A program made the translations under genes and the position numbers. A DNA stretch of 64,000 bases from an uncultured Bordetella sp. (GTDB lineage Bacteria > Pseudomonadota > Gammaproteobacteria > Burkholderiales > SG8-39), in assembly GCA_964564865.1 (NCBI GenBank), contig CAZMDA010000014.1, positions 113 through 64,112 of the forward strand, in the 5' to 3' direction. Below the pieces are notes generated by a model, which was given only the letters and a program-made list of their open reading frames with translations, did not search any database and was not told where the DNA came from. Positions 1-64,000 of this stretch are shown in pieces (positions within the stretch are counted from its first letter, which is position 1; every line of letters starts with the position of its first letter).

Positions 1-1
1 C

Positions 2-1051
2 GAACCGCTCGCGCGCGCCATCGAGGCGGTGGTCCTCGCCGGCGGCAGCGACGCGCGCGAGGCGAGGATCGTCGCGGAGAACCTGGTCACCGCCAACCTG
101 ACGGGGCACGACTCCCACGGCGTGGGCATGATCCCGCGCTACGTCGACTCGCTGCTGGAGGGCGGCCTCAAGGTCAACCAGCACCCGAAGGTGCAGTTCG
201 ACGGCGGCGCCATGCTGTCGCTGGACGGCCAGTCGGGCTACGGCCAGGTGATCGGGCTGGAGGCGATGGAACTCGGCATCGCGCGCGCGAAGGAGCACGG
301 CCTGTGCGTGATGGGCCTGGGGCGCGCCCACCACCTGTGCCGCATCGGCCAGTGGGCCGAGCAGGCGGTCGCGGCCGGGCTGGTGTCGCTGCACTTCACC
401 AACGTGATCTCCCGCTCGATCGTCGCGCCCTACGGCGGCGCGGACGCGCGCTTCGGCACCAACCCGGTCACCGTCGGCATCCCGATCCCGAACGAGCCGC
501 CGTTCATCCTCGACATGGCCACCAGCGCGGTGGCGCAGGGCAAGATCCGCGTCGCGCACAACAAGCGCGAGAAGGTTTCGCCGGATTGGCTCATTGACGA
601 CCAGGGCAACCCGACGCCGGACCCGAAGTTCGGCGTCGTCGAGCCCTTCGGCGCATTGCGCACCTTCGGCCTGCACAAGGGCTACGGCCTGGCGGTGGTG
701 TGCGAGCTGCTGGGCGGCGCGCTCACCGGCGGCGGCACCTGGCATTCCGACGACCGCTCGAAGAAGCGCGTCTGGAACGGCATGCTCACCATCCTCATCG
801 ACCCGAAGCGCCTGGGCACCGGCGACGTGTTCGCGCAGGAAACCACGGCGTTCCTGGAGTCGCTGCGCAAGTCGCCGGTGGCGCCCGGCTTCGACAAGGT
901 GCGCATCGCCGGCGAGCCCGAGCGCGAGACGCGGGCGAAGCGCGAGAAGGAGGGCATTCCGGTGGACGCGAACACCTGGGAGGAAATCGTCGCCGCGGGA
1001 GCGAAGCTGAAGCTGGCGCGCGAGACGCTGGAGAAGCTGGTGCGGGGCTAG
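2..1051 (+). CDS. hcxB: Ldh_2-family malate/lactate/ureidoglycolate dehydrogenase (HcxB/YbiC-like), 5' end outside window
   Basis: Frame is open from the window edge; motifs GHDSHGVGMIPRY, HHLCRIG, FGTNP, LDMATS, HKGYGL, RIAGEPE are typical of the family. Confidence 0.8.
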   Translation, partial: EPLARAIEAVVLAGGSDAREARIVAENLVTANLTGHDSHGVGMIPRYVDSLLEGGLKVNQHPKVQFDGGAMLSLDGQSGYGQVIGLEAMELGIARAKEHGLCVMGLGRAHHLCRIGQWAEQAVAAGLVSLHFTNVISRSIVAPYGGADARFGTNPVTVGIPIPNEPPFILDMATSAVAQGKIRVAHNKREKVSPDWLIDDQGNPTPDPKFGVVEPFGALRTFGLHKGYGLAVVCELLGGALTGGGTWHSDDRSKKRVWNGMLTILIDPKRLGTGDVFAQETTAFLESLRKSPVAPGFDKVRIAGEPERETRAKREKEGIPVDANTWEEIVAAGAKLKLARETLEKLVRG

Positions 1052-1117
1052 CCCTTGCAACGGGGTCGGCGCGGCCCCATATTGGCGGCAACGGACCGGT
1101 GTCCGGGAGATTCCGCC

Positions 1118-1714
1118 ATGCGCAGACTGTTCCTCGCCGCTCTCGCCGCGCTCACGCTCTCCGGCTGCGGCTACAACGAGTTCCAGCGCCTGGACGAAGG
1201 CGTCAAGGCCGCCTGGTCCGAGGTGATCAACAACTACCAGCGCCGCGCCGACCTGATCCCGAACCTGGTCGCCACGGTGCAGGGCGCGGCGGACTTCGAG
1301 AAGAGCACGCTGGTGGAGCTCACCAACGCGCGCGCCTCGGTCAGCGCCATCAAGGCGACGCCCGAGCTGGTGAACGATCCCGAGGCGTTCGCGAAGTTCC
1401 AGGCCGCGCAGTCGCAGATGACGGGCGCGCTCTCGCGCCTGCTGGCGGTGGCGGAGAACTACCCGACGCTCACGGCGACCAAGGAGTTCGGCGAGCTGCG
1501 CGCGGAGCTGGCCGGGGCGGAGAACCGCATCACGGTGGCGCGCGGCCGCTACATCAAGGCGGTGGAGGCCTACAACGTCCTCGCGCGCCAGTTCCCGTCC
1601 AACCTGACGGCGATGCTGTTCGGCTACAAGACCAAGGCCAACTTCACCGTGGAGAACGAGAAGGCCATCGCGGCGCCGCCGAAGGTGGACTTCTCCAAGC
1701 CCGCGGCCAAGTAG
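1118..1714 (+). CDS. lemA: LemA family lipoprotein
   Basis: ATG 1118 after GGGAG; lipobox LSGC; YQRRADLIPNLV and ENRITVARGRY motifs. Confidence 0.92.
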   Translation: MRRLFLAALAALTLSGCGYNEFQRLDEGVKAAWSEVINNYQRRADLIPNLVATVQGAADFEKSTLVELTNARASVSAIKATPELVNDPEAFAKFQAAQSQMTGALSRLLAVAENYPTLTATKEFGELRAELAGAENRITVARGRYIKAVEAYNVLARQFPSNLTAMLFGYKTKANFTVENEKAIAAPPKVDFSKPAAK

Positions 1715-1727
1715 TCCGACGCAGCCG

Positions 1728-2570
1728 ATGCGCTTCCTGCTCGCGGCGTGCCTCGCGCTGGCGGGCCTGCTCGGCCCCGACCCCGCCCGGGCCGAGGTGC
1801 CGATCCCGCCGCTCGCGGCGCGCGTCACCGACCTCACCGGCACCCTGAGCGCGCAGCAGAAGGGCGAGCTGGAATCGCGCCTGGCGGCGTTCGAGGCGAA
1901 GCGCGGCAGCCAGATCGCGGTGCTGGTGCTGCCGACCACGAAGCCGGAGGAGATCGAGCAGTTCTCGATCCGCCTCGCGGAGGCCTGGAAGGTCGGCCGC
2001 AAGGGCGTGGACGACGGCGTGATCCTGGTGGTGGCGAAGGACGACCGGCGCCTGCGCATCGAGGTGGGCTACGGCCTCGAGGGCGTGATCCCGGACGCGG
2101 TCGCCAGGCGCGTGATCGACGAGCGCATCACGCCGCGCTTCCGCGAGGGCGACTTCTTCGGCGGCATCCGCGACGGCGTGGAGCAGCTGGTGCGGCTGGC
2201 CGAGGGCGAGAAGCTGCCGGAGCCGGTTGCGCGGCGCGGCGAGCGCGATCCGGTGTCCGGCCTGTTCGACTACGCGGTGCCGGCGCTGTTCTTCATCGTC
2301 ATCGCCGGCGGCCTGCTCAAGCTGCTGCTCGGGCGCTTCGCCGGGTCGCTGGCCACCGGCTTGCTGCTCGGGCTGGCCGCATGGCTGGTGTTCAACCTGG
2401 TGGCCGCCGCCGTCGCCGCGGTGATGGGATTCCTGTTCACCTTCGCCAACACCGGCGCCGGGCGCGGCGGCTGGTCGAGCGGCGGCGGCCGCTCGGGCGG
2501 TGGATCCTCGGGCGGCTGGAGCGGCGGGGGCGGCAGTTTCGGGGGCGGCGGCGCCTCGGGGCGCTGGTAG
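1728..2570 (+). CDS. TPM-domain (YgcG/DUF477) membrane protein with Gly-rich tail
   Basis: Signal peptide; VTDLTGTLS, LRIEVGYGLEG motifs; TM helices; C-terminal GGGGSFGGGGASGRW. Confidence 0.9.
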   Translation: MRFLLAACLALAGLLGPDPARAEVPIPPLAARVTDLTGTLSAQQKGELESRLAAFEAKRGSQIAVLVLPTTKPEEIEQFSIRLAEAWKVGRKGVDDGVILVVAKDDRRLRIEVGYGLEGVIPDAVARRVIDERITPRFREGDFFGGIRDGVEQLVRLAEGEKLPEPVARRGERDPVSGLFDYAVPALFFIVIAGGLLKLLLGRFAGSLATGLLLGLAAWLVFNLVAAAVAAVMGFLFTFANTGAGRGGWSSGGGRSGGGSSGGWSGGGGSFGGGGASGRW

Positions 2571-2574
2571 CGCG

Positions 2575-3066
2575 ATGCGCTGGATCCGGCACCTGTTCCT
2601 GGACGAGCTCACGCTGCGGCGCGCGTTCCCCGCCGCGACGCTGGAGGCGGTCGCGCGCGAGGTGGCCCGGCAGGAGCAGCGCCATCGCGGCGAGTTGCGC
2701 GTCGCCATCGAGGGCGGGTTGCCCGTCCAGGCGCTGGCGACCGGGCGCAGCGCGCGCGAGCGCGCGCTGGAGCACTTCGCGCGCCTGCGCGTCTGGGACA
2801 CCGAGGACAACGCCGGGGTGCTGGTCTACCTGCTGCTCGCCGACCACCGGGTGGAGATCGTGGCCGACCGCGGCATCCACGCCCGCGTCGGCGCCGCCGC
2901 CTGGGAGACCATCTGCGGGGCGATGCAGCGCGAGTTCGCCGCCGGGCGCCATGAGCAGGGCCTGGTGAGCGGCCTGTCGTCCATCAGCGACCTGCTGGCG
3001 CAGCACTTCCCGGCGCGGGCCGGCGACAACCCGAACGAACTTCCGGACAAGCCGGTCCTGCTTTAG
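2575..3066 (+). CDS. TPM-domain protein (usual third gene of lemA operon)
   Basis: GELRVAIE, VWDTEDNAGVLVYLLLADHRVEIVADRGI, NPNELPD motifs; ATG 2575 just after the upstream stop. Confidence 0.88.
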   Translation: MRWIRHLFLDELTLRRAFPAATLEAVAREVARQEQRHRGELRVAIEGGLPVQALATGRSARERALEHFARLRVWDTEDNAGVLVYLLLADHRVEIVADRGIHARVGAAAWETICGAMQREFAAGRHEQGLVSGLSSISDLLAQHFPARAGDNPNELPDKPVLL

Positions 3067-3082
3067 CTATGCTGGGCGCAGG

Positions 3083-3661
3083 ATGCTCCTGCGCGCGATC
3101 GCGTTCCTGTCCCTGGCCGGTGCCGCGGGCGCGGCCTGCGCCGCGGAGGAGGTGTCCGTCGAGGCCTCGCGCCGCGACGGCGCGATCGAGGTCCGCGCCC
3201 ATGCGCTGGTCACGGCCGCCTGGGACACCGTCTGGGGCACGCTCACCGACTACGACCGCCTGCCCGCGTTCATCCCCGGCATGAAGTCGAGCCGCGTCAC
3301 CGCGCGCAACGGCCAGGTCGCCGTGGTCGAGCAGGTGGGCGAGGCGCGGTTCCTGTTCTTCAGCTTCCCGATCGAGGTGACGGTGCAGTCCACCGCGCGG
3401 CCGCCGGACGCGATCGACGTCCGCGCGCTGAAGGGCAGCTTCCGGCGCCTGGACGGCGGCTACCGGCTGCGGCAGCTGCCCGCGGGCGTCATCGAGCTGG
3501 TGTGGATCGGCCTGCTGGAGCCCGATTTCGCGCTGCCGCCGCTCTTCGGCGAAGTGCTCATGCGCTCGACCATCGAGGACCAGTTCCTCGGCATGGTGCG
3601 GGAGATCGAGCGCCGCGAGCAGGAGCGGGCGCCGCGGCGCGGCGGCGCGCCGAAGAACTGA
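3083..3661 (+). CDS. SRPBCC/START (polyketide cyclase-like) protein with signal peptide
   Basis: VWGTLTDYDRLPAFIPGMKSSRV; GSFRRLDGGY; hydrophobic N-terminus. Confidence 0.75.
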   Translation: MLLRAIAFLSLAGAAGAACAAEEVSVEASRRDGAIEVRAHALVTAAWDTVWGTLTDYDRLPAFIPGMKSSRVTARNGQVAVVEQVGEARFLFFSFPIEVTVQSTARPPDAIDVRALKGSFRRLDGGYRLRQLPAGVIELVWIGLLEPDFALPPLFGEVLMRSTIEDQFLGMVREIERREQERAPRRGGAPKN

Positions 3662-3662
3662 C

Positions 3663-3818
3663 TCAGGCGGGCTTGTCGCCGCCGGGCTTGGCGGCCTCCT
3701 GCGCCTTCGCCGCGTCCTGCGGCGCCTTGTAGTCGCCGATGACGCCCTTCAGCGGGCAGGCGGAGACGATCGCGCACTTGCTGCAGCCGACGGCCAGTGC
3801 AACGGGACAGAGCGTCAT
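3663..3818 (-). CDS. Unannotated 51-aa four-cysteine protein MTLCPVALAVGCSKCAIVSACPLKGVIGDYKAPQDAAKAQEAAKPGGDKPA
   Basis: Translated by hand (below the ORF-track length cutoff); strong SD GAGGAGG overlapping the alkB stop TGA; GC3-rich codons like neighbouring genes. Confidence 0.8.
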   Translation of the reverse strand: MTLCPVALAVGCSKCAIVSACPLKGVIGDYKAPQDAAKAQEAAKPGGDKPA

Positions 3819-3828
3819 GGGAACCTCC

Positions 3829-4863
3829 TCAGGTGGGACTGCGATCCAACCTTAGCACGCGCGGATTCATCACCGCGAACCACAGCGGCGGCAGCAGCGC
3901 GAGCGGCACCATCGCCGGGTAGCCAGCGGGCAGCTTCGGGCTTTCCGCCTGCGGCTGCAGCGCGGCGTAGGGCCGCCCGGGATTCAGGTGGTGGTCGGCA
4001 TGGCGCTGCAGGTGCACCAGGAAACTGTTGCTGAGCCGCTCGTAGGCGTCCCAGGCGTGCGCCGCCGTCGGCCGCTCGTAGCGCCCGTCGGCCAGCTTCC
4101 TGCGCTGCAGGCCGTAGTGCTCGATGTAGTTCACCGCTTCCAGCTGCAGCACCGCGACCGCGGCCTGGCCGAAGAAGAACGCCACCGCCCAGGGCCCGAA
4201 GGCGAGTCCTAGCGTCGCCGCGAGCGCGAGCGTGGCCGCCCAGGGCCGCAGCACCTCGGCGCGATCGAGCTCCCAGGCGTGCGCGAGCGAACCGAAGAGC
4301 GTGCGCGGCAGGAAGCGCCAGAAGGATTCGCCGTAGCGCGCGCTCGCCGGGTCCTCGGGCGTGGCGACGCGCGCGTGGTGGCCGCGGTTGTGCTCCACGG
4401 TGAAGTGGCCGTAGGCGACGCTCGCCAGCAGCAGGCGCGACAGGAACCGGTCCAGCCGCGGCAGCTTGTGCCCCAGCTCGTGCGCGATGGTGATGCCGGC
4501 GCCGCCGGTGGCGAGGCCCACCGAGGCGGTGAACAGGATCGCGTCGCCCGCGCCCAGGGCGCCGGAGCCGGCCAGCCAGGCGCCCCAGCCGATCAGCCCC
4601 ATCTGCAGCGGCACCCAGGCGTGCAGCACGAAGCGGAAGAACGGGCCTTGCTTCAGCCGCTCCACTTCCTCGGGCGAGGAGGGCGCCGCGTCGCGCCCGA
4701 GCGCCATGTCGAGCAGCGGCACGGCGACGAAGAACACCGCGAACGCGTACCAGTACTGGCCGAGGGCGTGGCCGATGACCGGCGCCCCGGCGACGGTGAG
4801 GGCGAGCAGGAAGCGCGCGTCGCGCAGGGCGAAGCCGCGCGCCGGTTCAGCTTGCGAGGACAT
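3829..4863 (-). CDS. alkB: Alkane 1-monooxygenase (AlkB-type membrane di-iron hydroxylase)
   Basis: All diagnostic His boxes present: HELGHK, EHNRGHH, NYIEHYG, LQRHADHH; PxLPAGYPAM motif. Confidence 0.85.
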   Translation of the reverse strand: MSSQAEPARGFALRDARFLLALTVAGAPVIGHALGQYWYAFAVFFVAVPLLDMALGRDAAPSSPEEVERLKQGPFFRFVLHAWVPLQMGLIGWGAWLAGSGALGAGDAILFTASVGLATGGAGITIAHELGHKLPRLDRFLSRLLLASVAYGHFTVEHNRGHHARVATPEDPASARYGESFWRFLPRTLFGSLAHAWELDRAEVLRPWAATLALAATLGLAFGPWAVAFFFGQAAVAVLQLEAVNYIEHYGLQRRKLADGRYERPTAAHAWDAYERLSNSFLVHLQRHADHHLNPGRPYAALQPQAESPKLPAGYPAMVPLALLPPLWFAVMNPRVLRLDRSPT

Positions 4864-5155
4864 CCTGCCAGTCCGGCGTGCGCGCCAGCACCGCTCGGAC
4901 GTAGCTGCAGCGCGGCACCAGTTTCACGTTCTCGGCGCGCGCCCAGGTGACGACCGCTTCCACCAGCTGCTTCGCGGCGCCGGAACCGCGCAGCGAGTCG
5001 TCCACCTCGGTGTGGTTCACCGCCACCACGCCGGGACCGCGCGCGGCGTAGAGCAGCTCGCCGACGCGGCGGCCTTCGCGCAGCATGACGAAGGCGCCGG
5101 AGCCGCCCTCGCGCTGGTGGGTGATGGGCGGGACGAGGGAAGCCGGGGTGTCCAT
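4847..5155 (-). CDS. Small GNAT-family acetyltransferase (YjdJ-like)
   Basis: NHTEVDDSLRGSGAAKQLV and VPRCSYV motifs. Confidence 0.85.
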   Translation of the reverse strand: MDTPASLVPPITHQREGGSGAFVMLREGRRVGELLYAARGPGVVAVNHTEVDDSLRGSGAAKQLVEAVVTWARAENVKLVPRCSYVRAVLARTPDWQDVLAS

Positions 5156-5161
5156 GCCCCC

Positions 5162-5167
5162 AGTTTA
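5162..5167 (-). promoter_or_regulatory. -10 box TAAACT 6 nt before the GNAT ATG (probable leaderless promoter)
   Basis: Minus strand reads TAAACT-gggggc-ATG; no SD. Confidence 0.55.
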
Positions 5168-5192
5168 AACGTGCTCGGTATGCCGGGTCGCA

Positions 5193-5212
5193 ATGTGCAC
5201 GATCGTGCACAT
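5193..5212. repeat. Perfect 20-bp palindrome ATGTGCACGATCGTGCACAT (type A)
   Basis: All 10 pairs checked by eye; intergenic, 19 nt beyond the regulator stop. Confidence 0.9.
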
Positions 5213-5231
5213 GTGCGCCAAGTCCATGGCG

Positions 5232-5981
5232 TCAGCGGATGGCCTCGACCGCCGCCGTGAAGACGTATCCCGCGCCGCGTTCCGTGCGGATGATCCCGGT
5301 ACCCGTGCTGCTGTCTCCGAGCCTGCGGCGCAGGCGCCCGACCTGGACGTCGATGGAGCGGTCGTAGACCTCGTCGTTGTGCAGCCTCGACAGATCCAGC
5401 AATTGCTCGCGCGACAGAACGCGCTGCGGCGAGGCGAGAAAGGCCACCAGCAGGTTGAATTCGCTGTTGGTGAGCGCCACGGACTCGCCGTCGGCGTTCT
5501 TCAAGCGGCGCAGGCGCACGCTAAGCTCCATGCCGGCGAAACGGTAGGCGCGAATCTTCGACAGGCCGTCGGCCACGGTTTGCTGGGCACGGGCGCGGCG
5601 CAGCAGGGCGCGGATCCGCGCCAGCAGCTCGCGGGGCGAAAACGGCTTGGTGAGGTAGTCGTCGGCGCCCAGCTCGAGGCCCATGACGCGGTCGGCCTCG
5701 TCCTTGCGGCCGGTCAGCATGATGATCGGAATCCCGGAGTGCTCTCTCAGGCGGCGGGCGATCTGCATGCCGTCCTCTCCGGGCAGCTTCAGGTCGAGCA
5801 CGATCAAGTCGACGGCCTCGCGCTCCAGGATCGCGCTTACTTCTGCGCCGCCTGCCTGCCCGGTGACCCGCATGTCGTAGTCCCCGAGGTAGTCCGTGAT
5901 CAGCTTGCGGATATCGGGGTCGTCGTCCACGACCAGTACGTGCGTGGACGCAGCATCCGGTGGGGGCATCAGGCCCTTCAT
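5232..5981 (-). CDS. OmpR/VirG-like DNA-binding response regulator
   Basis: Receiver VLVVDDD...LDLKLP...KPF plus winged helix EFNLLVAFL...SREQLL...EVYDRSIDV...RGAGY; start 5981 chosen for its GGAG SD. Confidence 0.92.
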   Translation of the reverse strand: MKGLMPPPDAASTHVLVVDDDPDIRKLITDYLGDYDMRVTGQAGGAEVSAILEREAVDLIVLDLKLPGEDGMQIARRLREHSGIPIIMLTGRKDEADRVMGLELGADDYLTKPFSPRELLARIRALLRRARAQQTVADGLSKIRAYRFAGMELSVRLRRLKNADGESVALTNSEFNLLVAFLASPQRVLSREQLLDLSRLHNDEVYDRSIDVQVGRLRRRLGDSSTGTGIIRTERGAGYVFTAAVEAIR

Positions 5982-6198
5982 GCGGTCAGGCTCCAGGAGG
6001 CGCATCGGGGTCGATACTCGACGGCAGGCATGGCCTGAGTATGTTCCCGCGACGCGGGGCGCATGTCATCCGTCATATTGCGGCATCACCCGGTCATGCT
6101 GGCTGAGGCACTGGCGCTTACCTTACCCGAAACTTACATTCACGGGCGCAGGCGGTGCGGCCGGGCGCAAGCTCGAGGCCGCGACACTGCCGGGAGCA

Positions 6199-6561
6199 AT
6201 GGTGTACGGAAAGGGCTGTATTCTTGTCCTCGAAACGGACGAACTCATTCGAGAGCTGCTCGTGCGCTGGCTTGGCGATGAAGGTTTCGGCGTCTTGGCA
6301 CGGCCCCCTGGAGCGCGCCTGACCAGGGGGAAGTCGATCCGCCTGGTCATCGCCGACCTGTCCGATCCCCGGCATGCCTACGCCCAGATTGCAGCATTGA
6401 AGTCCATGTACGGCGCCCCGGTGCTCGCGCTATCGGCGCGCTTTCGACGCGGCCTCGGCGGCTCGCGGGAGGCGGCGCAGCGGCTGGAAGTGAGCGGTAC
6501 GTTGCCCAAGCCATTCACGCGGGCGGAGCTGTTGGCTGCAGTGCACGAGGCGCTGGCGTGA
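6199..6561 (+). CDS. Single-domain, partly degenerate response regulator receiver
   Basis: ILVLETD...LVIAD...LALSA...LPKPF; stop overlaps the kinase start (GTGA). Confidence 0.7.
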   Translation: MVYGKGCILVLETDELIRELLVRWLGDEGFGVLARPPGARLTRGKSIRLVIADLSDPRHAYAQIAALKSMYGAPVLALSARFRRGLGGSREAAQRLEVSGTLPKPFTRAELLAAVHEALA

Positions 6562-9500
6562 CGGATACAGGCAGACCGGCGAACGAGCCGGTATCGCGGG
6601 CGGGGCGCGAATCGCTCGAAAGCGAGATGGCGCAGCGCACAGCGCAATTGGAGCGTGTCAACGAGGCGCTTCGCCAGTCGGAAGAGCGCTACGGCCTCGC
6701 TTTGGAGGCCACCGAAGAGGGGCATTTCGACGTCAACGTCGACACCGACGAACTCCTCACCTCCGAGCGGCTGAACGAAATCTACGGTTTTCCGCCCGGA
6801 ACGCGCGTGCTGAAGCGCAGCGAGTACCTGAAGGACTTCGGCTTCTACGGCGACGACGGCGAGGTCTACCGAGCGGCAATCGCTGCCGCGGAAGCGCCGG
6901 GCGGGCCGTCACGCTACGAGTTCGAGTATCGCATCCAGCGTCCGTCGGGCGAGCTGCGATGGCTGAAGACGCGCGGGTTGGTGATACGCGACGCCGAAGG
7001 ACGTGCCCGGCGCCGGACCGGCATGGTGGCCGATATCACCGAAGCGAAGAATGCCGAGGCGGCGCTGCGCGAATCCGAGGAGCGATACGGGCGTGCGGTC
7101 CAGGCAAGCGAGGCCGGGTTCTGGGAATGGACCGTGGCCTCCGACACGTTCTACGCGTCGCCGCGCCTGCTCGAGATCTACGGGTTCGAGCCTGGCACCA
7201 CGTTCGCGGGTCGGGCCGACTTCCTCGCCCGCTTTCCGTTCCATGCCGAGGACAAATCGCGCTGGGAGCGTGCGATCGCGGCGCACTTCGCCGGGCATAC
7301 TGCCCGCTTCGACATCGAGATGCGCTTGCTTCCGCGCGGTGAGTTGCGCTGGATTCACCTTACCGGGCTATGCACGCGGGACAAGGACGGAACTGTGGTG
7401 CGCTGGAGCGGTTCCTCAGTCGATATCACTGAGCGCAAGCGGGTCGAGGTTGCGTTGCGTGAATCCGAAGAGCGATTCGCGCTCGCGGTCGCCGGCGCGA
7501 ACGAGGGCATCTTCGATTGGGAAGTGGCGAAGGACCGCGTATACATGTCGGCGCGCGCGCAGGAGATCTTCGGCCTGGTGCCGGGCGAGCCGTGGCGCCC
7601 CCGGCGGGAGTGGATCGCGCTCACTGCGCGACGCACCCCGGGACATCTGGAGCGGGCGGAGGCGGCGCTTCTGGCGCATCTGCGCGGCGAGACACCGATG
7701 TTCCTGCTTGAGTTCGAGCTGGTGCTCCCGGACGGAGGGCGGCGCTGGATTCGCCAGCGCGGCGTGGGTCAGCGGGACGCCGCGGGCCGCGTCCATCGCA
7801 TGGCCGGATCGTTCGAGGACATCAGCGACCGCAAGGCGATCGAGGCTGCGATCCGCCGGAGCGAGACCTACCTCGAGGAGGCGCTGCGTCTGGGTCAGGC
7901 CGGCAGCTTCGCCTACGGGGTGCGGGAGCGGCGCCAGGTGCATTGGTCGCCGACCACCTTCGGCTTGTTCGATTTCGACCCCGGCCCGTCGCCACCTTCC
8001 GCAGAGGAGTTGTGGACCCGCATCCATCCGGAGGACGTCGCGGCGGTTCGCCAGGCGCGCGAGCGGGCGATCCGCGACAAGTGCGAGTACGTCGCCCGCT
8101 ACCGGGCGGTCCATCGCGACGGGTCGATACGGTACCTGCAGTCGGCGGGGCGCCCCTGGCTGGACGAGCAGGGCAACGTGACCGAGCTGGTCGGCGTCGT
8201 CATGGATGTCACCGAGCCGACCCTGGCGGAGAGGACCCTGCGCGAGAGCGAGGCGCGGTTCCGCGCCCTTACCGAACTGTCTTCCGACTGGTTCTGGCGG
8301 CAGGACGAAACACTTCGCTTTCGCTACATGTCGAAACTTGCACCTGCCCTAGGCGGGTATCCCGCGGAGGTCTCGGTCGGCAAGCTGCGGTGGGAGCTTC
8401 CTGGCCTCGTTCCGCTGTCGTGCTCCTGGGCCGAGCACCAGGCCACCCTGGAGGCGCGCCTGCCTTTCCGGGACCTGGAGCTGGCGCGAACGCTGCCGGA
8501 CGGGACCGTCGCATACCTCAGCATCAGCGGCGCGCCGATCTTCGACGAGGCCGGGCGCTTCCTCGGCTACCAGGGCGTCGGCCGCGACATCAGCGCCGGG
8601 AAGCGGATCGAGGAGGCACTGCGCGCGCGCGAGGAGCAGTTGCGCAGCGCGCAGCGCCTGGAGGCGCTGGGAACCCTGGCCGGCGGCATCGCGCATGACT
8701 TCAACAACATCCTTGGCGCGATCCTCGGTTATGGTGAGATGGCGCTGCGCGACGCGCCCGCTGGCAGCCGCCTGCGCCGCGACCTGGACAGCATCGTCGC
8801 CGCCGGCGAGCGCGGCCGTGCGCTCGTGGAACGCATCCTTGCGTTCAGCCGCAGCGGTGTCAGCGAGCGCGTTGCGGTGCATGTCGAGACAGTGGTGGGC
8901 GAGGCATTAGACCTGCTGCGCGCCAGCCTGCCGCCCGGTGTTCGCATCGAGGCCGACTTGCGCGCAGGGCGTGCTGCAATGCTCGGCGACCCGACGCAGG
9001 TGCACCAGGTCGTGATGAACCTGGCGTCCAACGGCATCCAGGCGATGGCCGGGGGCGGCACGTTGTGGGTGTACCTGGTCGTGGAGCGCTTCGCCGAACC
9101 TCGGGTGGCCGTCACCGGGACGGTTCCCGCGGGGGAGTACATCGTACTTCGCGTGGTTGATGAGGGCAGTGGCATCGCCGCCGGGATCCTGGACCGGATC
9201 TTCGATCCGTTCTTCACCACCAAGGACGTCGGCGTGGGAACCGGCCTCGGCCTTTCTCTGGTCCATGGCATCGTCGCGGAGGTCGGTGGTGCGGTGGACG
9301 TCTCGACCGAGGCCAACCTTGGAAGCGTATTCACCGTCTACCTGCCGCGGCAGGGCGATGCGGCTGTGAGCAACGGCCGAATGGCAACCGAGATGCCGCG
9401 CGGTCACGGCGAGCGGGTACTGATCGTGGACGACGAGGAACCGCTGGTGCGGCTCGCGACGGCGACCTTGTCGGATCTCGGCTACGATCCTGTCGGATTC

Positions 9501-9776
9501 ACCTCCAGCGCCGGCGCCCTCGAGGCATTGCGCGCCGCCCCGGAATCCTTCGACGCCGTGATCACCGACGAGCGGATGCCCGGACTTTCCGGGACGGCAC
9601 TGATCGGCGCGGTGCGCGGCATCCGGCGCGACATCCCGATCCTTCTCGTGAGCGGCTACATCGGTGGCAGTATCGTCAACCGTGCCTACAACGCCGGCGC
9701 AGACGAAGTGCTGCGCAAGCCGCTGGCGGCGCGAGACCTGGCCGCCAGCCTCGCGAGGCTTCTGCAGTCGCCATAG
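6558..9776 (+). CDS. Cytoplasmic multi-PAS hybrid histidine kinase with VirA-like transmitter and receiver
   Basis: About five PAS/PAC repeats separated by [9 protein letters not shown]-type linkers; H box [23 protein letters not shown]; C-terminal receiver; no TM segment. Confidence 0.92.
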   Translation: [1072 protein letters not shown]

Positions 9777-9942
9777 ATCGGATTCGTTGGCCCTGGATCT
9801 GCGCTGATAGCGGCCTGCCGCCGCGACAACCGCAATACTCGCGTATGGCATGACATTCGCCGGCCCGCGTTGCGACACAAGCGCGCGGCGGGCAGGGTGG
9901 ACACTGGCCTCACCTGCAAATACCAGGCGAGGAGCCAAACCA

Positions 9943-10767
9943 GTGACCACGATTACCACCAAGGACGGCACGCAGATCTACTACAAGGACTGGGGCAAGG
10001 GACAGCCCGTGGTGTTCAGCCACGGCTGGCCGCTGTCCTCGGATGCGTGGGAAGCGCAGATGTTCCATCTCGCTTCGAATGGCTTTCGCTGCATCGCGCA
10101 CGATCGCCGCGGGCACGGGCGCTCCAGCCAGCCTTGGGAAGGCAACCATATGGACCAGTACGCCGACGACCTGGCGGAACTGTTCGAGGTGCTCAACCTG
10201 AAGAACGCGATCATGATTGGCCACTCCACCGGCGGCGGCGAAGTCGCGCGCTACATCGGCCGGCACGGCACCGAGCGTGTCGCCAAGGCGGTATTGATGG
10301 GGGCGGTGCCGCCCATCATGGTGAGGACGGCAGCCAACCCGGGTGGATTGCCGCTGGAGGTGTTCGACGGTTTTCGCAAGGCCTACCTCGCCGACCGCGC
10401 GCAGTTCTTCATCGACGTGGCGAGCGGGCCATTCTTCAGCTTCAACCGCCCGGGCGCGAAGATTTCGCAGGGCGTGATCAATGCCTGGGTGATGCAGGGC
10501 CTGATGTCCGGCCACAAGAACGGCTACGACTGCATCAAGGCGTTCTCCGAAACCGACTTCACCGGCGACCTGAGGAAATTCGATGTGCCCACGCTGATCG
10601 TGCACGGCGACGACGACCAGATCGTGCCGATCGGCGCCTCGGCGATGCTTTCCGCGAAGCTCGTCAAGGGATCGATCCTGAAGATCTACAAGGGGGGCTC
10701 GCACAGCCTGGGCGATACCAGCAAGGACCAGCTCAATGCCGATCTGCTGGCGTTCGCGAGGAGCTAG
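9943..10767 (+). CDS. cpo: Non-heme chloroperoxidase-type alpha/beta hydrolase
   Basis: GTG start after GGAG; [32 protein letters not shown] motifs. Confidence 0.9.
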
Positions 10768-10769
10768 CC

Positions 10770-11675
10770 ATGGTCCGTGTCCTGCGGGGACTCCTCGCCA
10801 CGGCCGCCGCACTCTCGGTGACCGGCGCGTCGGCGGCGTCGCCCGCGGCTGCGGCGTCGACACGGTACGTGGAGGTCCAGGGGCGGCCGGTCGCCTATCG
10901 GGTGATCGGCAAAGGCAGGCCGCTCCTCATGGCGACCCGCATGCGCGGGACGCTCGACACCTGGGACCCGCTGTTCCTGGACGAGCTTGCGAAGACGCAT
11001 CGTGTCATCACCTTCGACTACCCGGGCGCGGGTTACTCGGCGGGCGTGCTGCCCGGAGACATGCGCGAGATTGCGGCCTTGGTCAAGGATCTCGCGGCGG
11101 CGCTCGGCCTTAAGCGGACCGCGATCCTCGGCTGGTCGTGGGGCGGGCTCGTGGCGCAGGTGACGCTGCTCGACTACCCGTCGCTCGTGACCCACGCCGT
11201 CATCGTCGGGAGCGCACCGCCCGGGAAGGGCAATGCGACGATCCAGCCGCACTGGCTGGAGCGGGCGTTCAAGCCTGTCAACGACCTCGCCGACGAAGAG
11301 GTCTTGTTCTTCGAGCCGAAGTCCGACGCCAGCCGCGACGCGGCACGGAAGTCCCATGCACGCATCTACGCCCGGCCAGGCGTGGCGGAGCGGATCCCAT
11401 CGTCACTGCGGGACATCCAAGCCTACCTGAAGGTGGCGGAGGGTGTGCGCGAGGATACGCCCGGGCGACGCGAAGCGCTGACGACAACGCGGATCCCGAT
11501 CCTGATCCTGTGCGGTGACAACGACCCGAGCGTGCCGGCCGGAAACTGGTATCCGCTCGTCGGCCGCATCCCGCGCGGCCAACTCATCGTCCTGCCCGAA
11601 TCGGGCCACGGGCCCCAGCACCAGTATCCGGAACTGGCTGCGAGATACATCGCCGCCTTCCTGGAGTCGAAGTGA
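10770..11675 (+). CDS. Exported alpha/beta hydrolase
   Basis: Signal peptide; GWSWGG nucleophile elbow; GDND acid; SGHG His. Confidence 0.8.
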   Translation: MVRVLRGLLATAAALSVTGASAASPAAAASTRYVEVQGRPVAYRVIGKGRPLLMATRMRGTLDTWDPLFLDELAKTHRVITFDYPGAGYSAGVLPGDMREIAALVKDLAAALGLKRTAILGWSWGGLVAQVTLLDYPSLVTHAVIVGSAPPGKGNATIQPHWLERAFKPVNDLADEEVLFFEPKSDASRDAARKSHARIYARPGVAERIPSSLRDIQAYLKVAEGVREDTPGRREALTTTRIPILILCGDNDPSVPAGNWYPLVGRIPRGQLIVLPESGHGPQHQYPELAARYIAAFLESK

Positions 11676-11718
11676 AAACCGCCGTTTCCGATCGATCGCC
11701 TGTCAAGGGAGTACCGCA

Positions 11719-12573
11719 ATGACAACAGCATTGGCCAATGCCGCAAGGGAAGAGCGCATCGAAGGGGCGCGCGGACTTGGGATCTTCGTCCGCTCGTGGC
11801 AGCCGGAAGAAAAGCCCCGCGCGATCGTCGCCATCTGCCACGGCGTCAATTCCCACAGCGGGTACTACACCTGGGTGGCCGAGCAGTTCGTGGCGGCCGG
11901 CCTCGCTGTGTATGCGCTGGACCTGCACGGTCGCGGCAAGTCGGACGGCGAGCGCTACTACCTTGAGAAGTTCGACGACTACCTCAGCGACGTCGATGCC
12001 CTCGTCAGGCTCGCGAAATCGCGCGAACCGGGCCTGCCCCTGTTCCTGCTGGGGCACAGTGCCGGCGGCGTCATTTCCTCCGTCTACGCGCTGGAGCACC
12101 AGTCCGAGCTCGCCGGGTTGATCTGCGAGAGCTTTGCGTTCCAGGTGTACGCGCCGGACTTCGCGCTCGCGGTACTGAAGGGACTAAGCCATGTCCTGCC
12201 GCATGCCCATGTGCTCAAGCTGCCGATCGCGGACTTCTCCCGCGATCCGGCGGTCGTGGAGGCCATGAACAACGACCCGCTCATCGCCAATGAAGTCCAG
12301 CCTACGCGCACTGTGGCCGAACTGGTGCTGGCCGACGAGCGGCTGAAGCGGGAGTTCCCGCTCTTCAGGTTGCCGGTGCTGATCCTCCACGGCACGGCGG
12401 ACAAGGTGACAAAGCCCGGCGGGAGCCAGCTCTTCTACGACAACGCCGGCTCCGCCGACAAGACGCTCAAGCTCTACGAAGGGCATGTCCACGACCTATT
12501 AAACGACTTCGGCAAGGAGAAGGTCATGGCGGACGTCACGGCCTGGATTAAGGCGCACCTGCCGGCACGGTGA
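11719..12573 (+). CDS. Lysophospholipase/monoacylglycerol lipase-like hydrolase
   Basis: HGVNSHSGYY, DLHGRGKSDG, GHSAGG, HGTADK, HDLLND. Confidence 0.85.
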   Translation: MTTALANAAREERIEGARGLGIFVRSWQPEEKPRAIVAICHGVNSHSGYYTWVAEQFVAAGLAVYALDLHGRGKSDGERYYLEKFDDYLSDVDALVRLAKSREPGLPLFLLGHSAGGVISSVYALEHQSELAGLICESFAFQVYAPDFALAVLKGLSHVLPHAHVLKLPIADFSRDPAVVEAMNNDPLIANEVQPTRTVAELVLADERLKREFPLFRLPVLILHGTADKVTKPGGSQLFYDNAGSADKTLKLYEGHVHDLLNDFGKEKVMADVTAWIKAHLPAR

Positions 12574-12681
12574 TGGCGACCAGTTGCTTCGCAACGGCTG
12601 ACATGCAGCCGGGCCGGCCTGACACAACGCCGCGCTGGTTCACCGCCAGACTGTCCCCATAACTCACTAGAAGGAATGATC

Positions 12682-13428
12682 ATGTCGAAGCTCCTGAAGA
12701 AATCTCTCCGGCTGCTCTGCGCGACCCTGGCGGCCTGGAGTCTTGTGTCTGCACCGGGCGCGCTCGCGCAGTCCAGCGTCCTGCCCACGGGCGGCGGCAA
12801 GGCGCTGCTGGATGTGAATGACACGGTACTCCTGCTGCTGGACCACCAGTCGGGCCTGTTCCAGACCGTGAAGGACGTGCCGGTGGCGGACCTGCGGCGC
12901 AACGTGGAGATGCTGTCGCGGCTGGCCACGCTGCTGAAGATCCCGGTGATCACCACGGCGTCCGAGCCGGACGGCTCGAACGGGCCGCTAATGCCGGAGA
13001 TCCACCAGCTCGCGCCGCACGCGGTCTACGTGCCGCGCAAGGGAGAGGTCAACGCCTGGGACAACGAGGACTTCGTTCGCACCGTGCGCGCCACCGGCCG
13101 CAAGACGCTGGTCATGGCCGGCGTGTGGACCAGCGTGTGCGTCATGTTCCCAGCACTGGATGCCAAGGCCCAGGGGTACAAGGTCTATGCCGTCATGGAT
13201 GCCTCCGGGGATCCGAGCGAGCTCGCTTCGATCACCTCGCTGGCGCGCTTCGCGCAGGGGGGGGTGATCCCGACCTCGACCAATGCCGTGCTGTCGGAGA
13301 CGCACCGCACCTGGAACCGCCCCGAGGCCGCCGAGCTGGCCAAGCTGTATGCGCTGGTCGCGCCCAACTACCAGGCGGTGGCGGAAAGCTACCAGCGCGC
13401 TCAGGAAGCGGCCCGCAAGGCGAAGTAG
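12682..13428 (+). CDS. ycaC: YcaC-like isochorismatase-family cysteine hydrolase with N-terminal signal peptide
   Basis: LLLDHQSGL, RKGEVNAWDN, GVWTSVC motifs; SD AGAAGGA. Confidence 0.8.
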   Translation: MSKLLKKSLRLLCATLAAWSLVSAPGALAQSSVLPTGGGKALLDVNDTVLLLLDHQSGLFQTVKDVPVADLRRNVEMLSRLATLLKIPVITTASEPDGSNGPLMPEIHQLAPHAVYVPRKGEVNAWDNEDFVRTVRATGRKTLVMAGVWTSVCVMFPALDAKAQGYKVYAVMDASGDPSELASITSLARFAQGGVIPTSTNAVLSETHRTWNRPEAAELAKLYALVAPNYQAVAESYQRAQEAARKAK

Positions 13429-13467
13429 CCGGCGAACCGGCTCTCCGACACCAACCCTGGAAGGATC

Positions 13468-14001
13468 ATGATGAGCATCGATACCGCGAAGGCGATGCGC
13501 AAGGCGCCGCTTGGCACTCCGACCGGCCTGGGCGCCGACGCCAGGCGCGACATCGCCGGCGCCCTCAACCTGCTGCTGGCCGATTTCTACGCGCTCTATT
13601 TCAAGACGAAGAACTTCCACTGGCATGTGTCGGGGCCGCACTTCCGCGACTACCACGAGCTGCTGGACGAGCAGGCGGCGCAGCTCTACGCCGCCACCGA
13701 CTCGCTGGCCGAGCGGGTGCGCAAGGTGGGCGGCACGACGCTGCGCTCGGTGGGCCACATCGCCCGGTTGCAGCGGGTGCTGGACAACGACGCCGACTAT
13801 GTATCGCCGCTGGACATGCTGGCGGAGCTGAAGGACGACAACCTCGGAATGGCGTCGCACTTGCGGGCCGCGCACGGCGTGTGCGACGAACACCGCGACA
13901 TCGCCACCGCGAGCCTGCTGGAAGTCTGGATCGACGAGGCGGAGAAGCGCACCTGGTTCCTGTTCGAGGCAAGCAGGAAGGGCGACGCCCCCGGCCGGTG
14001 A
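13468..14001 (+). CDS. dps: Dps/ferritin-like DNA protection protein
   Basis: YFKTKNFHWHVSGPHFRDYHELLDEQ, AERVRKVGG, IDEAEKRTWFL. Confidence 0.93.
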   Translation: MMSIDTAKAMRKAPLGTPTGLGADARRDIAGALNLLLADFYALYFKTKNFHWHVSGPHFRDYHELLDEQAAQLYAATDSLAERVRKVGGTTLRSVGHIARLQRVLDNDADYVSPLDMLAELKDDNLGMASHLRAAHGVCDEHRDIATASLLEVWIDEAEKRTWFLFEASRKGDAPGR

Positions 14002-14036
14002 CGGCCGTTCGATCCGACGCGGCGCGGGTCTGTGCG

Positions 14037-14074
14037 GATACACGCGGGATACCTTCACGACATCCGCCGGCAAC
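14037..14074 (+). promoter_or_regulatory. Four phased pentamers (GATAC, GATAC, GACAT, GCAAC) at exact 11-bp spacing; candidate OmpR-family binding array
   Basis: Starts at 14037, 14048, 14059, 14070, upstream of the methyltransferase. Confidence 0.45.
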
Positions 14075-14120
14075 CGCGTCCGTTCAAAGTGGCGCCTCCA
14101 TTCAACGAGGGAGTAACGCC

Positions 14121-14960
14121 ATGTCCGCAGTCCTTTCCGCAACCCAATCCGCCGCCGCACCCGATTTCGCCGCGATCAAGACCCGCCAGCAGGCCGCCTG
14201 GTCCACCGGCAACTACGCCGTGGTCGGCACCACGCTGCAGATCGTGGGCGAGGACCTGTGCGAGGCGCTCGACCTGCGCTCGGGCAGCAAGGTGCTCGAT
14301 GTGGCCGCCGGCAACGGCAACGCCACGCTGGCCGCCGCGCGGCGCTGGTGCGACGTCACCTCCACCGACTACGTCGGCTCGCTGCTCGAGGCCGGCAAGG
14401 CGCGCGCGCAGGCCGAAGGCCTCGAGGTGAAGTTCCAGCAGGCCGACGCCGAGAACCTGCCCTTTGCCGACGCCAGCTTCGACGCCGTGCTGTCCACCTT
14501 CGGGGTCATGTTCACGCCGGACCAGGAGAAGGCCGCGGCGGAACTCGCGCGCGTGTGCAAGCCCGGCGGCAGGATCGGCCTCGCCAACTGGACCCCGGAG
14601 AGCTTCATCGGGCAGCTGTTCAAGACCATCGGCAAGTACGTGCCGCCGGCCCCGGGCGTGCAATCGCCCGCGCTGTGGGGCACGCAGGCGCGGCTGGAGA
14701 CGCTGTTCGGCCAGGCGGCGCGGGAGATCCGCGTCGTCAGCCGCCAGTTCAATTTCCGCTACCGCTCGGCGGCGCACTGGCTGGAGGTGTTCCGCACCTT
14801 CTACGGTCCGGTGAACAAGGCCTTCGGCGCGCTGGACGCGGACAAGCAGGCCGCCTTCGCGCGCGACGTGATGGCGCTCATCGACAGCCGCAACCGCTCC
14901 GGCGACGCCACGCTGGTGCTGCCCAGCGAGTACGTCGAGGTGGTGATCGTGAGAAGCTGA
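14121..14960 (+). CDS. Class I SAM-dependent methyltransferase
   Basis: VLDVAAGNGN, ADAENLPFADASFDAV, CKPGGRIG; SD GAGGGAG. Confidence 0.9.
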   Translation: MSAVLSATQSAAAPDFAAIKTRQQAAWSTGNYAVVGTTLQIVGEDLCEALDLRSGSKVLDVAAGNGNATLAAARRWCDVTSTDYVGSLLEAGKARAQAEGLEVKFQQADAENLPFADASFDAVLSTFGVMFTPDQEKAAAELARVCKPGGRIGLANWTPESFIGQLFKTIGKYVPPAPGVQSPALWGTQARLETLFGQAAREIRVVSRQFNFRYRSAAHWLEVFRTFYGPVNKAFGALDADKQAAFARDVMALIDSRNRSGDATLVLPSEYVEVVIVRS

Positions 14961-14966
14961 ACGCCC

Positions 14967-15761
14967 ATGCCCCAGCCTGAGCCGTATTTCCGGGAAGCGG
15001 GCGCCGGTCCCGGCGTCGTCTGCCTGCATTCCAATGCGAGCAGCTCCAGCCAGTGGCGCGGGCTCATGGAGTCGCTCGCGCCGGCGTTCCATGTGCTGGC
15101 ACCCGATTCCTACGGCTCGGGCAAGAGCCCGGACTGGCCCTCGGACCGCGTCATCACGCTGCGGGACGAAGCGGCGCTCGTCGAGCCGGTGCTCGCGCGG
15201 GCAGGCGCGCCGTTCGCGCTGGTGGGGCATTCCTACGGCGCGGCGATCGCGCTCTCCGCGGCGCTGGCGAATCCGGGCCGCGTGCGGGCGCTGGCGCTCT
15301 ACGAGCCGACGCTGTTCTCGCTGCTGGCGCAGGAGCAGCCGCCGTCGAACGACGGCGAGGGCATCCTCGGCGCGGTGGCCCGCGCGAGCGCGGCGCTGGA
15401 CGCCGGCGACCGCGACGCCGCCGCGCGGCATTTCATCGACTACTGGATGGGCGAGGGCGCCTGGGCGCAGACCCCCGAATCACGCAAGCCGGCGATCGCC
15501 GCCTCGGTGGTGAACGTGCGGCGCTGGGCGCATGCGCTGACCACCGAGCCCGCGCCGCTGGCGGCGTTCCGCAAGCTCGACATCCCGGTGCTCTACCTGA
15601 TCGGCAAGCGCTCGACCGCGTCGGCGCACGGCGTGGCGCGGGTGCTGACGCAGGCCCTGCCGCGCGTGGAGGTGGTCGAATTCGAGAAGCTGGGCCACAT
15701 GGGGCCGGTGACCCATCCGGAGCCGGTGAACGAGGCGATCCGGGCGTTCCTCGGGCGCTGA
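14967..15761 (+). CDS. Alpha/beta hydrolase
   Basis: LHSNASS, GHSYGAA, GHMGPVTHP. Confidence 0.85.
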   Translation: MPQPEPYFREAGAGPGVVCLHSNASSSSQWRGLMESLAPAFHVLAPDSYGSGKSPDWPSDRVITLRDEAALVEPVLARAGAPFALVGHSYGAAIALSAALANPGRVRALALYEPTLFSLLAQEQPPSNDGEGILGAVARASAALDAGDRDAAARHFIDYWMGEGAWAQTPESRKPAIAASVVNVRRWAHALTTEPAPLAAFRKLDIPVLYLIGKRSTASAHGVARVLTQALPRVEVVEFEKLGHMGPVTHPEPVNEAIRAFLGR

Positions 15762-15802
15762 CGGGCTTCCCATGTAACCGATCGGTTACATTACGGGCTT
15801 CC
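15761..15802. repeat. Perfect 20-bp palindrome ATGTAACCGATCGGTTACAT (type B, 15772-15791) flanked by exact 10-bp direct repeat ACGGGCTTCC (15761-15770 and 15793-15802)
   Basis: Read directly from the sequence. Confidence 0.9.
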
Positions 15803-15843
15803 GGCGATGCCCTGTTGCAGCTTGACCGAGAAAGGAGAAGCCA

Positions 15844-16170
15844 ATGAAATCGAGACTTGCCGCCCTGTTGTTCCTCGCCTGCGCAGGCTGCGCCGGCGTC
15901 GGCCCGGCCCAGGCGCCCGGGTTCACGCCGGAAGTCCGCGCGCGGATCGTCGCCAACCAGACCACCGCGGACGAAGTGCGCCGGATCCTCGGCGAGCCGT
16001 CGCAGGTCCTCTGGTTGCGCGCCCAGCAGCGCCACGCCTGGGGCTATCGCTACCGGGGCGATTACGAAGCGCGGGAGTTCTGGGTCGAGCTCTCGGCGGA
16101 CGGCAGGGTGCACGCGACCAGCGACGGGCCGGACTTCGCGGCCGGGCGCTACCGGTTCGGCGGGCAATAG
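15844..16170 (+). CDS. Small lipoprotein, SmpA/BamE-like fold
   Basis: SD AAGGAG; lipobox-like LACAGC; TTADEVRRILGEP...WGYRY. Confidence 0.7.
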   Translation: MKSRLAALLFLACAGCAGVGPAQAPGFTPEVRARIVANQTTADEVRRILGEPSQVLWLRAQQRHAWGYRYRGDYEAREFWVELSADGRVHATSDGPDFAAGRYRFGGQ

Positions 16171-16183
16171 CCGCCGCGCCCCG

Positions 16184-17284
16184 CTAGGCGAGGTGCGCCA
16201 GCAGCGCCCGCGTGACCGCCTCGGGCTGCTCCTGCTGCACCCAATGCCCGGCGCCCTCGACCAGGACGGGCGGGGCCATCCGCGCGCAGGCGACGCGCTG
16301 CATCTTCTCGAAGTCCCCGGGCCGCTGGTAGATGCCCCAGTCGCTGCGGCCGGCGATGAAGCTGGCCGGAACGTCGATGGCACGGCCGGCGTAGAGCTGG
16401 TGGTCGGCAACGAAGCGCCCGCCGAGGCGGCAGCGGTACCAGTTGAGGCCGCCCTGGAAGCCGGTGCGCTCGTACTCCGAGCTGTAGACGCGCAGCTCGT
16501 CCTCGGTGAGCCAGGCGCAGGCGGCGATCTGGGCGGCCGAGGGCATTTCCGAGGCCACGGTCTCGGCCATGCCCTTGTCGCGCTCCATGATGTAGTAGGT
16601 GGGCATCTTCGCGATCTCCTCCGGCGCCCAGGAGGCGAGCGGCACGGGCCGGTTGGCAACCCAGTCGGCGCTCTTGTGGTGGTAGTAGGCGCGCAGGAAG
16701 GCGTGCACGCCCTGCGGGCAGCGATGCATGTCCGCGTCGGCCTCGCGCGTGCCGTAGTACCACTGGTAGTGCTTGCGCGGCGGGTCGAGCGCGCCGAGCT
16801 GCTCGTTGAGGCGCTCGGTCGAGGGCACGCCGGCGTCGGGCGCGAGGGCAGGCGGGCCGGCGAACGGCGCGCTCATCAGGACCAGCGACCGGAACACGTC
16901 CGGCCGCACCAGCGCGCTCCAGGCCGCCACCATGGCGCCGAAATCGTGGCCGACGACCGCCGCCACGGACTTCAGGCCCAGCGCGTGGACCAATCCCAAG
17001 CTGTCGCGCGCAAGATTGAGCGCCCGGCACGCGCCCCAGTCGCCGTCGTAGCCCGCGTCCCATCCCGTGGTGTGGCCGTAGCCGCGCTGGTCGGGGGCGA
17101 TGACGTGGTAGCCCGCGTTCGCCAGCGCGGGCATCACCTTGCGCCAGCTGTAGGCGAGTTCGGGAAAGCCGTGCAGCAGAAGGACGGCGGGGCGTCCCGC
17201 CTCGCCCGCCTCGAGGACGTGCATCGCCAGGCCGTTGACGCCCGGCACCAGCCGCGAGCGGATTCCCGCGGGCAGGGCGTACAA
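16184..17284 (-). CDS. Epoxide hydrolase-like alpha/beta hydrolase
   Basis: LLHGFPELAYSWR, APDQRGYG, GHDFGA, AGHWVQQEQP; TTG start. Confidence 0.85.
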   Translation of the reverse strand: MYALPAGIRSRLVPGVNGLAMHVLEAGEAGRPAVLLLHGFPELAYSWRKVMPALANAGYHVIAPDQRGYGHTTGWDAGYDGDWGACRALNLARDSLGLVHALGLKSVAAVVGHDFGAMVAAWSALVRPDVFRSLVLMSAPFAGPPALAPDAGVPSTERLNEQLGALDPPRKHYQWYYGTREADADMHRCPQGVHAFLRAYYHHKSADWVANRPVPLASWAPEEIAKMPTYYIMERDKGMAETVASEMPSAAQIAACAWLTEDELRVYSSEYERTGFQGGLNWYRCRLGGRFVADHQLYAGRAIDVPASFIAGRSDWGIYQRPGDFEKMQRVACARMAPPVLVEGAGHWVQQEQPEAVTRALLAHLA

Positions 17285-17285
17285 C

Positions 17286-19016
<1,731 letters not shown>

Positions 19017-19018
19017 GG

Positions 19019-20014
19019 CTAGTCCGGCTTGATGCCGGCGCGGTTCACCACGGCGGTCCAGCGCTCCACCTCGGCCTTCATGAAGGCGCCGAACTCCTCG
19101 GGCGTGCCCGCCACGACGTCGAAGCCGATCTGCGTCATGCGCTCGCGCACCTCGGGCGAGCGCAGCGCGCGCACCGTGGCGTCGTTCAGCTTCGCCACGA
19201 TGTCGCGCGGCGTCTTCGCCGGCGCCGCCGCGGCCTGCCACGAGGTCACCACCAGGTCCGGGAAGCCGGCCTCGGCCGCGTTCGGCACCGCCGGCAGCTG
19301 CGGGTGGCGCGCCTTCGCCGTCACCGCGAAGGCCTTCATGCGGCCGGCCTTGATGTAGTTGGTGACCGCGCCCAGGTTCTGGAACGACAGGTCCACCTGG
19401 CTGCCCATGAGGTCGGTCTGGCAGGCGGCGCCGCCGCGGTAGGGCACGTGCACCGCGAAGATGCCCGCGCCTTGCTTGAAGACTTCGCCGGTGAGGTGGT
19501 CCGACGAGCCGGTGCCGCTGGAGCAGTACGACAGGCGCCCCGGGTTCTTCTTCGCGTAGTCGACCAGCTCCTTCATGGTCTTCGCCGGCAGGTCGGGCCG
19601 CGTCACCAGCACGTTCGGCGTGGTCACCGCCAGTGTGATCGGCGCGAAGTCGCGCAGCGGGTTGTAGCGCAGGTCCTTGAACAGGGCGGCGTTGATGGAG
19701 AACACCCCGATCGAGCCCACCAGGATGGTGTAGCCGTCGGGCTCGGCCTTGGCGACGAACTCGGCGGCGATGGCGCCGTTGGCGCCGGGCCGGTTCTCCA
19801 CCACCGCCGGCTGGCCGAGGAGCTCCTGGAACTTCGAGCCGATGGCGCGGCCGACGATATCGGAGGAGCCGCCGGCAACGAACGGGATCACGACCCGGAT
19901 CGGCTTCGAGGGAAACGCCTGCGCCTGCGCGCCGGCGGCGGCGGCCAGGCCCGCGGCGAGCAGGGCCGCGGCGGCGAGCGGGGTGCGAAGCGGATTGCGG
20001 ATGGTGGTGGTCAT
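19019..20014 (-). CDS. Tripartite tricarboxylate transporter substrate-binding protein (Bug/TctC)
   Basis: [33 protein letters not shown] motifs. Confidence 0.93.
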
Positions 20015-20102
20015 GGCGCGGCCCTCTGCCTCCTGGATGGGGAGGGGGCAGTCTAGGAAGGCCCGGGGGCAGCGTCAAATCACGGAGGTATAAACTCGAT
20101 AC

Positions 20103-20876
20103 ATGGCATCCGCCGCCGAGTTTCTCCTCCGCCCGCGCAGCTGGCAGCGGCTCGCCCGCGTCGCCGGCTACGCCACCGTGGCCGCGCTCGCCCCCTCCAG
20201 CTACGGCCCGGCGGCGAGGGAGATCGCGGTGCGCCAGGTCTACCTCACCGCCTGGAAGGTGCTGCCGGGGTACCTTGCCTTCACCGCGCTGCTAAGCGTG
20301 GTGCTGATCCAGATCGCCGACGGCGCGCTGCGCGCCTACGGCCTCGCCCAGTACTCGCTGGAGCTCGTGCTGCGCGTGCTGGTGCTGGAGCTGGTGCCGC
20401 TGCTCACGGTGTTCTTCGTCGCCTTCCGCTCCGGCGCCGCGGTCGCCGCCGAGATCGCGGTGATGCGGGTCACCGGGGAACTGGACGACACCGCCGAAGC
20501 GGGCTCCGACGAACTGCGCGGCGAGCTGGTGCCGCGCGTCGCCGCCGGCGCGCTGTCGGTGTTCGCGCTGACGACGCTGGGCGGCATGCTCGCGCTCGCC
20601 ATCACCTACTGGTCCTACTTCCATACCTCGCGCGCCGGCTTCTTCGTGTTCACGCGCGTGGTGGGCACGGTGTTCGACGACCTGGTGCTGGCGGGCCTTG
20701 CGCTCAAGTTCGTCCTCTTCGGCGCCGCGGTGGCGCTGATCCCGATCGCCTCGGGCCTGGAAGCCGAGCGCGACCGCATGAAATCGGTCCCGGCGGTGGT
20801 GCTGGCCGGGCTGATGAAGCTGGTCCTCGCCATCGCGCTCATCGAAGTGGTGGTTTTGATGGTGAAATACGTCTGA
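20103..20876 (+). CDS. MlaE-family ABC permease
   Basis: [33 protein letters not shown]. Confidence 0.82.
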
Positions 20877-20878
20877 GC

Positions 20879-21883
20879 ATGGACCCGAAACCGGCGGACA
20901 CCGGCGGCCTCGCGCCGCGCAGCATGGGAGTGAAGGTGGGCATCCTGCTCGCCGTCACCGTCATGGTCGCGATCGCCTTCGTCGGCTACGTGCTGTATGC
21001 GCGCGGCGCGTTCGAGAATTTCCAGCGCCTCACGCTGGTGGCCGACAACGTCGAGGGCGTGACCGTCGGCATGGACCTCACCTACGCCGGTTTCCCGATC
21101 GGCCGCGTGCGGCGGCTGTCGCTGGGGAACGACGGCAAGGCCCGCATCCATATCCGCGTCCCGGAGAGCGAGACGCGCTGGCTGCGCAGCTCCACCGTGT
21201 TCGTCATGGACGTGCCGCTGGTGGGCGGGGCGAAGCTGCGCGCCTTCAGCGGCAACCTGCAGGACCCGCCGCTGCCGGACCGCGCTGAGCGCATGGTGCT
21301 GCGCGGCGACGCCAACGCCGAGGTCCCGCTCATGATCGCGACCGTGCGCCAGGCGCTGGAGAACGTGGAGAGCATGACCGCGCGCGATTCCAGCCTGCAG
21401 CAGAGCATCGACAACGCGAAAGCGGTGACCTCGCGCATGGCGGGCAGGTACGGCGTGCTGGGCGGGGTGCTGGGCAGCGAGGACAACGCGCGCAAGGTGA
21501 TCGCCTCCATCGACCGCGCCAACGCGCTGCTGGCGAACCTGGGCGGGGTGTCCCTGAAGCTGGACGCGGTGCTGGCGAAGACCGACCAGCGCCTCTACGG
21601 CGCAGGCGGCATCGCCGACGAGGCGCAGAAGGCGGCGGCGCAGGCCGGCGCGATGCTCGCCGAGGTGCGCGAACGCCTGAAGGCGGTGGACGCGATCCTG
21701 GCCGACGCCCAGTCGGTGAGCGCGAGCGCGAAGACCGCCGCGGCGAACGTCGCCGGCGCCACCGCGGACCTGGGGGCGCTGCGCGCCGAGGTGGAGGCCA
21801 GCCTGCGCAAGGTCAACTCGCTCATCGAGGAGATCAACCGCAAGTGGCCCTTCGAGCGCGACACCCGGATCAGGCTGCCGTGA
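20879..21883 (+). CDS. MCE/MlaD-family protein with coiled-coil tail
   Basis: N-terminal TM; EGVTVGMDLTYAGFPIGRV. Confidence 0.82.
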   Translation: MDPKPADTGGLAPRSMGVKVGILLAVTVMVAIAFVGYVLYARGAFENFQRLTLVADNVEGVTVGMDLTYAGFPIGRVRRLSLGNDGKARIHIRVPESETRWLRSSTVFVMDVPLVGGAKLRAFSGNLQDPPLPDRAERMVLRGDANAEVPLMIATVRQALENVESMTARDSSLQQSIDNAKAVTSRMAGRYGVLGGVLGSEDNARKVIASIDRANALLANLGGVSLKLDAVLAKTDQRLYGAGGIADEAQKAAAQAGAMLAEVRERLKAVDAILADAQSVSASAKTAAANVAGATADLGALRAEVEASLRKVNSLIEEINRKWPFERDTRIRLP

Positions 21884-22464
21884 GAAATCAGGGACGGACC
21901 ACGATTTTCCTCGCCGCGCTGCTCGCCGGCTGCGCCGGCGGCCCGGTGCCGCCCGACTGGCAGCTGGAGGCGCGCGCCGCGCTGCAGGGCTTCGAGAAGC
22001 ACTACCTGGAGGGGAACACCCGGGTCGCGGAGGTCGAGTTCGCGCGCGCGCGCGACGCGGTGCGCGCCACCGGCCGCGCCGATCTTCTCGCTCGCGTGGA
22101 ACTGGCGCGCTGCGCGACGCGCATCGCGGGCCTGGAGGCCGACGGCTGCCCGGGGTTCGAGGCGCTGCGCCGCGACGCCGGCCCCGAAGAGCTGGCGTAC
22201 GCGGACTACCTCGCGGGCAGGGGCAAGCATACGGTTGCGGAAGACGCGCTCTCCCGGCTCGTCGCCGCAGGGGTGGCGTTCCGGTCCGGCGCCGTCACGC
22301 CGGCGCAGATCGCCGCCGCGATCGACACCGCGTCAGCCCAGGGCTGGCGCCGGCCGCTGCTGGCGTGGCTGGAGGTGGAGGCGAGGCGCGCCGAGGCTGC
22401 GGGCGATCGCGAGGCGGCCGAGCGCCTGCGGCGCCGGATCGCGCTCGTGCTGGGAAAGAGCTAA
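21880..22464 (+). CDS. Hypothetical helical lipoprotein of the MCE module
   Basis: GTGA overlap with the MCE gene; lipobox LAGC. Confidence 0.7.
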   Translation: MRNQGRTTIFLAALLAGCAGGPVPPDWQLEARAALQGFEKHYLEGNTRVAEVEFARARDAVRATGRADLLARVELARCATRIAGLEADGCPGFEALRRDAGPEELAYADYLAGRGKHTVAEDALSRLVAAGVAFRSGAVTPAQIAAAIDTASAQGWRRPLLAWLEVEARRAEAAGDREAAERLRRRIALVLGKS

Positions 22465-23111
22465 GCCGCCGCCTTCCACTTCAGCGGCACGCCGTTCAGC
22501 TTCTGCAGTTCCTCGAAGCCCAGGCCCTCGGCGCAGATCTCCACCAGGTGCAGCCCGTCGGGCTTGACGTCGATCACCGCGAGGTCGGTGTAGATGCGGG
22601 TGACGCAGCGCACGCCGGTGAGCGGATAGCTGCAGCGCTCGACGATCTTCGATTCGCCCTTCTTGGTGAGATGTTCCATCGTGACGAACACCTGCTTCGC
22701 GCCCGCGGCGAGGTCCATCGCCCCGCCCACCGCCGGGATCGCGTCCGCTTCGCCCGTATGCCAGTTGGCGATGTCGCCGTTGGCCGCGACCTGGAACGCC
22801 CCCAGCACGCAGATGTCGATGTGGCCGCCGCGGATCATGCCGAACGAGTCGGCGTGGTGGAAGTACGAGCCGCCCTGCAGGATGGTGGCCGGGGCCTTGC
22901 CGGCGTCGATCAGGTCCGGGTCCTCGCTGCCCGGCGCGGGCTTCGGCCCCAGGCCGAGGATGCCGTTCTCGCTGTGCAGGATGACCTCGCGGTCCCTCGG
23001 GATGTGGTTGGCCACCAGGGTCGGCAGGCCGATGCCCAGGTTCACGTAGGCGCCCTCGGGGATGTCGCGCGCCACGCGCGCGGCGATCTGGTTGCGGTCG
23101 AGTTTCTTCAT
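22461..23111 (-). CDS. pcaJ: 3-oxoacid CoA-transferase subunit B
   Basis: YVNLGIGLPT, HSENG, GGAMDL. Confidence 0.85.
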   Translation of the reverse strand: MKKLDRNQIAARVARDIPEGAYVNLGIGLPTLVANHIPRDREVILHSENGILGLGPKPAPGSEDPDLIDAGKAPATILQGGSYFHHADSFGMIRGGHIDICVLGAFQVAANGDIANWHTGEADAIPAVGGAMDLAAGAKQVFVTMEHLTKKGESKIVERCSYPLTGVRCVTRIYTDLAVIDVKPDGLHLVEICAEGLGFEELQKLNGVPLKWKAAA

Positions 23112-23788
23112 GCGGCCTTCCTCAGCGCGTCCACCTGCACCACCCGCTGCACGAAGATGCCGGGGGTCACCACGTGCTCCGGGTCGATCGCGCCCAGCGG
23201 CACCGTCTCGCGCACCTGCACCACGGTGCATTTCGCCGCCGCCGCCATGATCGGGCCGAAGTTGCGCGCCGTCTTGCGGTAGGCGAGGTTGCCCCAGCGG
23301 TCGGCACGGTCGGCCTTGATGAGCGCGTAGTCGCCGTGGATCGGGTACTCGAGCACGTAGTCGCGGCCGTTGATGCGGCGCGTTTCCTTGCCCTCGGCGA
23401 GGCGGGTGCCGAAGGCGGTCGGGGTGTAGAACGCGCCCACGCCTGCGCCGGCGGCGCGGATGCGCTCGGCGAGGGTGCCCTGCGGCACCAGCTCGAGCTC
23501 GATCTCGCCCGCGCGCCAGGCCTTGTCGAAGTGCCAGGAATCGGTCTGGCGCGGGAAGGAGCACAGGATCTTGCGCACGCGCTTGGCGGCGATCAGCGCG
23601 GCGAGGCCGGCATCGGCGTTGCCGGCGTTGTTGTTCACCACGGTGAGGTTCTTCGCGCCCTGCGCGATCAGCGCGTCGATCAGCTCGGAGGGCATGCCGG
23701 CGTTGCCGAAGCCGCCGATGAGGATGGTGGCGCCATCGGGCACGTCCGCCAGCGCCGCGGCGGGGGAGGCGAGGATTTTGTCGATCAT
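23108..23788 (-). CDS. pcaI: 3-oxoacid CoA-transferase subunit A
   Basis: IGGFGNAG, PQGTLAERIRAAGAG, KTARNFGP. Confidence 0.85.
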   Translation of the reverse strand: MIDKILASPAAALADVPDGATILIGGFGNAGMPSELIDALIAQGAKNLTVVNNNAGNADAGLAALIAAKRVRKILCSFPRQTDSWHFDKAWRAGEIELELVPQGTLAERIRAAGAGVGAFYTPTAFGTRLAEGKETRRINGRDYVLEYPIHGDYALIKADRADRWGNLAYRKTARNFGPIMAAAAKCTVVQVRETVPLGAIDPEHVVTPGIFVQRVVQVDALRKAA

Positions 23789-23866
23789 GGCCGAATCTTA
23801 GCGGCGGAGGCGCCGGATCGAGGCAGGAACGCCAAATAGCTCACATTCCACTTTCATTGACTTTCC

Positions 23867-23879
23867 TAACCCATTGATT
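23867..23879 (-). promoter_or_regulatory. IHF consensus site AATCAATGGGTTA
   Basis: Exact match to WATCAANNNNTTR in the AT-rich pcaI/mraZ intergenic region. Confidence 0.5.
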
Positions 23880-23963
23880 TTCCGCACTATTGAAGTCCTC
23901 AGTTTCGACCTCCGGAAGTGTTGCTAAGTCGTTGTCAGGCTTAGGAAAAACCCCGTTCTTTTC

Positions 23964-24026
23964 TTGACCGATCCGGGTCATTTCGCATAAAGTGGGAAAA
24001 CGTAGAAAAAAGTGGCGCCGCAGGGG
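23964..24026 (+). promoter_or_regulatory. dcw promoter (TTGACC -35, CATAAA -10) with MraZ-type GTGG repeats at 10-bp period
   Basis: GTGGG 23992, GTAGA 24002, GTGGC 24012, AGGGG 24022. Confidence 0.6.
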
Positions 24027-24068
24027 TTCCTTTCCCTTGCCGCGGCGAAAAGGCGGGAGACACGGCAC

Positions 24069-24521
24069 ATGGGCGGGTCGTTTCACGGCGCGGTTCTGGT
24101 CACGCTGGACGCGAAGGGTCGCTTGTCGATCCCGACGCGCCATCGCGACGCGCTGTTCGCCGGCGGCCGCACGCTGGTGCTCACCGCGCACCCGGACGGA
24201 TGCGCGCTCGTGTACCCGGAGGCCGAGTGGGAACGCGTGCGCGCGCAGGTGGCGAAGTTCCCCAGCTTCAGCGCGCAGGCGAGCTGGTGGAAGCGGCTGC
24301 TGCTCGGCTTCGAGGAGCATGTCGCGCCCGACGCCTCGGGCCGCGTGCTGCTCTCCAGCGGGCTGCGCATGCACGCGAAGCTGGAGCGCGAGGCGATGCT
24401 GGTCGGCCAGAGCCACTACTTCGAGCTCTGGGACGCCGGCGTCTGGAGCGCCAAGCTCGCCGCCGCGAACCTGACCGGCAGCGGCGCGCCGCCGCAGGGC
24501 ATGGAGGATTTCTCGCTGTGA
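24069..24521 (+). CDS. mraZ: Division/cell wall cluster repressor MraZ
   Basis: Two DxxGR motifs (DAKGR, DASGR), FELWD; first gene of dcw. Confidence 0.88.
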   Translation: MGGSFHGAVLVTLDAKGRLSIPTRHRDALFAGGRTLVLTAHPDGCALVYPEAEWERVRAQVAKFPSFSAQASWWKRLLLGFEEHVAPDASGRVLLSSGLRMHAKLEREAMLVGQSHYFELWDAGVWSAKLAAANLTGSGAPPQGMEDFSL

Positions 24522-24548
24522 GTTCCGGCGGCGAGGGAGACGCCACGC

Positions 24549-25574
24549 ATGCCATCCCATCGCCTTCCCCACCGTCCCGTCCTGCTCGAGGAGGCGCTGC
24601 ACGGCTTGAACCTGCAGCCGTCGCGCGCCAGCCCGGGCACCTACGTCGACCTCACCTTCGGCCGCGGCGGCCACAGCCGCGCCATCCTCGCGCGCCTCGC
24701 GCCTGCGGGGCGCCTGGTGGCGCTCGACCGCGACCCGGAAGCGGTCGCGGCCGCGGCGGCGATCACGGACCCGCGCTTCTCCATCCACCACGCGCCCTTC
24801 AGCGACCTGGACCGGGTGCTGGACGCGGCGGGCATCGGGCAGGTGCAGGGCGTGCTCGCGGACCTGGGCGTGTCCTCGCCGCAGCTGGACGACCCGGCGC
24901 GCGGCTTCTCGCTGCGCAGGGATGGCCCGCTTGACATGCGCATGGATCCGACGCGGGGCGTGTCCGCGGCGGAGTGGATTGCCACGGCCTCAGAACAACA
25001 ACTCAGGGAGGCGATAGCCGGCTATGGGGAAGAACGGTTTGCTCAACAGGTTGCAAAGGCGATTGTTGCTGCTCGGGAACGCGAACCGCTCCTCCGCACA
25101 CAGCAACTTGCCGCTGTCGTGGCTGCGGCGGTCCGCCAACGGCAAGCACGGCGCGAGGCCGGCCAGGATCCGGCGACGCGCACCTTTCAGGCTCTACGGA
25201 TTCTCGTCAATCGGGAGCTTGAGGAGGTCGCGCTGATGCTGCCCCGGGCGCTCGCGCGCCTCGCGGCGGGCGGCCGGCTCGCGGTGATCAGCTTCCACTC
25301 GCTGGAGGACCGGCTGGTGAAGCGGGTGCTGCGGGCGGCGGCCGGCGCCGACGCCCTGCCCCGGGATTTGCCGGTCCGTGCCCGCGATCTGCCAGAACCG
25401 GCATTCAGACTCATCGGCCGTGCGCACCAGCCCTCGGCCGCCGAGTCCGCCGCCAACCCCCGCGCGCGCAGCGCGCGCCTGCGCGTCGCCGAGCGCACCG
25501 GCGCGCCCTTCGATGCCGCGCGGCTGGCGCGCAGGATGTCCACCGAACACGGGCCCGACGCGTGGCGAAGCTGA
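24549..25574 (+). CDS. rsmH: 16S rRNA m4C1402 methyltransferase
   Basis: [44 protein letters not shown]. Confidence 0.95.
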
Positions 25575-25852
25575 ACCTCCTCCTCCTCCTGGTTCTCGTC
25601 GTCTGCGCGCTCGGGCTCGTCACCTCGCAGCACCAGTCGAGGAAGTTGTACTCGGAGCTGGAGCGCGAGCAGGAGCGCGCGCGCCAGCTGGAGATCGAGT
25701 ACGGGCGGCTGCAGCTGGAGGCGAGCACCTGGGGCCTGCATTCGCGCGTCGAGCGCATCGCCGGGACGAGCCTGGGCCTGCGCGCGCCGGATCCGCGCCG
25801 GGTGCGGCTGGTGGAGAAGCTGGAGCCGGCGGCGCACGGGGGCCGGCCGTGA
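25562..25852 (+). CDS. ftsL: Cell division protein FtsL
   Basis: TM plus leucine zipper, LQLEASTW; position. Confidence 0.9.
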
Positions 25853-27576
25853 GCGCCGCCAGCCTGCCGGTCCCGGTCCGCCTGCCGGTGTGGCGCGCGC
25901 GCGTGGTGCTGCTCGCGCTGCTGGCCGCGTTCGGCGTGCTGGCCGCGAGGTCGGTCTGGCTGCAGTCGGTGCAGGCGGGCTTCCTGCGCGAGAAGGGCGA
26001 GGCGCGCTACTCGCGCGTGCTCGAGGTGCCCGCCACGCGCGGCCGGATCCTCGACCGCCACGGCGACGCGCTCGCGGTGTCGACGCCGGTGCAGTCGGTG
26101 TGGGCGATCCCCGAGGACGTGAAGGCCACGCCGGCGCAGCTGAAGTCGCTGGCCTCGCTCCTCGGCATGGAGGCGCGCGAGGTGGAGCGCCGCATCGGCG
26201 ACGCCTCGCGCGACTTCGTCTACCTGAAGCGCCAGCTGCCGCCGGAGACCGCGGAGCGGGTCGCGGCGCTGGGCATCCCGGGCCTGCACCAGCACCGCGA
26301 GTTCCGGCGCTACTACCCCGGCGGCGAGACCATGGCGCACGTCATCGGCTTCACCGGCGTGGACGACGCCGGCCAGGAGGGCATCGAGCTCGCGCAGCAG
26401 GCGCAGCTCGCCGGCGCCCCCGGCAGCCGGCGCGTGATCAAGGACCGGCTCGGGCGCATCGTCGAGGACATCGAGTCCATCCGCGCCGCGCGCGACGGCC
26501 GCGACATCGCGCTCGCGCTGGACGCCAAGATCCAGAACCTCGCCTTCGGCGCGCTCAAGTCGGCGGTCGAGGCCAACCGCGCCCGCGCCGGCGCGATCGT
26601 GGCGATCGACGTGCGCACCGGCGAGGTGGTGGCGCTCGCCAACTTCCCGACCTACAACCCGAACAACCGGGCGAAGCTCTCCGGCGCGCAGCTGCGCAAC
26701 CGCGTGGTCACCGACACCTTCGAGCCGGGATCGACGCTCAAGCCCTTCACCGCCGCGCTCGCGCTGGAGCTGGGCAAGGCCACGCCGCAGACCATCGTGC
26801 AGACCGCGCCGGGCTCGATGACCATCGCCAGCTACACCATCCGCGACGCGCACCCGGCCGGCGCGCTCAGCGTGGCGCAGGTGATCCAGAAGTCCTCCAA
26901 CGTCGGCACCGCGAAGCTCGCGCTGCAGATGCCGCGCGAGGAGATGCACGCGCTGTACCGGCGCCTGGGCTTCGGCCTGCAGCCGCAGCTGGGCTTCCCG
27001 GGCGAGGCCGCCGGGCGCCTGCGCGAGGCGAAGACCTGGCGGCCGGTGGAGCAGGCGACCATGTCCTACGGCTACGGCCTGTCGGTGAGCCTGGTGCAGC
27101 TCGCACGCGCCTACACCGTGTTCGCGCGCGACGGCGAGCTGGCGCCGCTGTCGCTCGTGCGCACCGGCCTGCCGGCCGCGGGCCGGCAGGTGCTGTCCGC
27201 GGAGACCGCGCGCGCCGTGCGCGCGATGCTCGAGGCGGCGGTGCAGCCCGGCGGCACCGCGCCGCGCGCCCGCGTCATGGGCTGGCGCGTCGCCGGCAAG
27301 ACCGGCACCTCGCACAAGCAGGAGAACGGCGGCTACGCGCCGGACAAGTACGTGTCCTCGTTCGTCGGCTTCGCGCCGGTGTCCGAGCCGCGGCTGGTGA
27401 TCGCGGTGATGCTGGACGAGCCCTCCGCGGGCCAGCACTACGGCGGCCAGGTCGCGGCGCCGGTGTTCTCGCAGGTGATGCAGGGCGCGCTGCGGCTGAT
27501 GGGCGTGCCGCACGACGCGCCGCTCGCGCCGGTGGAGCTGCCCGGCGAGGGCGACGAGATCCGGGAGAGCACCTGA
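25849..27576 (+). CDS. ftsI: PBP3 transpeptidase
   Basis: RGRILDR, GSTLK (SxxK), SSN, KTGT. Confidence 0.95.
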   Translation: MSAASLPVPVRLPVWRARVVLLALLAAFGVLAARSVWLQSVQAGFLREKGEARYSRVLEVPATRGRILDRHGDALAVSTPVQSVWAIPEDVKATPAQLKSLASLLGMEAREVERRIGDASRDFVYLKRQLPPETAERVAALGIPGLHQHREFRRYYPGGETMAHVIGFTGVDDAGQEGIELAQQAQLAGAPGSRRVIKDRLGRIVEDIESIRAARDGRDIALALDAKIQNLAFGALKSAVEANRARAGAIVAIDVRTGEVVALANFPTYNPNNRAKLSGAQLRNRVVTDTFEPGSTLKPFTAALALELGKATPQTIVQTAPGSMTIASYTIRDAHPAGALSVAQVIQKSSNVGTAKLALQMPREEMHALYRRLGFGLQPQLGFPGEAAGRLREAKTWRPVEQATMSYGYGLSVSLVQLARAYTVFARDGELAPLSLVRTGLPAAGRQVLSAETARAVRAMLEAAVQPGGTAPRARVMGWRVAGKTGTSHKQENGGYAPDKYVSSFVGFAPVSEPRLVIAVMLDEPSAGQHYGGQVAAPVFSQVMQGALRLMGVPHDAPLAPVELPGEGDEIREST

Positions 27577-29057
27577 TTGACGACCCCTTCGCGCAGCTCG
27601 CGCCGCAGCTCGCCGCCACGGGGGCCGCGATCGTGCGCCTGACCTCCGACAGCCGCCAGGCGGCGCCCGGCGCGGCGTTCTTCGCCTGGCCCGGCGCCGG
27701 CGGCGACGGCCGCCGCCATATCCCGGAGGCGATCGGCCGCGGCTGCGACGCGGTGCTCTGGGAGCGCGAAGGCTTCGACTGGAACAGCCAGTGGCGCGTG
27801 CCCAACGTCGGCGTGAGGGGCCTGAAGGCGCGCGCCGGGCACCTCGCCGACGCCTTCTACGGCCGGCCCTCGGCGTCGCTGTGGACCTGCGGCGTCACCG
27901 GTACCAACGGCAAGACCTCCTGCGCGCAATGGATCGCGGCCGCGCTCTCGGCGCGCGGCGAGAAGACCGGGCTGATCGGCACGCTGGGGGCGGGTTTCGC
28001 CGGCGCGCTGGCGCCGGTGGCGAACACCACGCCCGACGCGCTCGAGGTGCACCGGCTGCTGGCGCAGATGAAGGGCGCCGGCGCCGCGGCCGTGGCGATG
28101 GAGGTGTCCTCGCACGGCCTGGACCAGGGGCGCGTGAACGGGGTCGCGTTCGACTGTGCCCTGTTCACCAACCTGTCGCACGACCACCTCGACTACCACG
28201 GCAGCATGGAGGCCTACGCCGCCGCCAAGGCGCGCCTGTTCGACACGCCCGGGCTGGAAACCGCGGTGCTGAACCTGGACGACGTGCTGGGGGTGCAGCT
28301 CGCCGCCCGGCTCGCGGCGCGCGGCGTGTGCACGATCGGTTACACGCTGGACCGCGCCGCGGTGGCGCCGGGATCGGTGAGCGACTGGATCTGCGCGAGC
28401 CCGGAAGGCGATGCGCGCATCGCCATCGAATCGAGCCGGGGCCGCGCAACGGTCGCCTTCGGCCAGCTTGGGCGCTTCAACCTCGCCAATGCCCTGGGCG
28501 TGCTGGGCTGCCTGCTCGCGCGCGGCCTGCCGTTCCCGGAGGCGGCGCGGCTGCTGGAGAAGCTGCCGCCGGTGCCGGGCCGCATGCAGCGGGTCGGTTC
28601 GGGCGAGGCGGGTCCGCTGGTGGTGGTGGACTACGCCCACACGCCGGATGCGCTGGACAAGGTGCTGCAGGCCCTGAAGCCGGTGGCGGCGGCGCGCGGC
28701 GGCCGCCTCGTGGCGGTGTTCGGCGCCGGCGGCGGGCGCGATGCCGCCAAGCGGCCCGCGATGGGCGCGGCCGCGGCGCGCCACGCCGACCGCGTGGTCC
28801 TGACCTCGGACAACCCCCGCGGCGAGGACCCGCTCGCCATCCTGGCCGCGATCGCGAAGGGCGTCACGGTGCCGCACGAGGCCGAGCCCGACCGCGCGCG
28901 CGCCATCGCCAGCGCGATCGCGCTCGCCGCGCCGGCCGACGTGGTGCTCGTCGCCGGCAAGGGCCACGAGGCGTTCCAGGAGATCGGCGGCCGCCGGCTG
29001 CCGTTCTCGGATGCGGCGGTGGCGCAGGCCGCGCTGGCGTCGAGGGCCGGGACATGA
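27573..29057 (+). CDS. murE: UDP-MurNAc-tripeptide ligase; start probably CTG overlapping the ftsI stop
   Basis: DSR, GVTGTNGKT, MEVSSH, VDYAHTPD, DNPR, GKGHE; no in-frame ATG/GTG before the first conserved strand. Confidence 0.92.
   Translation: MIDDPFAQLAPQLAATGAAIVRLTSDSRQAAPGAAFFAWPGAGGDGRRHIPEAIGRGCDAVLWEREGFDWNSQWRVPNVGVRGLKARAGHLADAFYGRPSASLWTCGVTGTNGKTSCAQWIAAALSARGEKTGLIGTLGAGFAGALAPVANTTPDALEVHRLLAQMKGAGAAAVAMEVSSHGLDQGRVNGVAFDCALFTNLSHDHLDYHGSMEAYAAAKARLFDTPGLETAVLNLDDVLGVQLAARLAARGVCTIGYTLDRAAVAPGSVSDWICASPEGDARIAIESSRGRATVAFGQLGRFNLANALGVLGCLLARGLPFPEAARLLEKLPPVPGRMQRVGSGEAGPLVVVDYAHTPDALDKVLQALKPVAAARGGRLVAVFGAGGGRDAAKRPAMGAAAARHADRVVLTSDNPRGEDPLAILAAIAKGVTVPHEAEPDRARAIASAIALAAPADVVLVAGKGHEAFQEIGGRRLPFSDAAVAQAALASRAGT
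28326..28345. repeat. Chimeric palindrome-family copy GTGTGCACGATCGGTTACAC inside murE
   Basis: Left arm matches type A and right arm matches type B, 12 nt each with a shared core. Confidence 0.4.
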
Positions 29058-30406
29058 TGGGCCTCGCCGAAGCCGCGCAGGCCATCGGGGCGCAGGCCGT
29101 CGGCCTGGAGGCGCGCTTCCGCGGCGTGTCCACCGACACCCGCAGCGTGGGCGAGGGCGAGCTGTTCGTCGCCATCCGCGGCGAGAAATACGACGGCCAC
29201 GCCTTCCTCGAGGTCGCCCGGCAGCGCGGCGCCGCGGCGGCGATGGTCGACCAGAGCCACCGTGGGGCGGCTCCGCTGCCGCTGCTGGTGGTGGAGGACA
29301 CGCGCAAGGGGCTGGGGCGGCTGGGCGCGCACTGGCGCTCGCGCTTCACCCCGGTGCTGATCGCGGTGGCGGGGTCCAACGGCAAGACCACCACCAAGGA
29401 AATGCTGGCCTCCATCCTGCGCGCGCACGCCGGCGCGGACCGCGTGCTGGCGACGCAGGGGAACCTGAACACCGACATCGGCGTGCCGATGACCCTGCTG
29501 CGCATGACGCAGGCGCATACGCATTGCGCGATCGAGCTCGGGATGAACCATCCGGGGGAGATCGCGTACCTCGCCGGGCTTGCCAGGCCCACGATCGCGG
29601 TCGTCACCAACGCGCAGCGCGAGCACCAGGAGTTCATGAAGACGGTGGCGGCGGCGGCGGAGGAGAACGCCAGCGTCTTTGAATCTCTTCCATCGGACGG
29701 TGTCGCCGTTGTCAACGGTGACGACGAACAAGCGCACATTTTCCGCCGCGCAAAAGGCGCGCGGCGGACCGTGGAGTTCAAAATCGAAGGCGAGGCTGAT
29801 GTCACGGCGACGTACTCGCTCGGGCCTCTGTCCAGCGACATCGTGGTGCGTACGCCCGCTGGCGAGGCGAGGGCCACGATCGCGATTCCGGGTCTGCATA
29901 ACGTCAGGAATGCGCTTGCCGCGGCGGCTTGCGGTTTCGCCGCGGGAACGTCGCCGGCGGCGATCGGGGAAGGGCTTTCGGCGTTCCGCCCGTATACGGG
30001 GCGGCACCAGGTGAAGCACCTCAAGTCGGGCGCCACGCTCATCGACGACAGCTACAACGCCAATCCGGACTCGGTGCGCGCGGCGATCGACGTGCTGGCG
30101 CAGCTGCCGGGCCCGACGCTGCTGATCCTGGGCGACATGGGCGAAGTGGGCGAATCGGGGCCCGAGTACCACCGCGAGGTGGGCGCGTACGCGAAGGAGA
30201 AGGGCATCTCCCGCCTGCTCGCCGCGGGCGAGGCGACGCGGGAGACGGTCCGGGCCTTCGGGCAGGGCGCGACCCATGTCGAGGACGTGGAGCTGGTGGC
30301 GGCGCGGGCCGGCGGCGCGAAGTCGCTGCTGGTGAAGGGCTCGCGCTTCATGCGCATGGAGCGGGTGGTGGCCCAGCTGACGGGCGAAGCCGGAGGCGCG
30401 CACTAA
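29054..30406 (+). CDS. murF: UDP-MurNAc-pentapeptide ligase
   Basis: [32 protein letters not shown]. Confidence 0.95.
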
Positions 30407-31497
30407 TGCTGCTGGAACTCGCAGAGTGGCTCGCGCGCGACATCCGCGCCTTCAACGTGTTCCAGTACATCACGCTGCGCGCGGTGTTCGCCTGCCTCAC
30501 GGCGCTGGCGATCTCGCTCATCCTGGGGCCCTTCGTCATCCGCAAGCTGACGGCCTACAAGATCGGGCAGTCGGTGCGCGACGACGGCCCGAAGTCGCAC
30601 CTCACCAAGGCGGGCACGCCGACCATGGGCGGGGCGCTGATCCTGATGTCGATCGCGATCACGACGCTCGCCTGGGGCGACCTGTCCAACCGCTTCATCT
30701 GGGTGGTGCTGCTGGTGACGGTGGCCTTCGGCGCCATCGGCTGGATCGACGACTACCGCAAGGTGGTGCACCGCAACCCCAAGGGCCTGTCGGCGAAGGC
30801 GAAGATCTTCTGGCAGTCGGTGTTCGGCATCGCCGCCGCGATCTACCTCGCCTCGCTCGCGCAGAGCACGCCGGCGCTGAACGAGCTGATCGTGCCGTTC
30901 TTCAAGTTCGTCGCCTACCCGCTGGGCACCGTGGGCTTCATCGTGCTCACCTACTTCGTCATCGTCGGCACCTCCAACGCGGTCAACCTGACCGACGGCC
31001 TGGACGGCCTGGCGATCATGCCCACGGTGATGGTGGGCGGGGCGCTCGGCATCTTCGCCTACGTCGCCGGCAACGCGGTGTTCTCCAAGTACCTGGGCAT
31101 GCCCTACATCGCCGGCGCCGGCGAGCTGGCGGTGTTCTGCGGCGCGCTGGTGGGCGCGGGCCTCGGTTTCCTCTGGTTCAACGCCTACCCGGCGGAGGTG
31201 TTCATGGGTGACGTCGGCGCGTTGGCGCTGGGCGCCGCGCTGGGGACGATCGCGGTGATCGTGCGCCAGGAAATCGTGCTGTTCATCATGGGCGGGGTGT
31301 TCGTCGCCGAGACGCTGTCGGTGATGATCCAGGTGATCTATTTCAAGCTGTCGGGGGGCAAGCGCATCTTCCGCATGGCGCCGCTGCACCACCACTACGA
31401 GCTGGAGGGCTGGAAGGAATCGCAGGTGGTGGTGCGCTTCTGGATCATCACCATGATGCTGGTGCTGTTCGGCCTGTCGACGCTGAAGCTGCGGTGA
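30406..31497 (+). CDS. mraY: Phospho-MurNAc-pentapeptide transferase
   Basis: [31 protein letters not shown]. Confidence 0.97.
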
Positions 31498-32912
31498 CCA
31501 TGGACATGCGCCAGCCCCACTTCAGCATGCTGCCCGCGCCGCAGGCGACCGCCCTGGCCGGGAAGCGCGTGCTCGTGCTGGGCATGGGCGACAGCGGGCT
31601 GTCGGCGGCGAACTGGGTGAAGGCGCAGGGCGGCAAGGCCCGCGTCGCGGATTCGCGCAAGGCGCCGCCGCGCCTGAAGGACTTCGCCGGCTGCGAGACG
31701 GCCGCCGGCCGGCTCGACGCGTCGCTGCTCGACGGGGTGGACCTGGTGTGCAAGAGCCCCGGCCTCGCCCTGTCCGAGCCGGTCGTCGGCGAAGCGCTGG
31801 CGCGCGGCATCCCGGTGCTGGGCGACATCGAGCTGTTCGCGTGGCACGTGCGCGCGCAGGCCGGCAGCAAGGTCCTCGCCATCACCGGCACCAACGGCAA
31901 GACCACGGTCACCGCGCTCACCGGGCACCTGCTGAAGGCCGCGGGCATCGACTGCGAGGTCGCGGGCAACATCGGCCCGGCGGCGCTGGAGGCGCTGCTC
32001 CGGCGCGGCGCGAAGCCGCCCGCCGCCTGGGTGCTCGAGCTCTCCAGCTACCAGCTCGAGACCACGTGGTCGCTCGCGCCCGAGGCGGCCGCGATGCTGA
32101 ACCTGTCCGAGGACCACCTGGACCGCTACGCCGGGCTCGCCGACTACGCCGCGGCCAAGGCGCGCGTGTTCCAGGGCGCCGGGCTGCAGGTGGTGAACCG
32201 CTGCGATTCGGCCTCGATGGCGATGCTGCGCGAGGGCCGGCCGCAGGCGAGCTTCGGCATGGACGCGCCGGCGCTGCCGGAGGACTACGGCCTCGTCGCC
32301 GACGGCGGGCGCGAGTGGCTGGTGCGCGGCGCCGAGCGCATCCTGTGCGCCGACGAGCTGCCGCTGCACGGCCGCCACAACCTGTCCAATGCGCTCGCGG
32401 CCTGCGCGCTCGCGCACGCGGGCGGCGCGCCGCTCGCCGCGCTCGCCGCCGGGCTGAGATCGTTCCGCGGCCTGCCGCACCGCGTCGAGCGCATCGCGGA
32501 GGCGGGCGGCGTGGCCTGGGTGGACGATTCCAAGGGCACCAACGTCGGGGCGACCATCGCGGCTCTGAACGGGATCGGCCGCAGGACGGTGCTCATCGCC
32601 GGCGGCGACGGCAAGGGGCAGGACTTCCGGCCGCTCGCCGGACCGGTGCGGGCGCGGGCGCGGGCGGTGCTGCTCATCGGCCGCGACGCGCCGCTCATCG
32701 AGGACGCGCTGCGGGAGACCGGCGTTCCCGTCGAGCGCTGCCGCACGCTGCCGGCCGCGGTGAAGCGCGCCGCCGCGCTGGCGCAGCCGGGCGATACCGT
32801 GCTGCTGTCGCCGGCCTGCGCCAGCTTCGACATGTTCCGCGACTACGCGCACCGGGCCCAGGTGTTCGCCCAAGCGGTGCAGGACGCGGTGAGGGAGCGT
32901 GCCCGTGGCTGA
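31494..32912 (+). CDS. murD: UDP-MurNAc-L-Ala-D-Glu ligase
   Basis: [31 protein letters not shown]. Confidence 0.96.
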
Positions 32913-34086
32913 GGCGCTCGCCGGCGTCGCCGACCTGCGCCCGGGACGCGGCGCCCCGGAGGCGGAGTACGACCGGTCCCTCGCCTGGGCGGCGCTGCTG
33001 CTGACGGCGACCGGCCTCGTGATGGTCTACTCGGCCTCGATCTCGACGGCCGAGGCGAGCCGCTTCACCGGCCAGAACGCGGCCTACTACCTGGTGCGCC
33101 ACGCCGTCTTCCTCGGCCTCGCGCTGGCGGCGGCGGTGGCCGTGTTCCTGGTCCCGGTGCGGTTCTGGCAGAAGGGCGCGCCCTGGCTGTTCGTCGGCGG
33201 CGTCGTGCTGCTGGTGCTGGTGCTCATCCCTGGCATCGGCCGCGAGGTGAACGGCGCGCGGCGCTGGCTCAACATCGGCATCGGCACGCTGCAGCCCTCG
33301 GAGCTGGTCAAGCTCGCGGTGGTGCTCTACGCGGCCGACTACACGGTGCGCAAGCACGCGGTGCTGAAGAACTTCCGCCGCGGCCTGCTGCCGATGCTCG
33401 CGGTGATGCTGGGCGTGGCCTGGCTGCTGCTGCGCGAGCCGGACTTCGGCGCCCTGGTGGTGATCACGGTGACCGCGTTCGGCATCCTGTTCCTGGGCGG
33501 CATGAGCCTGCGCCACTTCGGCGCGCTGGTGGGCATGCTGGCGGTGGGCTTCGTCGCCCTGGTGCTGTCCTCGCCCTACCGCATGCAGCGCATCTTCGGC
33601 TTCATGGACCCCTGGGCCGATCCCTGGGGCAAGGGCTACCAGCTGTCGCACGCCCTGATCGCCTTCGGCCGCGGCGAGTGGTTCGGCGTCGGCCTGGGCG
33701 CGAGCGTGGAGAAGCTGCACTACCTGCCCGAGGCGCACACCGACTTCCTGCTCGCGGTGATCGCCGAGGAGCTGGGCCTCGTCGGCGTCGCCGCGGTGGT
33801 GCTGCTGTTCACCTGGGTGGTGCTGCGCGCCTTCGCCATCGGCCGCCAGGCGGCGCTGCGCGAGCGCCACTTCGCCGCGCTCGCGGCGCAGGGCCTCGGC
33901 ATCTGGATCGGCTTCCAGGCGCTCATCAACATGGGCGTGAACATGGGCCTGCTGCCCACCAAGGGCCTGACGCTGCCGCTGATGAGCTTCGGCGGCACCG
34001 GCCTGGTGATCAACTGCGTGGCGATCGCGATCCTGATCCGGATCGACTGGGAGAACCGGCAACTCATGAGGGGGTTGCCCGCGTGA
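32899..34086 (+). CDS. ftsW: SEDS glycosyltransferase FtsW
   Basis: [26 protein letters not shown]. Confidence 0.96.
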
Positions 34087-35141
34087 GCAAGACCATCCTC
34101 ATCATGGCGGGCGGCACCGGCGGGCATGTGTTCCCCGGGCTTGCGGTCGCCGACGAGATGCGCGGCCGCGGCTGGAACGTGGTCTGGATGGGCGCGCGGA
34201 CCGGCATGGAGGCGCGCCTCGTGCCCGCGCGCGGCTATGCGATGGCGTGGATCCACGCCGCGGCGCTGCGCGGCAAGGGCCTCGCGGCCAAGCTGCTGCT
34301 GCCGTTCAACCTCCTCGTCGGCTTCTGGCAGAGCGCGCGCGCCATCTTCCGGATCCGCCCGGACGTGGTGCTGGGCATGGGCGGCTACGTCGCCTTCCCC
34401 GGCGGTATGATGGCCTCGCTGCTGGCGCGGCCGCTGGCGGTGCACGAGCAGAACGCCGTGGCCGGCCTCACCAACAAGGTGCTCGCCGGCCTGGCCGACA
34501 GGGTGCTGGTGGCGTTCCCCGGCGCGCTGGCGAAATCGGAATGGACCGGGAATCCGGTGCGCGCGGAGATCGCGGCGCTGGCCGATCCCGCGACGCGCTA
34601 CGCGTCGCGCAGCGGGCCGCTGAACGTGCTGGTCGTCGGCGGCAGCCTGGGCGCGCAGGCGCTGAACGACGCTCTGCCGCGCGCGCTCGCCGCGATGGAG
34701 CCCTCGCGCCGCCCGGTGGTGGTGCACCAGGCGGGCGAGAAGCACCTCGAGGCGCTGCGCGCGAACTACGCCGCCGCGGGCGTGCAGGGCGAGCTGCTCG
34801 CCTTCATCGACGACATGGCGGCGCGCTACGCGCGGGCCGACCTCGTCGTCTGCCGCGCCGGCGCGATGACCGTGTCCGAGATCGCCGCGGGCGGATTGGC
34901 CAGCGTGCTGGTGCCGTTCCCGCACGCGGTGGACGATCACCAGACCGCGAACGCGCGCTACCTCGCCGACCAGGGCGCGGCGGTGCTGCTGCCGCAGGCG
35001 GAGCTGACGGCGGCGAAGCTGGCCGGCCTGCTGTCCATGGACCGCGCCGCGCTGGCGGCGATGGCGGCCAGGGCGCGCGCGCTGGGCAAGGCGCAGGCCA
35101 CCCGGACGGTCGCCGACATCTGCGAGGGCCTCGCGCAATGA
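34083..35141 (+). CDS. murG: Lipid II GlcNAc transferase
   Basis: GGTGGH, HEQN, GNPVR, GGSLGA, DHQTANA. Confidence 0.96.
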
Positions 35142-36538
35142 AGCACAAGGTCCGCCGCATCCACTTCGTCGGCATCGGCGGCTCGGGCATGAGCGGCATC
35201 GCGGAAGTGCTGGCGAACCTGGGCTACGAGGTGAGCGGCTCGGACCTGGCCGGGAGCGCCGTGACGCAGCGCCTGGCCGGCCTGGGCGTGGCGGTGCGCC
35301 TCGCGCACGAGGCCGCGCACGTGAAGGGCGCCGACGTGGTGGTGGTCTCCAGCGCGGTGCGGCCCGACAACCCGGAGGTGATCGCCGCGCGCGCCGCGCG
35401 CATCCCGGTGGTGCCGCGCGCGCTGATGCTGGCCGAGCTGATGCGCCTGAAGCAGGGCGTGGCGATCGCCGGCACCCACGGCAAGACCACCACCACCAGC
35501 CTGGTGGCCAGCGTGCTCGCCGAAGGCGGCCTGGACCCGACCTTCGTCATCGGCGGCCGGCTGAACGCCGCCGGCACGAACGCGCGCCTGGGCGCGGGCG
35601 AGTTCATCGTCGTCGAGGCCGACGAGTCCGACGCCTCCTTCCTGCACCTGCAGCCGGTGATCGCGGTGGTGACCAACATCGACGCCGACCACATGGACAC
35701 CTACCAGCACGACTTCCCGCGCCTGCAGCAGGCGTTCATCCAGTTCCTGCACAACATGCCGTTCTACGGCAGCGCGGTGCTGTGCCTGGAGGACGCCCAC
35801 GTGCGCGAGATCCTGCCCTTCGTCTCGCGCCCGGTGGTGACCTACGGCCTGGGCGCCGACGCCATGGTGCGCGCGGTGGAGGTCTCGCTCGGCGCGCAGT
35901 CGCGCTTCACGGTGCTGCGCAAGGACCGCGCGCCGCTCGAGCTGACGCTCAACCTGCCCGGGCGGCACAACGTGCTCAACGCGCTCGCCGCGGTGGCGGT
36001 GGCCACCGACCTGCGGGTGGCGGACGAGGCGGTCCGCCGCGCCTTCGCCGGCTTCACCGGCGTCGGGCGCCGCTTCCAGCGCTGCGGGGACGTCGCCGCG
36101 GCGGGCGGCGGCAGCTTCGCGCTGGTGGACGACTACGGCCACCATCCGGCCGAGATCGAGGCCACGCTGGCGGCCGCGCGCGCGGCCTACGCCGGCCGGC
36201 GCCTGGTGCTCGCGTTCCAGCCGCACCGCTTCACGCGCACCCGCGACCTGTTCAAGGATTTCGTCCGCGTCCTGGCCGGGGCCGACGCGCTGCTGCTGGC
36301 CGAGGTCTACCCGGCGGGCGAGGTGCCGATCACCGGCGCCGACGGCCGCACGCTGGCGGCCGCGATCCGGCCCGCGGGCGGCGGCGCGGCGCAGTTCGTC
36401 GAGCGCATCGCCGACATGCCCGCGGCGATCCGCCGGGCGGCGCGGGATGGCGATGTCGTGATCACCATGGGCGCGGGTTCCATCGGCGGGGTGCCGGCGC
36501 AGCTCGCCGCGGGACCGGCCGGGGAGGCGGCGGCATGA
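35138..36538 (+). CDS. murC: UDP-MurNAc-L-alanine ligase
   Basis: [34 protein letters not shown]. Confidence 0.97.
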
Positions 36539-37458
36539 GCGCGGCAGGCCCCGACCGTCCGGCCGGCGAGCGCGGCGAGCTGCGCCTGCACGAGCCGATG
36601 GCGAAGCACTGCAGCTGGCGCGCCGGGGGCAGAGCGGACCGCTTCTACATCCCGGCCGACCTGGACGACCTGGCGAAGTTCCTCGAGCGGCTGCCGCCGG
36701 AGGAGCCGCTGCTCTTCGTCGGCCTGGGCTCCAACCTGCTGGTGCGCGAGGGCGGCTGGCGCGGCACCGTGGTGCTGACACACGCCGCCGGCAAGCACCC
36801 GCGCATGACCTACGGCCGCATCTACGCCGAGGCGGGCGTCGCCTGCCCGAAGGTGGCGCGCTTCGCCGCGCTGAACAACCTGTCGGGCGCCGAGTTCCTC
36901 TCGGGCATCCCCGGCACCATCGGCGGCGCGCTGGCGATGAACGCCGGCTGCTACGGCGGCGACACCTGGGAGATCGTGGACGAGGCGCAGCTGATCGACC
37001 GCTACGGCACGCTGCGCTGGGTGCACAAGAGCGAGTTCGCCTGGGGCTACCGCCACTGCGCGCTCAAGTCCGGCGGCAAGCTGGGGGTGGACCACTGGTT
37101 CGCCGCGGCGCGCTTCAAGCTGCCGCCGGGCGACGCCGAGGATTCGCGCGAGGCGATCCGCAACCTGCTCGAGCGGCGCGTCGAATCGCAGCCGCTCAAC
37201 CTGCCCAACGCGGGCAGCGTGTTCCGCAACCCCGAGGGCCACAAGGCGGCCAAGCTGATCGAGGCGAGCGGCCTGAAGGGCCTCGCGCGCAACGGCGCGC
37301 GGGTGTCGGAGAAGCACGCCAACTTCATCGTCAACCCGAAGGGCGCGGCGAGCGCGGCGGACATCGAATGGCTGATCCGCCGGGTGCAGGAGGTGGTGAA
37401 GGACCAGCACGGCGTGGAGCTGGAGCCCGAGGTGCGCATCGTGGGAGAGCCGGCATGA
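36535..37458 (+). CDS. murB: UDP-N-acetylenolpyruvoylglucosamine reductase
   Basis: [33 protein letters not shown]. Confidence 0.95.
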
Positions 37459-38378
37459 GCAACCCCGGCAAGGTGGCCGTGCTGATGGGCGGCACGTCAG
37501 CGGAGCGGGAGATCTCGCTCATGAGCGGCAAGGGCGTGCTGGCGGCGCTGCGCGCGAAGGGCGTGGACGCGCATGCCTTCGATCCGGCCGAGCGCGAGCT
37601 GTTCGAGCTCAAGCGCGAGGGCTTCGCGCGCTGCTTCATCGCGCTGCACGGCCGCGGCGGCGAGGACGGCACCGTGCAGGGCGCGCTCGAGGTGCTGGGC
37701 ATCCCCTACACCGGCAGCGGGGTGATGGGCTCGGCCATCGGCATGGACAAGTGGCGCACCAAGATGGTCTGGCTCGCCAACGGCCTGCCGACGCCGCGCT
37801 ACCGCATCCTGACCGGCAAGGACGACTGGCAGGCGGTCGCGCGCGAACTCGGCCTGCCGCTGATCGTGAAGCCGGCCAACGAAGGCTCGACCCTCGGCCT
37901 GTCGAAGGTGAAGTCGGCCGGCGAGCTGCCCGCGGCCTACGAGCTGGCGGCGAAGAAGTTCCACGACCTCGCGTTGGCGGAACAGTTCATCGACGGGCCG
38001 GAGTACACAGCGAGCATCCTCGGCGAGACGGCGCTGCCGCTCGTCCGCATCGAGGCGCCGCAGGGCAACTATGACTACCGGAACAAGTACTTCACCGACG
38101 ACACGAAGTACCTCTGCCCCTGCGGCCTGCCCCCGGCGAAGGAAGCCGGGCTGCAGGCGCTCGCGCTCGAGGCGTTCCGGCTGGTGGGTTGCCGCGGCTG
38201 GGGCCGCATCGACCTGATGCTCGACGCCGCGGGCGAGCCCTGGCTGCTGGAGGTGAACACCTCGCCGGGCATGACCGGGCACAGCCTGGTGCCGATGGCG
38301 GCGCGCGCGGCCGGCATGTCCTACGAGGACCTCTGCGTCCGGATCCTGGAGTCCGCCAGGGTGGGCCATGTGGGATAA
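37455..38378 (+). CDS. ddl: D-Ala-D-Ala ligase
   Basis: [29 protein letters not shown]. Confidence 0.97.
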
Positions 38379-39114
38379 CCCGCGGCTCCTGAATGCCGCC
38401 GCCAGCGCGCTCATCGCGCTGGTGGCGACCGCGTTCGTCTATGCCGGGCTGCAGGCGCTGGCGCGCTCGGCGCTGTTCCCGCTGCGCGACCTGGTGGTGG
38501 CCGGCAGCCTGCGGCACACCTCGAAGGCGCAGATCGAACGCGTCACCGCGGGCTTCGGCGGCAACTTCTTCGCCGCCGACCTCACGGCGCTGCGCGCCCG
38601 GCTGGAAACCCTGCCCTGGGTGCGCCGCGTCGAGGTGCGTCGCGTCTGGCCGGACCGCGTGGAGGTGGCGCTGGAGGAGCACGTGGCGCTGGCGCGCTGG
38701 GGCCAGGTCGGGCCCGATTTCCAGTCGGTGGGCCTGGTGAACACCTTCGGCGAGCCGTTCGCGGGGGACCTGGACGACGCGCTCGCGGCGCAGCTGCCCC
38801 TGTTCGCCGGCCCGGCGCACACCGAGCGCGAGGTGGCGCGCCGCTACCAGCGCTTCGCCGCGCTCCTGCGCGAGCTGGGCGAGGCGCCCGAGCGCGTGAT
38901 CCTGACGCCGCGCCACGCCTGGCAGCTGCGCACCGCCGGCGGCCTGCACCTGGAGCTGGGGCGCGACGGCGCCGAGCCGGTCGAGGCGCGCCTGGCGCGC
39001 TTCGTCGCCGCCCATCCGGCGACGCTCGGGCGGCTGCCGCCCGCGGCCGCGCGCCACGTCGACCTGAGGTACCCCAACGGCTTCGTGCTGCGGGTGCCGG
39101 AGTGGAAAGGCTGA
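38368..39114 (+). CDS. ftsQ: Cell division protein FtsQ
   Basis: [20 protein letters not shown]; VDLRYPNG. Confidence 0.93.
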
Positions 39115-39116
39115 GC

Positions 39117-40346
39117 ATGGCGAAGGAGAACCGCAACCTCGTGGTCGGGCTGGACATCGGCACCTCCAAGGTGGCCGCGCTGGTGGCCGAGCTCGCGCCC
39201 GACGGCACGCTGCAGGTGCTCGGCATGGGCAGCCACGAGTCCAAGGGCCTGAAGAAGGGCGTGGTGGTCAACATCGAGGCCACCGTGGGCGCGATCCAGC
39301 GCGCGCTGGAGGAGGCCGAGCTGATGGCCGACTGCAAGATCGCCTCGGCCTGGACCGGCATCGCCGGCAGCCACATCCGCAGCTTCAACTCCACCGGCAT
39401 GGTGGCGGTGAAGGACCGCGAGGTGAGCGCGATCGACGTCGAGCGCGCCGTGGACACCGCGCGCGCGGTCAACATCCCGACCGACCAGCAGATCCTGCAC
39501 GTGCTGCGCCAGGAATTCATCATCGACGGCCAGGAGGACGTGCGGGAGCCGGTGGGCATGTCCGGCGTGCGGCTGGAAGTGAAGGTGCACATCGTCACCG
39601 GCGCGGTGTCGGCGGCGCAGAACATCGTCAAGTGCGTGCGCCGCTGCGGCCTGGAGGTGGACGACCTGGTGCTGCAGCCGCTCGCCTCGGCGCGCGCGGT
39701 GCTGTCGGCCGACGAGAAGGACCTCGGCGTGTGCCTGGTGGACATCGGCGGCGGCACCACCGACCTCGCCATCTTCACCGGCGGCGCCATCCGCCACACC
39801 GCGGTGATCCCGATCGCCGGCGACCAGATCACCAACGACATCGCCATGGCGCTGCGCACGCCCACCGCCGACGCCGAGGCGATCAAGGTGCGCCACGGCG
39901 TGGCGCTGCGCCAGCTCGCCGACCCCAACGAGAGCATCGAGGTGCCGGGCATCGGCGAGCGCGCGCCGCGCGTGATGTCGCGCCAGACGCTGGCCGAGGT
40001 GATCGAGCCGCGCGTCGAGGAGCTGTACTCGCTGGTGCAGCAGGTGCTGCGCGAGTCCGGCCACGAGGAGCTGCTGTCCTCCGGGATCGTGCTCACCGGG
40101 GGCAGCGCCACCATGCGCGGCATGGTCGAGCTGGGCGAGGAGATCTTCCACATGCCGGTGCGCGTTGGCGCGCCGCGCTACGCGGGCAGCCTGGCGGAGG
40201 TGGTGCGCAACCCGCGCTACGCCACCGCGATGGGCCTGCTGATGGAGGGCGCCGCGCAGCGCCAGCAGGGCCGCATCGCGCGCCAGGACGGCTCGGTGCG
40301 CGCGGTGCTCGGGCGCATGCGCGAATGGTTCCAGAGGAATTTCTGA
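39117..40346 (+). CDS. ftsA: Cell division protein FtsA
   Basis: GLDIGTSK, VDIGGGTTD, LTGG. Confidence 0.97.
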   Translation: MAKENRNLVVGLDIGTSKVAALVAELAPDGTLQVLGMGSHESKGLKKGVVVNIEATVGAIQRALEEAELMADCKIASAWTGIAGSHIRSFNSTGMVAVKDREVSAIDVERAVDTARAVNIPTDQQILHVLRQEFIIDGQEDVREPVGMSGVRLEVKVHIVTGAVSAAQNIVKCVRRCGLEVDDLVLQPLASARAVLSADEKDLGVCLVDIGGGTTDLAIFTGGAIRHTAVIPIAGDQITNDIAMALRTPTADAEAIKVRHGVALRQLADPNESIEVPGIGERAPRVMSRQTLAEVIEPRVEELYSLVQQVLRESGHEELLSSGIVLTGGSATMRGMVELGEEIFHMPVRVGAPRYAGSLAEVVRNPRYATAMGLLMEGAAQRQQGRIARQDGSVRAVLGRMREWFQRNF

Positions 40347-40398
40347 TGTCGGCTTTCACTTTCACACGTCGTAACAACGAGGCAAGGAGGTCATGACA

Positions 40399-41592
40399 AT
40401 GTTCGAGATCCAGAACGACCAGGCAGCGGGACCGGTGATCAAGGTGGTCGGCGTCGGCGGCGCGGGCGGCAACGCCGTCGACCACATGATCGAGAAGGGC
40501 ATCGGCAAGGTGGAGTTCATCGCCGTCAACACCGACGCCCAGGTGCTGGCGCGCAACCGGGCGCGCAACCAGATCCAGCTCGGCACCAGCGGGCTGGGCG
40601 CGGGGGCCAAGCCCGAGGAGGCGCGCACGGTGGCGCACGCCGAGCGCGAGCGCCTGGAGGAGGCGATCAGCGGCTCGCACATGGTGTTCATCACCGCCGG
40701 CATGGGCGGGGGCACCGGCACCGGGGCGGGCCCCGTGATCGCGGAGATCGCGCGCTCGATGGGCATCCTCACGGTGGCGGTGGTCACCAAGCCCTTCGCC
40801 TGGGAAGGCTCCAAGCGCATGAAGATCGCCGAGGCGGGCATCGAGGAGATCGCGCCGCACGTGGACTCGCTGATCGTGATCCTCAACGACAAGCTGGAGG
40901 AGGTGCTGGGCGACGACGTCACCCAGGCCGAGGCCTTCGAGGCCGCCGACGACGTGCTGTGCAACGCCGTGGGCGGGATCGTGGACATCATCCACCGCGA
41001 CGGCGTGGTCAACGTCGACTTCCAGGACGTGCGCACCGTGATGTCCGAGCAGGGCATGGCGATGATGGGCTCGGCCGCCGCCAGCGGCATCGACCGGGCG
41101 CGCATCGCCGCCGAGCAGGCCATCGCCTGCCCGCTGCTGGAGGGCGTCAACCTCTCGGGCGCGCGCGGCGTGCTGGTGAACATCACCGCCTCGCGCGGCA
41201 GCCTGAAGCTGCGCGAGACCAAGGACGTGATGAACGCCATCCGCGCCTTCGCCGCCGAGGACGCCACCATCATCCACGGCGGGGTGTTCGACGACGGCCT
41301 GGGCGACGAGCTGCGGGTGACGGTGATCGCCACCGGCCTGGGCAAGCCGATGGGCGTGCGCGCCGGCAAGCCGCAGCTGGTGGTTTCCCAGCACATGGCC
41401 CAGAAGACCGGGACCGACAACCAGCCGCTGCCGGTGATCGCGCTGCCGGGCCAGTCGCCCGACTACGGCGCCATCGCCGACACCCCGGCGGTGTTCCGGA
41501 AGCGCGATCGCGCCGCGCAGGTCGAGGCGCTGCAGGCGAGCGGGGTCGACAAGTACGACATCCCGGCGTTCCTGAGGAAGCAGGCCGACTAG
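40399..41592 (+). CDS. ftsZ: Cell division protein FtsZ
   Basis: GGAGGNAV, GGGTGTG, DIPAFLRKQAD; SD AAGGAGG. Confidence 0.98.
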   Translation: MFEIQNDQAAGPVIKVVGVGGAGGNAVDHMIEKGIGKVEFIAVNTDAQVLARNRARNQIQLGTSGLGAGAKPEEARTVAHAERERLEEAISGSHMVFITAGMGGGTGTGAGPVIAEIARSMGILTVAVVTKPFAWEGSKRMKIAEAGIEEIAPHVDSLIVILNDKLEEVLGDDVTQAEAFEAADDVLCNAVGGIVDIIHRDGVVNVDFQDVRTVMSEQGMAMMGSAAASGIDRARIAAEQAIACPLLEGVNLSGARGVLVNITASRGSLKLRETKDVMNAIRAFAAEDATIIHGGVFDDGLGDELRVTVIATGLGKPMGVRAGKPQLVVSQHMAQKTGTDNQPLPVIALPGQSPDYGAIADTPAVFRKRDRAAQVEALQASGVDKYDIPAFLRKQAD

Positions 41593-41605
41593 CCGGCGCG
41601 GCTCC

Positions 41606-41651
41606 CCGCCGTCCCGCCCCCCTACCTTGCCGGAGGGGGCGCGGCGGCGGG
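41606..41651. terminator. GC-rich hairpin between convergent ftsZ and the DUF3592-like gene
   Basis: ccgccg...cccct / agggg...cggcgg stem; no U tract. Confidence 0.35.
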
Positions 41652-41659
41652 CCGCCTGT

Positions 41660-42097
41660 TCAGCGCCGCGATTCGATGAACGTGATCACCATCCACGTGA
41701 AGACGACGTACACCAGCGCCGCGATCCCGATCAGCGCCAGGTCAAAGGCGTCCCCGCGCCGGCGCAGCGCGCGTGCCGGGTCCCGCGGATCGACCAGCAC
41801 CGTCACCACCTGTCCGGCCTTCGCGTCGGCGTGGCGGCGCTCATAGGTGTGGACGCGGCGCTGCCCGTCGACGTGGTAAGCGACGTAGACGGTGTCGTAG
41901 GCCTTGGAGCCGCCCGTCTGGCTGGAGCGCTCGACGCGGATGACGCGCGCATCGATGCTCGTCCAGCTTCCCGCCTGGTACCAGGCCCAGGCCTGGTGTC
42001 CCGCCATGGCGAGGACCATGATCAAGCCGCCGACCAGCAGCCCGATGACCCGGGGATCCCCCAACTGCAGGCGTCTCGACGGAGCGACGGAACTCAC
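41660..42097 (-). CDS. DUF3592-like membrane protein (TM-beta domain-TM)
   Basis: N-terminal [24 protein letters not shown]-terminal TM; start uncertain. Confidence 0.7.
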
Positions 42098-42180
42098 GGC
42101 ACGAAAGCTTACCTCGCGGCCGCCGGCGCCGAGGAGCGCCGCCTTGCCAGGGAGGGGCGCTTGGTAGAATCCGGGCCGGA

Positions 42181-43098
42181 ATGCTGAAGCAAAGAACCCT
42201 CAAGTCCCTGGTCAAGGCCACCGGCGTGGGCCTGCACACCGGCCAGAAGGTGCTGATGACGCTGCGCCCGGCGCAGCCCGGCACCGGGATCGTGTTCCGG
42301 CGCATGGACCTCGCCTCGCCGGTGGCGATCCCGGCGCGCGCCGACGCGGTCGGCGAGACGCGCCTGTGCTCGTGCCTGGTGGCGGGCGACACCAAGGTCT
42401 ACACCGTGGAGCACCTGATGTCGGCGCTGGCGGGCCTGGGCGTGGACAACGCCTACGTCGATCTCGACGGCCCCGAGGTGCCGATCATGGACGGCAGCGC
42501 CGCGCCCTTCGCGCTGCTCATCAAGCAGGCGGGGCTGGAGGAGCAGAACGCCCCCAAGCGCTTCCTGCGGGTGACCAAGCGCATCGAGGCGCGCGACGGC
42601 GACAAGTGGGCGGCGCTGGAGCCCTTCGACGGCTTCAAGCTCAGCTTCTCGATCGTCTACACCCATCCGGTGATCGCGCGGTCGAACTCCACGCTCACGG
42701 TGGATTTCGCCCAGACGTCCTATCTTTCCGAAGTGGCGCGGGCGCGCACCTACGGCTTCATGCAGGACGTCGAGGACCTGCGCGAGTCCGGCCTCGCGCT
42801 GGGCGGGGGCCTGGACAACGCGGTGGTGCTGGACGAGTTCCGGGTGCTGAACGCCGAGGGCCTGCGGTTTGCGGATGAGTTCATCCGCCACAAGGTGCTG
42901 GACGCCATCGGCGACCTGTACCTGCTGGGCAGCCCGCTGCTGGCGGCCTTCAGCGCCCACAAGTCCGGCCATGCGCTGAACAACCGGCTGCTGCTGGCGT
43001 TGCTGGCCGAGCCCTCGGCGGTGGAGGCGGTTACCTTCGACCGCGCCGAGGAGGCGCCGGCGGGGGTGTTGGGCCTGCTGCGCCAGCTTCCGGTTTAA
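42181..43098 (+). CDS. lpxC: UDP-3-O-acyl-GlcNAc deacetylase
   Basis: [30 protein letters not shown]. Confidence 0.97.
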
Positions 43099-43537
43099 CT
43101 TGATGATCCAGAAGGTTTTTCAGGGCCGCCCGGGCGGGGGAGTCGGCCAGGGCCTGGTGCAGCCTGCGCAGCGCGCTGGCGGCCTGCGGCGACAGTTTCC
43201 GGGAGGGCCGTCCGGACCCGGTTTCCCGGGCGTCGCCGGGTTGCACCCTCACGGAAACTGAATTAACCTTCGCCCCTCTTTTTGACAGGAATTGACACAG
43301 GCTTTCCGAGAGGAGCCTGAGCTTGGCCGCCGCAGCCGGAGTCGCGGCGAGCACCACAAGCTGACCGTCCTTGAGATTCGCCGCCCGGACCCGTTGGGCG
43401 AGCTCGGGCGGAAGAAAATCGCCACACAACCTGGACAGCGCGTTGATTTCAAGCGCTTTTTCAACCAGGGGCTGGAAGTCGGCGTCGGACCGCAGCAAGC
43501 GGACGATTCTGGAAGGTCGCACGGTAGGGTGACGCAA
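43031..43537 (-). CDS. dciA: DciA/DUF721 helicase-loader-like protein
   Basis: KH-like [17 protein letters not shown]; conserved position between lpxC and M23/secA; start uncertain. Confidence 0.7.
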
Positions 43538-43557
43538 GGATAGACGAGGGAGATTGC

Positions 43558-44505
43558 GTGCAGATTATCCTGATCTCGAGCCGGCTGGCGAAAGCGAGGA
43601 CCCTGTCGCTTTCGCTCGCGCACCTGCTGGCCTCGCTCGCGCTCGGCGGCCTGGTGCTGGTGCTCCTCACCGGCGCGCTGTACTGGTTCAGCCTGCGCTT
43701 TGCCTCCGAGATCCGCATCCCCGTCATCCACGAGCTGGTGCTCGCGGCGCAGCGCTCCGAGGCCGACCGCTCGCGCGAGTTCGTGCAGCAGAACCTGAAC
43801 GCGATGGCGGTGAAGATCGGGGAGATGCAGGCGCAGCTCACCCGCCTGGACGCGCTGGGCGAGCGGCTCTCGTCCATGGCCGGCCTGCGGCCGCAGGAGT
43901 TCCGCTTCTCCGAGCCCCCCGGCTTGGGCGGGGCGGCCTCGACGCTGATGCCGCCGCAGAACCTGTCGCTGTCGCAGTTCAGCGCGCGGGTCGACAGCCT
44001 GTCGCGGGAGATGGAGGCGCGCGTCGACCTGCTGGGCGTGCTGGAGGCGCAGCTGTTCGAGCAGGCGGTGAAGAAGAAGGCGCTGCCGACCATGATGCCG
44101 GTGAACGCGCCGTTCAACGCCTCGGGCTTCGGCTACCGGATCGACCCCTTCACCGGGCAGCAGGCGATGCACGAAGGCATCGATTTCATCACCGACACCG
44201 GCACGCCGGTGGTCGCGGCCGCCGGCGGCGTGGTGCAGTTCGCCGGCTTCCACCCCCAGTACGGCAACATGATCGACATCGACCACGGCAACGAGCTGGT
44301 GACGCGCTACGCGCACCTGTCCAAGCTCGGCGTGAAGGAAGGCGACCTGGTGCAGCGCGGGCGGCGCATCGGCGACAGCGGCAGCACCGGCCGCTCCACC
44401 GGCCCGCACCTGCACTTCGAGGTCCGCTTCCGCGGCGCGCCGCAGAATCCCGCCAAGTTCCTCCTCGCGCACAATCCGCCGCAGCCGCTCGCGCGGCGCA
44501 AGTAG
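43558..44505 (+). CDS. M23-family metallopeptidase
   Basis: HEGID (HxxxD), HLS, STGPHLHFEV. Confidence 0.92.
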   Translation: MQIILISSRLAKARTLSLSLAHLLASLALGGLVLVLLTGALYWFSLRFASEIRIPVIHELVLAAQRSEADRSREFVQQNLNAMAVKIGEMQAQLTRLDALGERLSSMAGLRPQEFRFSEPPGLGGAASTLMPPQNLSLSQFSARVDSLSREMEARVDLLGVLEAQLFEQAVKKKALPTMMPVNAPFNASGFGYRIDPFTGQQAMHEGIDFITDTGTPVVAAAGGVVQFAGFHPQYGNMIDIDHGNELVTRYAHLSKLGVKEGDLVQRGRRIGDSGSTGRSTGPHLHFEVRFRGAPQNPAKFLLAHNPPQPLARRK

Positions 44506-44621
44506 CCGGCGCGGCGGGTCTGCGCCCCGGGCGCGCCCCTGCGGCGTGCTAAAATCTTTTTCTTTTACCGGGGCTTAGCGTGCCCCGGGCGCCCGATTTT
44601 CCCCAGCATGCCAGCCCACTG

Positions 44622-47410
<2,789 letters not shown>

Positions 47411-47411
<1 letters not shown>

Positions 47412-48622
47412 TGGCCGTCCGGCTCGACCCTCCCGATCCCGCTGCGCTGCACCCGGTTCCCGGGGTGGAGCTGGGCATCGCCATGGCCGGGGTGAAGAAG
47501 GCCAACCGCAAGGACGTGCTGGTGGTCCGCGTGGCGCCCGGCAGCGCGGTGGCGGGCGTGTTCACGAAGAACCGCTTCTGCGCCGCGCCGGTGGTGCTGG
47601 CGAAGAAGAACATCGGCAACGCCGTGCGCGCGCTGGTGGTGAACACCGGCAACGCCAATGCCGGGACCGGCAAGGAAGGACTCAGGCGCGCCAACGCGGT
47701 CTGCGCCGCCCTCGCGAAGCACCTCGGATGCAAGCCGAACCAGGTGCTGCCGTTCTCGACCGGCGTGATCATGGAGCAGCTGCCGGAGGCGAAGATCGTC
47801 GCCGGGCTGCCGGCCGCGATCTCGGACCTGAGACCCGCCAACTGGGCTTCCGCCGCGGAAGCCATCATGACCACCGACACCATCGCCAAGGCCGCTTCGC
47901 GCATGGTGGAGCTCTCCACCGGCGTGGCCACCGTCACCGGGATCGCCAAGGGCTCGGGGATGATCCGGCCGGACATGGCTACGATGCTGGGGTTTCTCGC
48001 CACTGACGCAAAAGTCTCCCGCTTGGAACTCCAGCGCATCACGCGAACGGCCGCGGACCGGTCGTTCAATGCCATCACGGTGGATGGGGACACGTCGACG
48101 AACGATGCGTTCGTGTGTCTCGCCACCGGAAAAGGCCCGGTGGCGAGATCGATGAAAGACAAAGACCTTCTGGCGAAGGCGATCACCGAGGTTTCGCAGG
48201 TGCTCGCCCAGGCCATCGTGCGCGACGGCGAGGGCGCGACCAAGTTCGTCACCGTGACCGTGGAAAAGGGCAGGAGCGAGGCCGAGTGCCGCAAGGTGGC
48301 CTACGCCATCGCGCACTCGCCGCTGGTGAAGACCGCGCTGTTCGCCTCCGACCCGAACCTGGGCCGCATCCTCGCCGCGGTGGGCTACGCCGGGATCGCC
48401 GACCTCGACACCTCGAAAGTCGACCTGTCCCTCGACGACGTCCTCGTCGCCAAGGGCGGCGCGCGCCATGCCGGCTACCGCGAGGCGCAGGGCGCGGCGG
48501 TGATGAAGCAGGACGAGATCACGATCCGGGTGCGGCTCAACCGCGGCAAGGCGGCGGCCACGGTGTGGACCTGCGATTTCTCCTACGACTACGTGAAGAT
48601 CAACGCCGAGTACCGGACATGA
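47411..48622 (+). CDS. argJ: Ornithine acetyltransferase ArgJ
   Basis: [37 protein letters not shown]. Confidence 0.96.
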
Positions 48623-49479
48623 GCCAGTCTATCGACAAGTTGCTGGAGCGCCTGGACCAGCTGCTGCCGCCGCCGCCGCCCGCGACCGACTGGGGCGCGA
48701 GCATCGCCTTCCGCTGGCGCCGGGCGGTGGGACCCAACGGACGCGGCTGGCTGCAGCCTGTGAAGCACGTGCACAAGATGAAGCTCTCCGACCTGCAGGG
48801 CATCGGCCCCCAGATCGCCAAGGTGGAGCAGAACACGAAGCAGTTCATGGACGGCCGCCCGGCCAACAACGTGCTCCTCACCGGCGCGCGCGGCACCGGC
48901 AAGTCCTCCATCGTGAAGGGGCTGCTGAACAAGTACCACCGGCAGGGCCTGCGGCTGGTCGAGGTCGAGAAAAGCGACCTCGGCGACCTGCCGGCGATCA
49001 CCGACGCGCTGTCCGCGCGCCCGGAGCGGTTCCTGGTCTTCTGCGACGACCTCACCTTCCACGGCGCGGAGGAGGGCTACATCGCGCTCAAGGTGGCGCT
49101 GGACGGCTCCATCTCCACCACCTCCGAGAACATGCTCATCTACGCCACCTCCAACCGGCGCCACCTGATGCCGGAGTACATGGCCGAGAACCTCGAGACC
49201 AAGTACGTCGGCGACGAGATCCACCCCGGCGAGACCGCGGAGGAGAAGATTTCCCTGTCCGAGCGCTTCGGCCTGTGGGTGTCCTTCTATCCCTTCGACC
49301 AGGACGAGTACCTCGCCATCGTCGCGCACTGGCTGAAGACCTTCGGCTGCTCGGCGAAGGAGATCGAGTCGGCGCGCGAGGAGACGCTGCAGTGGTCCAT
49401 GCAGCGGGGCTCGCGCAGCGGCCGCATCGCCTACCAGTTCGCGCGGGACTGGGCCGGGCGCCACGCCAAGAAGAAGTAG
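48619..49479 (+). CDS. DUF815 AAA+ ATPase
   Basis: [23 protein letters not shown]. Confidence 0.9.
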
Positions 49480-50402
49480 TGGTCGAGGTCGCCGCCGCCG
49501 TCATCGAGCGCGCGGACGGCAGTTTCCTGCTCGCGCAGCGCCCCGCCGGCAAGGTGTACGCCGGCTGGTGGGAGTTTCCCGGCGGCAAGGTGGAGGCAGG
49601 CGAGCCCTCGGCCGACGCGCTCGCGCGCGAGCTGCGCGAGGAGATCGGCATCGAGGTGGTGAAGGCCTACCCCTGGGTGTCGCGCGTGCACGTCTACGAG
49701 CACGCCGTGGTCATGCTGCATTTCTACCGGGTGGTGGAGTGGCGCGGCGAGCCGCACGCGCGCGAGGGCCAGGCGCTCGCCTGGCAGCGCCCCGGGGAGC
49801 CCGCGCTGGAGCCGATGCTGCCCGCCAACGGGCCGGTGCTGGCGTCGCTGGCGCTGCCGCTGGAGTACGCCATCACCGACGCGGAGTCGCTCGGCCTGGA
49901 GGGCATGCTTGCCTACGCCGAGATGCGGCTCGCGCAGGGGCTGCGCATGATCCAGGTGCGGGACAAGGCGCTGCCGGAGCGCGACCTGCTCATCAGCGAG
50001 TTGAAGCAGAGGGCGGCGCGCCATGGGGCGCGGATCCTCGTGAACGGCGGGCCCGTAGGAGAAAACACCGCGGATGGCATCCACTACACCGCCGCGCAAC
50101 TGATGAAGCTGAAGTCGCGGCCGCCGGAGATCCTCGCCGGCGCGTCCTGCCACACGGTGCAGGAGCTCGGCCACGCCATGGCCATCGGGCTGGACTTCGC
50201 GGTGCTGGGGCCGGTGCGCGCCACGGCGACCCACCCGGGGGCGCAGACGCTGGGCTGGGAGGGCTTCGCGCGGATCGCGGCGAACGCCTCGATCCCGGTG
50301 TACGCCATCGGCGGGCTGACGGCGGAGGACCTGGACAACGCGCGCGCCGCGGGCGCGCACGGGCTGGCGATGATCCGGGGCAGCTGGACGGCCCGGATGT
50401 AA
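49479..50402 (+). CDS. Nudix (MutT-like) / thiamine phosphate synthase-like fusion
   Basis: Nudix box GGKVEAGEPSADALARELREEIG; C-terminal ASCH...YAIGG. Confidence 0.88.
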   Translation: MVEVAAAVIERADGSFLLAQRPAGKVYAGWWEFPGGKVEAGEPSADALARELREEIGIEVVKAYPWVSRVHVYEHAVVMLHFYRVVEWRGEPHAREGQALAWQRPGEPALEPMLPANGPVLASLALPLEYAITDAESLGLEGMLAYAEMRLAQGLRMIQVRDKALPERDLLISELKQRAARHGARILVNGGPVGENTADGIHYTAAQLMKLKSRPPEILAGASCHTVQELGHAMAIGLDFAVLGPVRATATHPGAQTLGWEGFARIAANASIPVYAIGGLTAEDLDNARAAGAHGLAMIRGSWTARM

Positions 50403-50417
50403 CCGATCGGTTACATC
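50396..50417. repeat. Second type B palindrome (22 bp: GATGTAACCGATCGGTTACATC) containing the Nudix gene stop codon
   Basis: 20-bp core identical to 15772-15791; lies between convergent genes. Confidence 0.9.
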
Positions 50418-50436
50418 GGCGCCGCCCCGGGCGGTG

Positions 50437-50721
50437 CTACTTCAACTCCACCTCGACGAACACGAACTCGTGCGGGTTCGGGTTCACGACGTTGTGCTCC
50501 ACCCCGGCCGGCCGCGCGTAGGACTGGCCGAAGGCGAGCTCGGTGACGATCTCCCCGTTGGCGGTCTCCTGCATCAGCTTGCCGGCGGTGAGCACCACTA
50601 CGATGTAGTCGTGGGCATGCCGGTGCCAGCCGGTCTCGGCGCCCGGCGCGAAGCGCCACTCGGTGACCAGGGCGCGGCCGGTTTCCTGCAGCAGCCTGGA
50701 GGTGGCCTGCGGGCGGCTCAC
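50437..50721 (-). CDS. Small cupin, BauB-like
   Basis: [16 protein letters not shown]...RPAGVEHNV...FVEVELK. Confidence 0.8.
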
Positions 50722-50903
50722 GGGCCCGGCTCCTTGACGTTGTCGTCGTCCGGTCCGGATTCCACCGGCACCCGGTAGCGCTCCTCGGCCCAGGCGCCGA
50801 GGTCGATCAGCTTGCAGCGCTCGCTGCAGAACGGGCGCCAGGCGTTCTCCGGGGTGAACGGCGTCTTCCGCCCGCAGCGCGGGCAGGCGACTTCGCGGAT
50901 CAC
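50718..50903 (-). CDS. yacG: DNA gyrase inhibitor YacG
   Basis: CPRC...[16 protein letters not shown]. Confidence 0.93.
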
Positions 50904-51658
50904 AGGTTGCAGAACGTCAGCTCGAAGGCGACGTCCCAGTCCGCGGTCTTGGCGCGCGCCTCCTCGCCGTTCTGCGCCAGGAAGCGGATGTTGAGGACGT
51001 ACTTGTTGGCGCTGATCTCGGGCACGCAGGCAAGGTCGTTGGCGAGGCGCACGCGCAGCATCTGCGCGGTCTTGCCCCCCAGCATCTGCTGGAAGGTGCC
51101 CAGGGGCGCGGTGAGCGATTGCGGCTTGCCCGACTCGCGCAGGATGCGCAGGATGATCGCGGTGCCGTCGCGCAGGGGATACAGCGGACTGGTCCAGGCG
51201 GCCAGCTGCCCGATGCGCTCCTCGGCCGGGCGGTGCAGCCAGTAGTGGTAGGAGGGCAGGTCGAACTCGCAGGCGCCGCCGGGGATGCCGGTGCGCTGCT
51301 TGATGGACATCAGCCAGTCGTTCTCGCGGATGTACTGGCCGATCTTGCCGGTCATGGAGAACAGGGCGGCGGAAGCCTGCTCGATGTCGCGCAGCACGCC
51401 CGTCAGCGCGTCCTCGGAGATCTCGGGGTTGTTGCGGAACGTAAGCAGCACCTGCTTCTGGCGCTCCAGTTCCTGCAGCAGGTCGGACTTCAGGTCGGCC
51501 CGGCCGGCGACCTCGATGATCTCGAACAGCGTCAGCAACGCGACGTGGTGGTCCAGCGGGTCGGTGCGAGCGATGAAGTGCCGGGAACGCTCGAACAGGT
51601 CTTCCAGGCGCAGCAGCGTCCGGATCCGTTCGTTCAGCGGGTACTCGTAAGTGACCAC
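50900..51658 (-). CDS. zapD: Cell division protein ZapD
   Basis: [33 protein letters not shown]. Confidence 0.95.
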
Positions 51659-51735
51659 GTCCGGGCGCGCCTCATCCTGGAAGGCGAAAACGCCCGGATT
51701 CTGAGGGATTTACGAAGCCAACACAAATTGCTTTC

Positions 51736-52338
51736 TCAACTGCGCGCCAGTTCGAGATAGGTCCGGTGCAGTTTCCGGACCTGATTTTGCAGTGCAGCAA
51801 TGGTGCCGGAGTTGTCGATCACGTCGTCCGCCGCGGCCAGCCTTTTCGCCCTGGGAACCTGGCTGCGCATGATGGCCTGCACCGCCTCGGCCGAGAGCCC
51901 GCTGCGGGCGCGCACGCGCTCCACCTGCAGGTCTTCGGGGCAGTCCACCACCAGCACCCGCTGCACCCGCCGGCGGTAGTCGGCGGACTCGACCAGCAGC
52001 GGCACCACGTGCACCACGTAGGGTTCCGTCGCGGCGGCGATCCGGCGCTCGGATTCGGCGCGGATCATGGGGTGCAGCAGCGCCTCCAGGCGCCGCTTCG
52101 CCGCCGGGTCGGAGAACACGCGCTCGCGCACCGCCTTGCGGTCCATGGCGCCGTCGGGGGCGATGGCGGCGTCGCCGAACAGCGCGCGCACGCCGTCGAT
52201 CGCCGCGCCGCCCGCGCGCGTCAGTTCATGCGCGATGCGGTCGGTGTCCACCACCGCCGCGCCCAGGCGCTCGAACTCGTCCGCGGCCGCGCTCTTGCCG
52301 CTGCCGATGCCCCCGGTGAGGCCGACGACGAAGGCCAC
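51736..52338 (-). CDS. coaE: Dephospho-CoA kinase
   Basis: GLTGGIGSGKS, LHPMI, ADDVIDN. Confidence 0.96.
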   Translation of the reverse strand: MAFVVGLTGGIGSGKSAAADEFERLGAAVVDTDRIAHELTRAGGAAIDGVRALFGDAAIAPDGAMDRKAVRERVFSDPAAKRRLEALLHPMIRAESERRIAAATEPYVVHVVPLLVESADYRRRVQRVLVVDCPEDLQVERVRARSGLSAEAVQAIMRSQVPRAKRLAAADDVIDNSGTIAALQNQVRKLHRTYLELARS

Positions 52339-52342
52339 GCGC

Positions 52343-53218
52343 TCAGGCGCCCGGCAGGTACCAGCGCAGGATCGGCCCGCCCCAGAAGAGCGCCACCACG
52401 CCCGCGATGGCGATGTAGGGGCCGAAGTGGAAGCGGAAGTTGGCGTCCCAGCCGCCGCGCGCCGCGATCATCTGCGCCACGCCGAATACCAGGCCCACGC
52501 CCGCCGAGACCAGGATCACCAGCGGCAGCATCTTCCAGCCGACGAACGCGCCTACCGCCGCGTGCATCTTGAAATCGCCGTAGCCCATGCCCTCCTTGCC
52601 GGTGGCGAGCTTGAACGCCCAGTAGATGCTCCACAGCGACAGGTAACCGGCGGCGGCGCCGATCACCGCCTGCTCGGGGGTGGTGTAGGTGGCGCCGAGG
52701 TTCAGCAGCAGCCCGGCCCACATCAGCGGCAGGGTGATGTCGTCGGGCAGGTAGCCGGTGGCCTGGTCGATGAAGGCGAGCGCGATCGCGCACCAGATGA
52801 ACAGCGCCGCGCCGGCCGCCGCGAGGCCGAAGCCGAAATGCCAGGCGGCCCAGCCCGCGCCCAGGCCGGCCAGCAGCTCGACGGCCGGGTAGCGCAGCGG
52901 GATGCGCGCGCCGCAGCCGGCGCACTTGCCGCGCAGCGCGAGCCAGCTCACGAGCGGGACGTTCTCCAGGGCGCGGATGCCGCGACCGCAGGACGGGCAG
53001 GCCGAGCGCGGCACGAACAGGTTGTAGCGCCCCGCGTCCCGGAGCTCCGGGGGCAGCGGCGTGCCGGCGATCTCGGCGCACTCCTCGCGCCAGCCGCGCT
53101 CCATCATCCGCGGCAGGCGGTGGATCACCACGTTGAGGAAGGACCCGGCGCACAGCCCGAAGGCGAGCGCCACCCAGGGAAAGACGCCGGGCTGGGTGAG
53201 CCAGCCCAGTTCGCTCAT
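52343..53218 (-). CDS. pilD: Prepilin peptidase/N-methyltransferase
   Basis: RSACPSC, KCAGC, LPDDIT, GMGYGDFK, FGPY. Confidence 0.93.
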   Translation of the reverse strand: MSELGWLTQPGVFPWVALAFGLCAGSFLNVVIHRLPRMMERGWREECAEIAGTPLPPELRDAGRYNLFVPRSACPSCGRGIRALENVPLVSWLALRGKCAGCGARIPLRYPAVELLAGLGAGWAAWHFGFGLAAAGAALFIWCAIALAFIDQATGYLPDDITLPLMWAGLLLNLGATYTTPEQAVIGAAAGYLSLWSIYWAFKLATGKEGMGYGDFKMHAAVGAFVGWKMLPLVILVSAGVGLVFGVAQMIAARGGWDANFRFHFGPYIAIAGVVALFWGGPILRWYLPGA

Positions 53219-53234
53219 CGCGCGGAACGAGGGC

Positions 53235-54455
53235 TCAGACGGCGGCGCCGAGCTTGAAGATCGGCAGGTACATCGCCACCACCATGCCGCCGATCAGGGT
53301 GCCCAGCACCACCATGATGATCGGCTCCATCAGCGAGGACAGCGCCTCGACCGCCTCGTCCACCTCGGCCTCGAAGAAGTCCGCCACCTTGCCCAGCATG
53401 GCGTCGAGCGCGCCGGTTTCCTCGCCGATCAGGCACATCTGGATCACCATCGGCGGGAACACGCCGGAGTTCTGCATCGCCACCGTGAGCGAGGTGCCGG
53501 TGGAGACCTCGCCCTTGATCTTGATGGTGGCCTCCATGTAGACGTAGTTGCCCGAGGCGCCGCCCACGGAATCGAGCGCCTCCACCAGCGGCACGCCGGC
53601 GGAGAACATGGTCGACAGGGTGCGCGTCCAGCGCGCGATCGCGGCCTTCCTCAGCAGCGGGCCGAAGATCGGCGCCTTGAGGCTCAGCTTGTCCATGAAG
53701 ATCTGCACCGCGAGCGAGCGCTTCCAGGCCTCGAGGAAGCCGTACACGCCGCCGATCATGGCCGGGAACACGATGTACCAGTTGGCCACCGTCCAGTCCG
53801 AGATGCCCATCACCACGAGCGTCGGCGCCGGCAGGTCGGCGCCGAAGCTGGAGAACACGCTCTTGAAGGCCGGGATCACGAAGATCATGATCACCGCGGT
53901 GATGACGATCGCGACCACGATGATCGACACCGGGTAGAACAGCGCCGACTTGATCTTGGCCTTGATGGCGAGCGTCTTTTCCTTGTAGACCGCCAGCCGA
54001 TCCAGCAGCGTCTCGAGGATGCCGGCCTGCTCGCCGGCATGCACCAGGTTGCAGTACAGGGCGTCGAAGTACAGCGGGTACTTGCGGAACGCCTGCGCCA
54101 GCGACGAGCCGGTCTCGACCTCGGTCTTGATGTCCCCCAGCAGCTTGGCCACCGCCGGGTTGGTGGCGCCCTTGCCGACGATGTCGAAGGCCTGCAGCAG
54201 CGGCACGCCCGCCTTCATCATGGTGGCCATCTGGCGCGTGAACAGCGCCACGTCCTTCTCGCCCACCTTGCCGCCGCTGCTGGTGCGCTGCTTCTTGACC
54301 TTGGAGACGGTGATGCCCTGGCGGCGCAGCGTGGCCTGCACCACGTTCTCGCCGGCGGCGCGGACCTCGCCGCGCACCACCTTGCCGGCCTTGTCCTTGC
54401 CTTCCCAGGTAAAGGTGAACTCTTTGGGTTTTGCCGCCGCCGCCGCTGTCGCCAT
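53235..54455 (-). CDS. pilC: Type IV pilus/T2SS platform protein
   Basis: FTRQMATMMKAGVPL, GEQAGIL, GEETGALD, MYLPIF. Confidence 0.93.
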   Translation of the reverse strand: MATAAAAAKPKEFTFTWEGKDKAGKVVRGEVRAAGENVVQATLRRQGITVSKVKKQRTSSGGKVGEKDVALFTRQMATMMKAGVPLLQAFDIVGKGATNPAVAKLLGDIKTEVETGSSLAQAFRKYPLYFDALYCNLVHAGEQAGILETLLDRLAVYKEKTLAIKAKIKSALFYPVSIIVVAIVITAVIMIFVIPAFKSVFSSFGADLPAPTLVVMGISDWTVANWYIVFPAMIGGVYGFLEAWKRSLAVQIFMDKLSLKAPIFGPLLRKAAIARWTRTLSTMFSAGVPLVEALDSVGGASGNYVYMEATIKIKGEVSTGTSLTVAMQNSGVFPPMVIQMCLIGEETGALDAMLGKVADFFEAEVDEAVEALSSLMEPIIMVVLGTLIGGMVVAMYLPIFKLGAAV

Positions 54456-54603
54456 GGTCTAGGACTCCCCTGGGTCGTACGCCCCCGTGCCGGATTCTAG
54501 CCGGCAGCTTGCGATGATGCCCTCCGGCCAAGTTTTTGTAAAGCCTGAGGAAATCGCGCTAACGCCATGACGTTTTTCGGAAATAATTGGCATTCCAGGA
54601 GCC

Positions 54604-55932
54604 CTAGCCGGGTTCCGCCGGCGCCTCCTCGGGCGGCCGGAACAGGCGCACCGTCTTCACCGAGCGGCCCTGGGCGTGGACGATCTCCATCGGCACGCCG
54701 GCGATCTTCATGGACACGTCCGCCTCCGGGATGTCCTGCAGGTGCTCCAGGATCAGGCCGTTGAGTGTCTTCGGGCCGTCGGTGGGCAGGTCCAGCCCGA
54801 GCGCCCGGTTCACCTCCCGCACCGGCATGCTGCCGTCGGCCGCGGCGACGCCGTCGGCGTCCCAGGCGAGCGCCGGCGCCGCGCCCGGCAGGGTGGTGGT
54901 GAACTTGCCGACGATCTCCTCGACGATGTCCTCCAGGGTGGCGAGGCCCATCAGCTCGCCGTACTCGTCCACCACCAGCGCGAGGCGCTCCTGGTTCTCC
55001 TGGAAGTACTGCAGCTGGGTGATCACCGGCGTGCTCGCCGGGACATAGTAGGGCTCGTCCAGCAGCCCCTCCAGCGCCGCCTTGTCGAGCGCGCCGGCGG
55101 CGAGCAGCGCCACCACCCGGCGCATCTGCAGCACGCCGGCGATCTCCTCGCCGGCGCCGTCCCCGCCCCGGTCCTTGAACACCGGGATGTGGCGGTGCAG
55201 GGAGGTCGTGAGCTGGCGGGCGATGGTCTCGATGTCGTCGTCCAGGCGGATGGCCTCGATGCGCGCGCGCGGCACCATCACGTCCTGGACGGTGATCGCC
55301 TGGATGTCGAAGAGGTTCAACAACATCGAGACGTGCTTCTTCGGCATGAAGCGCGAGGACTCCAGCACCAGGGTGCGGATCTCCTCCGCGCTGAGCGGCT
55401 CGCCGCCGCCCTCCACGTGCCGGACGCGCAGCAGGCGCAGGAGCGGCGTCAGGATCGCGTTGGTGGAGAACGTGAGCAGGCGCACGAACGGCGCGGCGAT
55501 CGCGGCCAGCGCCCGCATCGGCCAGGCGACCAGCTTGGCCACGCCCTCGGCGTTGATCTGGCCCAGGCGCTTGGGCACCAGCTCGCCGACGACGATGGAG
55601 ACGTAGGTCACCGCGATCACCACCAGCACGGTGGCGACGATGCCGCTCAGCCTGGGCTCCATCCCGAGGGACTGCATCCATTGCGCGAACGGCGGCGCCA
55701 GCAGCGCCTCGCCGAAGATGCCGTTCATGAGGCCGATCGCGGTGATCCCGATCTGCACCGTGGACAGGAAGTGGGTCGGGTCGGCGGCGATCTTCGCCGC
55801 GGCGGCCGCGAGCCGGTCGCCGTTGCTTGCCATCGCCTGCAGGCGCGGGCGGCGCGCGGTGAGCAGCGCCACCTCCGACATGGCGAACAGGCCGTTGACC
55901 AGGATCAGGATGGCGAGAATCGCGATTTCCAT
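54604..55932 (-). CDS. HlyC/CorC (CNNM-CBS) transporter
   Basis: NGLFAMSE, GELVPK, VDEYG, LEDIVEEIVG. Confidence 0.92.
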   Translation of the reverse strand: MEIAILAILILVNGLFAMSEVALLTARRPRLQAMASNGDRLAAAAAKIAADPTHFLSTVQIGITAIGLMNGIFGEALLAPPFAQWMQSLGMEPRLSGIVATVLVVIAVTYVSIVVGELVPKRLGQINAEGVAKLVAWPMRALAAIAAPFVRLLTFSTNAILTPLLRLLRVRHVEGGGEPLSAEEIRTLVLESSRFMPKKHVSMLLNLFDIQAITVQDVMVPRARIEAIRLDDDIETIARQLTTSLHRHIPVFKDRGGDGAGEEIAGVLQMRRVVALLAAGALDKAALEGLLDEPYYVPASTPVITQLQYFQENQERLALVVDEYGELMGLATLEDIVEEIVGKFTTTLPGAAPALAWDADGVAAADGSMPVREVNRALGLDLPTDGPKTLNGLILEHLQDIPEADVSMKIAGVPMEIVHAQGRSVKTVRLFRPPEEAPAEPG

Positions 55933-55990
55933 GGCGCACTCCAGGTAAAGGCGGTCCGCGCGGCGGCAGGCCGCCGCGCGCGGTCAACGG

Positions 55991-56818
55991 TCAGCCGCGG
56001 CCGAGGACGACCTCGAGCACGAAGCGGCTGCCGACGTAGGCGATCAGCAGCATGGTGAACCCGGACAGCGTCCAGCGCAGCGCGGTGCGGCCGCGCCAGC
56101 CGCGCAGCCAGCGCCCGGCCAGCAGCGCGGCGAAGGTGGCCCAGGACAGGATCGCGAACAGGGTCTTGTGGTCCAGCCGCAGTGCGCGGCCGAACAGCGT
56201 CTCGGAATAGAGCGCGCCGGTGGCGAGCGTCAGCGTGAGCAGCACAAAGGCGGTGGCGATGAGGCGGAACAGCAGGCGCTCGAGCGTCAGCAGCGGCGGC
56301 AGGTTGAGCATGCGGCCGCGCTTCTGGTGCAGGCGCCGCTCGGCGAGCGCCATCAGCACCGCGTGCAGCGCCGCGATGGTGAACACGCTGTAGGCCGCCA
56401 TCGCCAGCACGATGTGGACGCGGAACTCCGGCGAGGCCGGCAGGCCCCGGCTCGCCAGGCCCGGGAACAGCGCCGGCAGCGGCGCCGCGGCCGCCGCCAG
56501 CGGCAGCAGCAGCGGCTCCAGGCCGTCCAGGCGCAGGAACAGGCTCTCGACCCAGTAGATCGCGATGCCCAGGCACAGCATCACCGACAGCGCCTGGGCG
56601 AAGCCGAAGCGCAGCTCCGGGGCGAGGAACAGCTCCGCCGACAGCAGCCAGGCGTGCAGCGCGAGCGGCACCAGCACCGCCACGCGCTCGGCCGCGGACA
56701 GGCCCTCGGCGGCGGGCGCGGCGCGCCAGCGCGTGTTCCAGAACCAGAGCGCGAGCCCGGCGTAGCCGGCGCTGACCAGGAAATGGAGTGCGGGGCCCTG
56801 CATTAGAATGGGGGACAC
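55991..56818 (-). CDS. Cytochrome c assembly-like inner membrane protein (YpjD family)
   Basis: PPLLTLERLLF, DHKTLF, GWRG; divergent from ffh as usual. Confidence 0.85.
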   Translation of the reverse strand: MSPILMQGPALHFLVSAGYAGLALWFWNTRWRAAPAAEGLSAAERVAVLVPLALHAWLLSAELFLAPELRFGFAQALSVMLCLGIAIYWVESLFLRLDGLEPLLLPLAAAAAPLPALFPGLASRGLPASPEFRVHIVLAMAAYSVFTIAALHAVLMALAERRLHQKRGRMLNLPPLLTLERLLFRLIATAFVLLTLTLATGALYSETLFGRALRLDHKTLFAILSWATFAALLAGRWLRGWRGRTALRWTLSGFTMLLIAYVGSRFVLEVVLGRG

Positions 56819-56855
56819 CTGATGGCGGACGCCTCGAAGTCCAGTTTAGCACCCC

Positions 56856-58205
56856 ATGCTCGATAACCTCACCACGCGCCTCGCGAGGATCGTCAAGACG
56901 ATCCGCGGCGAGGCGCGCCTCACCGAAGCCAACATCCAGGAGAGCCTGCGCGAGGTGCGCGTCGCGCTGCTCGAGGCCGACGTTGCGCTGCCGGTGGTGA
57001 AGGACTTCATCGCCGCGGTGCGCGAGAAGGCGCTCGGCCAGGAGGTGGTGGGCAGCCTCTCGCCGGGCCAGGCGCTGGTGGGCGTGGTGCATCGCGAGCT
57101 CGCGCGCCTGATGGGCGGCGAGAACGCGGCGCTTGCGCTCGCGGTCGAGCCGCCGGCGGTCATCCTGATGGCCGGCCTGCAGGGCTCGGGCAAGACCACC
57201 ACGACCGGCAAGCTGGCGCTGTACCTGCGCGAGCAGAAGAAGAAGGTGCTGGTCGTCTCCTGCGACGTCTACCGCCCGGCCGCGATCGAGCAGCTGAAGA
57301 CCGTGGCCGCGCAGGCCGGGGTGGACTTCCTGCCGTCAACGGGAAGTGACAAACCCGTTGACATCGCGATCGCGGCGAAAGAACACGCGCGCGTCCGCTA
57401 CTACGACGTGCTGCTCGTGGACACCGCGGGCCGCCTCGCGATCGACGAGGCGATGATGCGGGAGATCGCCGAGCTGCACGCGGTGCTGAAGCCGGCGGAA
57501 ACCCTGTTCGTCGCCGACTCGATGCAGGGCCAGGACGCGGTGCGGGTGGCCAAGGCCTTCGCCGACGCGCTGCCGCTCACCGGCATCGTACTGACGAAGC
57601 TGGACGGCGACGCGCGCGGCGGCGCCGCGCTGTCGGTGCGCCAGGTCACCGGCAAGCCGATCAAGTTCGCCGGCGTGGGCGAGAAGCTCTCGGGCCTGGA
57701 GGCGTTCCACCCCGAGCGCATGGCCTCGCGCGTGCTGGGCATGGGCGACATCCTGTCGCTGGTGGAGGAGGCGCACCGGCAGGTGGATGTCGAGCAGGCG
57801 AAGGCGCTCGCCGACAAGGTGAAGAAGGGCAAGGGCTTCGACCTGGAGGACTTCAAGGGCCAGATCCAGCAGATGAAGAAGATGGGCGGCCTGTCGGCCT
57901 TCGCCGACAAGCTGCCGGCGCAGCTGATGGGCCAGATCAACCCGGCGCAGCTGCAGGACGACGGCCAGTTCCGCCGCATCGAGGGCATCATCAACTCGAT
58001 GACGCCGAAGGAGCGCGCCCATCCGGACCTGATCAAGGCCTCGCGCAAGCGGCGCATCGCCGCGGGCGCCGGCGTGCCGGTTCAGGAAGTGAACCGGCTG
58101 CTCAAGCAGTTCGAGCAGATGCAGCAGATGATGAAGATGATGAAGGGCGGCAACCTCGGGCGGATGATGCGCAACATGAAGGGCATGCTGCCGGGCATGC
58201 GCTAG
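56856..58205 (+). CDS. ffh: Signal recognition particle protein
   Basis: GLQGSGKTT, DTAGR, TKLDG, SRKRRIAAGAG, Met-rich tail. Confidence 0.98.
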   Translation: MLDNLTTRLARIVKTIRGEARLTEANIQESLREVRVALLEADVALPVVKDFIAAVREKALGQEVVGSLSPGQALVGVVHRELARLMGGENAALALAVEPPAVILMAGLQGSGKTTTTGKLALYLREQKKKVLVVSCDVYRPAAIEQLKTVAAQAGVDFLPSTGSDKPVDIAIAAKEHARVRYYDVLLVDTAGRLAIDEAMMREIAELHAVLKPAETLFVADSMQGQDAVRVAKAFADALPLTGIVLTKLDGDARGGAALSVRQVTGKPIKFAGVGEKLSGLEAFHPERMASRVLGMGDILSLVEEAHRQVDVEQAKALADKVKKGKGFDLEDFKGQIQQMKKMGGLSAFADKLPAQLMGQINPAQLQDDGQFRRIEGIINSMTPKERAHPDLIKASRKRRIAAGAGVPVQEVNRLLKQFEQMQQMMKMMKGGNLGRMMRNMKGMLPGMR

Positions 58206-58219
58206 CCGCGGCGGCCGGC

Positions 58220-58717
58220 TCAGCGCCGCGTCAGCGCGACCTTCTTCGCCGCCTCCACGCCCGCGGCGGTGAGTTCCCAGATGCCCCTGGGCGAGTTCCG
58301 GCTGATGAGGCCCCGGTCCTTGAGCGCGTTGCGGGCCCAGGTGATGGTGTTCTCCGCCTTGGTTTCGCCCGTGGCCACCAGTTCCTGGTCCGCCGCGCCG
58401 ATGTGCCCGTCCTGCATCATCCGCTTGACCACTTCGTGCGTGGCGTCGCGCTTGTGCGCGCGGCCTTCGAGCTGGTTGACGAGCGCCCAGAGCAGGTACT
58501 TCTCGTAGACCGGCTGCGGCGTCAGGCCGGCCGCCATGGCAGGCCGCTCCGCGTCCGTGGTCTGCCCCGCTCGCGCGGCGGCCGGTTCGGCGCGCCGCGC
58601 AAGCACGCCCCGGTCCTCGAGCAGGCCGCGGATCACCGAGTTGGGGGAATCCACGAACGGCCTGGCGAGCTTCTGCAGGCCTGCGAAGACTTCGGGATCG
58701 ACCCGGACGGTGGGCAT
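58220..58717 (-). CDS. SeqA-N-like domain plus Mrr-N-like winged helix, no nuclease domain (165 aa)
   Basis: N-term MPTVRVDPEVFAGLQKLARPFVDSPNSVIRGLL; C-term ENTITWARNALKDRGLI...RGIWELTAAG. Confidence 0.72.
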   Translation of the reverse strand: MPTVRVDPEVFAGLQKLARPFVDSPNSVIRGLLEDRGVLARRAEPAAARAGQTTDAERPAMAAGLTPQPVYEKYLLWALVNQLEGRAHKRDATHEVVKRMMQDGHIGAADQELVATGETKAENTITWARNALKDRGLISRNSPRGIWELTAAGVEAAKKVALTRR

Positions 58718-58724
58718 GGGCCGG

Positions 58725-58753
58725 ATCTTAAAATAAAGGACACAAAGTGACAA
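58725..58753 (-). promoter_or_regulatory. Sigma70 promoter TTGTCA-N17-TAAGAT, 7 nt before ATG 58717
   Basis: Spacing counted from the sequence; no SD. Confidence 0.7.
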
Positions 58754-58851
58754 GGTGATATCCATTCACTTTATCTTTCTGCGGATTTTCCCGCCTGCGC
58801 AGCGGGATAGGCGTGTACAATCCGCTCCCTTTCGCAGTCTCAGGGGTTCAA

Positions 58852-59109
58852 ATGGTTGTGATCCGACTGGCGCGCGGCGGCGCCAACAAGCGTCCCTTCT
58901 TCCACCTGGTGGTGGCCGATTCCCGTCGCGCCGCCTCCGGCAAGTTCCTGGAGCGCGTGGGCTTCTACGACCCGAAGGCTCCCGAGGGCCGCGAGTCGCT
59001 GCGCATCAACGTCGAGCGCGTGAAGCACTGGGAAGGCAAGGGCGCCAAGTGCTCCTCGACGGTGGAGCGCCTGGTGAAGCAGTTTGGCAAGACCAAGAAA
59101 GCCGCCTAG
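58852..59109 (+). CDS. rpsP: 30S ribosomal protein S16
   Basis: [10 protein letters not shown]...RPFF...GFYDP; TACAAT -10 upstream. Confidence 0.97.
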
Positions 59110-59125
59110 CCCGCCCACGAACCTA

Positions 59126-59608
59126 GTGGAGATGGGCCGGGTCGCCGGCCCGTACGGGTTGCTCGGCTGGATCAAGGTGTTCCAGCCGGTCGAGGCGCTC
59201 GGGGCCTGCAGGAACTGGTGGATCGACGGCGTCGAGTACCGGGTCCTGGAAGCGAAGGAACATTCCGGCACGCTGCTGGCGAAGCTGGCCGGGCTCGGGG
59301 ACCGCGACGCGGCGCTCCGGTTGAAGGGCAGGACGGTGGCGGTGGCGCGTGACGCGCTGCCGGAACCGGAAGCGGGGCACTACTACCACGCCGACCTGGT
59401 CGGGATGGCGGTGGTGAACACGAAGGGCGAGGCGCTGGGGACGGTGCAGGCGATGTCCTCCTACGGCGCGCACGACGTGATGGAAGTGGCCGATTCGGCG
59501 GATGTGCCGGCGCGCGCCAGGCGGTTGCTGCCCTGGGTGGCGGCGGTGGTGCGGAACGTGGATCCGGCGGCCCGGCGCATAGAAGTGGAGTGGGAGGCGG
59601 ACTGGTGA
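59126..59608 (+). CDS. rimM: Ribosome maturation factor RimM
   Basis: [32 protein letters not shown]; start approximate. Confidence 0.92.
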
Positions 59609-60384
59609 TCCGGTTTGACGTGATCACGCTGTTTCCCGAGATGTTCGCGGCGCTGACGCAAAGCGGCATCACCGGCCGGGCGCTGCAGGCGGGCTTGTGG
59701 CGGTTGCAGGCGTGGAATCCGCGCGATTTCACCACCGACAACTACCGCACGATCGACGACCGCCCGTACGGCGGCGGGCCGGGGATGGTGATGCTGGCCG
59801 AGCCGCTGGAGAAGGCGCTGGATGCAGTGAAGCAGGCAGGCGGCGGGAGGGTGGTCTACCTGTCGCCGCAGGGACGCAGGCTCGATCACGCGAAGGTGAT
59901 GGAGCTGGCGGGCAGGCCGGGGGTGGACAGTGCGGTGACGCTGCTCTGCGGAAGGTACGAGGGCGTGGACGAGCGGCTGATCCGGCGCCGGGTGGACGAG
60001 GAGCTGTCGCTGGGCGATTTCGTGCTCTCGGGCGGCGAACTCGCGGCGATGGTGGTGATGGACGCGGTGGTGCGGCAGCTGCCCGGGGCATTGGGCGACG
60101 GGCAGTCGGCGGTGGAAGAGTCGTTCGCGACCGGCCTGCTGGATTGCCCGCAGTACACGCGGCCGGAGGACTACGCAGGGGAAAGGGTGCCGGAGGTGCT
60201 GCTGACCGGGCACCACGAGAACATCCGGCGCTGGCGGTTGAAGCAGGCGCTGGGCAGGACCTGGCTGAGAAGGCCGGACCTGCTGCAGGCAAGGGCCCTG
60301 GGCCCGGAAGAATCGAAGCTGCTGGAAGAGTTCCAGCGCGAGGCGCGCGAAGACGGCGCAGACAGTGGAGAACGCGGAACATGA
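59605..60384 (+). CDS. trmD: tRNA m1G37 methyltransferase
   Basis: [30 protein letters not shown]. Confidence 0.97.
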
Positions 60385-60764
60385 ACCTGATACAGACGCT
60401 CGAGAACGAAGAACTGAAGCGCATCGGCCGCCAGGTCCCGGATTTTTCCCCCGGCGACACGCTGGTGGTGCGCGTCAACGTGGTCGAGGGCGACAAGAAG
60501 CGCGAGCAGGCCTTCGAGGGCGTGGTGATCGCGAAGAAGAACCGCGGCCTGCGCTCCACCTTCATCGTGCGCAAGATCTCCTCGGGCGAGGGCGTGGAAC
60601 GCACCTTCCAGACCTATTCGCCGCTGATCGCCTCGATCGAGGTGAAGAGGAAGGGCAGCGTGCGCCGCGCCAAGCTCTACTACCTGCGCGAGCGCTCCGG
60701 CAAGGGCGCCCGGATCCGCGAGAAGCTGGGCGAGCGGGCCGAGGCCGGTGCCGCCGAGGAGTGA
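60381..60764 (+). CDS. rplS: 50S ribosomal protein L19
   Basis: [26 protein letters not shown]. Confidence 0.97.
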
Positions 60765-60783
60765 ACCGCGCCTGCAGCGCGGG

Positions 60784-60816
60784 AAAAGAACGGGGCCGCG
60801 GGCCCCGTTTCTTTTT
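60784..60816 (+). terminator. Intrinsic, probably bidirectional terminator after rplS
   Basis: AAAAGAA-CGGGGCC-gcg-GGCCCCG-TTTCTTTTT. Confidence 0.85.
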
Positions 60817-60827
60817 ATAATGGCCCC

Positions 60828-61933
<1,106 letters not shown>

Positions 61934-61937
<4 letters not shown>

Positions 61938-62368
61938 GCCCCGCGCCCGCGGTGCGCCTGGGCGTCGTCCACTCCCGCTTCAACGACGAGATCTGCGGCC
62001 TGCTGCTCGCCTCGGCGAAGGCCGAGGCGGCGAAGCTGGGCGCCGAGGCGGAGTACGTCGAGGTCGCGGGCGCGCTCGAGATCCCGCTCGCGCTGCAGTG
62101 GCTGGCCCAGTCCGGGCGCTTCGACGCCCTGGCGGCGATCGGCGCCGTGATCCGCGGCGACACCTACCACTTCGAGATCGTGTGCAACGAGTCGGCACGC
62201 GGCGTGATGGACGTCGCGCTGCAGTTCGGCCTGCCGGTGGCCAACGGCATCCTCACCACCAACGACGAGGCGCAGGCGCTCGCGCGCAAGGACAAGGGCG
62301 CCGAGGCGGTGCGCGTGGCGGTCGAGATGGCGCAGCTGCGCCGGCGACTGGCCGAAGGCTGGAAGTAG
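61934..62368 (+). CDS. ribH: Lumazine synthase
   Basis: [25 protein letters not shown]. Confidence 0.95.
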
Positions 62369-62372
62369 CCCG

Positions 62373-62837
62373 GTGGCGCCGAAATCCGGGACGCCGAAGC
62401 CCTCGCGCCGCCGCGCCGCGCGCGAGATCGCGCTGCAGGCGCTCTACGCCTGGCAGCTGGCCGGCGGCGACGCGCCGGGCCATGCCACCACGCTGGAGGG
62501 CTGGCCGCGCTGCGACCAGGCCTTCGCCGAGGCGCTGATCCGGGGCGTGGTCGGCAGCCGCGACGCGCTGGAGGCGCGCATCGCGCCGCACCTCACCCGC
62601 TCGCTCGCCTCGCTCTCGCCGGTGGAGCGCGTGGTGCTCCTGATCGGCGCCTGGGAGCTCGCCGAGCGCCCGGACACCCCGTTCAAGGTCGTGATCAACG
62701 AGGCCATCGAGCTGGGCAAGAGCTACGGCGGCACCGACGGCCACAAGTTCGTCAACGGCGTGCTGGAGAAGCTCGCCGGCGAGTGGCGCGCCGAGGAGAT
62801 CGCCCGTTCCCGCCGGGCGGCCGAAAACACGGCCTGA
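62373..62837 (+). CDS. nusB: Antitermination factor NusB
   Basis: RRRAAREIALQALY, VINEAIELGKSYG, FVNGVL. Confidence 0.95.
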   Translation: MAPKSGTPKPSRRRAAREIALQALYAWQLAGGDAPGHATTLEGWPRCDQAFAEALIRGVVGSRDALEARIAPHLTRSLASLSPVERVVLLIGAWELAERPDTPFKVVINEAIELGKSYGGTDGHKFVNGVLEKLAGEWRAEEIARSRRAAENTA

Positions 62838-62841
62838 GGGC

Positions 62842-63777
62842 ATGCCCTCCGAGTTCGAGCTGATCCGGCGCCACTTCGACCGCGCGGCGAAGCACACGCT
62901 GCTGGGCGTCGGCGACGACGCGGCACTGGTCCGGGCGAGCGCCGGCATGGACCTCGCGGTGTCCACCGACCTGCTCGCGGAGGGGACGCACTTCCGCGCC
63001 GGCGACGATCCGCGCGCGCTCGGCCACAAGGCGCTGGCGGTGAACCTGTCGGACATGGCCGCCATGGGCGCCGCGCCGCGCTGGGCGACGCTGGCGCTGG
63101 CGCTGCCAGGCGCGGACGAGGCCTGGGTCGCCGCGTTCGCCGCGGGCTTCTTCGCCCTGGCCGAGCGCCACGGCGTGGACCTGGTGGGCGGCGACACCAC
63201 GCGCGGCCCGCGCACCGTCTGCGTCACCATCTTCGGCGAGGTGCCGCAGGGACTGGCGCTGTTCCGCGCCGGGGCCGCGCCCGGGGACGACATCTGGGTC
63301 TCGGGCGAGCTGGGCGGCGCCGCGCTCGGGCTGGCGCGCCCGGACATCGCCGCGGCGGCCGCGCGCCTGCACCTGCCCGAGCCGCGCGTGGAGCTGGGCG
63401 AGCGCCTGCGCGGGCTGGCCAGCAGCGCGATCGACGTCTCCGACGGCTTTGCGCAGGACCTGGGGCACGTGCTGGAGCGCTCGCACGCCGGGGCACTGGT
63501 GCGTTACGCCGACCTGCCGAAGTTCGCGCCGTTCCCCGACCGCGCAACCGAGCAGCGCTGCGTGCTGGCCGGGGGCGACGACTACGAGCTCGTGTTCACC
63601 GCGCCCCAGGCCCACCGCGGCGAGATCTCGGCGCTGGGCGCCGAACTGGGCCTGCCCCTCAGCTGCGTCGGCTCGATCCAGCGCGGCGAGCCCAGGCTGG
63701 TGCTGCTCGATGAATCCGGCGCGGCGATGCCGGTGCCGCGGGGCTACGACCACTTCGCGCCCGCTTCTTCCACATGA
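62842..63777 (+). CDS. thiL: Thiamine-monophosphate kinase
   Basis: GVGDDAA, NLSDMAAMG, DVSDG, GGDDYEL. Confidence 0.95.
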   Translation: MPSEFELIRRHFDRAAKHTLLGVGDDAALVRASAGMDLAVSTDLLAEGTHFRAGDDPRALGHKALAVNLSDMAAMGAAPRWATLALALPGADEAWVAAFAAGFFALAERHGVDLVGGDTTRGPRTVCVTIFGEVPQGLALFRAGAAPGDDIWVSGELGGAALGLARPDIAAAAARLHLPEPRVELGERLRGLASSAIDVSDGFAQDLGHVLERSHAGALVRYADLPKFAPFPDRATEQRCVLAGGDDYELVFTAPQAHRGEISALGAELGLPLSCVGSIQRGEPRLVLLDESGAAMPVPRGYDHFAPASST

Positions 63778-64000
63778 CCTCGATCGTCTTCCGCCCGGAC
63801 GCGCGCTTCGCCTTCAGCCACCCGGCGCACTTCGTCGCGCTGGGATTCGGCGCCGGGCTGTCGCGCTTCGCGCCGGGCACCGTGGGCACGCTGCTCGCGC
63901 TGCCGATCTGGTTCCTGATCGGCAATGCGTACGACCCGCCGGTCCTGTTCGGCCTGCTCGCGTTCCTCTTCGCCGCGGGGGTCTGGGCCTGCGACCTCAC
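63774..64000 (+). CDS. pgpA: Phosphatidylglycerophosphatase A (runs off the window)
   Basis: ALGFGAGLSRFAPGTVGTL; ATGA overlap with thiL. Confidence 0.88.
   Translation, partial: MTSIVFRPDARFAFSHPAHFVALGFGAGLSRFAPGTVGTLLALPIWFLIGNAYDPPVLFGLLAFLFAAGVWACDL

What the first reader, a model, noticed from the sequence alone, without database searches (positions are those of the whole stretch)
5193..50417. Family of perfect 20-bp GATC-centred palindromes with compensatory arm changes
Seen: ATGTGCACGATCGTGCACAT (5193-5212) and ATGTAACCGATCGGTTACAT (15772-15791 and 50397-50416, identical and 34.6 kb apart). All share length, ATGT/ACAT ends and the CGATCG core. The three variable bases change in both arms so symmetry is kept, which means palindromy itself appears selected. 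All lie at or just past gene 3' ends, and the third sits between convergent genes where an operator has no promoter to control. They lack the loop and GTAG tag of classical REPs. They fit TGT-N12-ACA (PpsR/CrtJ consensus; TyrR box TGTAAA-N6-TTTACA), so a transcription-factor site is the alternative. Inference: an undescribed dispersed repeat (mini-MITE, cruciform, or nucleoid/methylation-reader site).
Basis: partly seen in the sequence, partly recalled or inferred. Interest (0 to 1): 0.75.

Follow-up and report, generated by a model that had tools for sequence, protein, structure and literature searches.

The report
Dispersed GATC-centred palindromes at gene ends
The three perfect 20-bp palindromes are real members of a lineage-specific, REP-like family of small repeats that sit just after stop codons in a group of uncultured Burkholderiales, are kept base-perfect across species, and come in a few symmetric "dialects" that swap at the same genomic spots, but what reads them is still unknown.

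Summary
The window also holds a fourth copy, a hybrid inside murE (28327-28344).

The motif is a dispersed repeat, not a local oddity. Truncated scans found more than 200 copies. They lie in at least 8 related betaproteobacterial MAGs and many metagenome contigs, at roughly one copy per 15-50 kb.

- **Unit:** the whole 20-24 bp dyad, RA-TGT-xxx-CGATCG-x'x'x'-ACA-TY. Half-sites alone are not enriched, and degenerate copies are almost absent.
- **Position:** copies lie 0-40 bp after stop codons. Per base they are 8-fold denser between convergent genes than between divergent genes.
- **Conservation:** at orthologous sites the core stays perfect while flanks drift to about 65% identity.
- **Dialects:** the 3-bp cassette occurs in symmetric forms, AAC, GCA and TAC here and ACA in a sister lineage. 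These replace each other at the same orthologous sites. Hybrids are rare.
- **The murE hybrid:** it was built by three point changes including Arg->Cys. It is the only arm combination compatible with the invariant TIGY peptide.
- **Negative results:** no GTAG/CGTC tag, no RAYT-like gene in 1.6 Mb of flanks, no canonical terminator and no promoter association.

Verdict: an untagged REP-like family with an unusually strict, perfectly symmetric core. Its reader protein and function are unresolved. The transcription-factor operator reading is not supported.

The parts
5193..5212 (.). Copy 1, GCA/GCA dialect: ATGTGCACGATCGTGCACAT. It lies between two minus-strand genes, 19 nt after the response-regulator stop and 37 nt before the GNAT start.
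15772..15791 (.). Copy 2, AAC/AAC dialect: ATGTAACCGATCGGTTACAT. It lies 11 nt after the hydrolase stop and 52 nt before the lipoprotein gene ATG (15844).
28326..28345 (.). It is a hybrid GCA|AAC copy, gTGTGCACGATCGGTTACAc, inside murE, read as V-C-T-I-G-Y-T. It is conserved in two other species, and relatives without it have Arg (CGC) in place of Cys.
50396..50417 (.). Copy 4, AAC/AAC dialect, 22-bp perfect palindrome GATGTAACCGATCGGTTACATC. It contains the TAA stop of the Nudix/ThiE gene and lies between convergent genes. It is perfectly conserved at the orthologous spot in relatives L092 and L093/L094.

Best explanation
**What it is.** The palindromes belong to a lineage-specific family of small dispersed palindromic repeats of the REP kind, the 'untagged' REP-like stem-loop sequences.

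**The unit.** It is a 20-24 bp perfectly two-fold symmetric sequence, (A/G)A-TGT-xxx-CGATCG-x'x'x'-ACA-T(T/C). It sits 0-40 bp after stop codons, mostly between convergent or co-directional genes. Density is about one copy per 15-50 kb in a genus-to-family-level group of uncultured, roughly 68-70% GC Burkholderiales.

**Shown here.**
- The whole dyad is the unit.
- Every core base is held constant at orthologous sites while the flanks diverge.
- The 3-bp cassette exists as a few symmetric dialects: AAC, GCA and TAC in this lineage, ACA in a sister lineage.
- Dialects replace one another at the same orthologous sites.

**Inferred.**
1. A lineage-encoded, sequence-specific factor reads the element and co-evolves with it.
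2. Copies are kept uniform and re-written as whole units by a conversion- or transposition-like process, as proposed for REP/RAYT pairs. Four independent point mutations per site are an unlikely route.
3. The element acts at gene ends and works identically in both directions. Either strand's transcript carries the same 8-bp-stem, GAUC-loop hairpin, and duplex DNA presents the same face to a dimer. That fits a 3'-end, insulating or architectural element rather than a promoter operator.

**Open.** Whether the form that is read is duplex DNA, extruded or single-stranded DNA, or RNA is not resolved.
For: **Family and copy number**
They fall mostly in five MAGs: SAW223, Bin_20_2, SAR238, F1-120-MAGs184 and K_DeepCast.
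- The metagenome scan gave 120 more loci.

**The unit is the whole dyad**
- Half-sites outside full sites are at or below expectation.
- Of the near-matches, 83 are perfect, 4 have one mismatch, 3 have two and none has three.

**Position**
- Site classes: 37 tandem, 36 convergent, 6 divergent, about 10 coding.
- Sites per kb of intergenic DNA: 3.07 in convergent, 0.92 in tandem and 0.37 in divergent regions.
- In tandem cases the median gap to the upstream stop is about 20 nt, read.

**Conservation**
- In 12 orthologous pairs the core averages 97% identity, with 10 of 12 perfect. The 40-bp flanks average 63-68%.
- The Nudix-cupin site is kept in relatives at about 90% identity and absent at 71-74%.

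**Dialects**
- AAC/AAC 70, GCA/GCA 15 and hybrids 5, with both types present in each MAG.
- An ACA/ACA dialect occurs exclusively in some soil and rhizosphere samples.
- That lineage is syntenic with the carrier MAGs SAW223 and Bin_20_2 at 64-92% protein identity.
- ACA replaces AAC at 5 or more orthologous spots. GCA and AAC swap at another.

**Other support**
- The hairpin is feasible: -8.5 to -12.9 kcal/mol.
- The literature describes REPs as 20-40 bp, lying downstream of ORFs between unidirectional and convergent genes, with untagged families known (PMC3733652). REP class switching together with its RAYT ('orthoswitch') is described in PMC3686654.
Against: - There is no GTAG or CGTC tag, and the element has no asymmetry at all.
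- No Y1/RAYT-like ORF was found in 1.61 Mb around about 215 sites. The query sequences were recalled from memory, so sensitivity is uncertain.
- No recurrent neighbouring gene family was found.
- Copies are singletons, not BIME- or REPIN-type doublets.
- There is almost no mutational cloud. A second, classical-looking repeat family in the same genomes does show one.
- Positions -2 and +2 prefer purine and pyrimidine independently, without base-pair covariation (Fisher p = 0.16). This favours half-site reading on duplex DNA over a stem.
- The murE copy is a hybrid that cannot form the perfect hairpin. It arose by substitution rather than insertion and is conserved in three species.
- Four other coding copies exist.
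- No function has been measured.
Confidence: 0.5

Rival explanations
1. The sites are duplex-DNA binding sites of a two-fold symmetric chromosomal protein, in the manner of parS/ParB, NBS/Noc, matS/MatP or SBS/SlmA. They would be maintained by selection for chromosome organisation, not by any mobile or hairpin mechanism. The 3'-end location would only reflect avoidance of promoters and of coding constraints.
For: - Dyad symmetry is perfect, including the flanks, with no base-pair covariation at -2/+2.
- Every base is invariant, the 'loop' included, across species.
- The murE site was made by three substitutions including Arg->Cys. It uses the only arm combination compatible with the invariant TIGY peptide and is kept in three species.
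- Four other coding copies are of the stop-free GCA type.
- No transposase was found.
- The AAC arm gives TAA in one frame on both strands. That alone would push sites out of genes.
Against: - Hybrids of the two arm types are 5-6 fold rarer than free combination predicts.
- Sites hug the upstream stop (median about 20 nt) even when hundreds of bp of spacer are available.
- The concerted dialect switch needs 4 substitutions per site at many sites.
- In the sister lineage the core usually carries a GCGGGG-N9-CAAA arm that can extend the hairpin to about 25 bp.
- Known sites of this class are mostly intragenic and regionally clustered. Clustering could not be tested on MAG contigs.
Confidence: 0.22
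2. The palindrome is a DNA uptake signal, analogous to DUS or USS. Biased uptake plus recombination would keep copies perfect, spread them into permissive spots and switch dialects genome-wide.
For: - Dialects are lineage-specific, with orthologous positions retained.
- Copies are perfect and conserved across species.
- A coding copy was created by point mutation in a tolerant frame.
- The position at gene 3' ends between convergent genes resembles inverted DUS/USS pairs (my knowledge of Neisseria and Haemophilus).
- Type IV pilus genes pilB, pilC and pilD lie in the window.
Against: - Density is 1 per 15-50 kb. The known cases have about 1 per kb.
- Half-sites are not enriched at all.
- One-mismatch copies are very few.
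- Only about 5-10% of copies are in coding DNA.
- A 20-bp palindromic uptake signal has no precedent.
Confidence: 0.08
3. The sites are simply bidirectional intrinsic terminators or mRNA 3' stabilisers. Only the hairpin would matter, and no dedicated reader protein would be involved.
For: - The position is right after stops and between convergent genes.
- The flanks are A-rich on the left and T-rich on the right.
- Canonical terminators lie near only 3 of 93 sites, so these genomes have few alternatives.
- Many convergent spacers are only 40-70 bp and contain nothing else.
Against: - The stem is short and AT-rich for a 70% GC genome, and the T-run is only 1-3 nt. The terminator scan of 1-20000, which covers sites 1 and 2, did not call either of them.
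- A structure-only role cannot explain invariance of every base and of the loop, or the use of only 3-4 of the 64 possible compensated cassettes.
- In L010 and L065 the palindrome sits next to a separate canonical terminator.
Confidence: 0.12
4. The sites are operators of a transcription factor regulon, either of PpsR/CrtJ TGT-N12-ACA type or a TyrR-like or CRP-like dimer.
For: The motif formally fits TGT-N12-ACA. The AAATGT...ACATTT ends resemble CRP-family sites (my knowledge). Sites 1 and 2 in the window lie 37-52 nt upstream of a start codon.
Against: - Divergent promoter regions are the most depleted class.
- Distance to the downstream start is variable, whereas distance to the upstream stop is tight.
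- Neighbouring genes are functionally unrelated.
- Copies are essentially identical rather than degenerate.
- About half of the sites lie between convergent genes.
Confidence: 0.03

Closest known systems
REP elements, including 'untagged' REP-like stem-loop sequences (Di Nocera et al. 2013, PMC3733652; Nunvar et al. 2010 and 2013)
   Same: - The unit is a 20-40 bp palindrome present in dozens to hundreds of dispersed copies.
- Copies are extragenic, lie just downstream of ORFs, are enriched between unidirectional and convergent genes and are rare between divergent ones.
- The sequence is lineage-specific, and several compensated classes co-exist in one genome.
- Classes switch between relatives, and occasional intragenic copies occur.
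   Different: - There is no GTAG or CGTC tag.
- Dyad symmetry is perfect, including a self-complementary GATC centre, so the element has no orientation.
- Copies are singletons, not doublets.
- There is almost no sequence cloud.
- No RAYT was seen in 1.6 Mb of flanks.
- Copies persist base-perfect at orthologous sites across species.
DNA uptake sequences with dialects (Neisseriaceae DUS, Pasteurellaceae USS)
   Same: Perfect copies, lineage dialects at conserved positions, inverted arrangement at gene 3' ends, and coding copies made by point mutation.
   Different: - Density here is 20-50 times lower.
- The unit is a 20-bp palindrome with no free half-sites.
- Near-miss copies are far fewer.
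- Uptake has not been tested.
Chromosomal palindromic protein sites (parS, NBS, matS, SBS)
   Same: A perfect or near-perfect 13-16 bp dyad in tens of copies, conserved across related species, and able to be written into coding sequence.
   Different: Those sites are largely indifferent to gene ends and are regionally clustered. Here at least 85% of copies are intergenic at 3' ends. The binding protein is unknown.
HIP1 (GCGATCGC) of cyanobacteria
   Same: A highly iterated palindrome centred on CGATCG/GATC.
   Different: HIP1 is 8 bp, occurs about once per kb and lies mostly inside genes. Here CGATCG as such is not over-represented outside the 18-mer (484 observed against 497 expected).

Membership tests
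Classical REP (RAYT-associated, tagged) | Small (about 20-40 bp) palindromic unit able to form a stem-loop | tested here: met
   The 20-22 bp perfect palindrome folds as an 8-11 bp stem with a GAUC loop at -8.5 to -12.9 kcal/mol.
Classical REP (RAYT-associated, tagged) | High copy number, dispersed over the genome | tested here: inconclusive
   At least 40 copies lie on 2.1 Mb of SAW223 contigs and at least 37 in Bin_20_2. The window has 4 in 64 kb. The total per genome is not known (MAGs).
Classical REP (RAYT-associated, tagged) | Extragenic, mainly between unidirectional and convergent ORFs and downstream of coding regions | tested here: met
   Classes: 37 tandem, 36 convergent, 6 divergent, about 10 coding. 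The per-kb density in convergent regions is 8 times that in divergent regions.
Classical REP (RAYT-associated, tagged) | Conserved terminal tetranucleotide (GTAG or CGTC) at one end | tested here: not met
   The flank profile of 93 copies shows only symmetric R/A-rich (left) and Y/T-rich (right) positions and no tag.
Classical REP (RAYT-associated, tagged) | A RAYT (Y1 transposase) gene flanked by the repeats (REPtron) | tested here: inconclusive
   No HUH/Y1-like ORF was found in 1.61 Mb around about 215 sites, and no recurrent neighbouring gene. The queries were recalled from memory and whole genomes were not available.
PpsR/CrtJ or TyrR-type operator | Sites lie in promoter regions of a functionally coherent regulon and are degenerate around a consensus | tested here: not met
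   Divergent regions are depleted, sites hug upstream stops, neighbouring genes are unrelated and copies are identical.
DNA uptake sequence (DUS/USS) | About 1 copy per kb, single-orientation units frequent in coding DNA | tested here: not met
   Density is about 1 per 15-50 kb. Half-sites are not enriched. About 5-10% of copies are coding.
DNA uptake sequence (DUS/USS) | Sequence-biased DNA uptake by a dedicated receptor | not testable with these tools
   This needs transformation assays in a cultured member of the lineage.
Intrinsic terminator | G+C-rich stem followed directly by a U-tract | tested here: not met
   The stem is 37-50% GC. T dominates at +1 (91 of 93), falls to 48 of 93 at +2 and 30 of 93 at +3. 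The terminator scan of 1-20000, which contains sites 1 and 2, did not call either of them.
MITE | Terminal inverted repeats around an internal segment, with direct target-site duplications | tested here: not met
   The element is only the 20-bp dyad. The flanks are not direct repeats. The murE copy arose by substitution, not insertion.
parS/NBS/matS-type chromosomal site | Bound by a dedicated dimeric protein and regionally clustered on the chromosome | not testable with these tools
   The protein is unknown, and the carrier genomes are fragmented MAGs.

The most novel reading that the evidence does not exclude
The palindrome is not a selfish REP but a gene-end 'punctuation' or chromosomal address. 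A co-evolving, two-fold symmetric host protein would read it on duplex DNA. Its specificity would have shifted between sister lineages (AAC/GCA against ACA), dragging about a hundred conserved sites with it, without any transposase. That would be a new site/reader system, either an architectural or insulating protein or possibly a palindromic DNA-uptake signal. It would be strong enough to force an Arg->Cys change in murE.
Probability: 0.25. Interest if true: 0.75.

Novelty: new variant of a known kind. Interest (0 to 1): 0.5.

Why it matters
Small dispersed palindromes are common, but what maintains them is mostly unknown outside the GTAG/RAYT families.

This family is unusually clean. It has a perfectly symmetric core, almost no decay, base-perfect conservation at orthologous sites and a handful of symmetric dialects. 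Those dialects swap at the same positions between sister lineages. One copy is written into an essential gene at the cost of an amino-acid change.

These properties make it a good system for asking two questions. The first is how a host keeps about a hundred scattered sites identical, whether by conversion, drive or selection. The second is which protein reads them.

For now it is an undescribed repeat family in uncultured bacteria, and its function is inferred rather than measured.

Tried and rejected
- **Chance:** rejected.
- **Half-site or uptake-like single motif:** half-sites are not enriched.
- **Longer conserved element in this lineage:** the flanks add only a weak palindromic extension. 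Seven copies have 4 or more extra bp against 1.8 expected. No enriched flank 6-mers were found.
- **Recurrent neighbouring gene or REPtron:** none.
- **Canonical terminators beside the sites:** only 3 of 93.
- **Rfam family:** none in the window.
- **Phage association:** one hit per dialect in 2.9 million viral contigs, which is chance level.
- **Literature search for the 18-mer:** no paper.
- **Odd reading frame at 17.3-19.0 kb:** it is an ordinary ilvD/edd dehydratase gene on the minus strand.
- **Tracing window sites 1 and 2 in relatives through the hydrolase at 9850-10767:** this failed. That gene is a widely shared chloroperoxidase-like family with 80-87% hits across phyla.
- **Aconitase coding copy, insertion or substitution:** the PDB alignment was inconclusive.
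- **Low-GC metagenome hits (L163, L109, L136, L151 and others):** these are unrelated organisms. Their number is what a 64-variant 20-mer pattern should yield by chance in about 10^12 bases (my estimate).
- **Scan coverage:** the scan pattern sampled only 8 of the 64 possible cassettes per arm.

Full report
**1. Observation**

None is expected by chance: 0 matches in 100 shuffles.

Relaxing the ends reveals a fourth copy at 28327-28344, TGTGCACGATCGGTTACA. It joins a GCA-type left arm to an AAC-type right arm. No degenerate copies exist in the window at up to 3 mismatches.

The window is about 70% G+C. It is an ordinary betaproteobacterial chromosome segment: two-component system, hydrolases, ilvD/edd, the mraZ-to-ftsZ dcw cluster, lpxC, secA, argJ, Nudix/ThiE, yacG, zapD, coaE, pilBCD, ffh, rpsP, rimM, trmD.

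- Site 1 lies 19 nt after one stop and 37 nt before the next start.
- Site 2 lies 11 nt after a stop and 52 nt before a start.
- Site 3 contains the TAA stop of the Nudix/ThiE gene and faces a convergent cupin gene.
- Site 4 lies inside murE.

**2. It is a dispersed, lineage-restricted family**

I scanned one genome per species (GTDB) for ATGTRMMCGATCGKKYACAT. Most loci come from a few MAGs: 'Betaproteobacteria SAW223', 'Burkholderiales Bin_20_2', SAR238, F1-120-MAGs184 and K_DeepCast_65m. The scattered single hits in unrelated phyla are at noise level.

Both arm types co-exist in each carrier MAG. A metagenome scan added 120 loci. Two viral scans gave one hit each, which is chance level.

Relatives with about 90% identical orthologues keep the Nudix-cupin site. 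Relatives at 71-74% identity have no such site in 21 kb.

**3. Anatomy**

I collected 93 copies from the carrier lineage.

- The 18-mer core is invariant apart from the 3-bp cassette.
- Position -1/+1 is A/T.
- Position -2/+2 is purine/pyrimidine in about 90% of copies.
- Position -3/+3 disfavours T/A.

These flank preferences are symmetric but do not covary as base pairs. The -2/+2 counts are A-T 28, A-C 14, G-T 17 and G-C 17 (Fisher p = 0.16). Perfect extension beyond 20 bp is only slightly above a shuffle control.

Half-sites outside full sites are at or below expectation, for example TGTAACCG 3 observed against 3.9 expected. Mismatch classes are 83 perfect, 4 with one mismatch, 3 with two and 0 with three.

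Cassette pairs are AAC/AAC 70, GCA/GCA 15 and AAC/GCA 5, plus a few TAC, GAC and GTA variants. If arms combined freely, about 28 hybrids would be expected (my arithmetic).

As RNA or single-stranded DNA the core folds into an 8-bp stem with a GAUC loop at -8.5 to -10.6 kcal/mol. With AAA/TTT flanks the value is -12.9. Rfam finds nothing in the window.

**4. Position relative to genes**

I used a GC3-based gene caller of my own. It is crude and missed some genes.

- Sites fall between tandem genes (37), between convergent genes (36), between divergent genes (6) or in coding sequence (about 10).
- Per kb of intergenic DNA the density is 3.07 in convergent, 0.92 in tandem and 0.37 in divergent regions.
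- In tandem cases the site hugs the upstream stop (median about 20 nt), even when hundreds of bases of spacer follow.
- Many convergent spacers are only 40-70 bp and contain nothing but the palindrome.
- Only 3 of 93 sites have a canonical G+C-rich terminator nearby.

This is the positional signature reported for REP families (PMC3733652). It is the opposite of an operator signature.

**5. Conservation and dialects**

In 12 orthologous comparisons, at 72-93% DNA identity in the genes, the 20-bp core is perfect in 10. The 40-bp flanks average 63-68% identity. The position relative to the stop codon also shifts. The core is therefore held by selection or by active homogenisation.

The cassette can change as a unit. 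Downstream of one orthologous gene, Bin_20_2 has the GCA type where another MAG has the AAC type.

The metagenome scan uncovered a third symmetric dialect, TGTACACGATCGTGTACA, with 36 copies. It is exclusive to certain soil and rhizosphere samples. These contigs are syntenic with SAW223 and Bin_20_2 at 64-92% protein identity. They carry ACA where the latter carry AAC at 5 or more orthologous intergenic spots.

In that sister lineage the core usually has a GCGGGG-N9-CAAA arm on one side. Of 33 copies, 23 have the arm on the left and 17 on the right (9 of these on both sides), and 2 have none. With both arms, a stem of about 25 bp is possible. SAR238 copies show a similar arm. SAW223, Bin_20_2 and the window do not.

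A genome-wide, position-preserving change needing 4 substitutions per site is hard to obtain by independent point mutation. It suggests either a reader that co-evolves with its sites or a process that re-writes whole units. For REPs, class switching together with the cognate RAYT ('orthoswitch') has been described (PMC3686654).

**6. The coding copies**

The murE copy reads GTG/ATG TGC ACG ATC GGT TAC, that is V/M-C-T-I-G-Y. It is identical in the window, in L100 and in SAW223 (L101).

Relatives L102 and L103 have CGC ACC ATC GGG/GGC (R-T-I-G-Y) at the same place. So the site arose by three substitutions towards the motif. These include Arg->Cys and a switch to the rare GGT codon (GGT 10 against GGC 124 in these genes).

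T-I-G-Y is invariant in the family. I worked through the reading frame for each arm type:
- An AAC left arm would give a TAA stop.
- A TAC left arm would give L-P.
- A GCA right arm would give V-H.
- A TAC right arm would give G-N.

The observed GCA|AAC hybrid is therefore the only combination of known arms that the protein tolerates. This is my inference from the sequence.

Third-position identity between these genomes is 0.74-0.84. Conservation alone is thus weak evidence. The directed origin is the stronger point.

Four further coding copies are all GCA/GCA, read as C-T-I-V-H. GCA is the stop-free dialect. Whether the aconitase copy is an insertion could not be decided.

**7. What I could not find**

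- No GTAG or CGTC tag.
- No recurrent neighbouring gene.
- No Y1/RAYT-like ORF in 1.61 Mb around about 215 sites. The queries were recalled from memory.
- No paper containing the 18-mer.

Suppose each genome had one REPtron flanked by two of about 100-200 sites. I would then have expected 2-4 hits, so the absence is moderately informative but not decisive.

**8. Interpretation**

The family is best filed next to REPs, as an untagged REP-like repeat. Size, copy number, gene-end position, convergent bias, lineage specificity, co-existing compensated classes and class switching all match.

It departs from classical REPs in five ways:
- perfect two-fold symmetry, including a self-complementary centre;
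- no tag;
- no doublets;
- almost no sequence cloud, whereas a second, classical-looking repeat in the same genomes has one;
- base-perfect persistence at orthologous sites.

The evidence is split on which molecular form is read.

| Points towards duplex DNA read by a dimer | Points towards a hairpin or a unit-copy process |
|---|---|
| Independent R/Y flank preferences | Scarcity of hybrids |
| The invariant 'loop' | Tight hugging of stop codons |
| The hybrid, substitution-built mure copy → see note | Outer arms in sister lineages |

Note on the table's third left-hand row: this is the hybrid murE copy described in section 6, which was built by substitution.

I commit, at about 0.5, to a REP-type element kept uniform by a cognate, co-evolving factor and acting symmetrically at gene ends.

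The rivals are:
- a pure duplex architectural site (0.22);
- a structure-only terminator or stabiliser (0.12);
- an uptake signal (0.08);
- a transcription-factor operator (0.03).

**9. Limits**

- Carrier genomes are fragmented MAGs and both large scans were truncated. Copy numbers are therefore lower bounds, and chromosomal distribution is unknown.
- The scan pattern covered only 8 of the 64 possible cassettes per arm.
- The blocks were ascertained for having a site.
- My gene calls are approximate.
- No expression, binding or methylation data exist.

Noticed in passing
window 21889-21909; also L033 5721/5757, L037 440/472 and 7777/7803, L064 621/648 and 4294/4331, L067 500/556, L068 4623/4653, L100 481, L101 4201/4805: A second, unrelated repeat family, about 21 bp, CAGGGACRGWCCACGATTTCC. 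It often occurs as inverted pairs 5-35 nt apart and shows clear sequence variation, so it looks like a classical REP/REPIN-type element. Several copies lie right next to the GATC palindrome.
   Followed up: partly
L111-L214 (samples Ga0315912, Ga0315910, Ga0097621, Ga0068865, Ga0068871, Ga0068859, Ga0134121): A sister lineage uses a different symmetric dialect, TGTACACGATCGTGTACA. It usually has a GCGGGG-N9-CAAA arm on one side and sometimes on both, which would give a hairpin of about 56 nt. It carries this dialect at spots where SAW223 and Bin_20_2 have the AAC dialect.
   Followed up: partly
L065 1308 and 6885, compared with L010 5889: In Bin_20_2 a 5.5-kb gene block (IclR regulator, CoA-transferase-like genes) is bracketed by two copies of the palindrome, each with an adjacent canonical terminator. 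SAW223 has one copy and no block. This could be a deletion or an insertion by recombination between copies. Indels or synteny breaks also abut the palindrome in L033/L062, L032/L061, L079/L084 and L006/L007.
   Followed up: partly
window 58220-58765 (minus strand): A small protein with an Mrr_N winged-helix domain lies between ffh and rpsP. It is present in the window and in carriers L092 and L093. Other genes take its place in the non-carrier relatives L095 and L096. It is a weak, untested candidate for a reader protein.
   Followed up: no
window about 5000-17300: This stretch looks accessory. GC3 is lower, and there are several alpha/beta hydrolases, including a chloroperoxidase-like gene (9850-10767) with 80-87% identical hits across phyla. 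Synteny with SAW223 breaks at ilvD/edd. Yet the stretch carries two of the four palindromes.
   Followed up: partly
L006 218, 2064, 2871 and L069 1074, 3438, 4976: Clusters of three palindromes within 3-4 kb separate single accessory genes: an AAA ATPase, a zeta-toxin-like protein and a PIN-domain toxin. The layout is cassette-like.
   Followed up: no
L163 3230-3520 (39% G+C contig, unrelated organism): A repeat of about 145 bp (at least two units, at 3356 and 3501), with four ATGTNACC-N4-GGTNACAY-type palindromes across the stretch, including the exact AAC 20-mer twice. It looks like an iteron- or centromere-like array of protein-binding sites. It shows that such a dyad can serve as a duplex binding site elsewhere.
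   Followed up: no
L151 about 200-260, L136 9055, L137 8537 (low-GC contigs): TGTGAACGATCGTTCACA occurs in operator-like clusters. It resembles Rex-type boxes (from memory) and is unrelated to the family studied here.
   Followed up: no

Follow-up and report, generated by a model that had tools for sequence, protein, structure and literature searches.

A perfect palindrome framed by a 10-bp repeat is probably a copy of a lineage-restricted REP-like family

Introduction

REPs fall into two superfamilies, one tagged by GTAG and the other by CGTC (Di Nocera et al. 2013, PMC3733652). Convergent REPs have been described within 20 bp of where both neighboring ORFs end, with termini that provide stop codons (PMC3733652). 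In REPINs, two imperfect REPs and a spacer form doublets of ~70–110 bp that flank a RAYT gene (PMC3116915, PMC3337134).

The palindrome described here shares with REPs (PMC3733652) a short (20–40 bp) palindromic unit, many dispersed, extragenic and lineage-specific copies without target duplication, a position between convergent or co-directional genes within ~20 bp of their 3′ ends, and termini that provide stops. With the REPIN/RAYT system (Bertels and Rainey 2011) it shares a non-autonomous character, a dominant master sequence accompanied by rarer variants, vertical inheritance and persistence at orthologous sites. Unlike REPs, however, the family lacks a GTAG or CGTC end tag and carries GTAA/TTAC inside both arms instead. 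REPs are imperfect and oriented and their stems are usually G+C-rich, whereas the present palindrome is perfect, symmetric and A+T-rich in a 70% G+C genome, and its copies are singletons only. The unit is a single palindrome of 20–22 bp, in contrast to the REPIN doublet, and no RAYT/HUH signature (the Y..NPV motif) was seen in ~1 Mb of retrieved loci. Because tag and doublets are missing and the ~1 Mb yielded no RAYT, we do not file the family under classical REPs or REPINs. Rfam returned no matching RNA family, and a literature search for the palindrome sequence found no paper.

Below we argue that the palindrome is probably a copy of a lineage-restricted REP-like family with the unit RA-TGTAACCGATCGGTTACA-TY, which has spread without target duplication, and that the direct repeat around one of its copies is a local matter.

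A palindrome between two copies of a 10-bp repeat

The window, by which we mean the whole 64,000-nucleotide stretch that was analyzed, has a G+C content of 70.6%; biofilm metagenome runs contain it complete. An alpha/beta-hydrolase gene on its forward strand (14967–15761, 264 aa; Pfam Abhydrolase_1, Abhydrolase_6 and Hydrolase_4) has its nearest named relative in Rivibacter subsaxonicus, at 76% identity, and ends in a TGA at 15759–15761. Positions 15761–15802 read ACGGGCTTCC (15761–15770), c, ATGTAACCGATCGGTTACAT (15772–15791), t, ACGGGCTTCC (15793–15802), letter for letter as the earlier note had described the layout. Both copies of the 10-bp direct repeat stand on the forward strand, and the left copy begins within the hydrolase stop codon, sharing its final A. 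The 20-mer, which as a palindrome has no strand, begins 10 nt beyond that stop codon. A putative lipoprotein gene, recognized as an ORF (15844–16170, forward strand, 108 aa), starts 52 nt (15792–15843) past the 20-mer, and its product has no Pfam match. A second alpha/beta-hydrolase gene, hydrolase-2, lies convergently at 16184–17284 on the reverse strand.

The 20-mer matches the window exactly at two places, 15772 and 50397, against 0.00 expected in shuffled sequence, which rules out chance as the origin of the palindrome. The reading frame of murE contains a further match, at 28327 and with three mismatches, which was set aside as chance. The second exact copy (50397–50416, no strand) is placed between convergent genes. 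On its left a NUDIX + TMP-TENI (MutT/ThiE-like) gene (49275–50402, forward strand), whose true start is probably downstream of 49275, ends in the TAA of the palindrome itself (50400–50402), and on its right a Cupin_2 gene (50437–50721, reverse strand) has its stop 20 nt from the 20-mer. This copy is kept in the relatives X5, X6 and X7. Its flanks have just CGG in common, in agreement with the earlier remark that other copies carry no duplication.

The only exact copies of ACGGGCTTCC in the window are the two that symmetrically abut the 22-bp unit, and with up to one mismatch allowed there were six matches against 6.6 expected, so the 10-mer is not a repeated motif. When left and right flanks of different palindrome copies were paired, a direct flanking repeat of at least 10 nt was expected 0.04 times per 84 copies; on this control chance is ruled out as the origin of the 10-bp repeat as well.

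A dispersed family behind gene 3′ ends

A search for the exact 18-mer TGTAACCGATCGGTTACA, with one genome per species scanned, listed at least 90 matching stretches, at least 82 of which come from seven MAGs labeled Burkholderiales, Betaproteobacteria, Nitrosomonadales and Lysobacterales. Among 80 listed loci, SAW223 contributes at least 33, Bin_20_2 at least 26 and SAR238 at least six; the window itself has two copies in 64 kb. When related metagenomes were mapped on the window, read depth spiked over the palindrome, which indicates many further copies with different flanks. An exact, AT-rich sequence of 20–22 bp at many unrelated loci in genomes of 65–70% G+C can only have spread by copying.

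Alignment of 84 copies yielded the consensus R-A-TGTAACCGATCGGTTACA-T-Y, with A at −1 in 74/84 and T at +1 in 81/84, followed outward by R at −2 and Y at +2. Outside these positions there are merely weak symmetric preferences, for C at −5 (44/84) and G at +5 (54/84). Degenerate copies are few: 639 kb contained four to five with one to four mismatches, including one in which two positions had changed symmetrically (TGTTACCGATCGGTAACA), and among copies not used for fetching a locus exact and degenerate ones were about equally frequent.

Copies lie almost only just downstream of gene 3′ ends. With the coding strand beside each copy inferred from third-position G+C periodicity, 44 of the 84 copies fell between convergent genes, 26 between tandem genes and two in regions called divergent, one of which is really the gap between ureE and ureF within a urease operon. 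The distance from stop codon to core is mostly −5 to 21 nt, with peaks at −5, 0–1, 8–11 and 19–21 nt. The peak at −5 stems from genes that are terminated by the TAA of the palindrome itself, which holds for 16 of 123 adjacent gene ends. This TAA is usable from either strand, and at L089:7731 two convergent genes each end in one TAA of a single palindrome. All copies are singletons, the closest pairs being at least 1.5 kb apart (L152), and their flanks pair no better than swapped controls, an arrangement unlike the REPIN doublet.

No target-site duplication in the family

The earlier note had proposed a very small mobile element. A dispersed unit of 20–22 bp, and not a one-off, bears out this much of the proposal; the DDE-type mechanism with target-site duplication attached to it fared differently. 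Under that reading the 22-bp unit is a non-autonomous element of the DDE type, or the fusion of two IS ends, and its insertion at this locus duplicated the 10-bp target ACGGGCTTCC. The repeat is indeed exact, symmetric about the 22-bp unit and far beyond chance, and the family shares terminal inverted symmetry, a non-coding character and multiple copies with DDE-mobilized MITEs. Unlike these, it has no target-site duplication, no cognate IS was found in the sequence examined, and its size is far below that of known MITEs.

Two tests addressed duplications across the family. In the first, the two 16-nt flanks of each of the 84 copies were compared for the longest direct repeat that they share; its length was distributed as in flank-swapped controls, the window copy excepted. 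In the second, which was aimed at decayed duplications, matches were counted at fixed geometries (nine lengths between 3 and 12 nt, with offsets of 0–3 on each side). Ten nucleotides abutting the 22-mer gave 3.45 matching positions versus 3.16 in controls, and no signal emerged over the 144 geometries (z from −2.5 to 2.6). With both tests negative, we conclude that the family makes no target duplication: flanking duplications are lacking, in exact and in decayed form, from the other 76–83 copies.

The search for a mobilizing enzyme was likewise negative in the sequence examined. The 31 genes that follow copies have no relationship among themselves and include no transposase, and a single match in viral contigs, probably chance, gave no link to phages. 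No insertion sequence with (C)ATGTAACCG termini, such as the earlier idea called for, turned up in the sequence examined; solitary 8-nt half-sites are nearly absent (four in 639 kb), and none stands at the end of an IS.

History of the hydrolase locus

Relatives of the locus were retrieved with the hydrolase protein as query, so that the palindrome played no part in their selection. Protein identities to the window were 92% for L086, 91% for L085, 90% for L087/L088, 92% for L180/L181, 90% for L183, 87% for L089 and 91% for L182. The 18-bp core is exact in six of these seven hydrolase-fetched lineages (L085, L086, L087, L089, L180 and L183), and L182 has a decayed palindrome, TGTAACCGATTGATTGCA, degraded at three positions. 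In the relatives the palindrome stands just past the hydrolase stop, with flanks that are unrelated from one relative to another; in L089 the original hydrolase stop is lost and the gene is ended by the palindrome's TAA. The palindrome at this locus, which occurs between unrelated flanks in relatives as distant as 87% in protein identity, predates the 10-bp repeat, contrary to what a joint origin by insertion would entail.

The core is also exact in X5, X7, X9, X13, X14, X16 and X21, haplotypes that were reconstructed from contigs of related metagenomes via substitution tables and not read directly. X5 has the left flank ACGGGCGCCCG and the right flank TTGCGGGTTCCC; X9 and X14 have a left flank of the X5 kind and the right flanks TTACGGGTTCCC / TTACGGGCTCCC. 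The haplotypes X7, X13 and X16 and the RNA run X21 carry the left flank of the window, with an unrelated right flank and no lipoprotein gene. Variants of the right repeat that agree at 8–9 of 10 positions occur in lipoprotein-bearing relatives (X14, ACGGGCTCCC; X9, ACGGGTTCCC; X5, GCGGGTTCCC), where they stand beside a left flank unlike that of the window. Each half of the repeat is therefore found alone in other strains, and both halves are exact only in the window strain (also L001–L004), which speaks against a target-site duplication.

One observation does point the other way. In the lipoprotein-bearing haplotypes X5, X9, X14 and L086 the two flanks agree at 6–7 of 10 positions in the same geometry, versus ~3.2 in controls, which makes an older, ancestral duplication within that sub-clade a conceivable source of the 10-bp repeat. 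Left-flank types do not track hydrolase-gene similarity, an incongruence which indicates that the haplotypes are mosaic, so that they do not settle the direction of change. A parsimony case for a derived TT at 15767–15768 was dropped, as X7, X13, X16 and X21 share the left flank despite more distant hydrolases.

The only palindrome-less allele, in X12 and X15 from the same study, joins 15758 to 15801 and so skips 42 nt (15759–15800), including the hydrolase stop codon; its frame is closed by a TGA at 15831–15833 made by substitutions in that allele. Insertion with target duplication predicted something else, an empty allele GCGCTGACGGGCTTCCGGCGATG in which 32 nt are skipped and a single ACGGGCTTCC is kept, and this was not among the alleles retrieved. 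The endpoints of the 42-nt gap follow CGGGC(GC) at 15752–15758 and CGGGC(TT) at 15794–15800, a sequence arrangement that fits slipped mispairing across the hairpin.

Wider comparison yielded no clean filled-versus-empty pair with an insertion footprint among the loci compared. Eighty more distant JGI hydrolase loci (65–94% identity) have no palindrome and, where the 3′ flank is present, no conserved downstream synteny, and are for that reason uninformative as empty sites; L023, the locus with 94% identity, is truncated within the hydrolase gene. In nine orthologous pairs from SAW223 and Bin_20_2 the 20-mer is identical at 180/180 positions versus 65% in the 25-nt flanks, a comparison that is biased and no proof of selection because both members were retrieved by exact match.

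Overall, an inserted DDE-type element appears very improbable to us. In its exact form the 10-bp repeat is local to the haplotype of the window strain and not an insertion footprint. Its most likely source is recombination, or short templated copying, between flanks that were already similar and G+C-rich.

Hairpin formation and transcription

As RNA the 20-mer forms a hairpin of −8.5 kcal/mol (z = −4.1) in which a GAUC loop closes an 8-bp stem, and transcripts of both strands give the same hairpin because the DNA is a perfect palindrome. Three of the eight pairs are G-C. In L104 and L149 some copies are preceded by a stop codon and followed by a distinct canonical terminator, made of a G+C hairpin and a T-run, from which we conclude that these copies are transcribed.

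An intrinsic (Rho-independent) terminator was considered and rejected, given a stem that is not G+C-rich and the lack of a terminator-like site at either window copy; no promoter site was found at either copy. A metatranscriptome contig runs through the palindrome into the convergent gene, which makes strong termination there unlikely; RNA contigs of this kind show read-through only and carry no 3′-end information.

Extension of the stem by selected flanks was also ruled out, as flanks across the family pair no better than swapped ones. Contiguous complementarity of the flanks averaged 1.68 versus 1.40 in controls, constrained folding gave −19.5 kcal/mol versus −19.2 with swapped flanks (p = 0.42), and no covariation was found at positions 2 to 5 on each side, R at −2 and Y at +2 included. 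Long stems are predicted for single haplotypes, and these are what G+C-rich flanks give anyway. The conserved object is thus the 20–22-mer itself, which points to recognition by a sequence-specific protein. Conservation at all 20 positions, with neither compensatory change nor a selected stem extension, fits protein recognition better than a purely structural RNA role.

A possible protein-binding site

These properties raise a different reading, in which the palindrome is chiefly a double-stranded DNA site for a homodimeric protein (an ArsR-type winged-helix protein, a nucleoid protein or a roadblock), kept at gene ends by purifying selection, and only secondarily a repeat. Conservation extends over all 20 positions, the two halves vary independently of each other (no covariation between R at −2 and Y at +2) and the stem has no selected extension, all as expected of such a site. 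In five unrelated genomes (L095, L101, L170, L124 and L167) the identical 18-mer moreover precedes homologous ArsR-family genes by 12–35 nt, and five of the eight matches listed outside the family are upstream of ArsR-type genes. These ArsR-adjacent 18-mers are in Bacteroidota, Ignavibacteriales and Acidobacteria genomes; in L095 the ArsR-type gene is followed by a SRPBCC gene. AACC-N4-GGTT or a closely similar motif stands upstream of ArsR homologues from Ralstonia, Caballeronia and Nostoc. On sequence grounds the 18-mer may thus be a competent operator elsewhere, which we treat as a lead and not as evidence.

The likeness to the ArsR-SRPBCC operator (AACC-N4-GGTT type) is that the 18-mer TGTAACCGATCGGTTACA is identical. 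ArsR-SRPBCC operators, however, are single promoter-proximal sites by their regulator, whereas the Burkholderiales copies are numerous and follow gene 3′ ends, with no ArsR gene close by. Promoter regions are avoided: of the 84 copies no more than two, one of them miscalled, stand between divergent genes, the majority have convergent neighbors, and the genes downstream share no function. No ArsR homologue was found in the window or in 82 family loci, and a search with the ArsR protein returned only Bacteroidota-like sequences. Coincidence with some operator is not unlikely, since one half of an 18-bp palindrome fixes the other and leaves nine positions free. Finally, ~100 occurrences of a binding site could not have come about unless something copied it. 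Protein binding as the chief explanation therefore seems to us unlikely, if worth keeping in mind, and we continue with a copied repeat.

Borders of variable gene content

In Neisseria, the dRS3 repeat has the form ATTCCC-N8-GGGAAT, with a variable centre, and flanks repeat units. Like dRS3/NIME, the present family consists of a 20-bp palindromic repeat that borders variable intergenic or gene segments; the centre of dRS3 is variable, whereas the whole 20-mer is fixed here. Such a parallel, or that with integron attC, would make the palindromes recombination sites for the gain and loss of genes, marking the borders of variable DNA.

Several loci look the part. At the hydrolase locus the palindrome has at least four right-hand neighbors, namely the lipoprotein gene, two end forms of hydrolase-2 and ilvD. 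The lipoprotein gene is variable among relatives and missing from L085, L087, L089, L180 and L183, where the palindrome adjoins hydrolase-2 or ilvD; in relatives without the lipoprotein gene hydrolase-2 adjoins it directly. At L089:7731, a case of gain or loss, ~207 bp with a small gene of 51 aa (3663–3818 in the window, and also present in L087) are replaced by 34 bp with a palindrome, so that the change is a replacement and not a simple insertion. Two modules of palindrome and terminator bracket a metabolic operon of 5.6 kb in L149 (IclR regulator, enoyl-CoA hydratase, methylmalonyl-CoA mutase and CoA transferase/MeaB), where L104 has one module and no operon. Extra segments of 4.4 kb (L125) and 0.74 kb (L146) start at a palindrome.

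Against this, an adjacent indel was seen in ~5 of 12 intergenic regions with a palindrome and ~3 of 17 without, a difference that is not significant, and indels must begin in intergenic DNA anyway. No integrase or recombinase was found in the variable segments, and a second copy marks the far border in one case only. The link between palindromes and indels is only a hint, the numbers being too small for enrichment, and we regard recombination sites as an improbable explanation of the family. A composite of these ideas, in which the perfect 20-bp palindrome is the full unit of a new, tagless REP-like element, kept by a dimeric (possibly ArsR-type) protein and serving as a two-way marker of gene ends, with one hairpin and one stop codon common to both strands, and as a preferred border of gain and loss, strikes us as improbable.

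Discussion

Taken as a probable REP-like repeat, the palindrome suggests the following course of events. Copies would spread by cut-and-paste or by copying, in a sequence-specific way that leaves no duplication, and the likeliest agent would be an enzyme that recognizes hairpins in single-stranded DNA (HUH/RAYT-like) and acts in trans. Selection may then tolerate copies only behind the 3′ ends of genes. A settled copy would become part of a 3′ untranslated region, whichever strand is transcribed, and give the hairpin with its 8-bp stem and GAUC loop. Its role would most likely be that of a 3′-end hairpin with a backup stop codon and not that of a classical terminator.

The analysis disposes of a reading that was striking but wrong, since what looked like a transposon footprint is a local accident. 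The practical value of the family is modest: it provides a lineage marker and flags assemblies and gene ends that need care. In place of the footprint stands what is probably a very short REP-like family of uncultured Burkholderiales outside the GTAG and CGTC superfamilies, with a stop codon on both strands. Such a family bears on how REPs without a dedicated transposase spread, and, as exact copies survive at orthologous sites while their flanks diverge, on the benefit that such repeats may bring to their host.

Drift and possible read-through at the hydrolase locus

A 3.4-kb, 96% identical metatranscriptome contig from RNA run X21 (window 15300-15791) spans the alpha/beta-hydrolase gene, then the palindrome, and continues into the convergent hydrolase-2 gene. 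This arrangement suggests read-through transcription past the palindrome; DNA carry-over may also be the source of the contig. In the allele of metagenome runs X12 and X15, where the palindrome is absent, the extended hydrolase reading frame ends at a TGA (15831-15833) that arises because ATG replaces the GAA of the window at 15830-15832, upstream of the lipoprotein start; ATG occupies this position in relatives X5, X8 and X12.

The palindrome at this locus can drift in some lineages, as orthologous copies from two metagenomes (runs X10 and X11) have a central GAGC for GATC at window 15782, together with A>G at 15772. Within the family, the variant copy TGTTACCGATCGGTAACA (L098:2064-2081) has two symmetrically placed changes relative to the master sequence, which leave it an intact palindrome; it may represent a compensated copy or a sub-family.

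Palindromes at gene ends and operon borders

Both the window (3663-3818, minus strand) and L087, a relative carrying the hydrolase-locus palindrome, encode a 51-aa cysteine-rich ORF (MTLCPVALAVGCSKCAIVSACPLKG...) flanked by an SRPBCC gene on one side and a fatty-acid desaturase gene on the other. In L089 (7690-7790), a second such relative, the ~207-bp stretch with this ORF is swapped for 34 bp containing a palindrome, whose two TAAs are the stop codons of both convergent genes. Among family copies at all loci, orthologous copies counted along, the spacing between stop codon and palindrome core has preferred values of -5, 0-1, 8-11 and 19-21 nt. These ~10-nt steps could reflect helical phasing or a ribosome footprint, or could just follow from convergent spacers being short.

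In MAG Bin_20_2, a module pairing the palindrome with the terminator GGCCGCCC-N3-GGGCGGCC lies at each end of a 5.6-kb operon (L149:1308-6902) encoding an IclR regulator, an enoyl-CoA hydratase, a methylmalonyl-CoA mutase with B12 domain, and a fusion of a CoA transferase with a MeaB-like GTPase. MAG SAW223 possesses a single such module (L104:5889-5943), and the operon is absent. Comparison of the window with L089 and L087 revealed two segments missing from these relatives, one of 8.9 kb (5169-14058), in which the Dps/ferritin gene (13468-14001) lies, and one of 1.1 kb (18998-20091), and a 3.8-kb DUF3683/FAD-oxidase gene that they carry at 22452/22460 and the window lacks (22452-22460); no palindrome borders any of these three differences.

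Association with ArsR-type regulators

In genomes of Bacteroidota, Ignavibacteriales and Acidobacteria, the exact 18-mer TGTAACCGATCGGTTACA occurs 12-35 nt upstream of ArsR/SmtB-family genes that are homologous to one another (L095:1602-1970, L101:7623-7986, L170:6865-7230, L124:1037-1388 and L167:4595-4940). An SRPBCC gene follows in L095, and a related half-palindrome, GTAACC-N4-GGTT, lies close by in L095, L101 and L170. Homologues from Ralstonia, Caballeronia and Nostoc (L185-L187) have AACC-N4-GGTT or closely similar motifs upstream. The 18-mer and the ArsR/SmtB-family gene look like a conserved operator-regulator pair.
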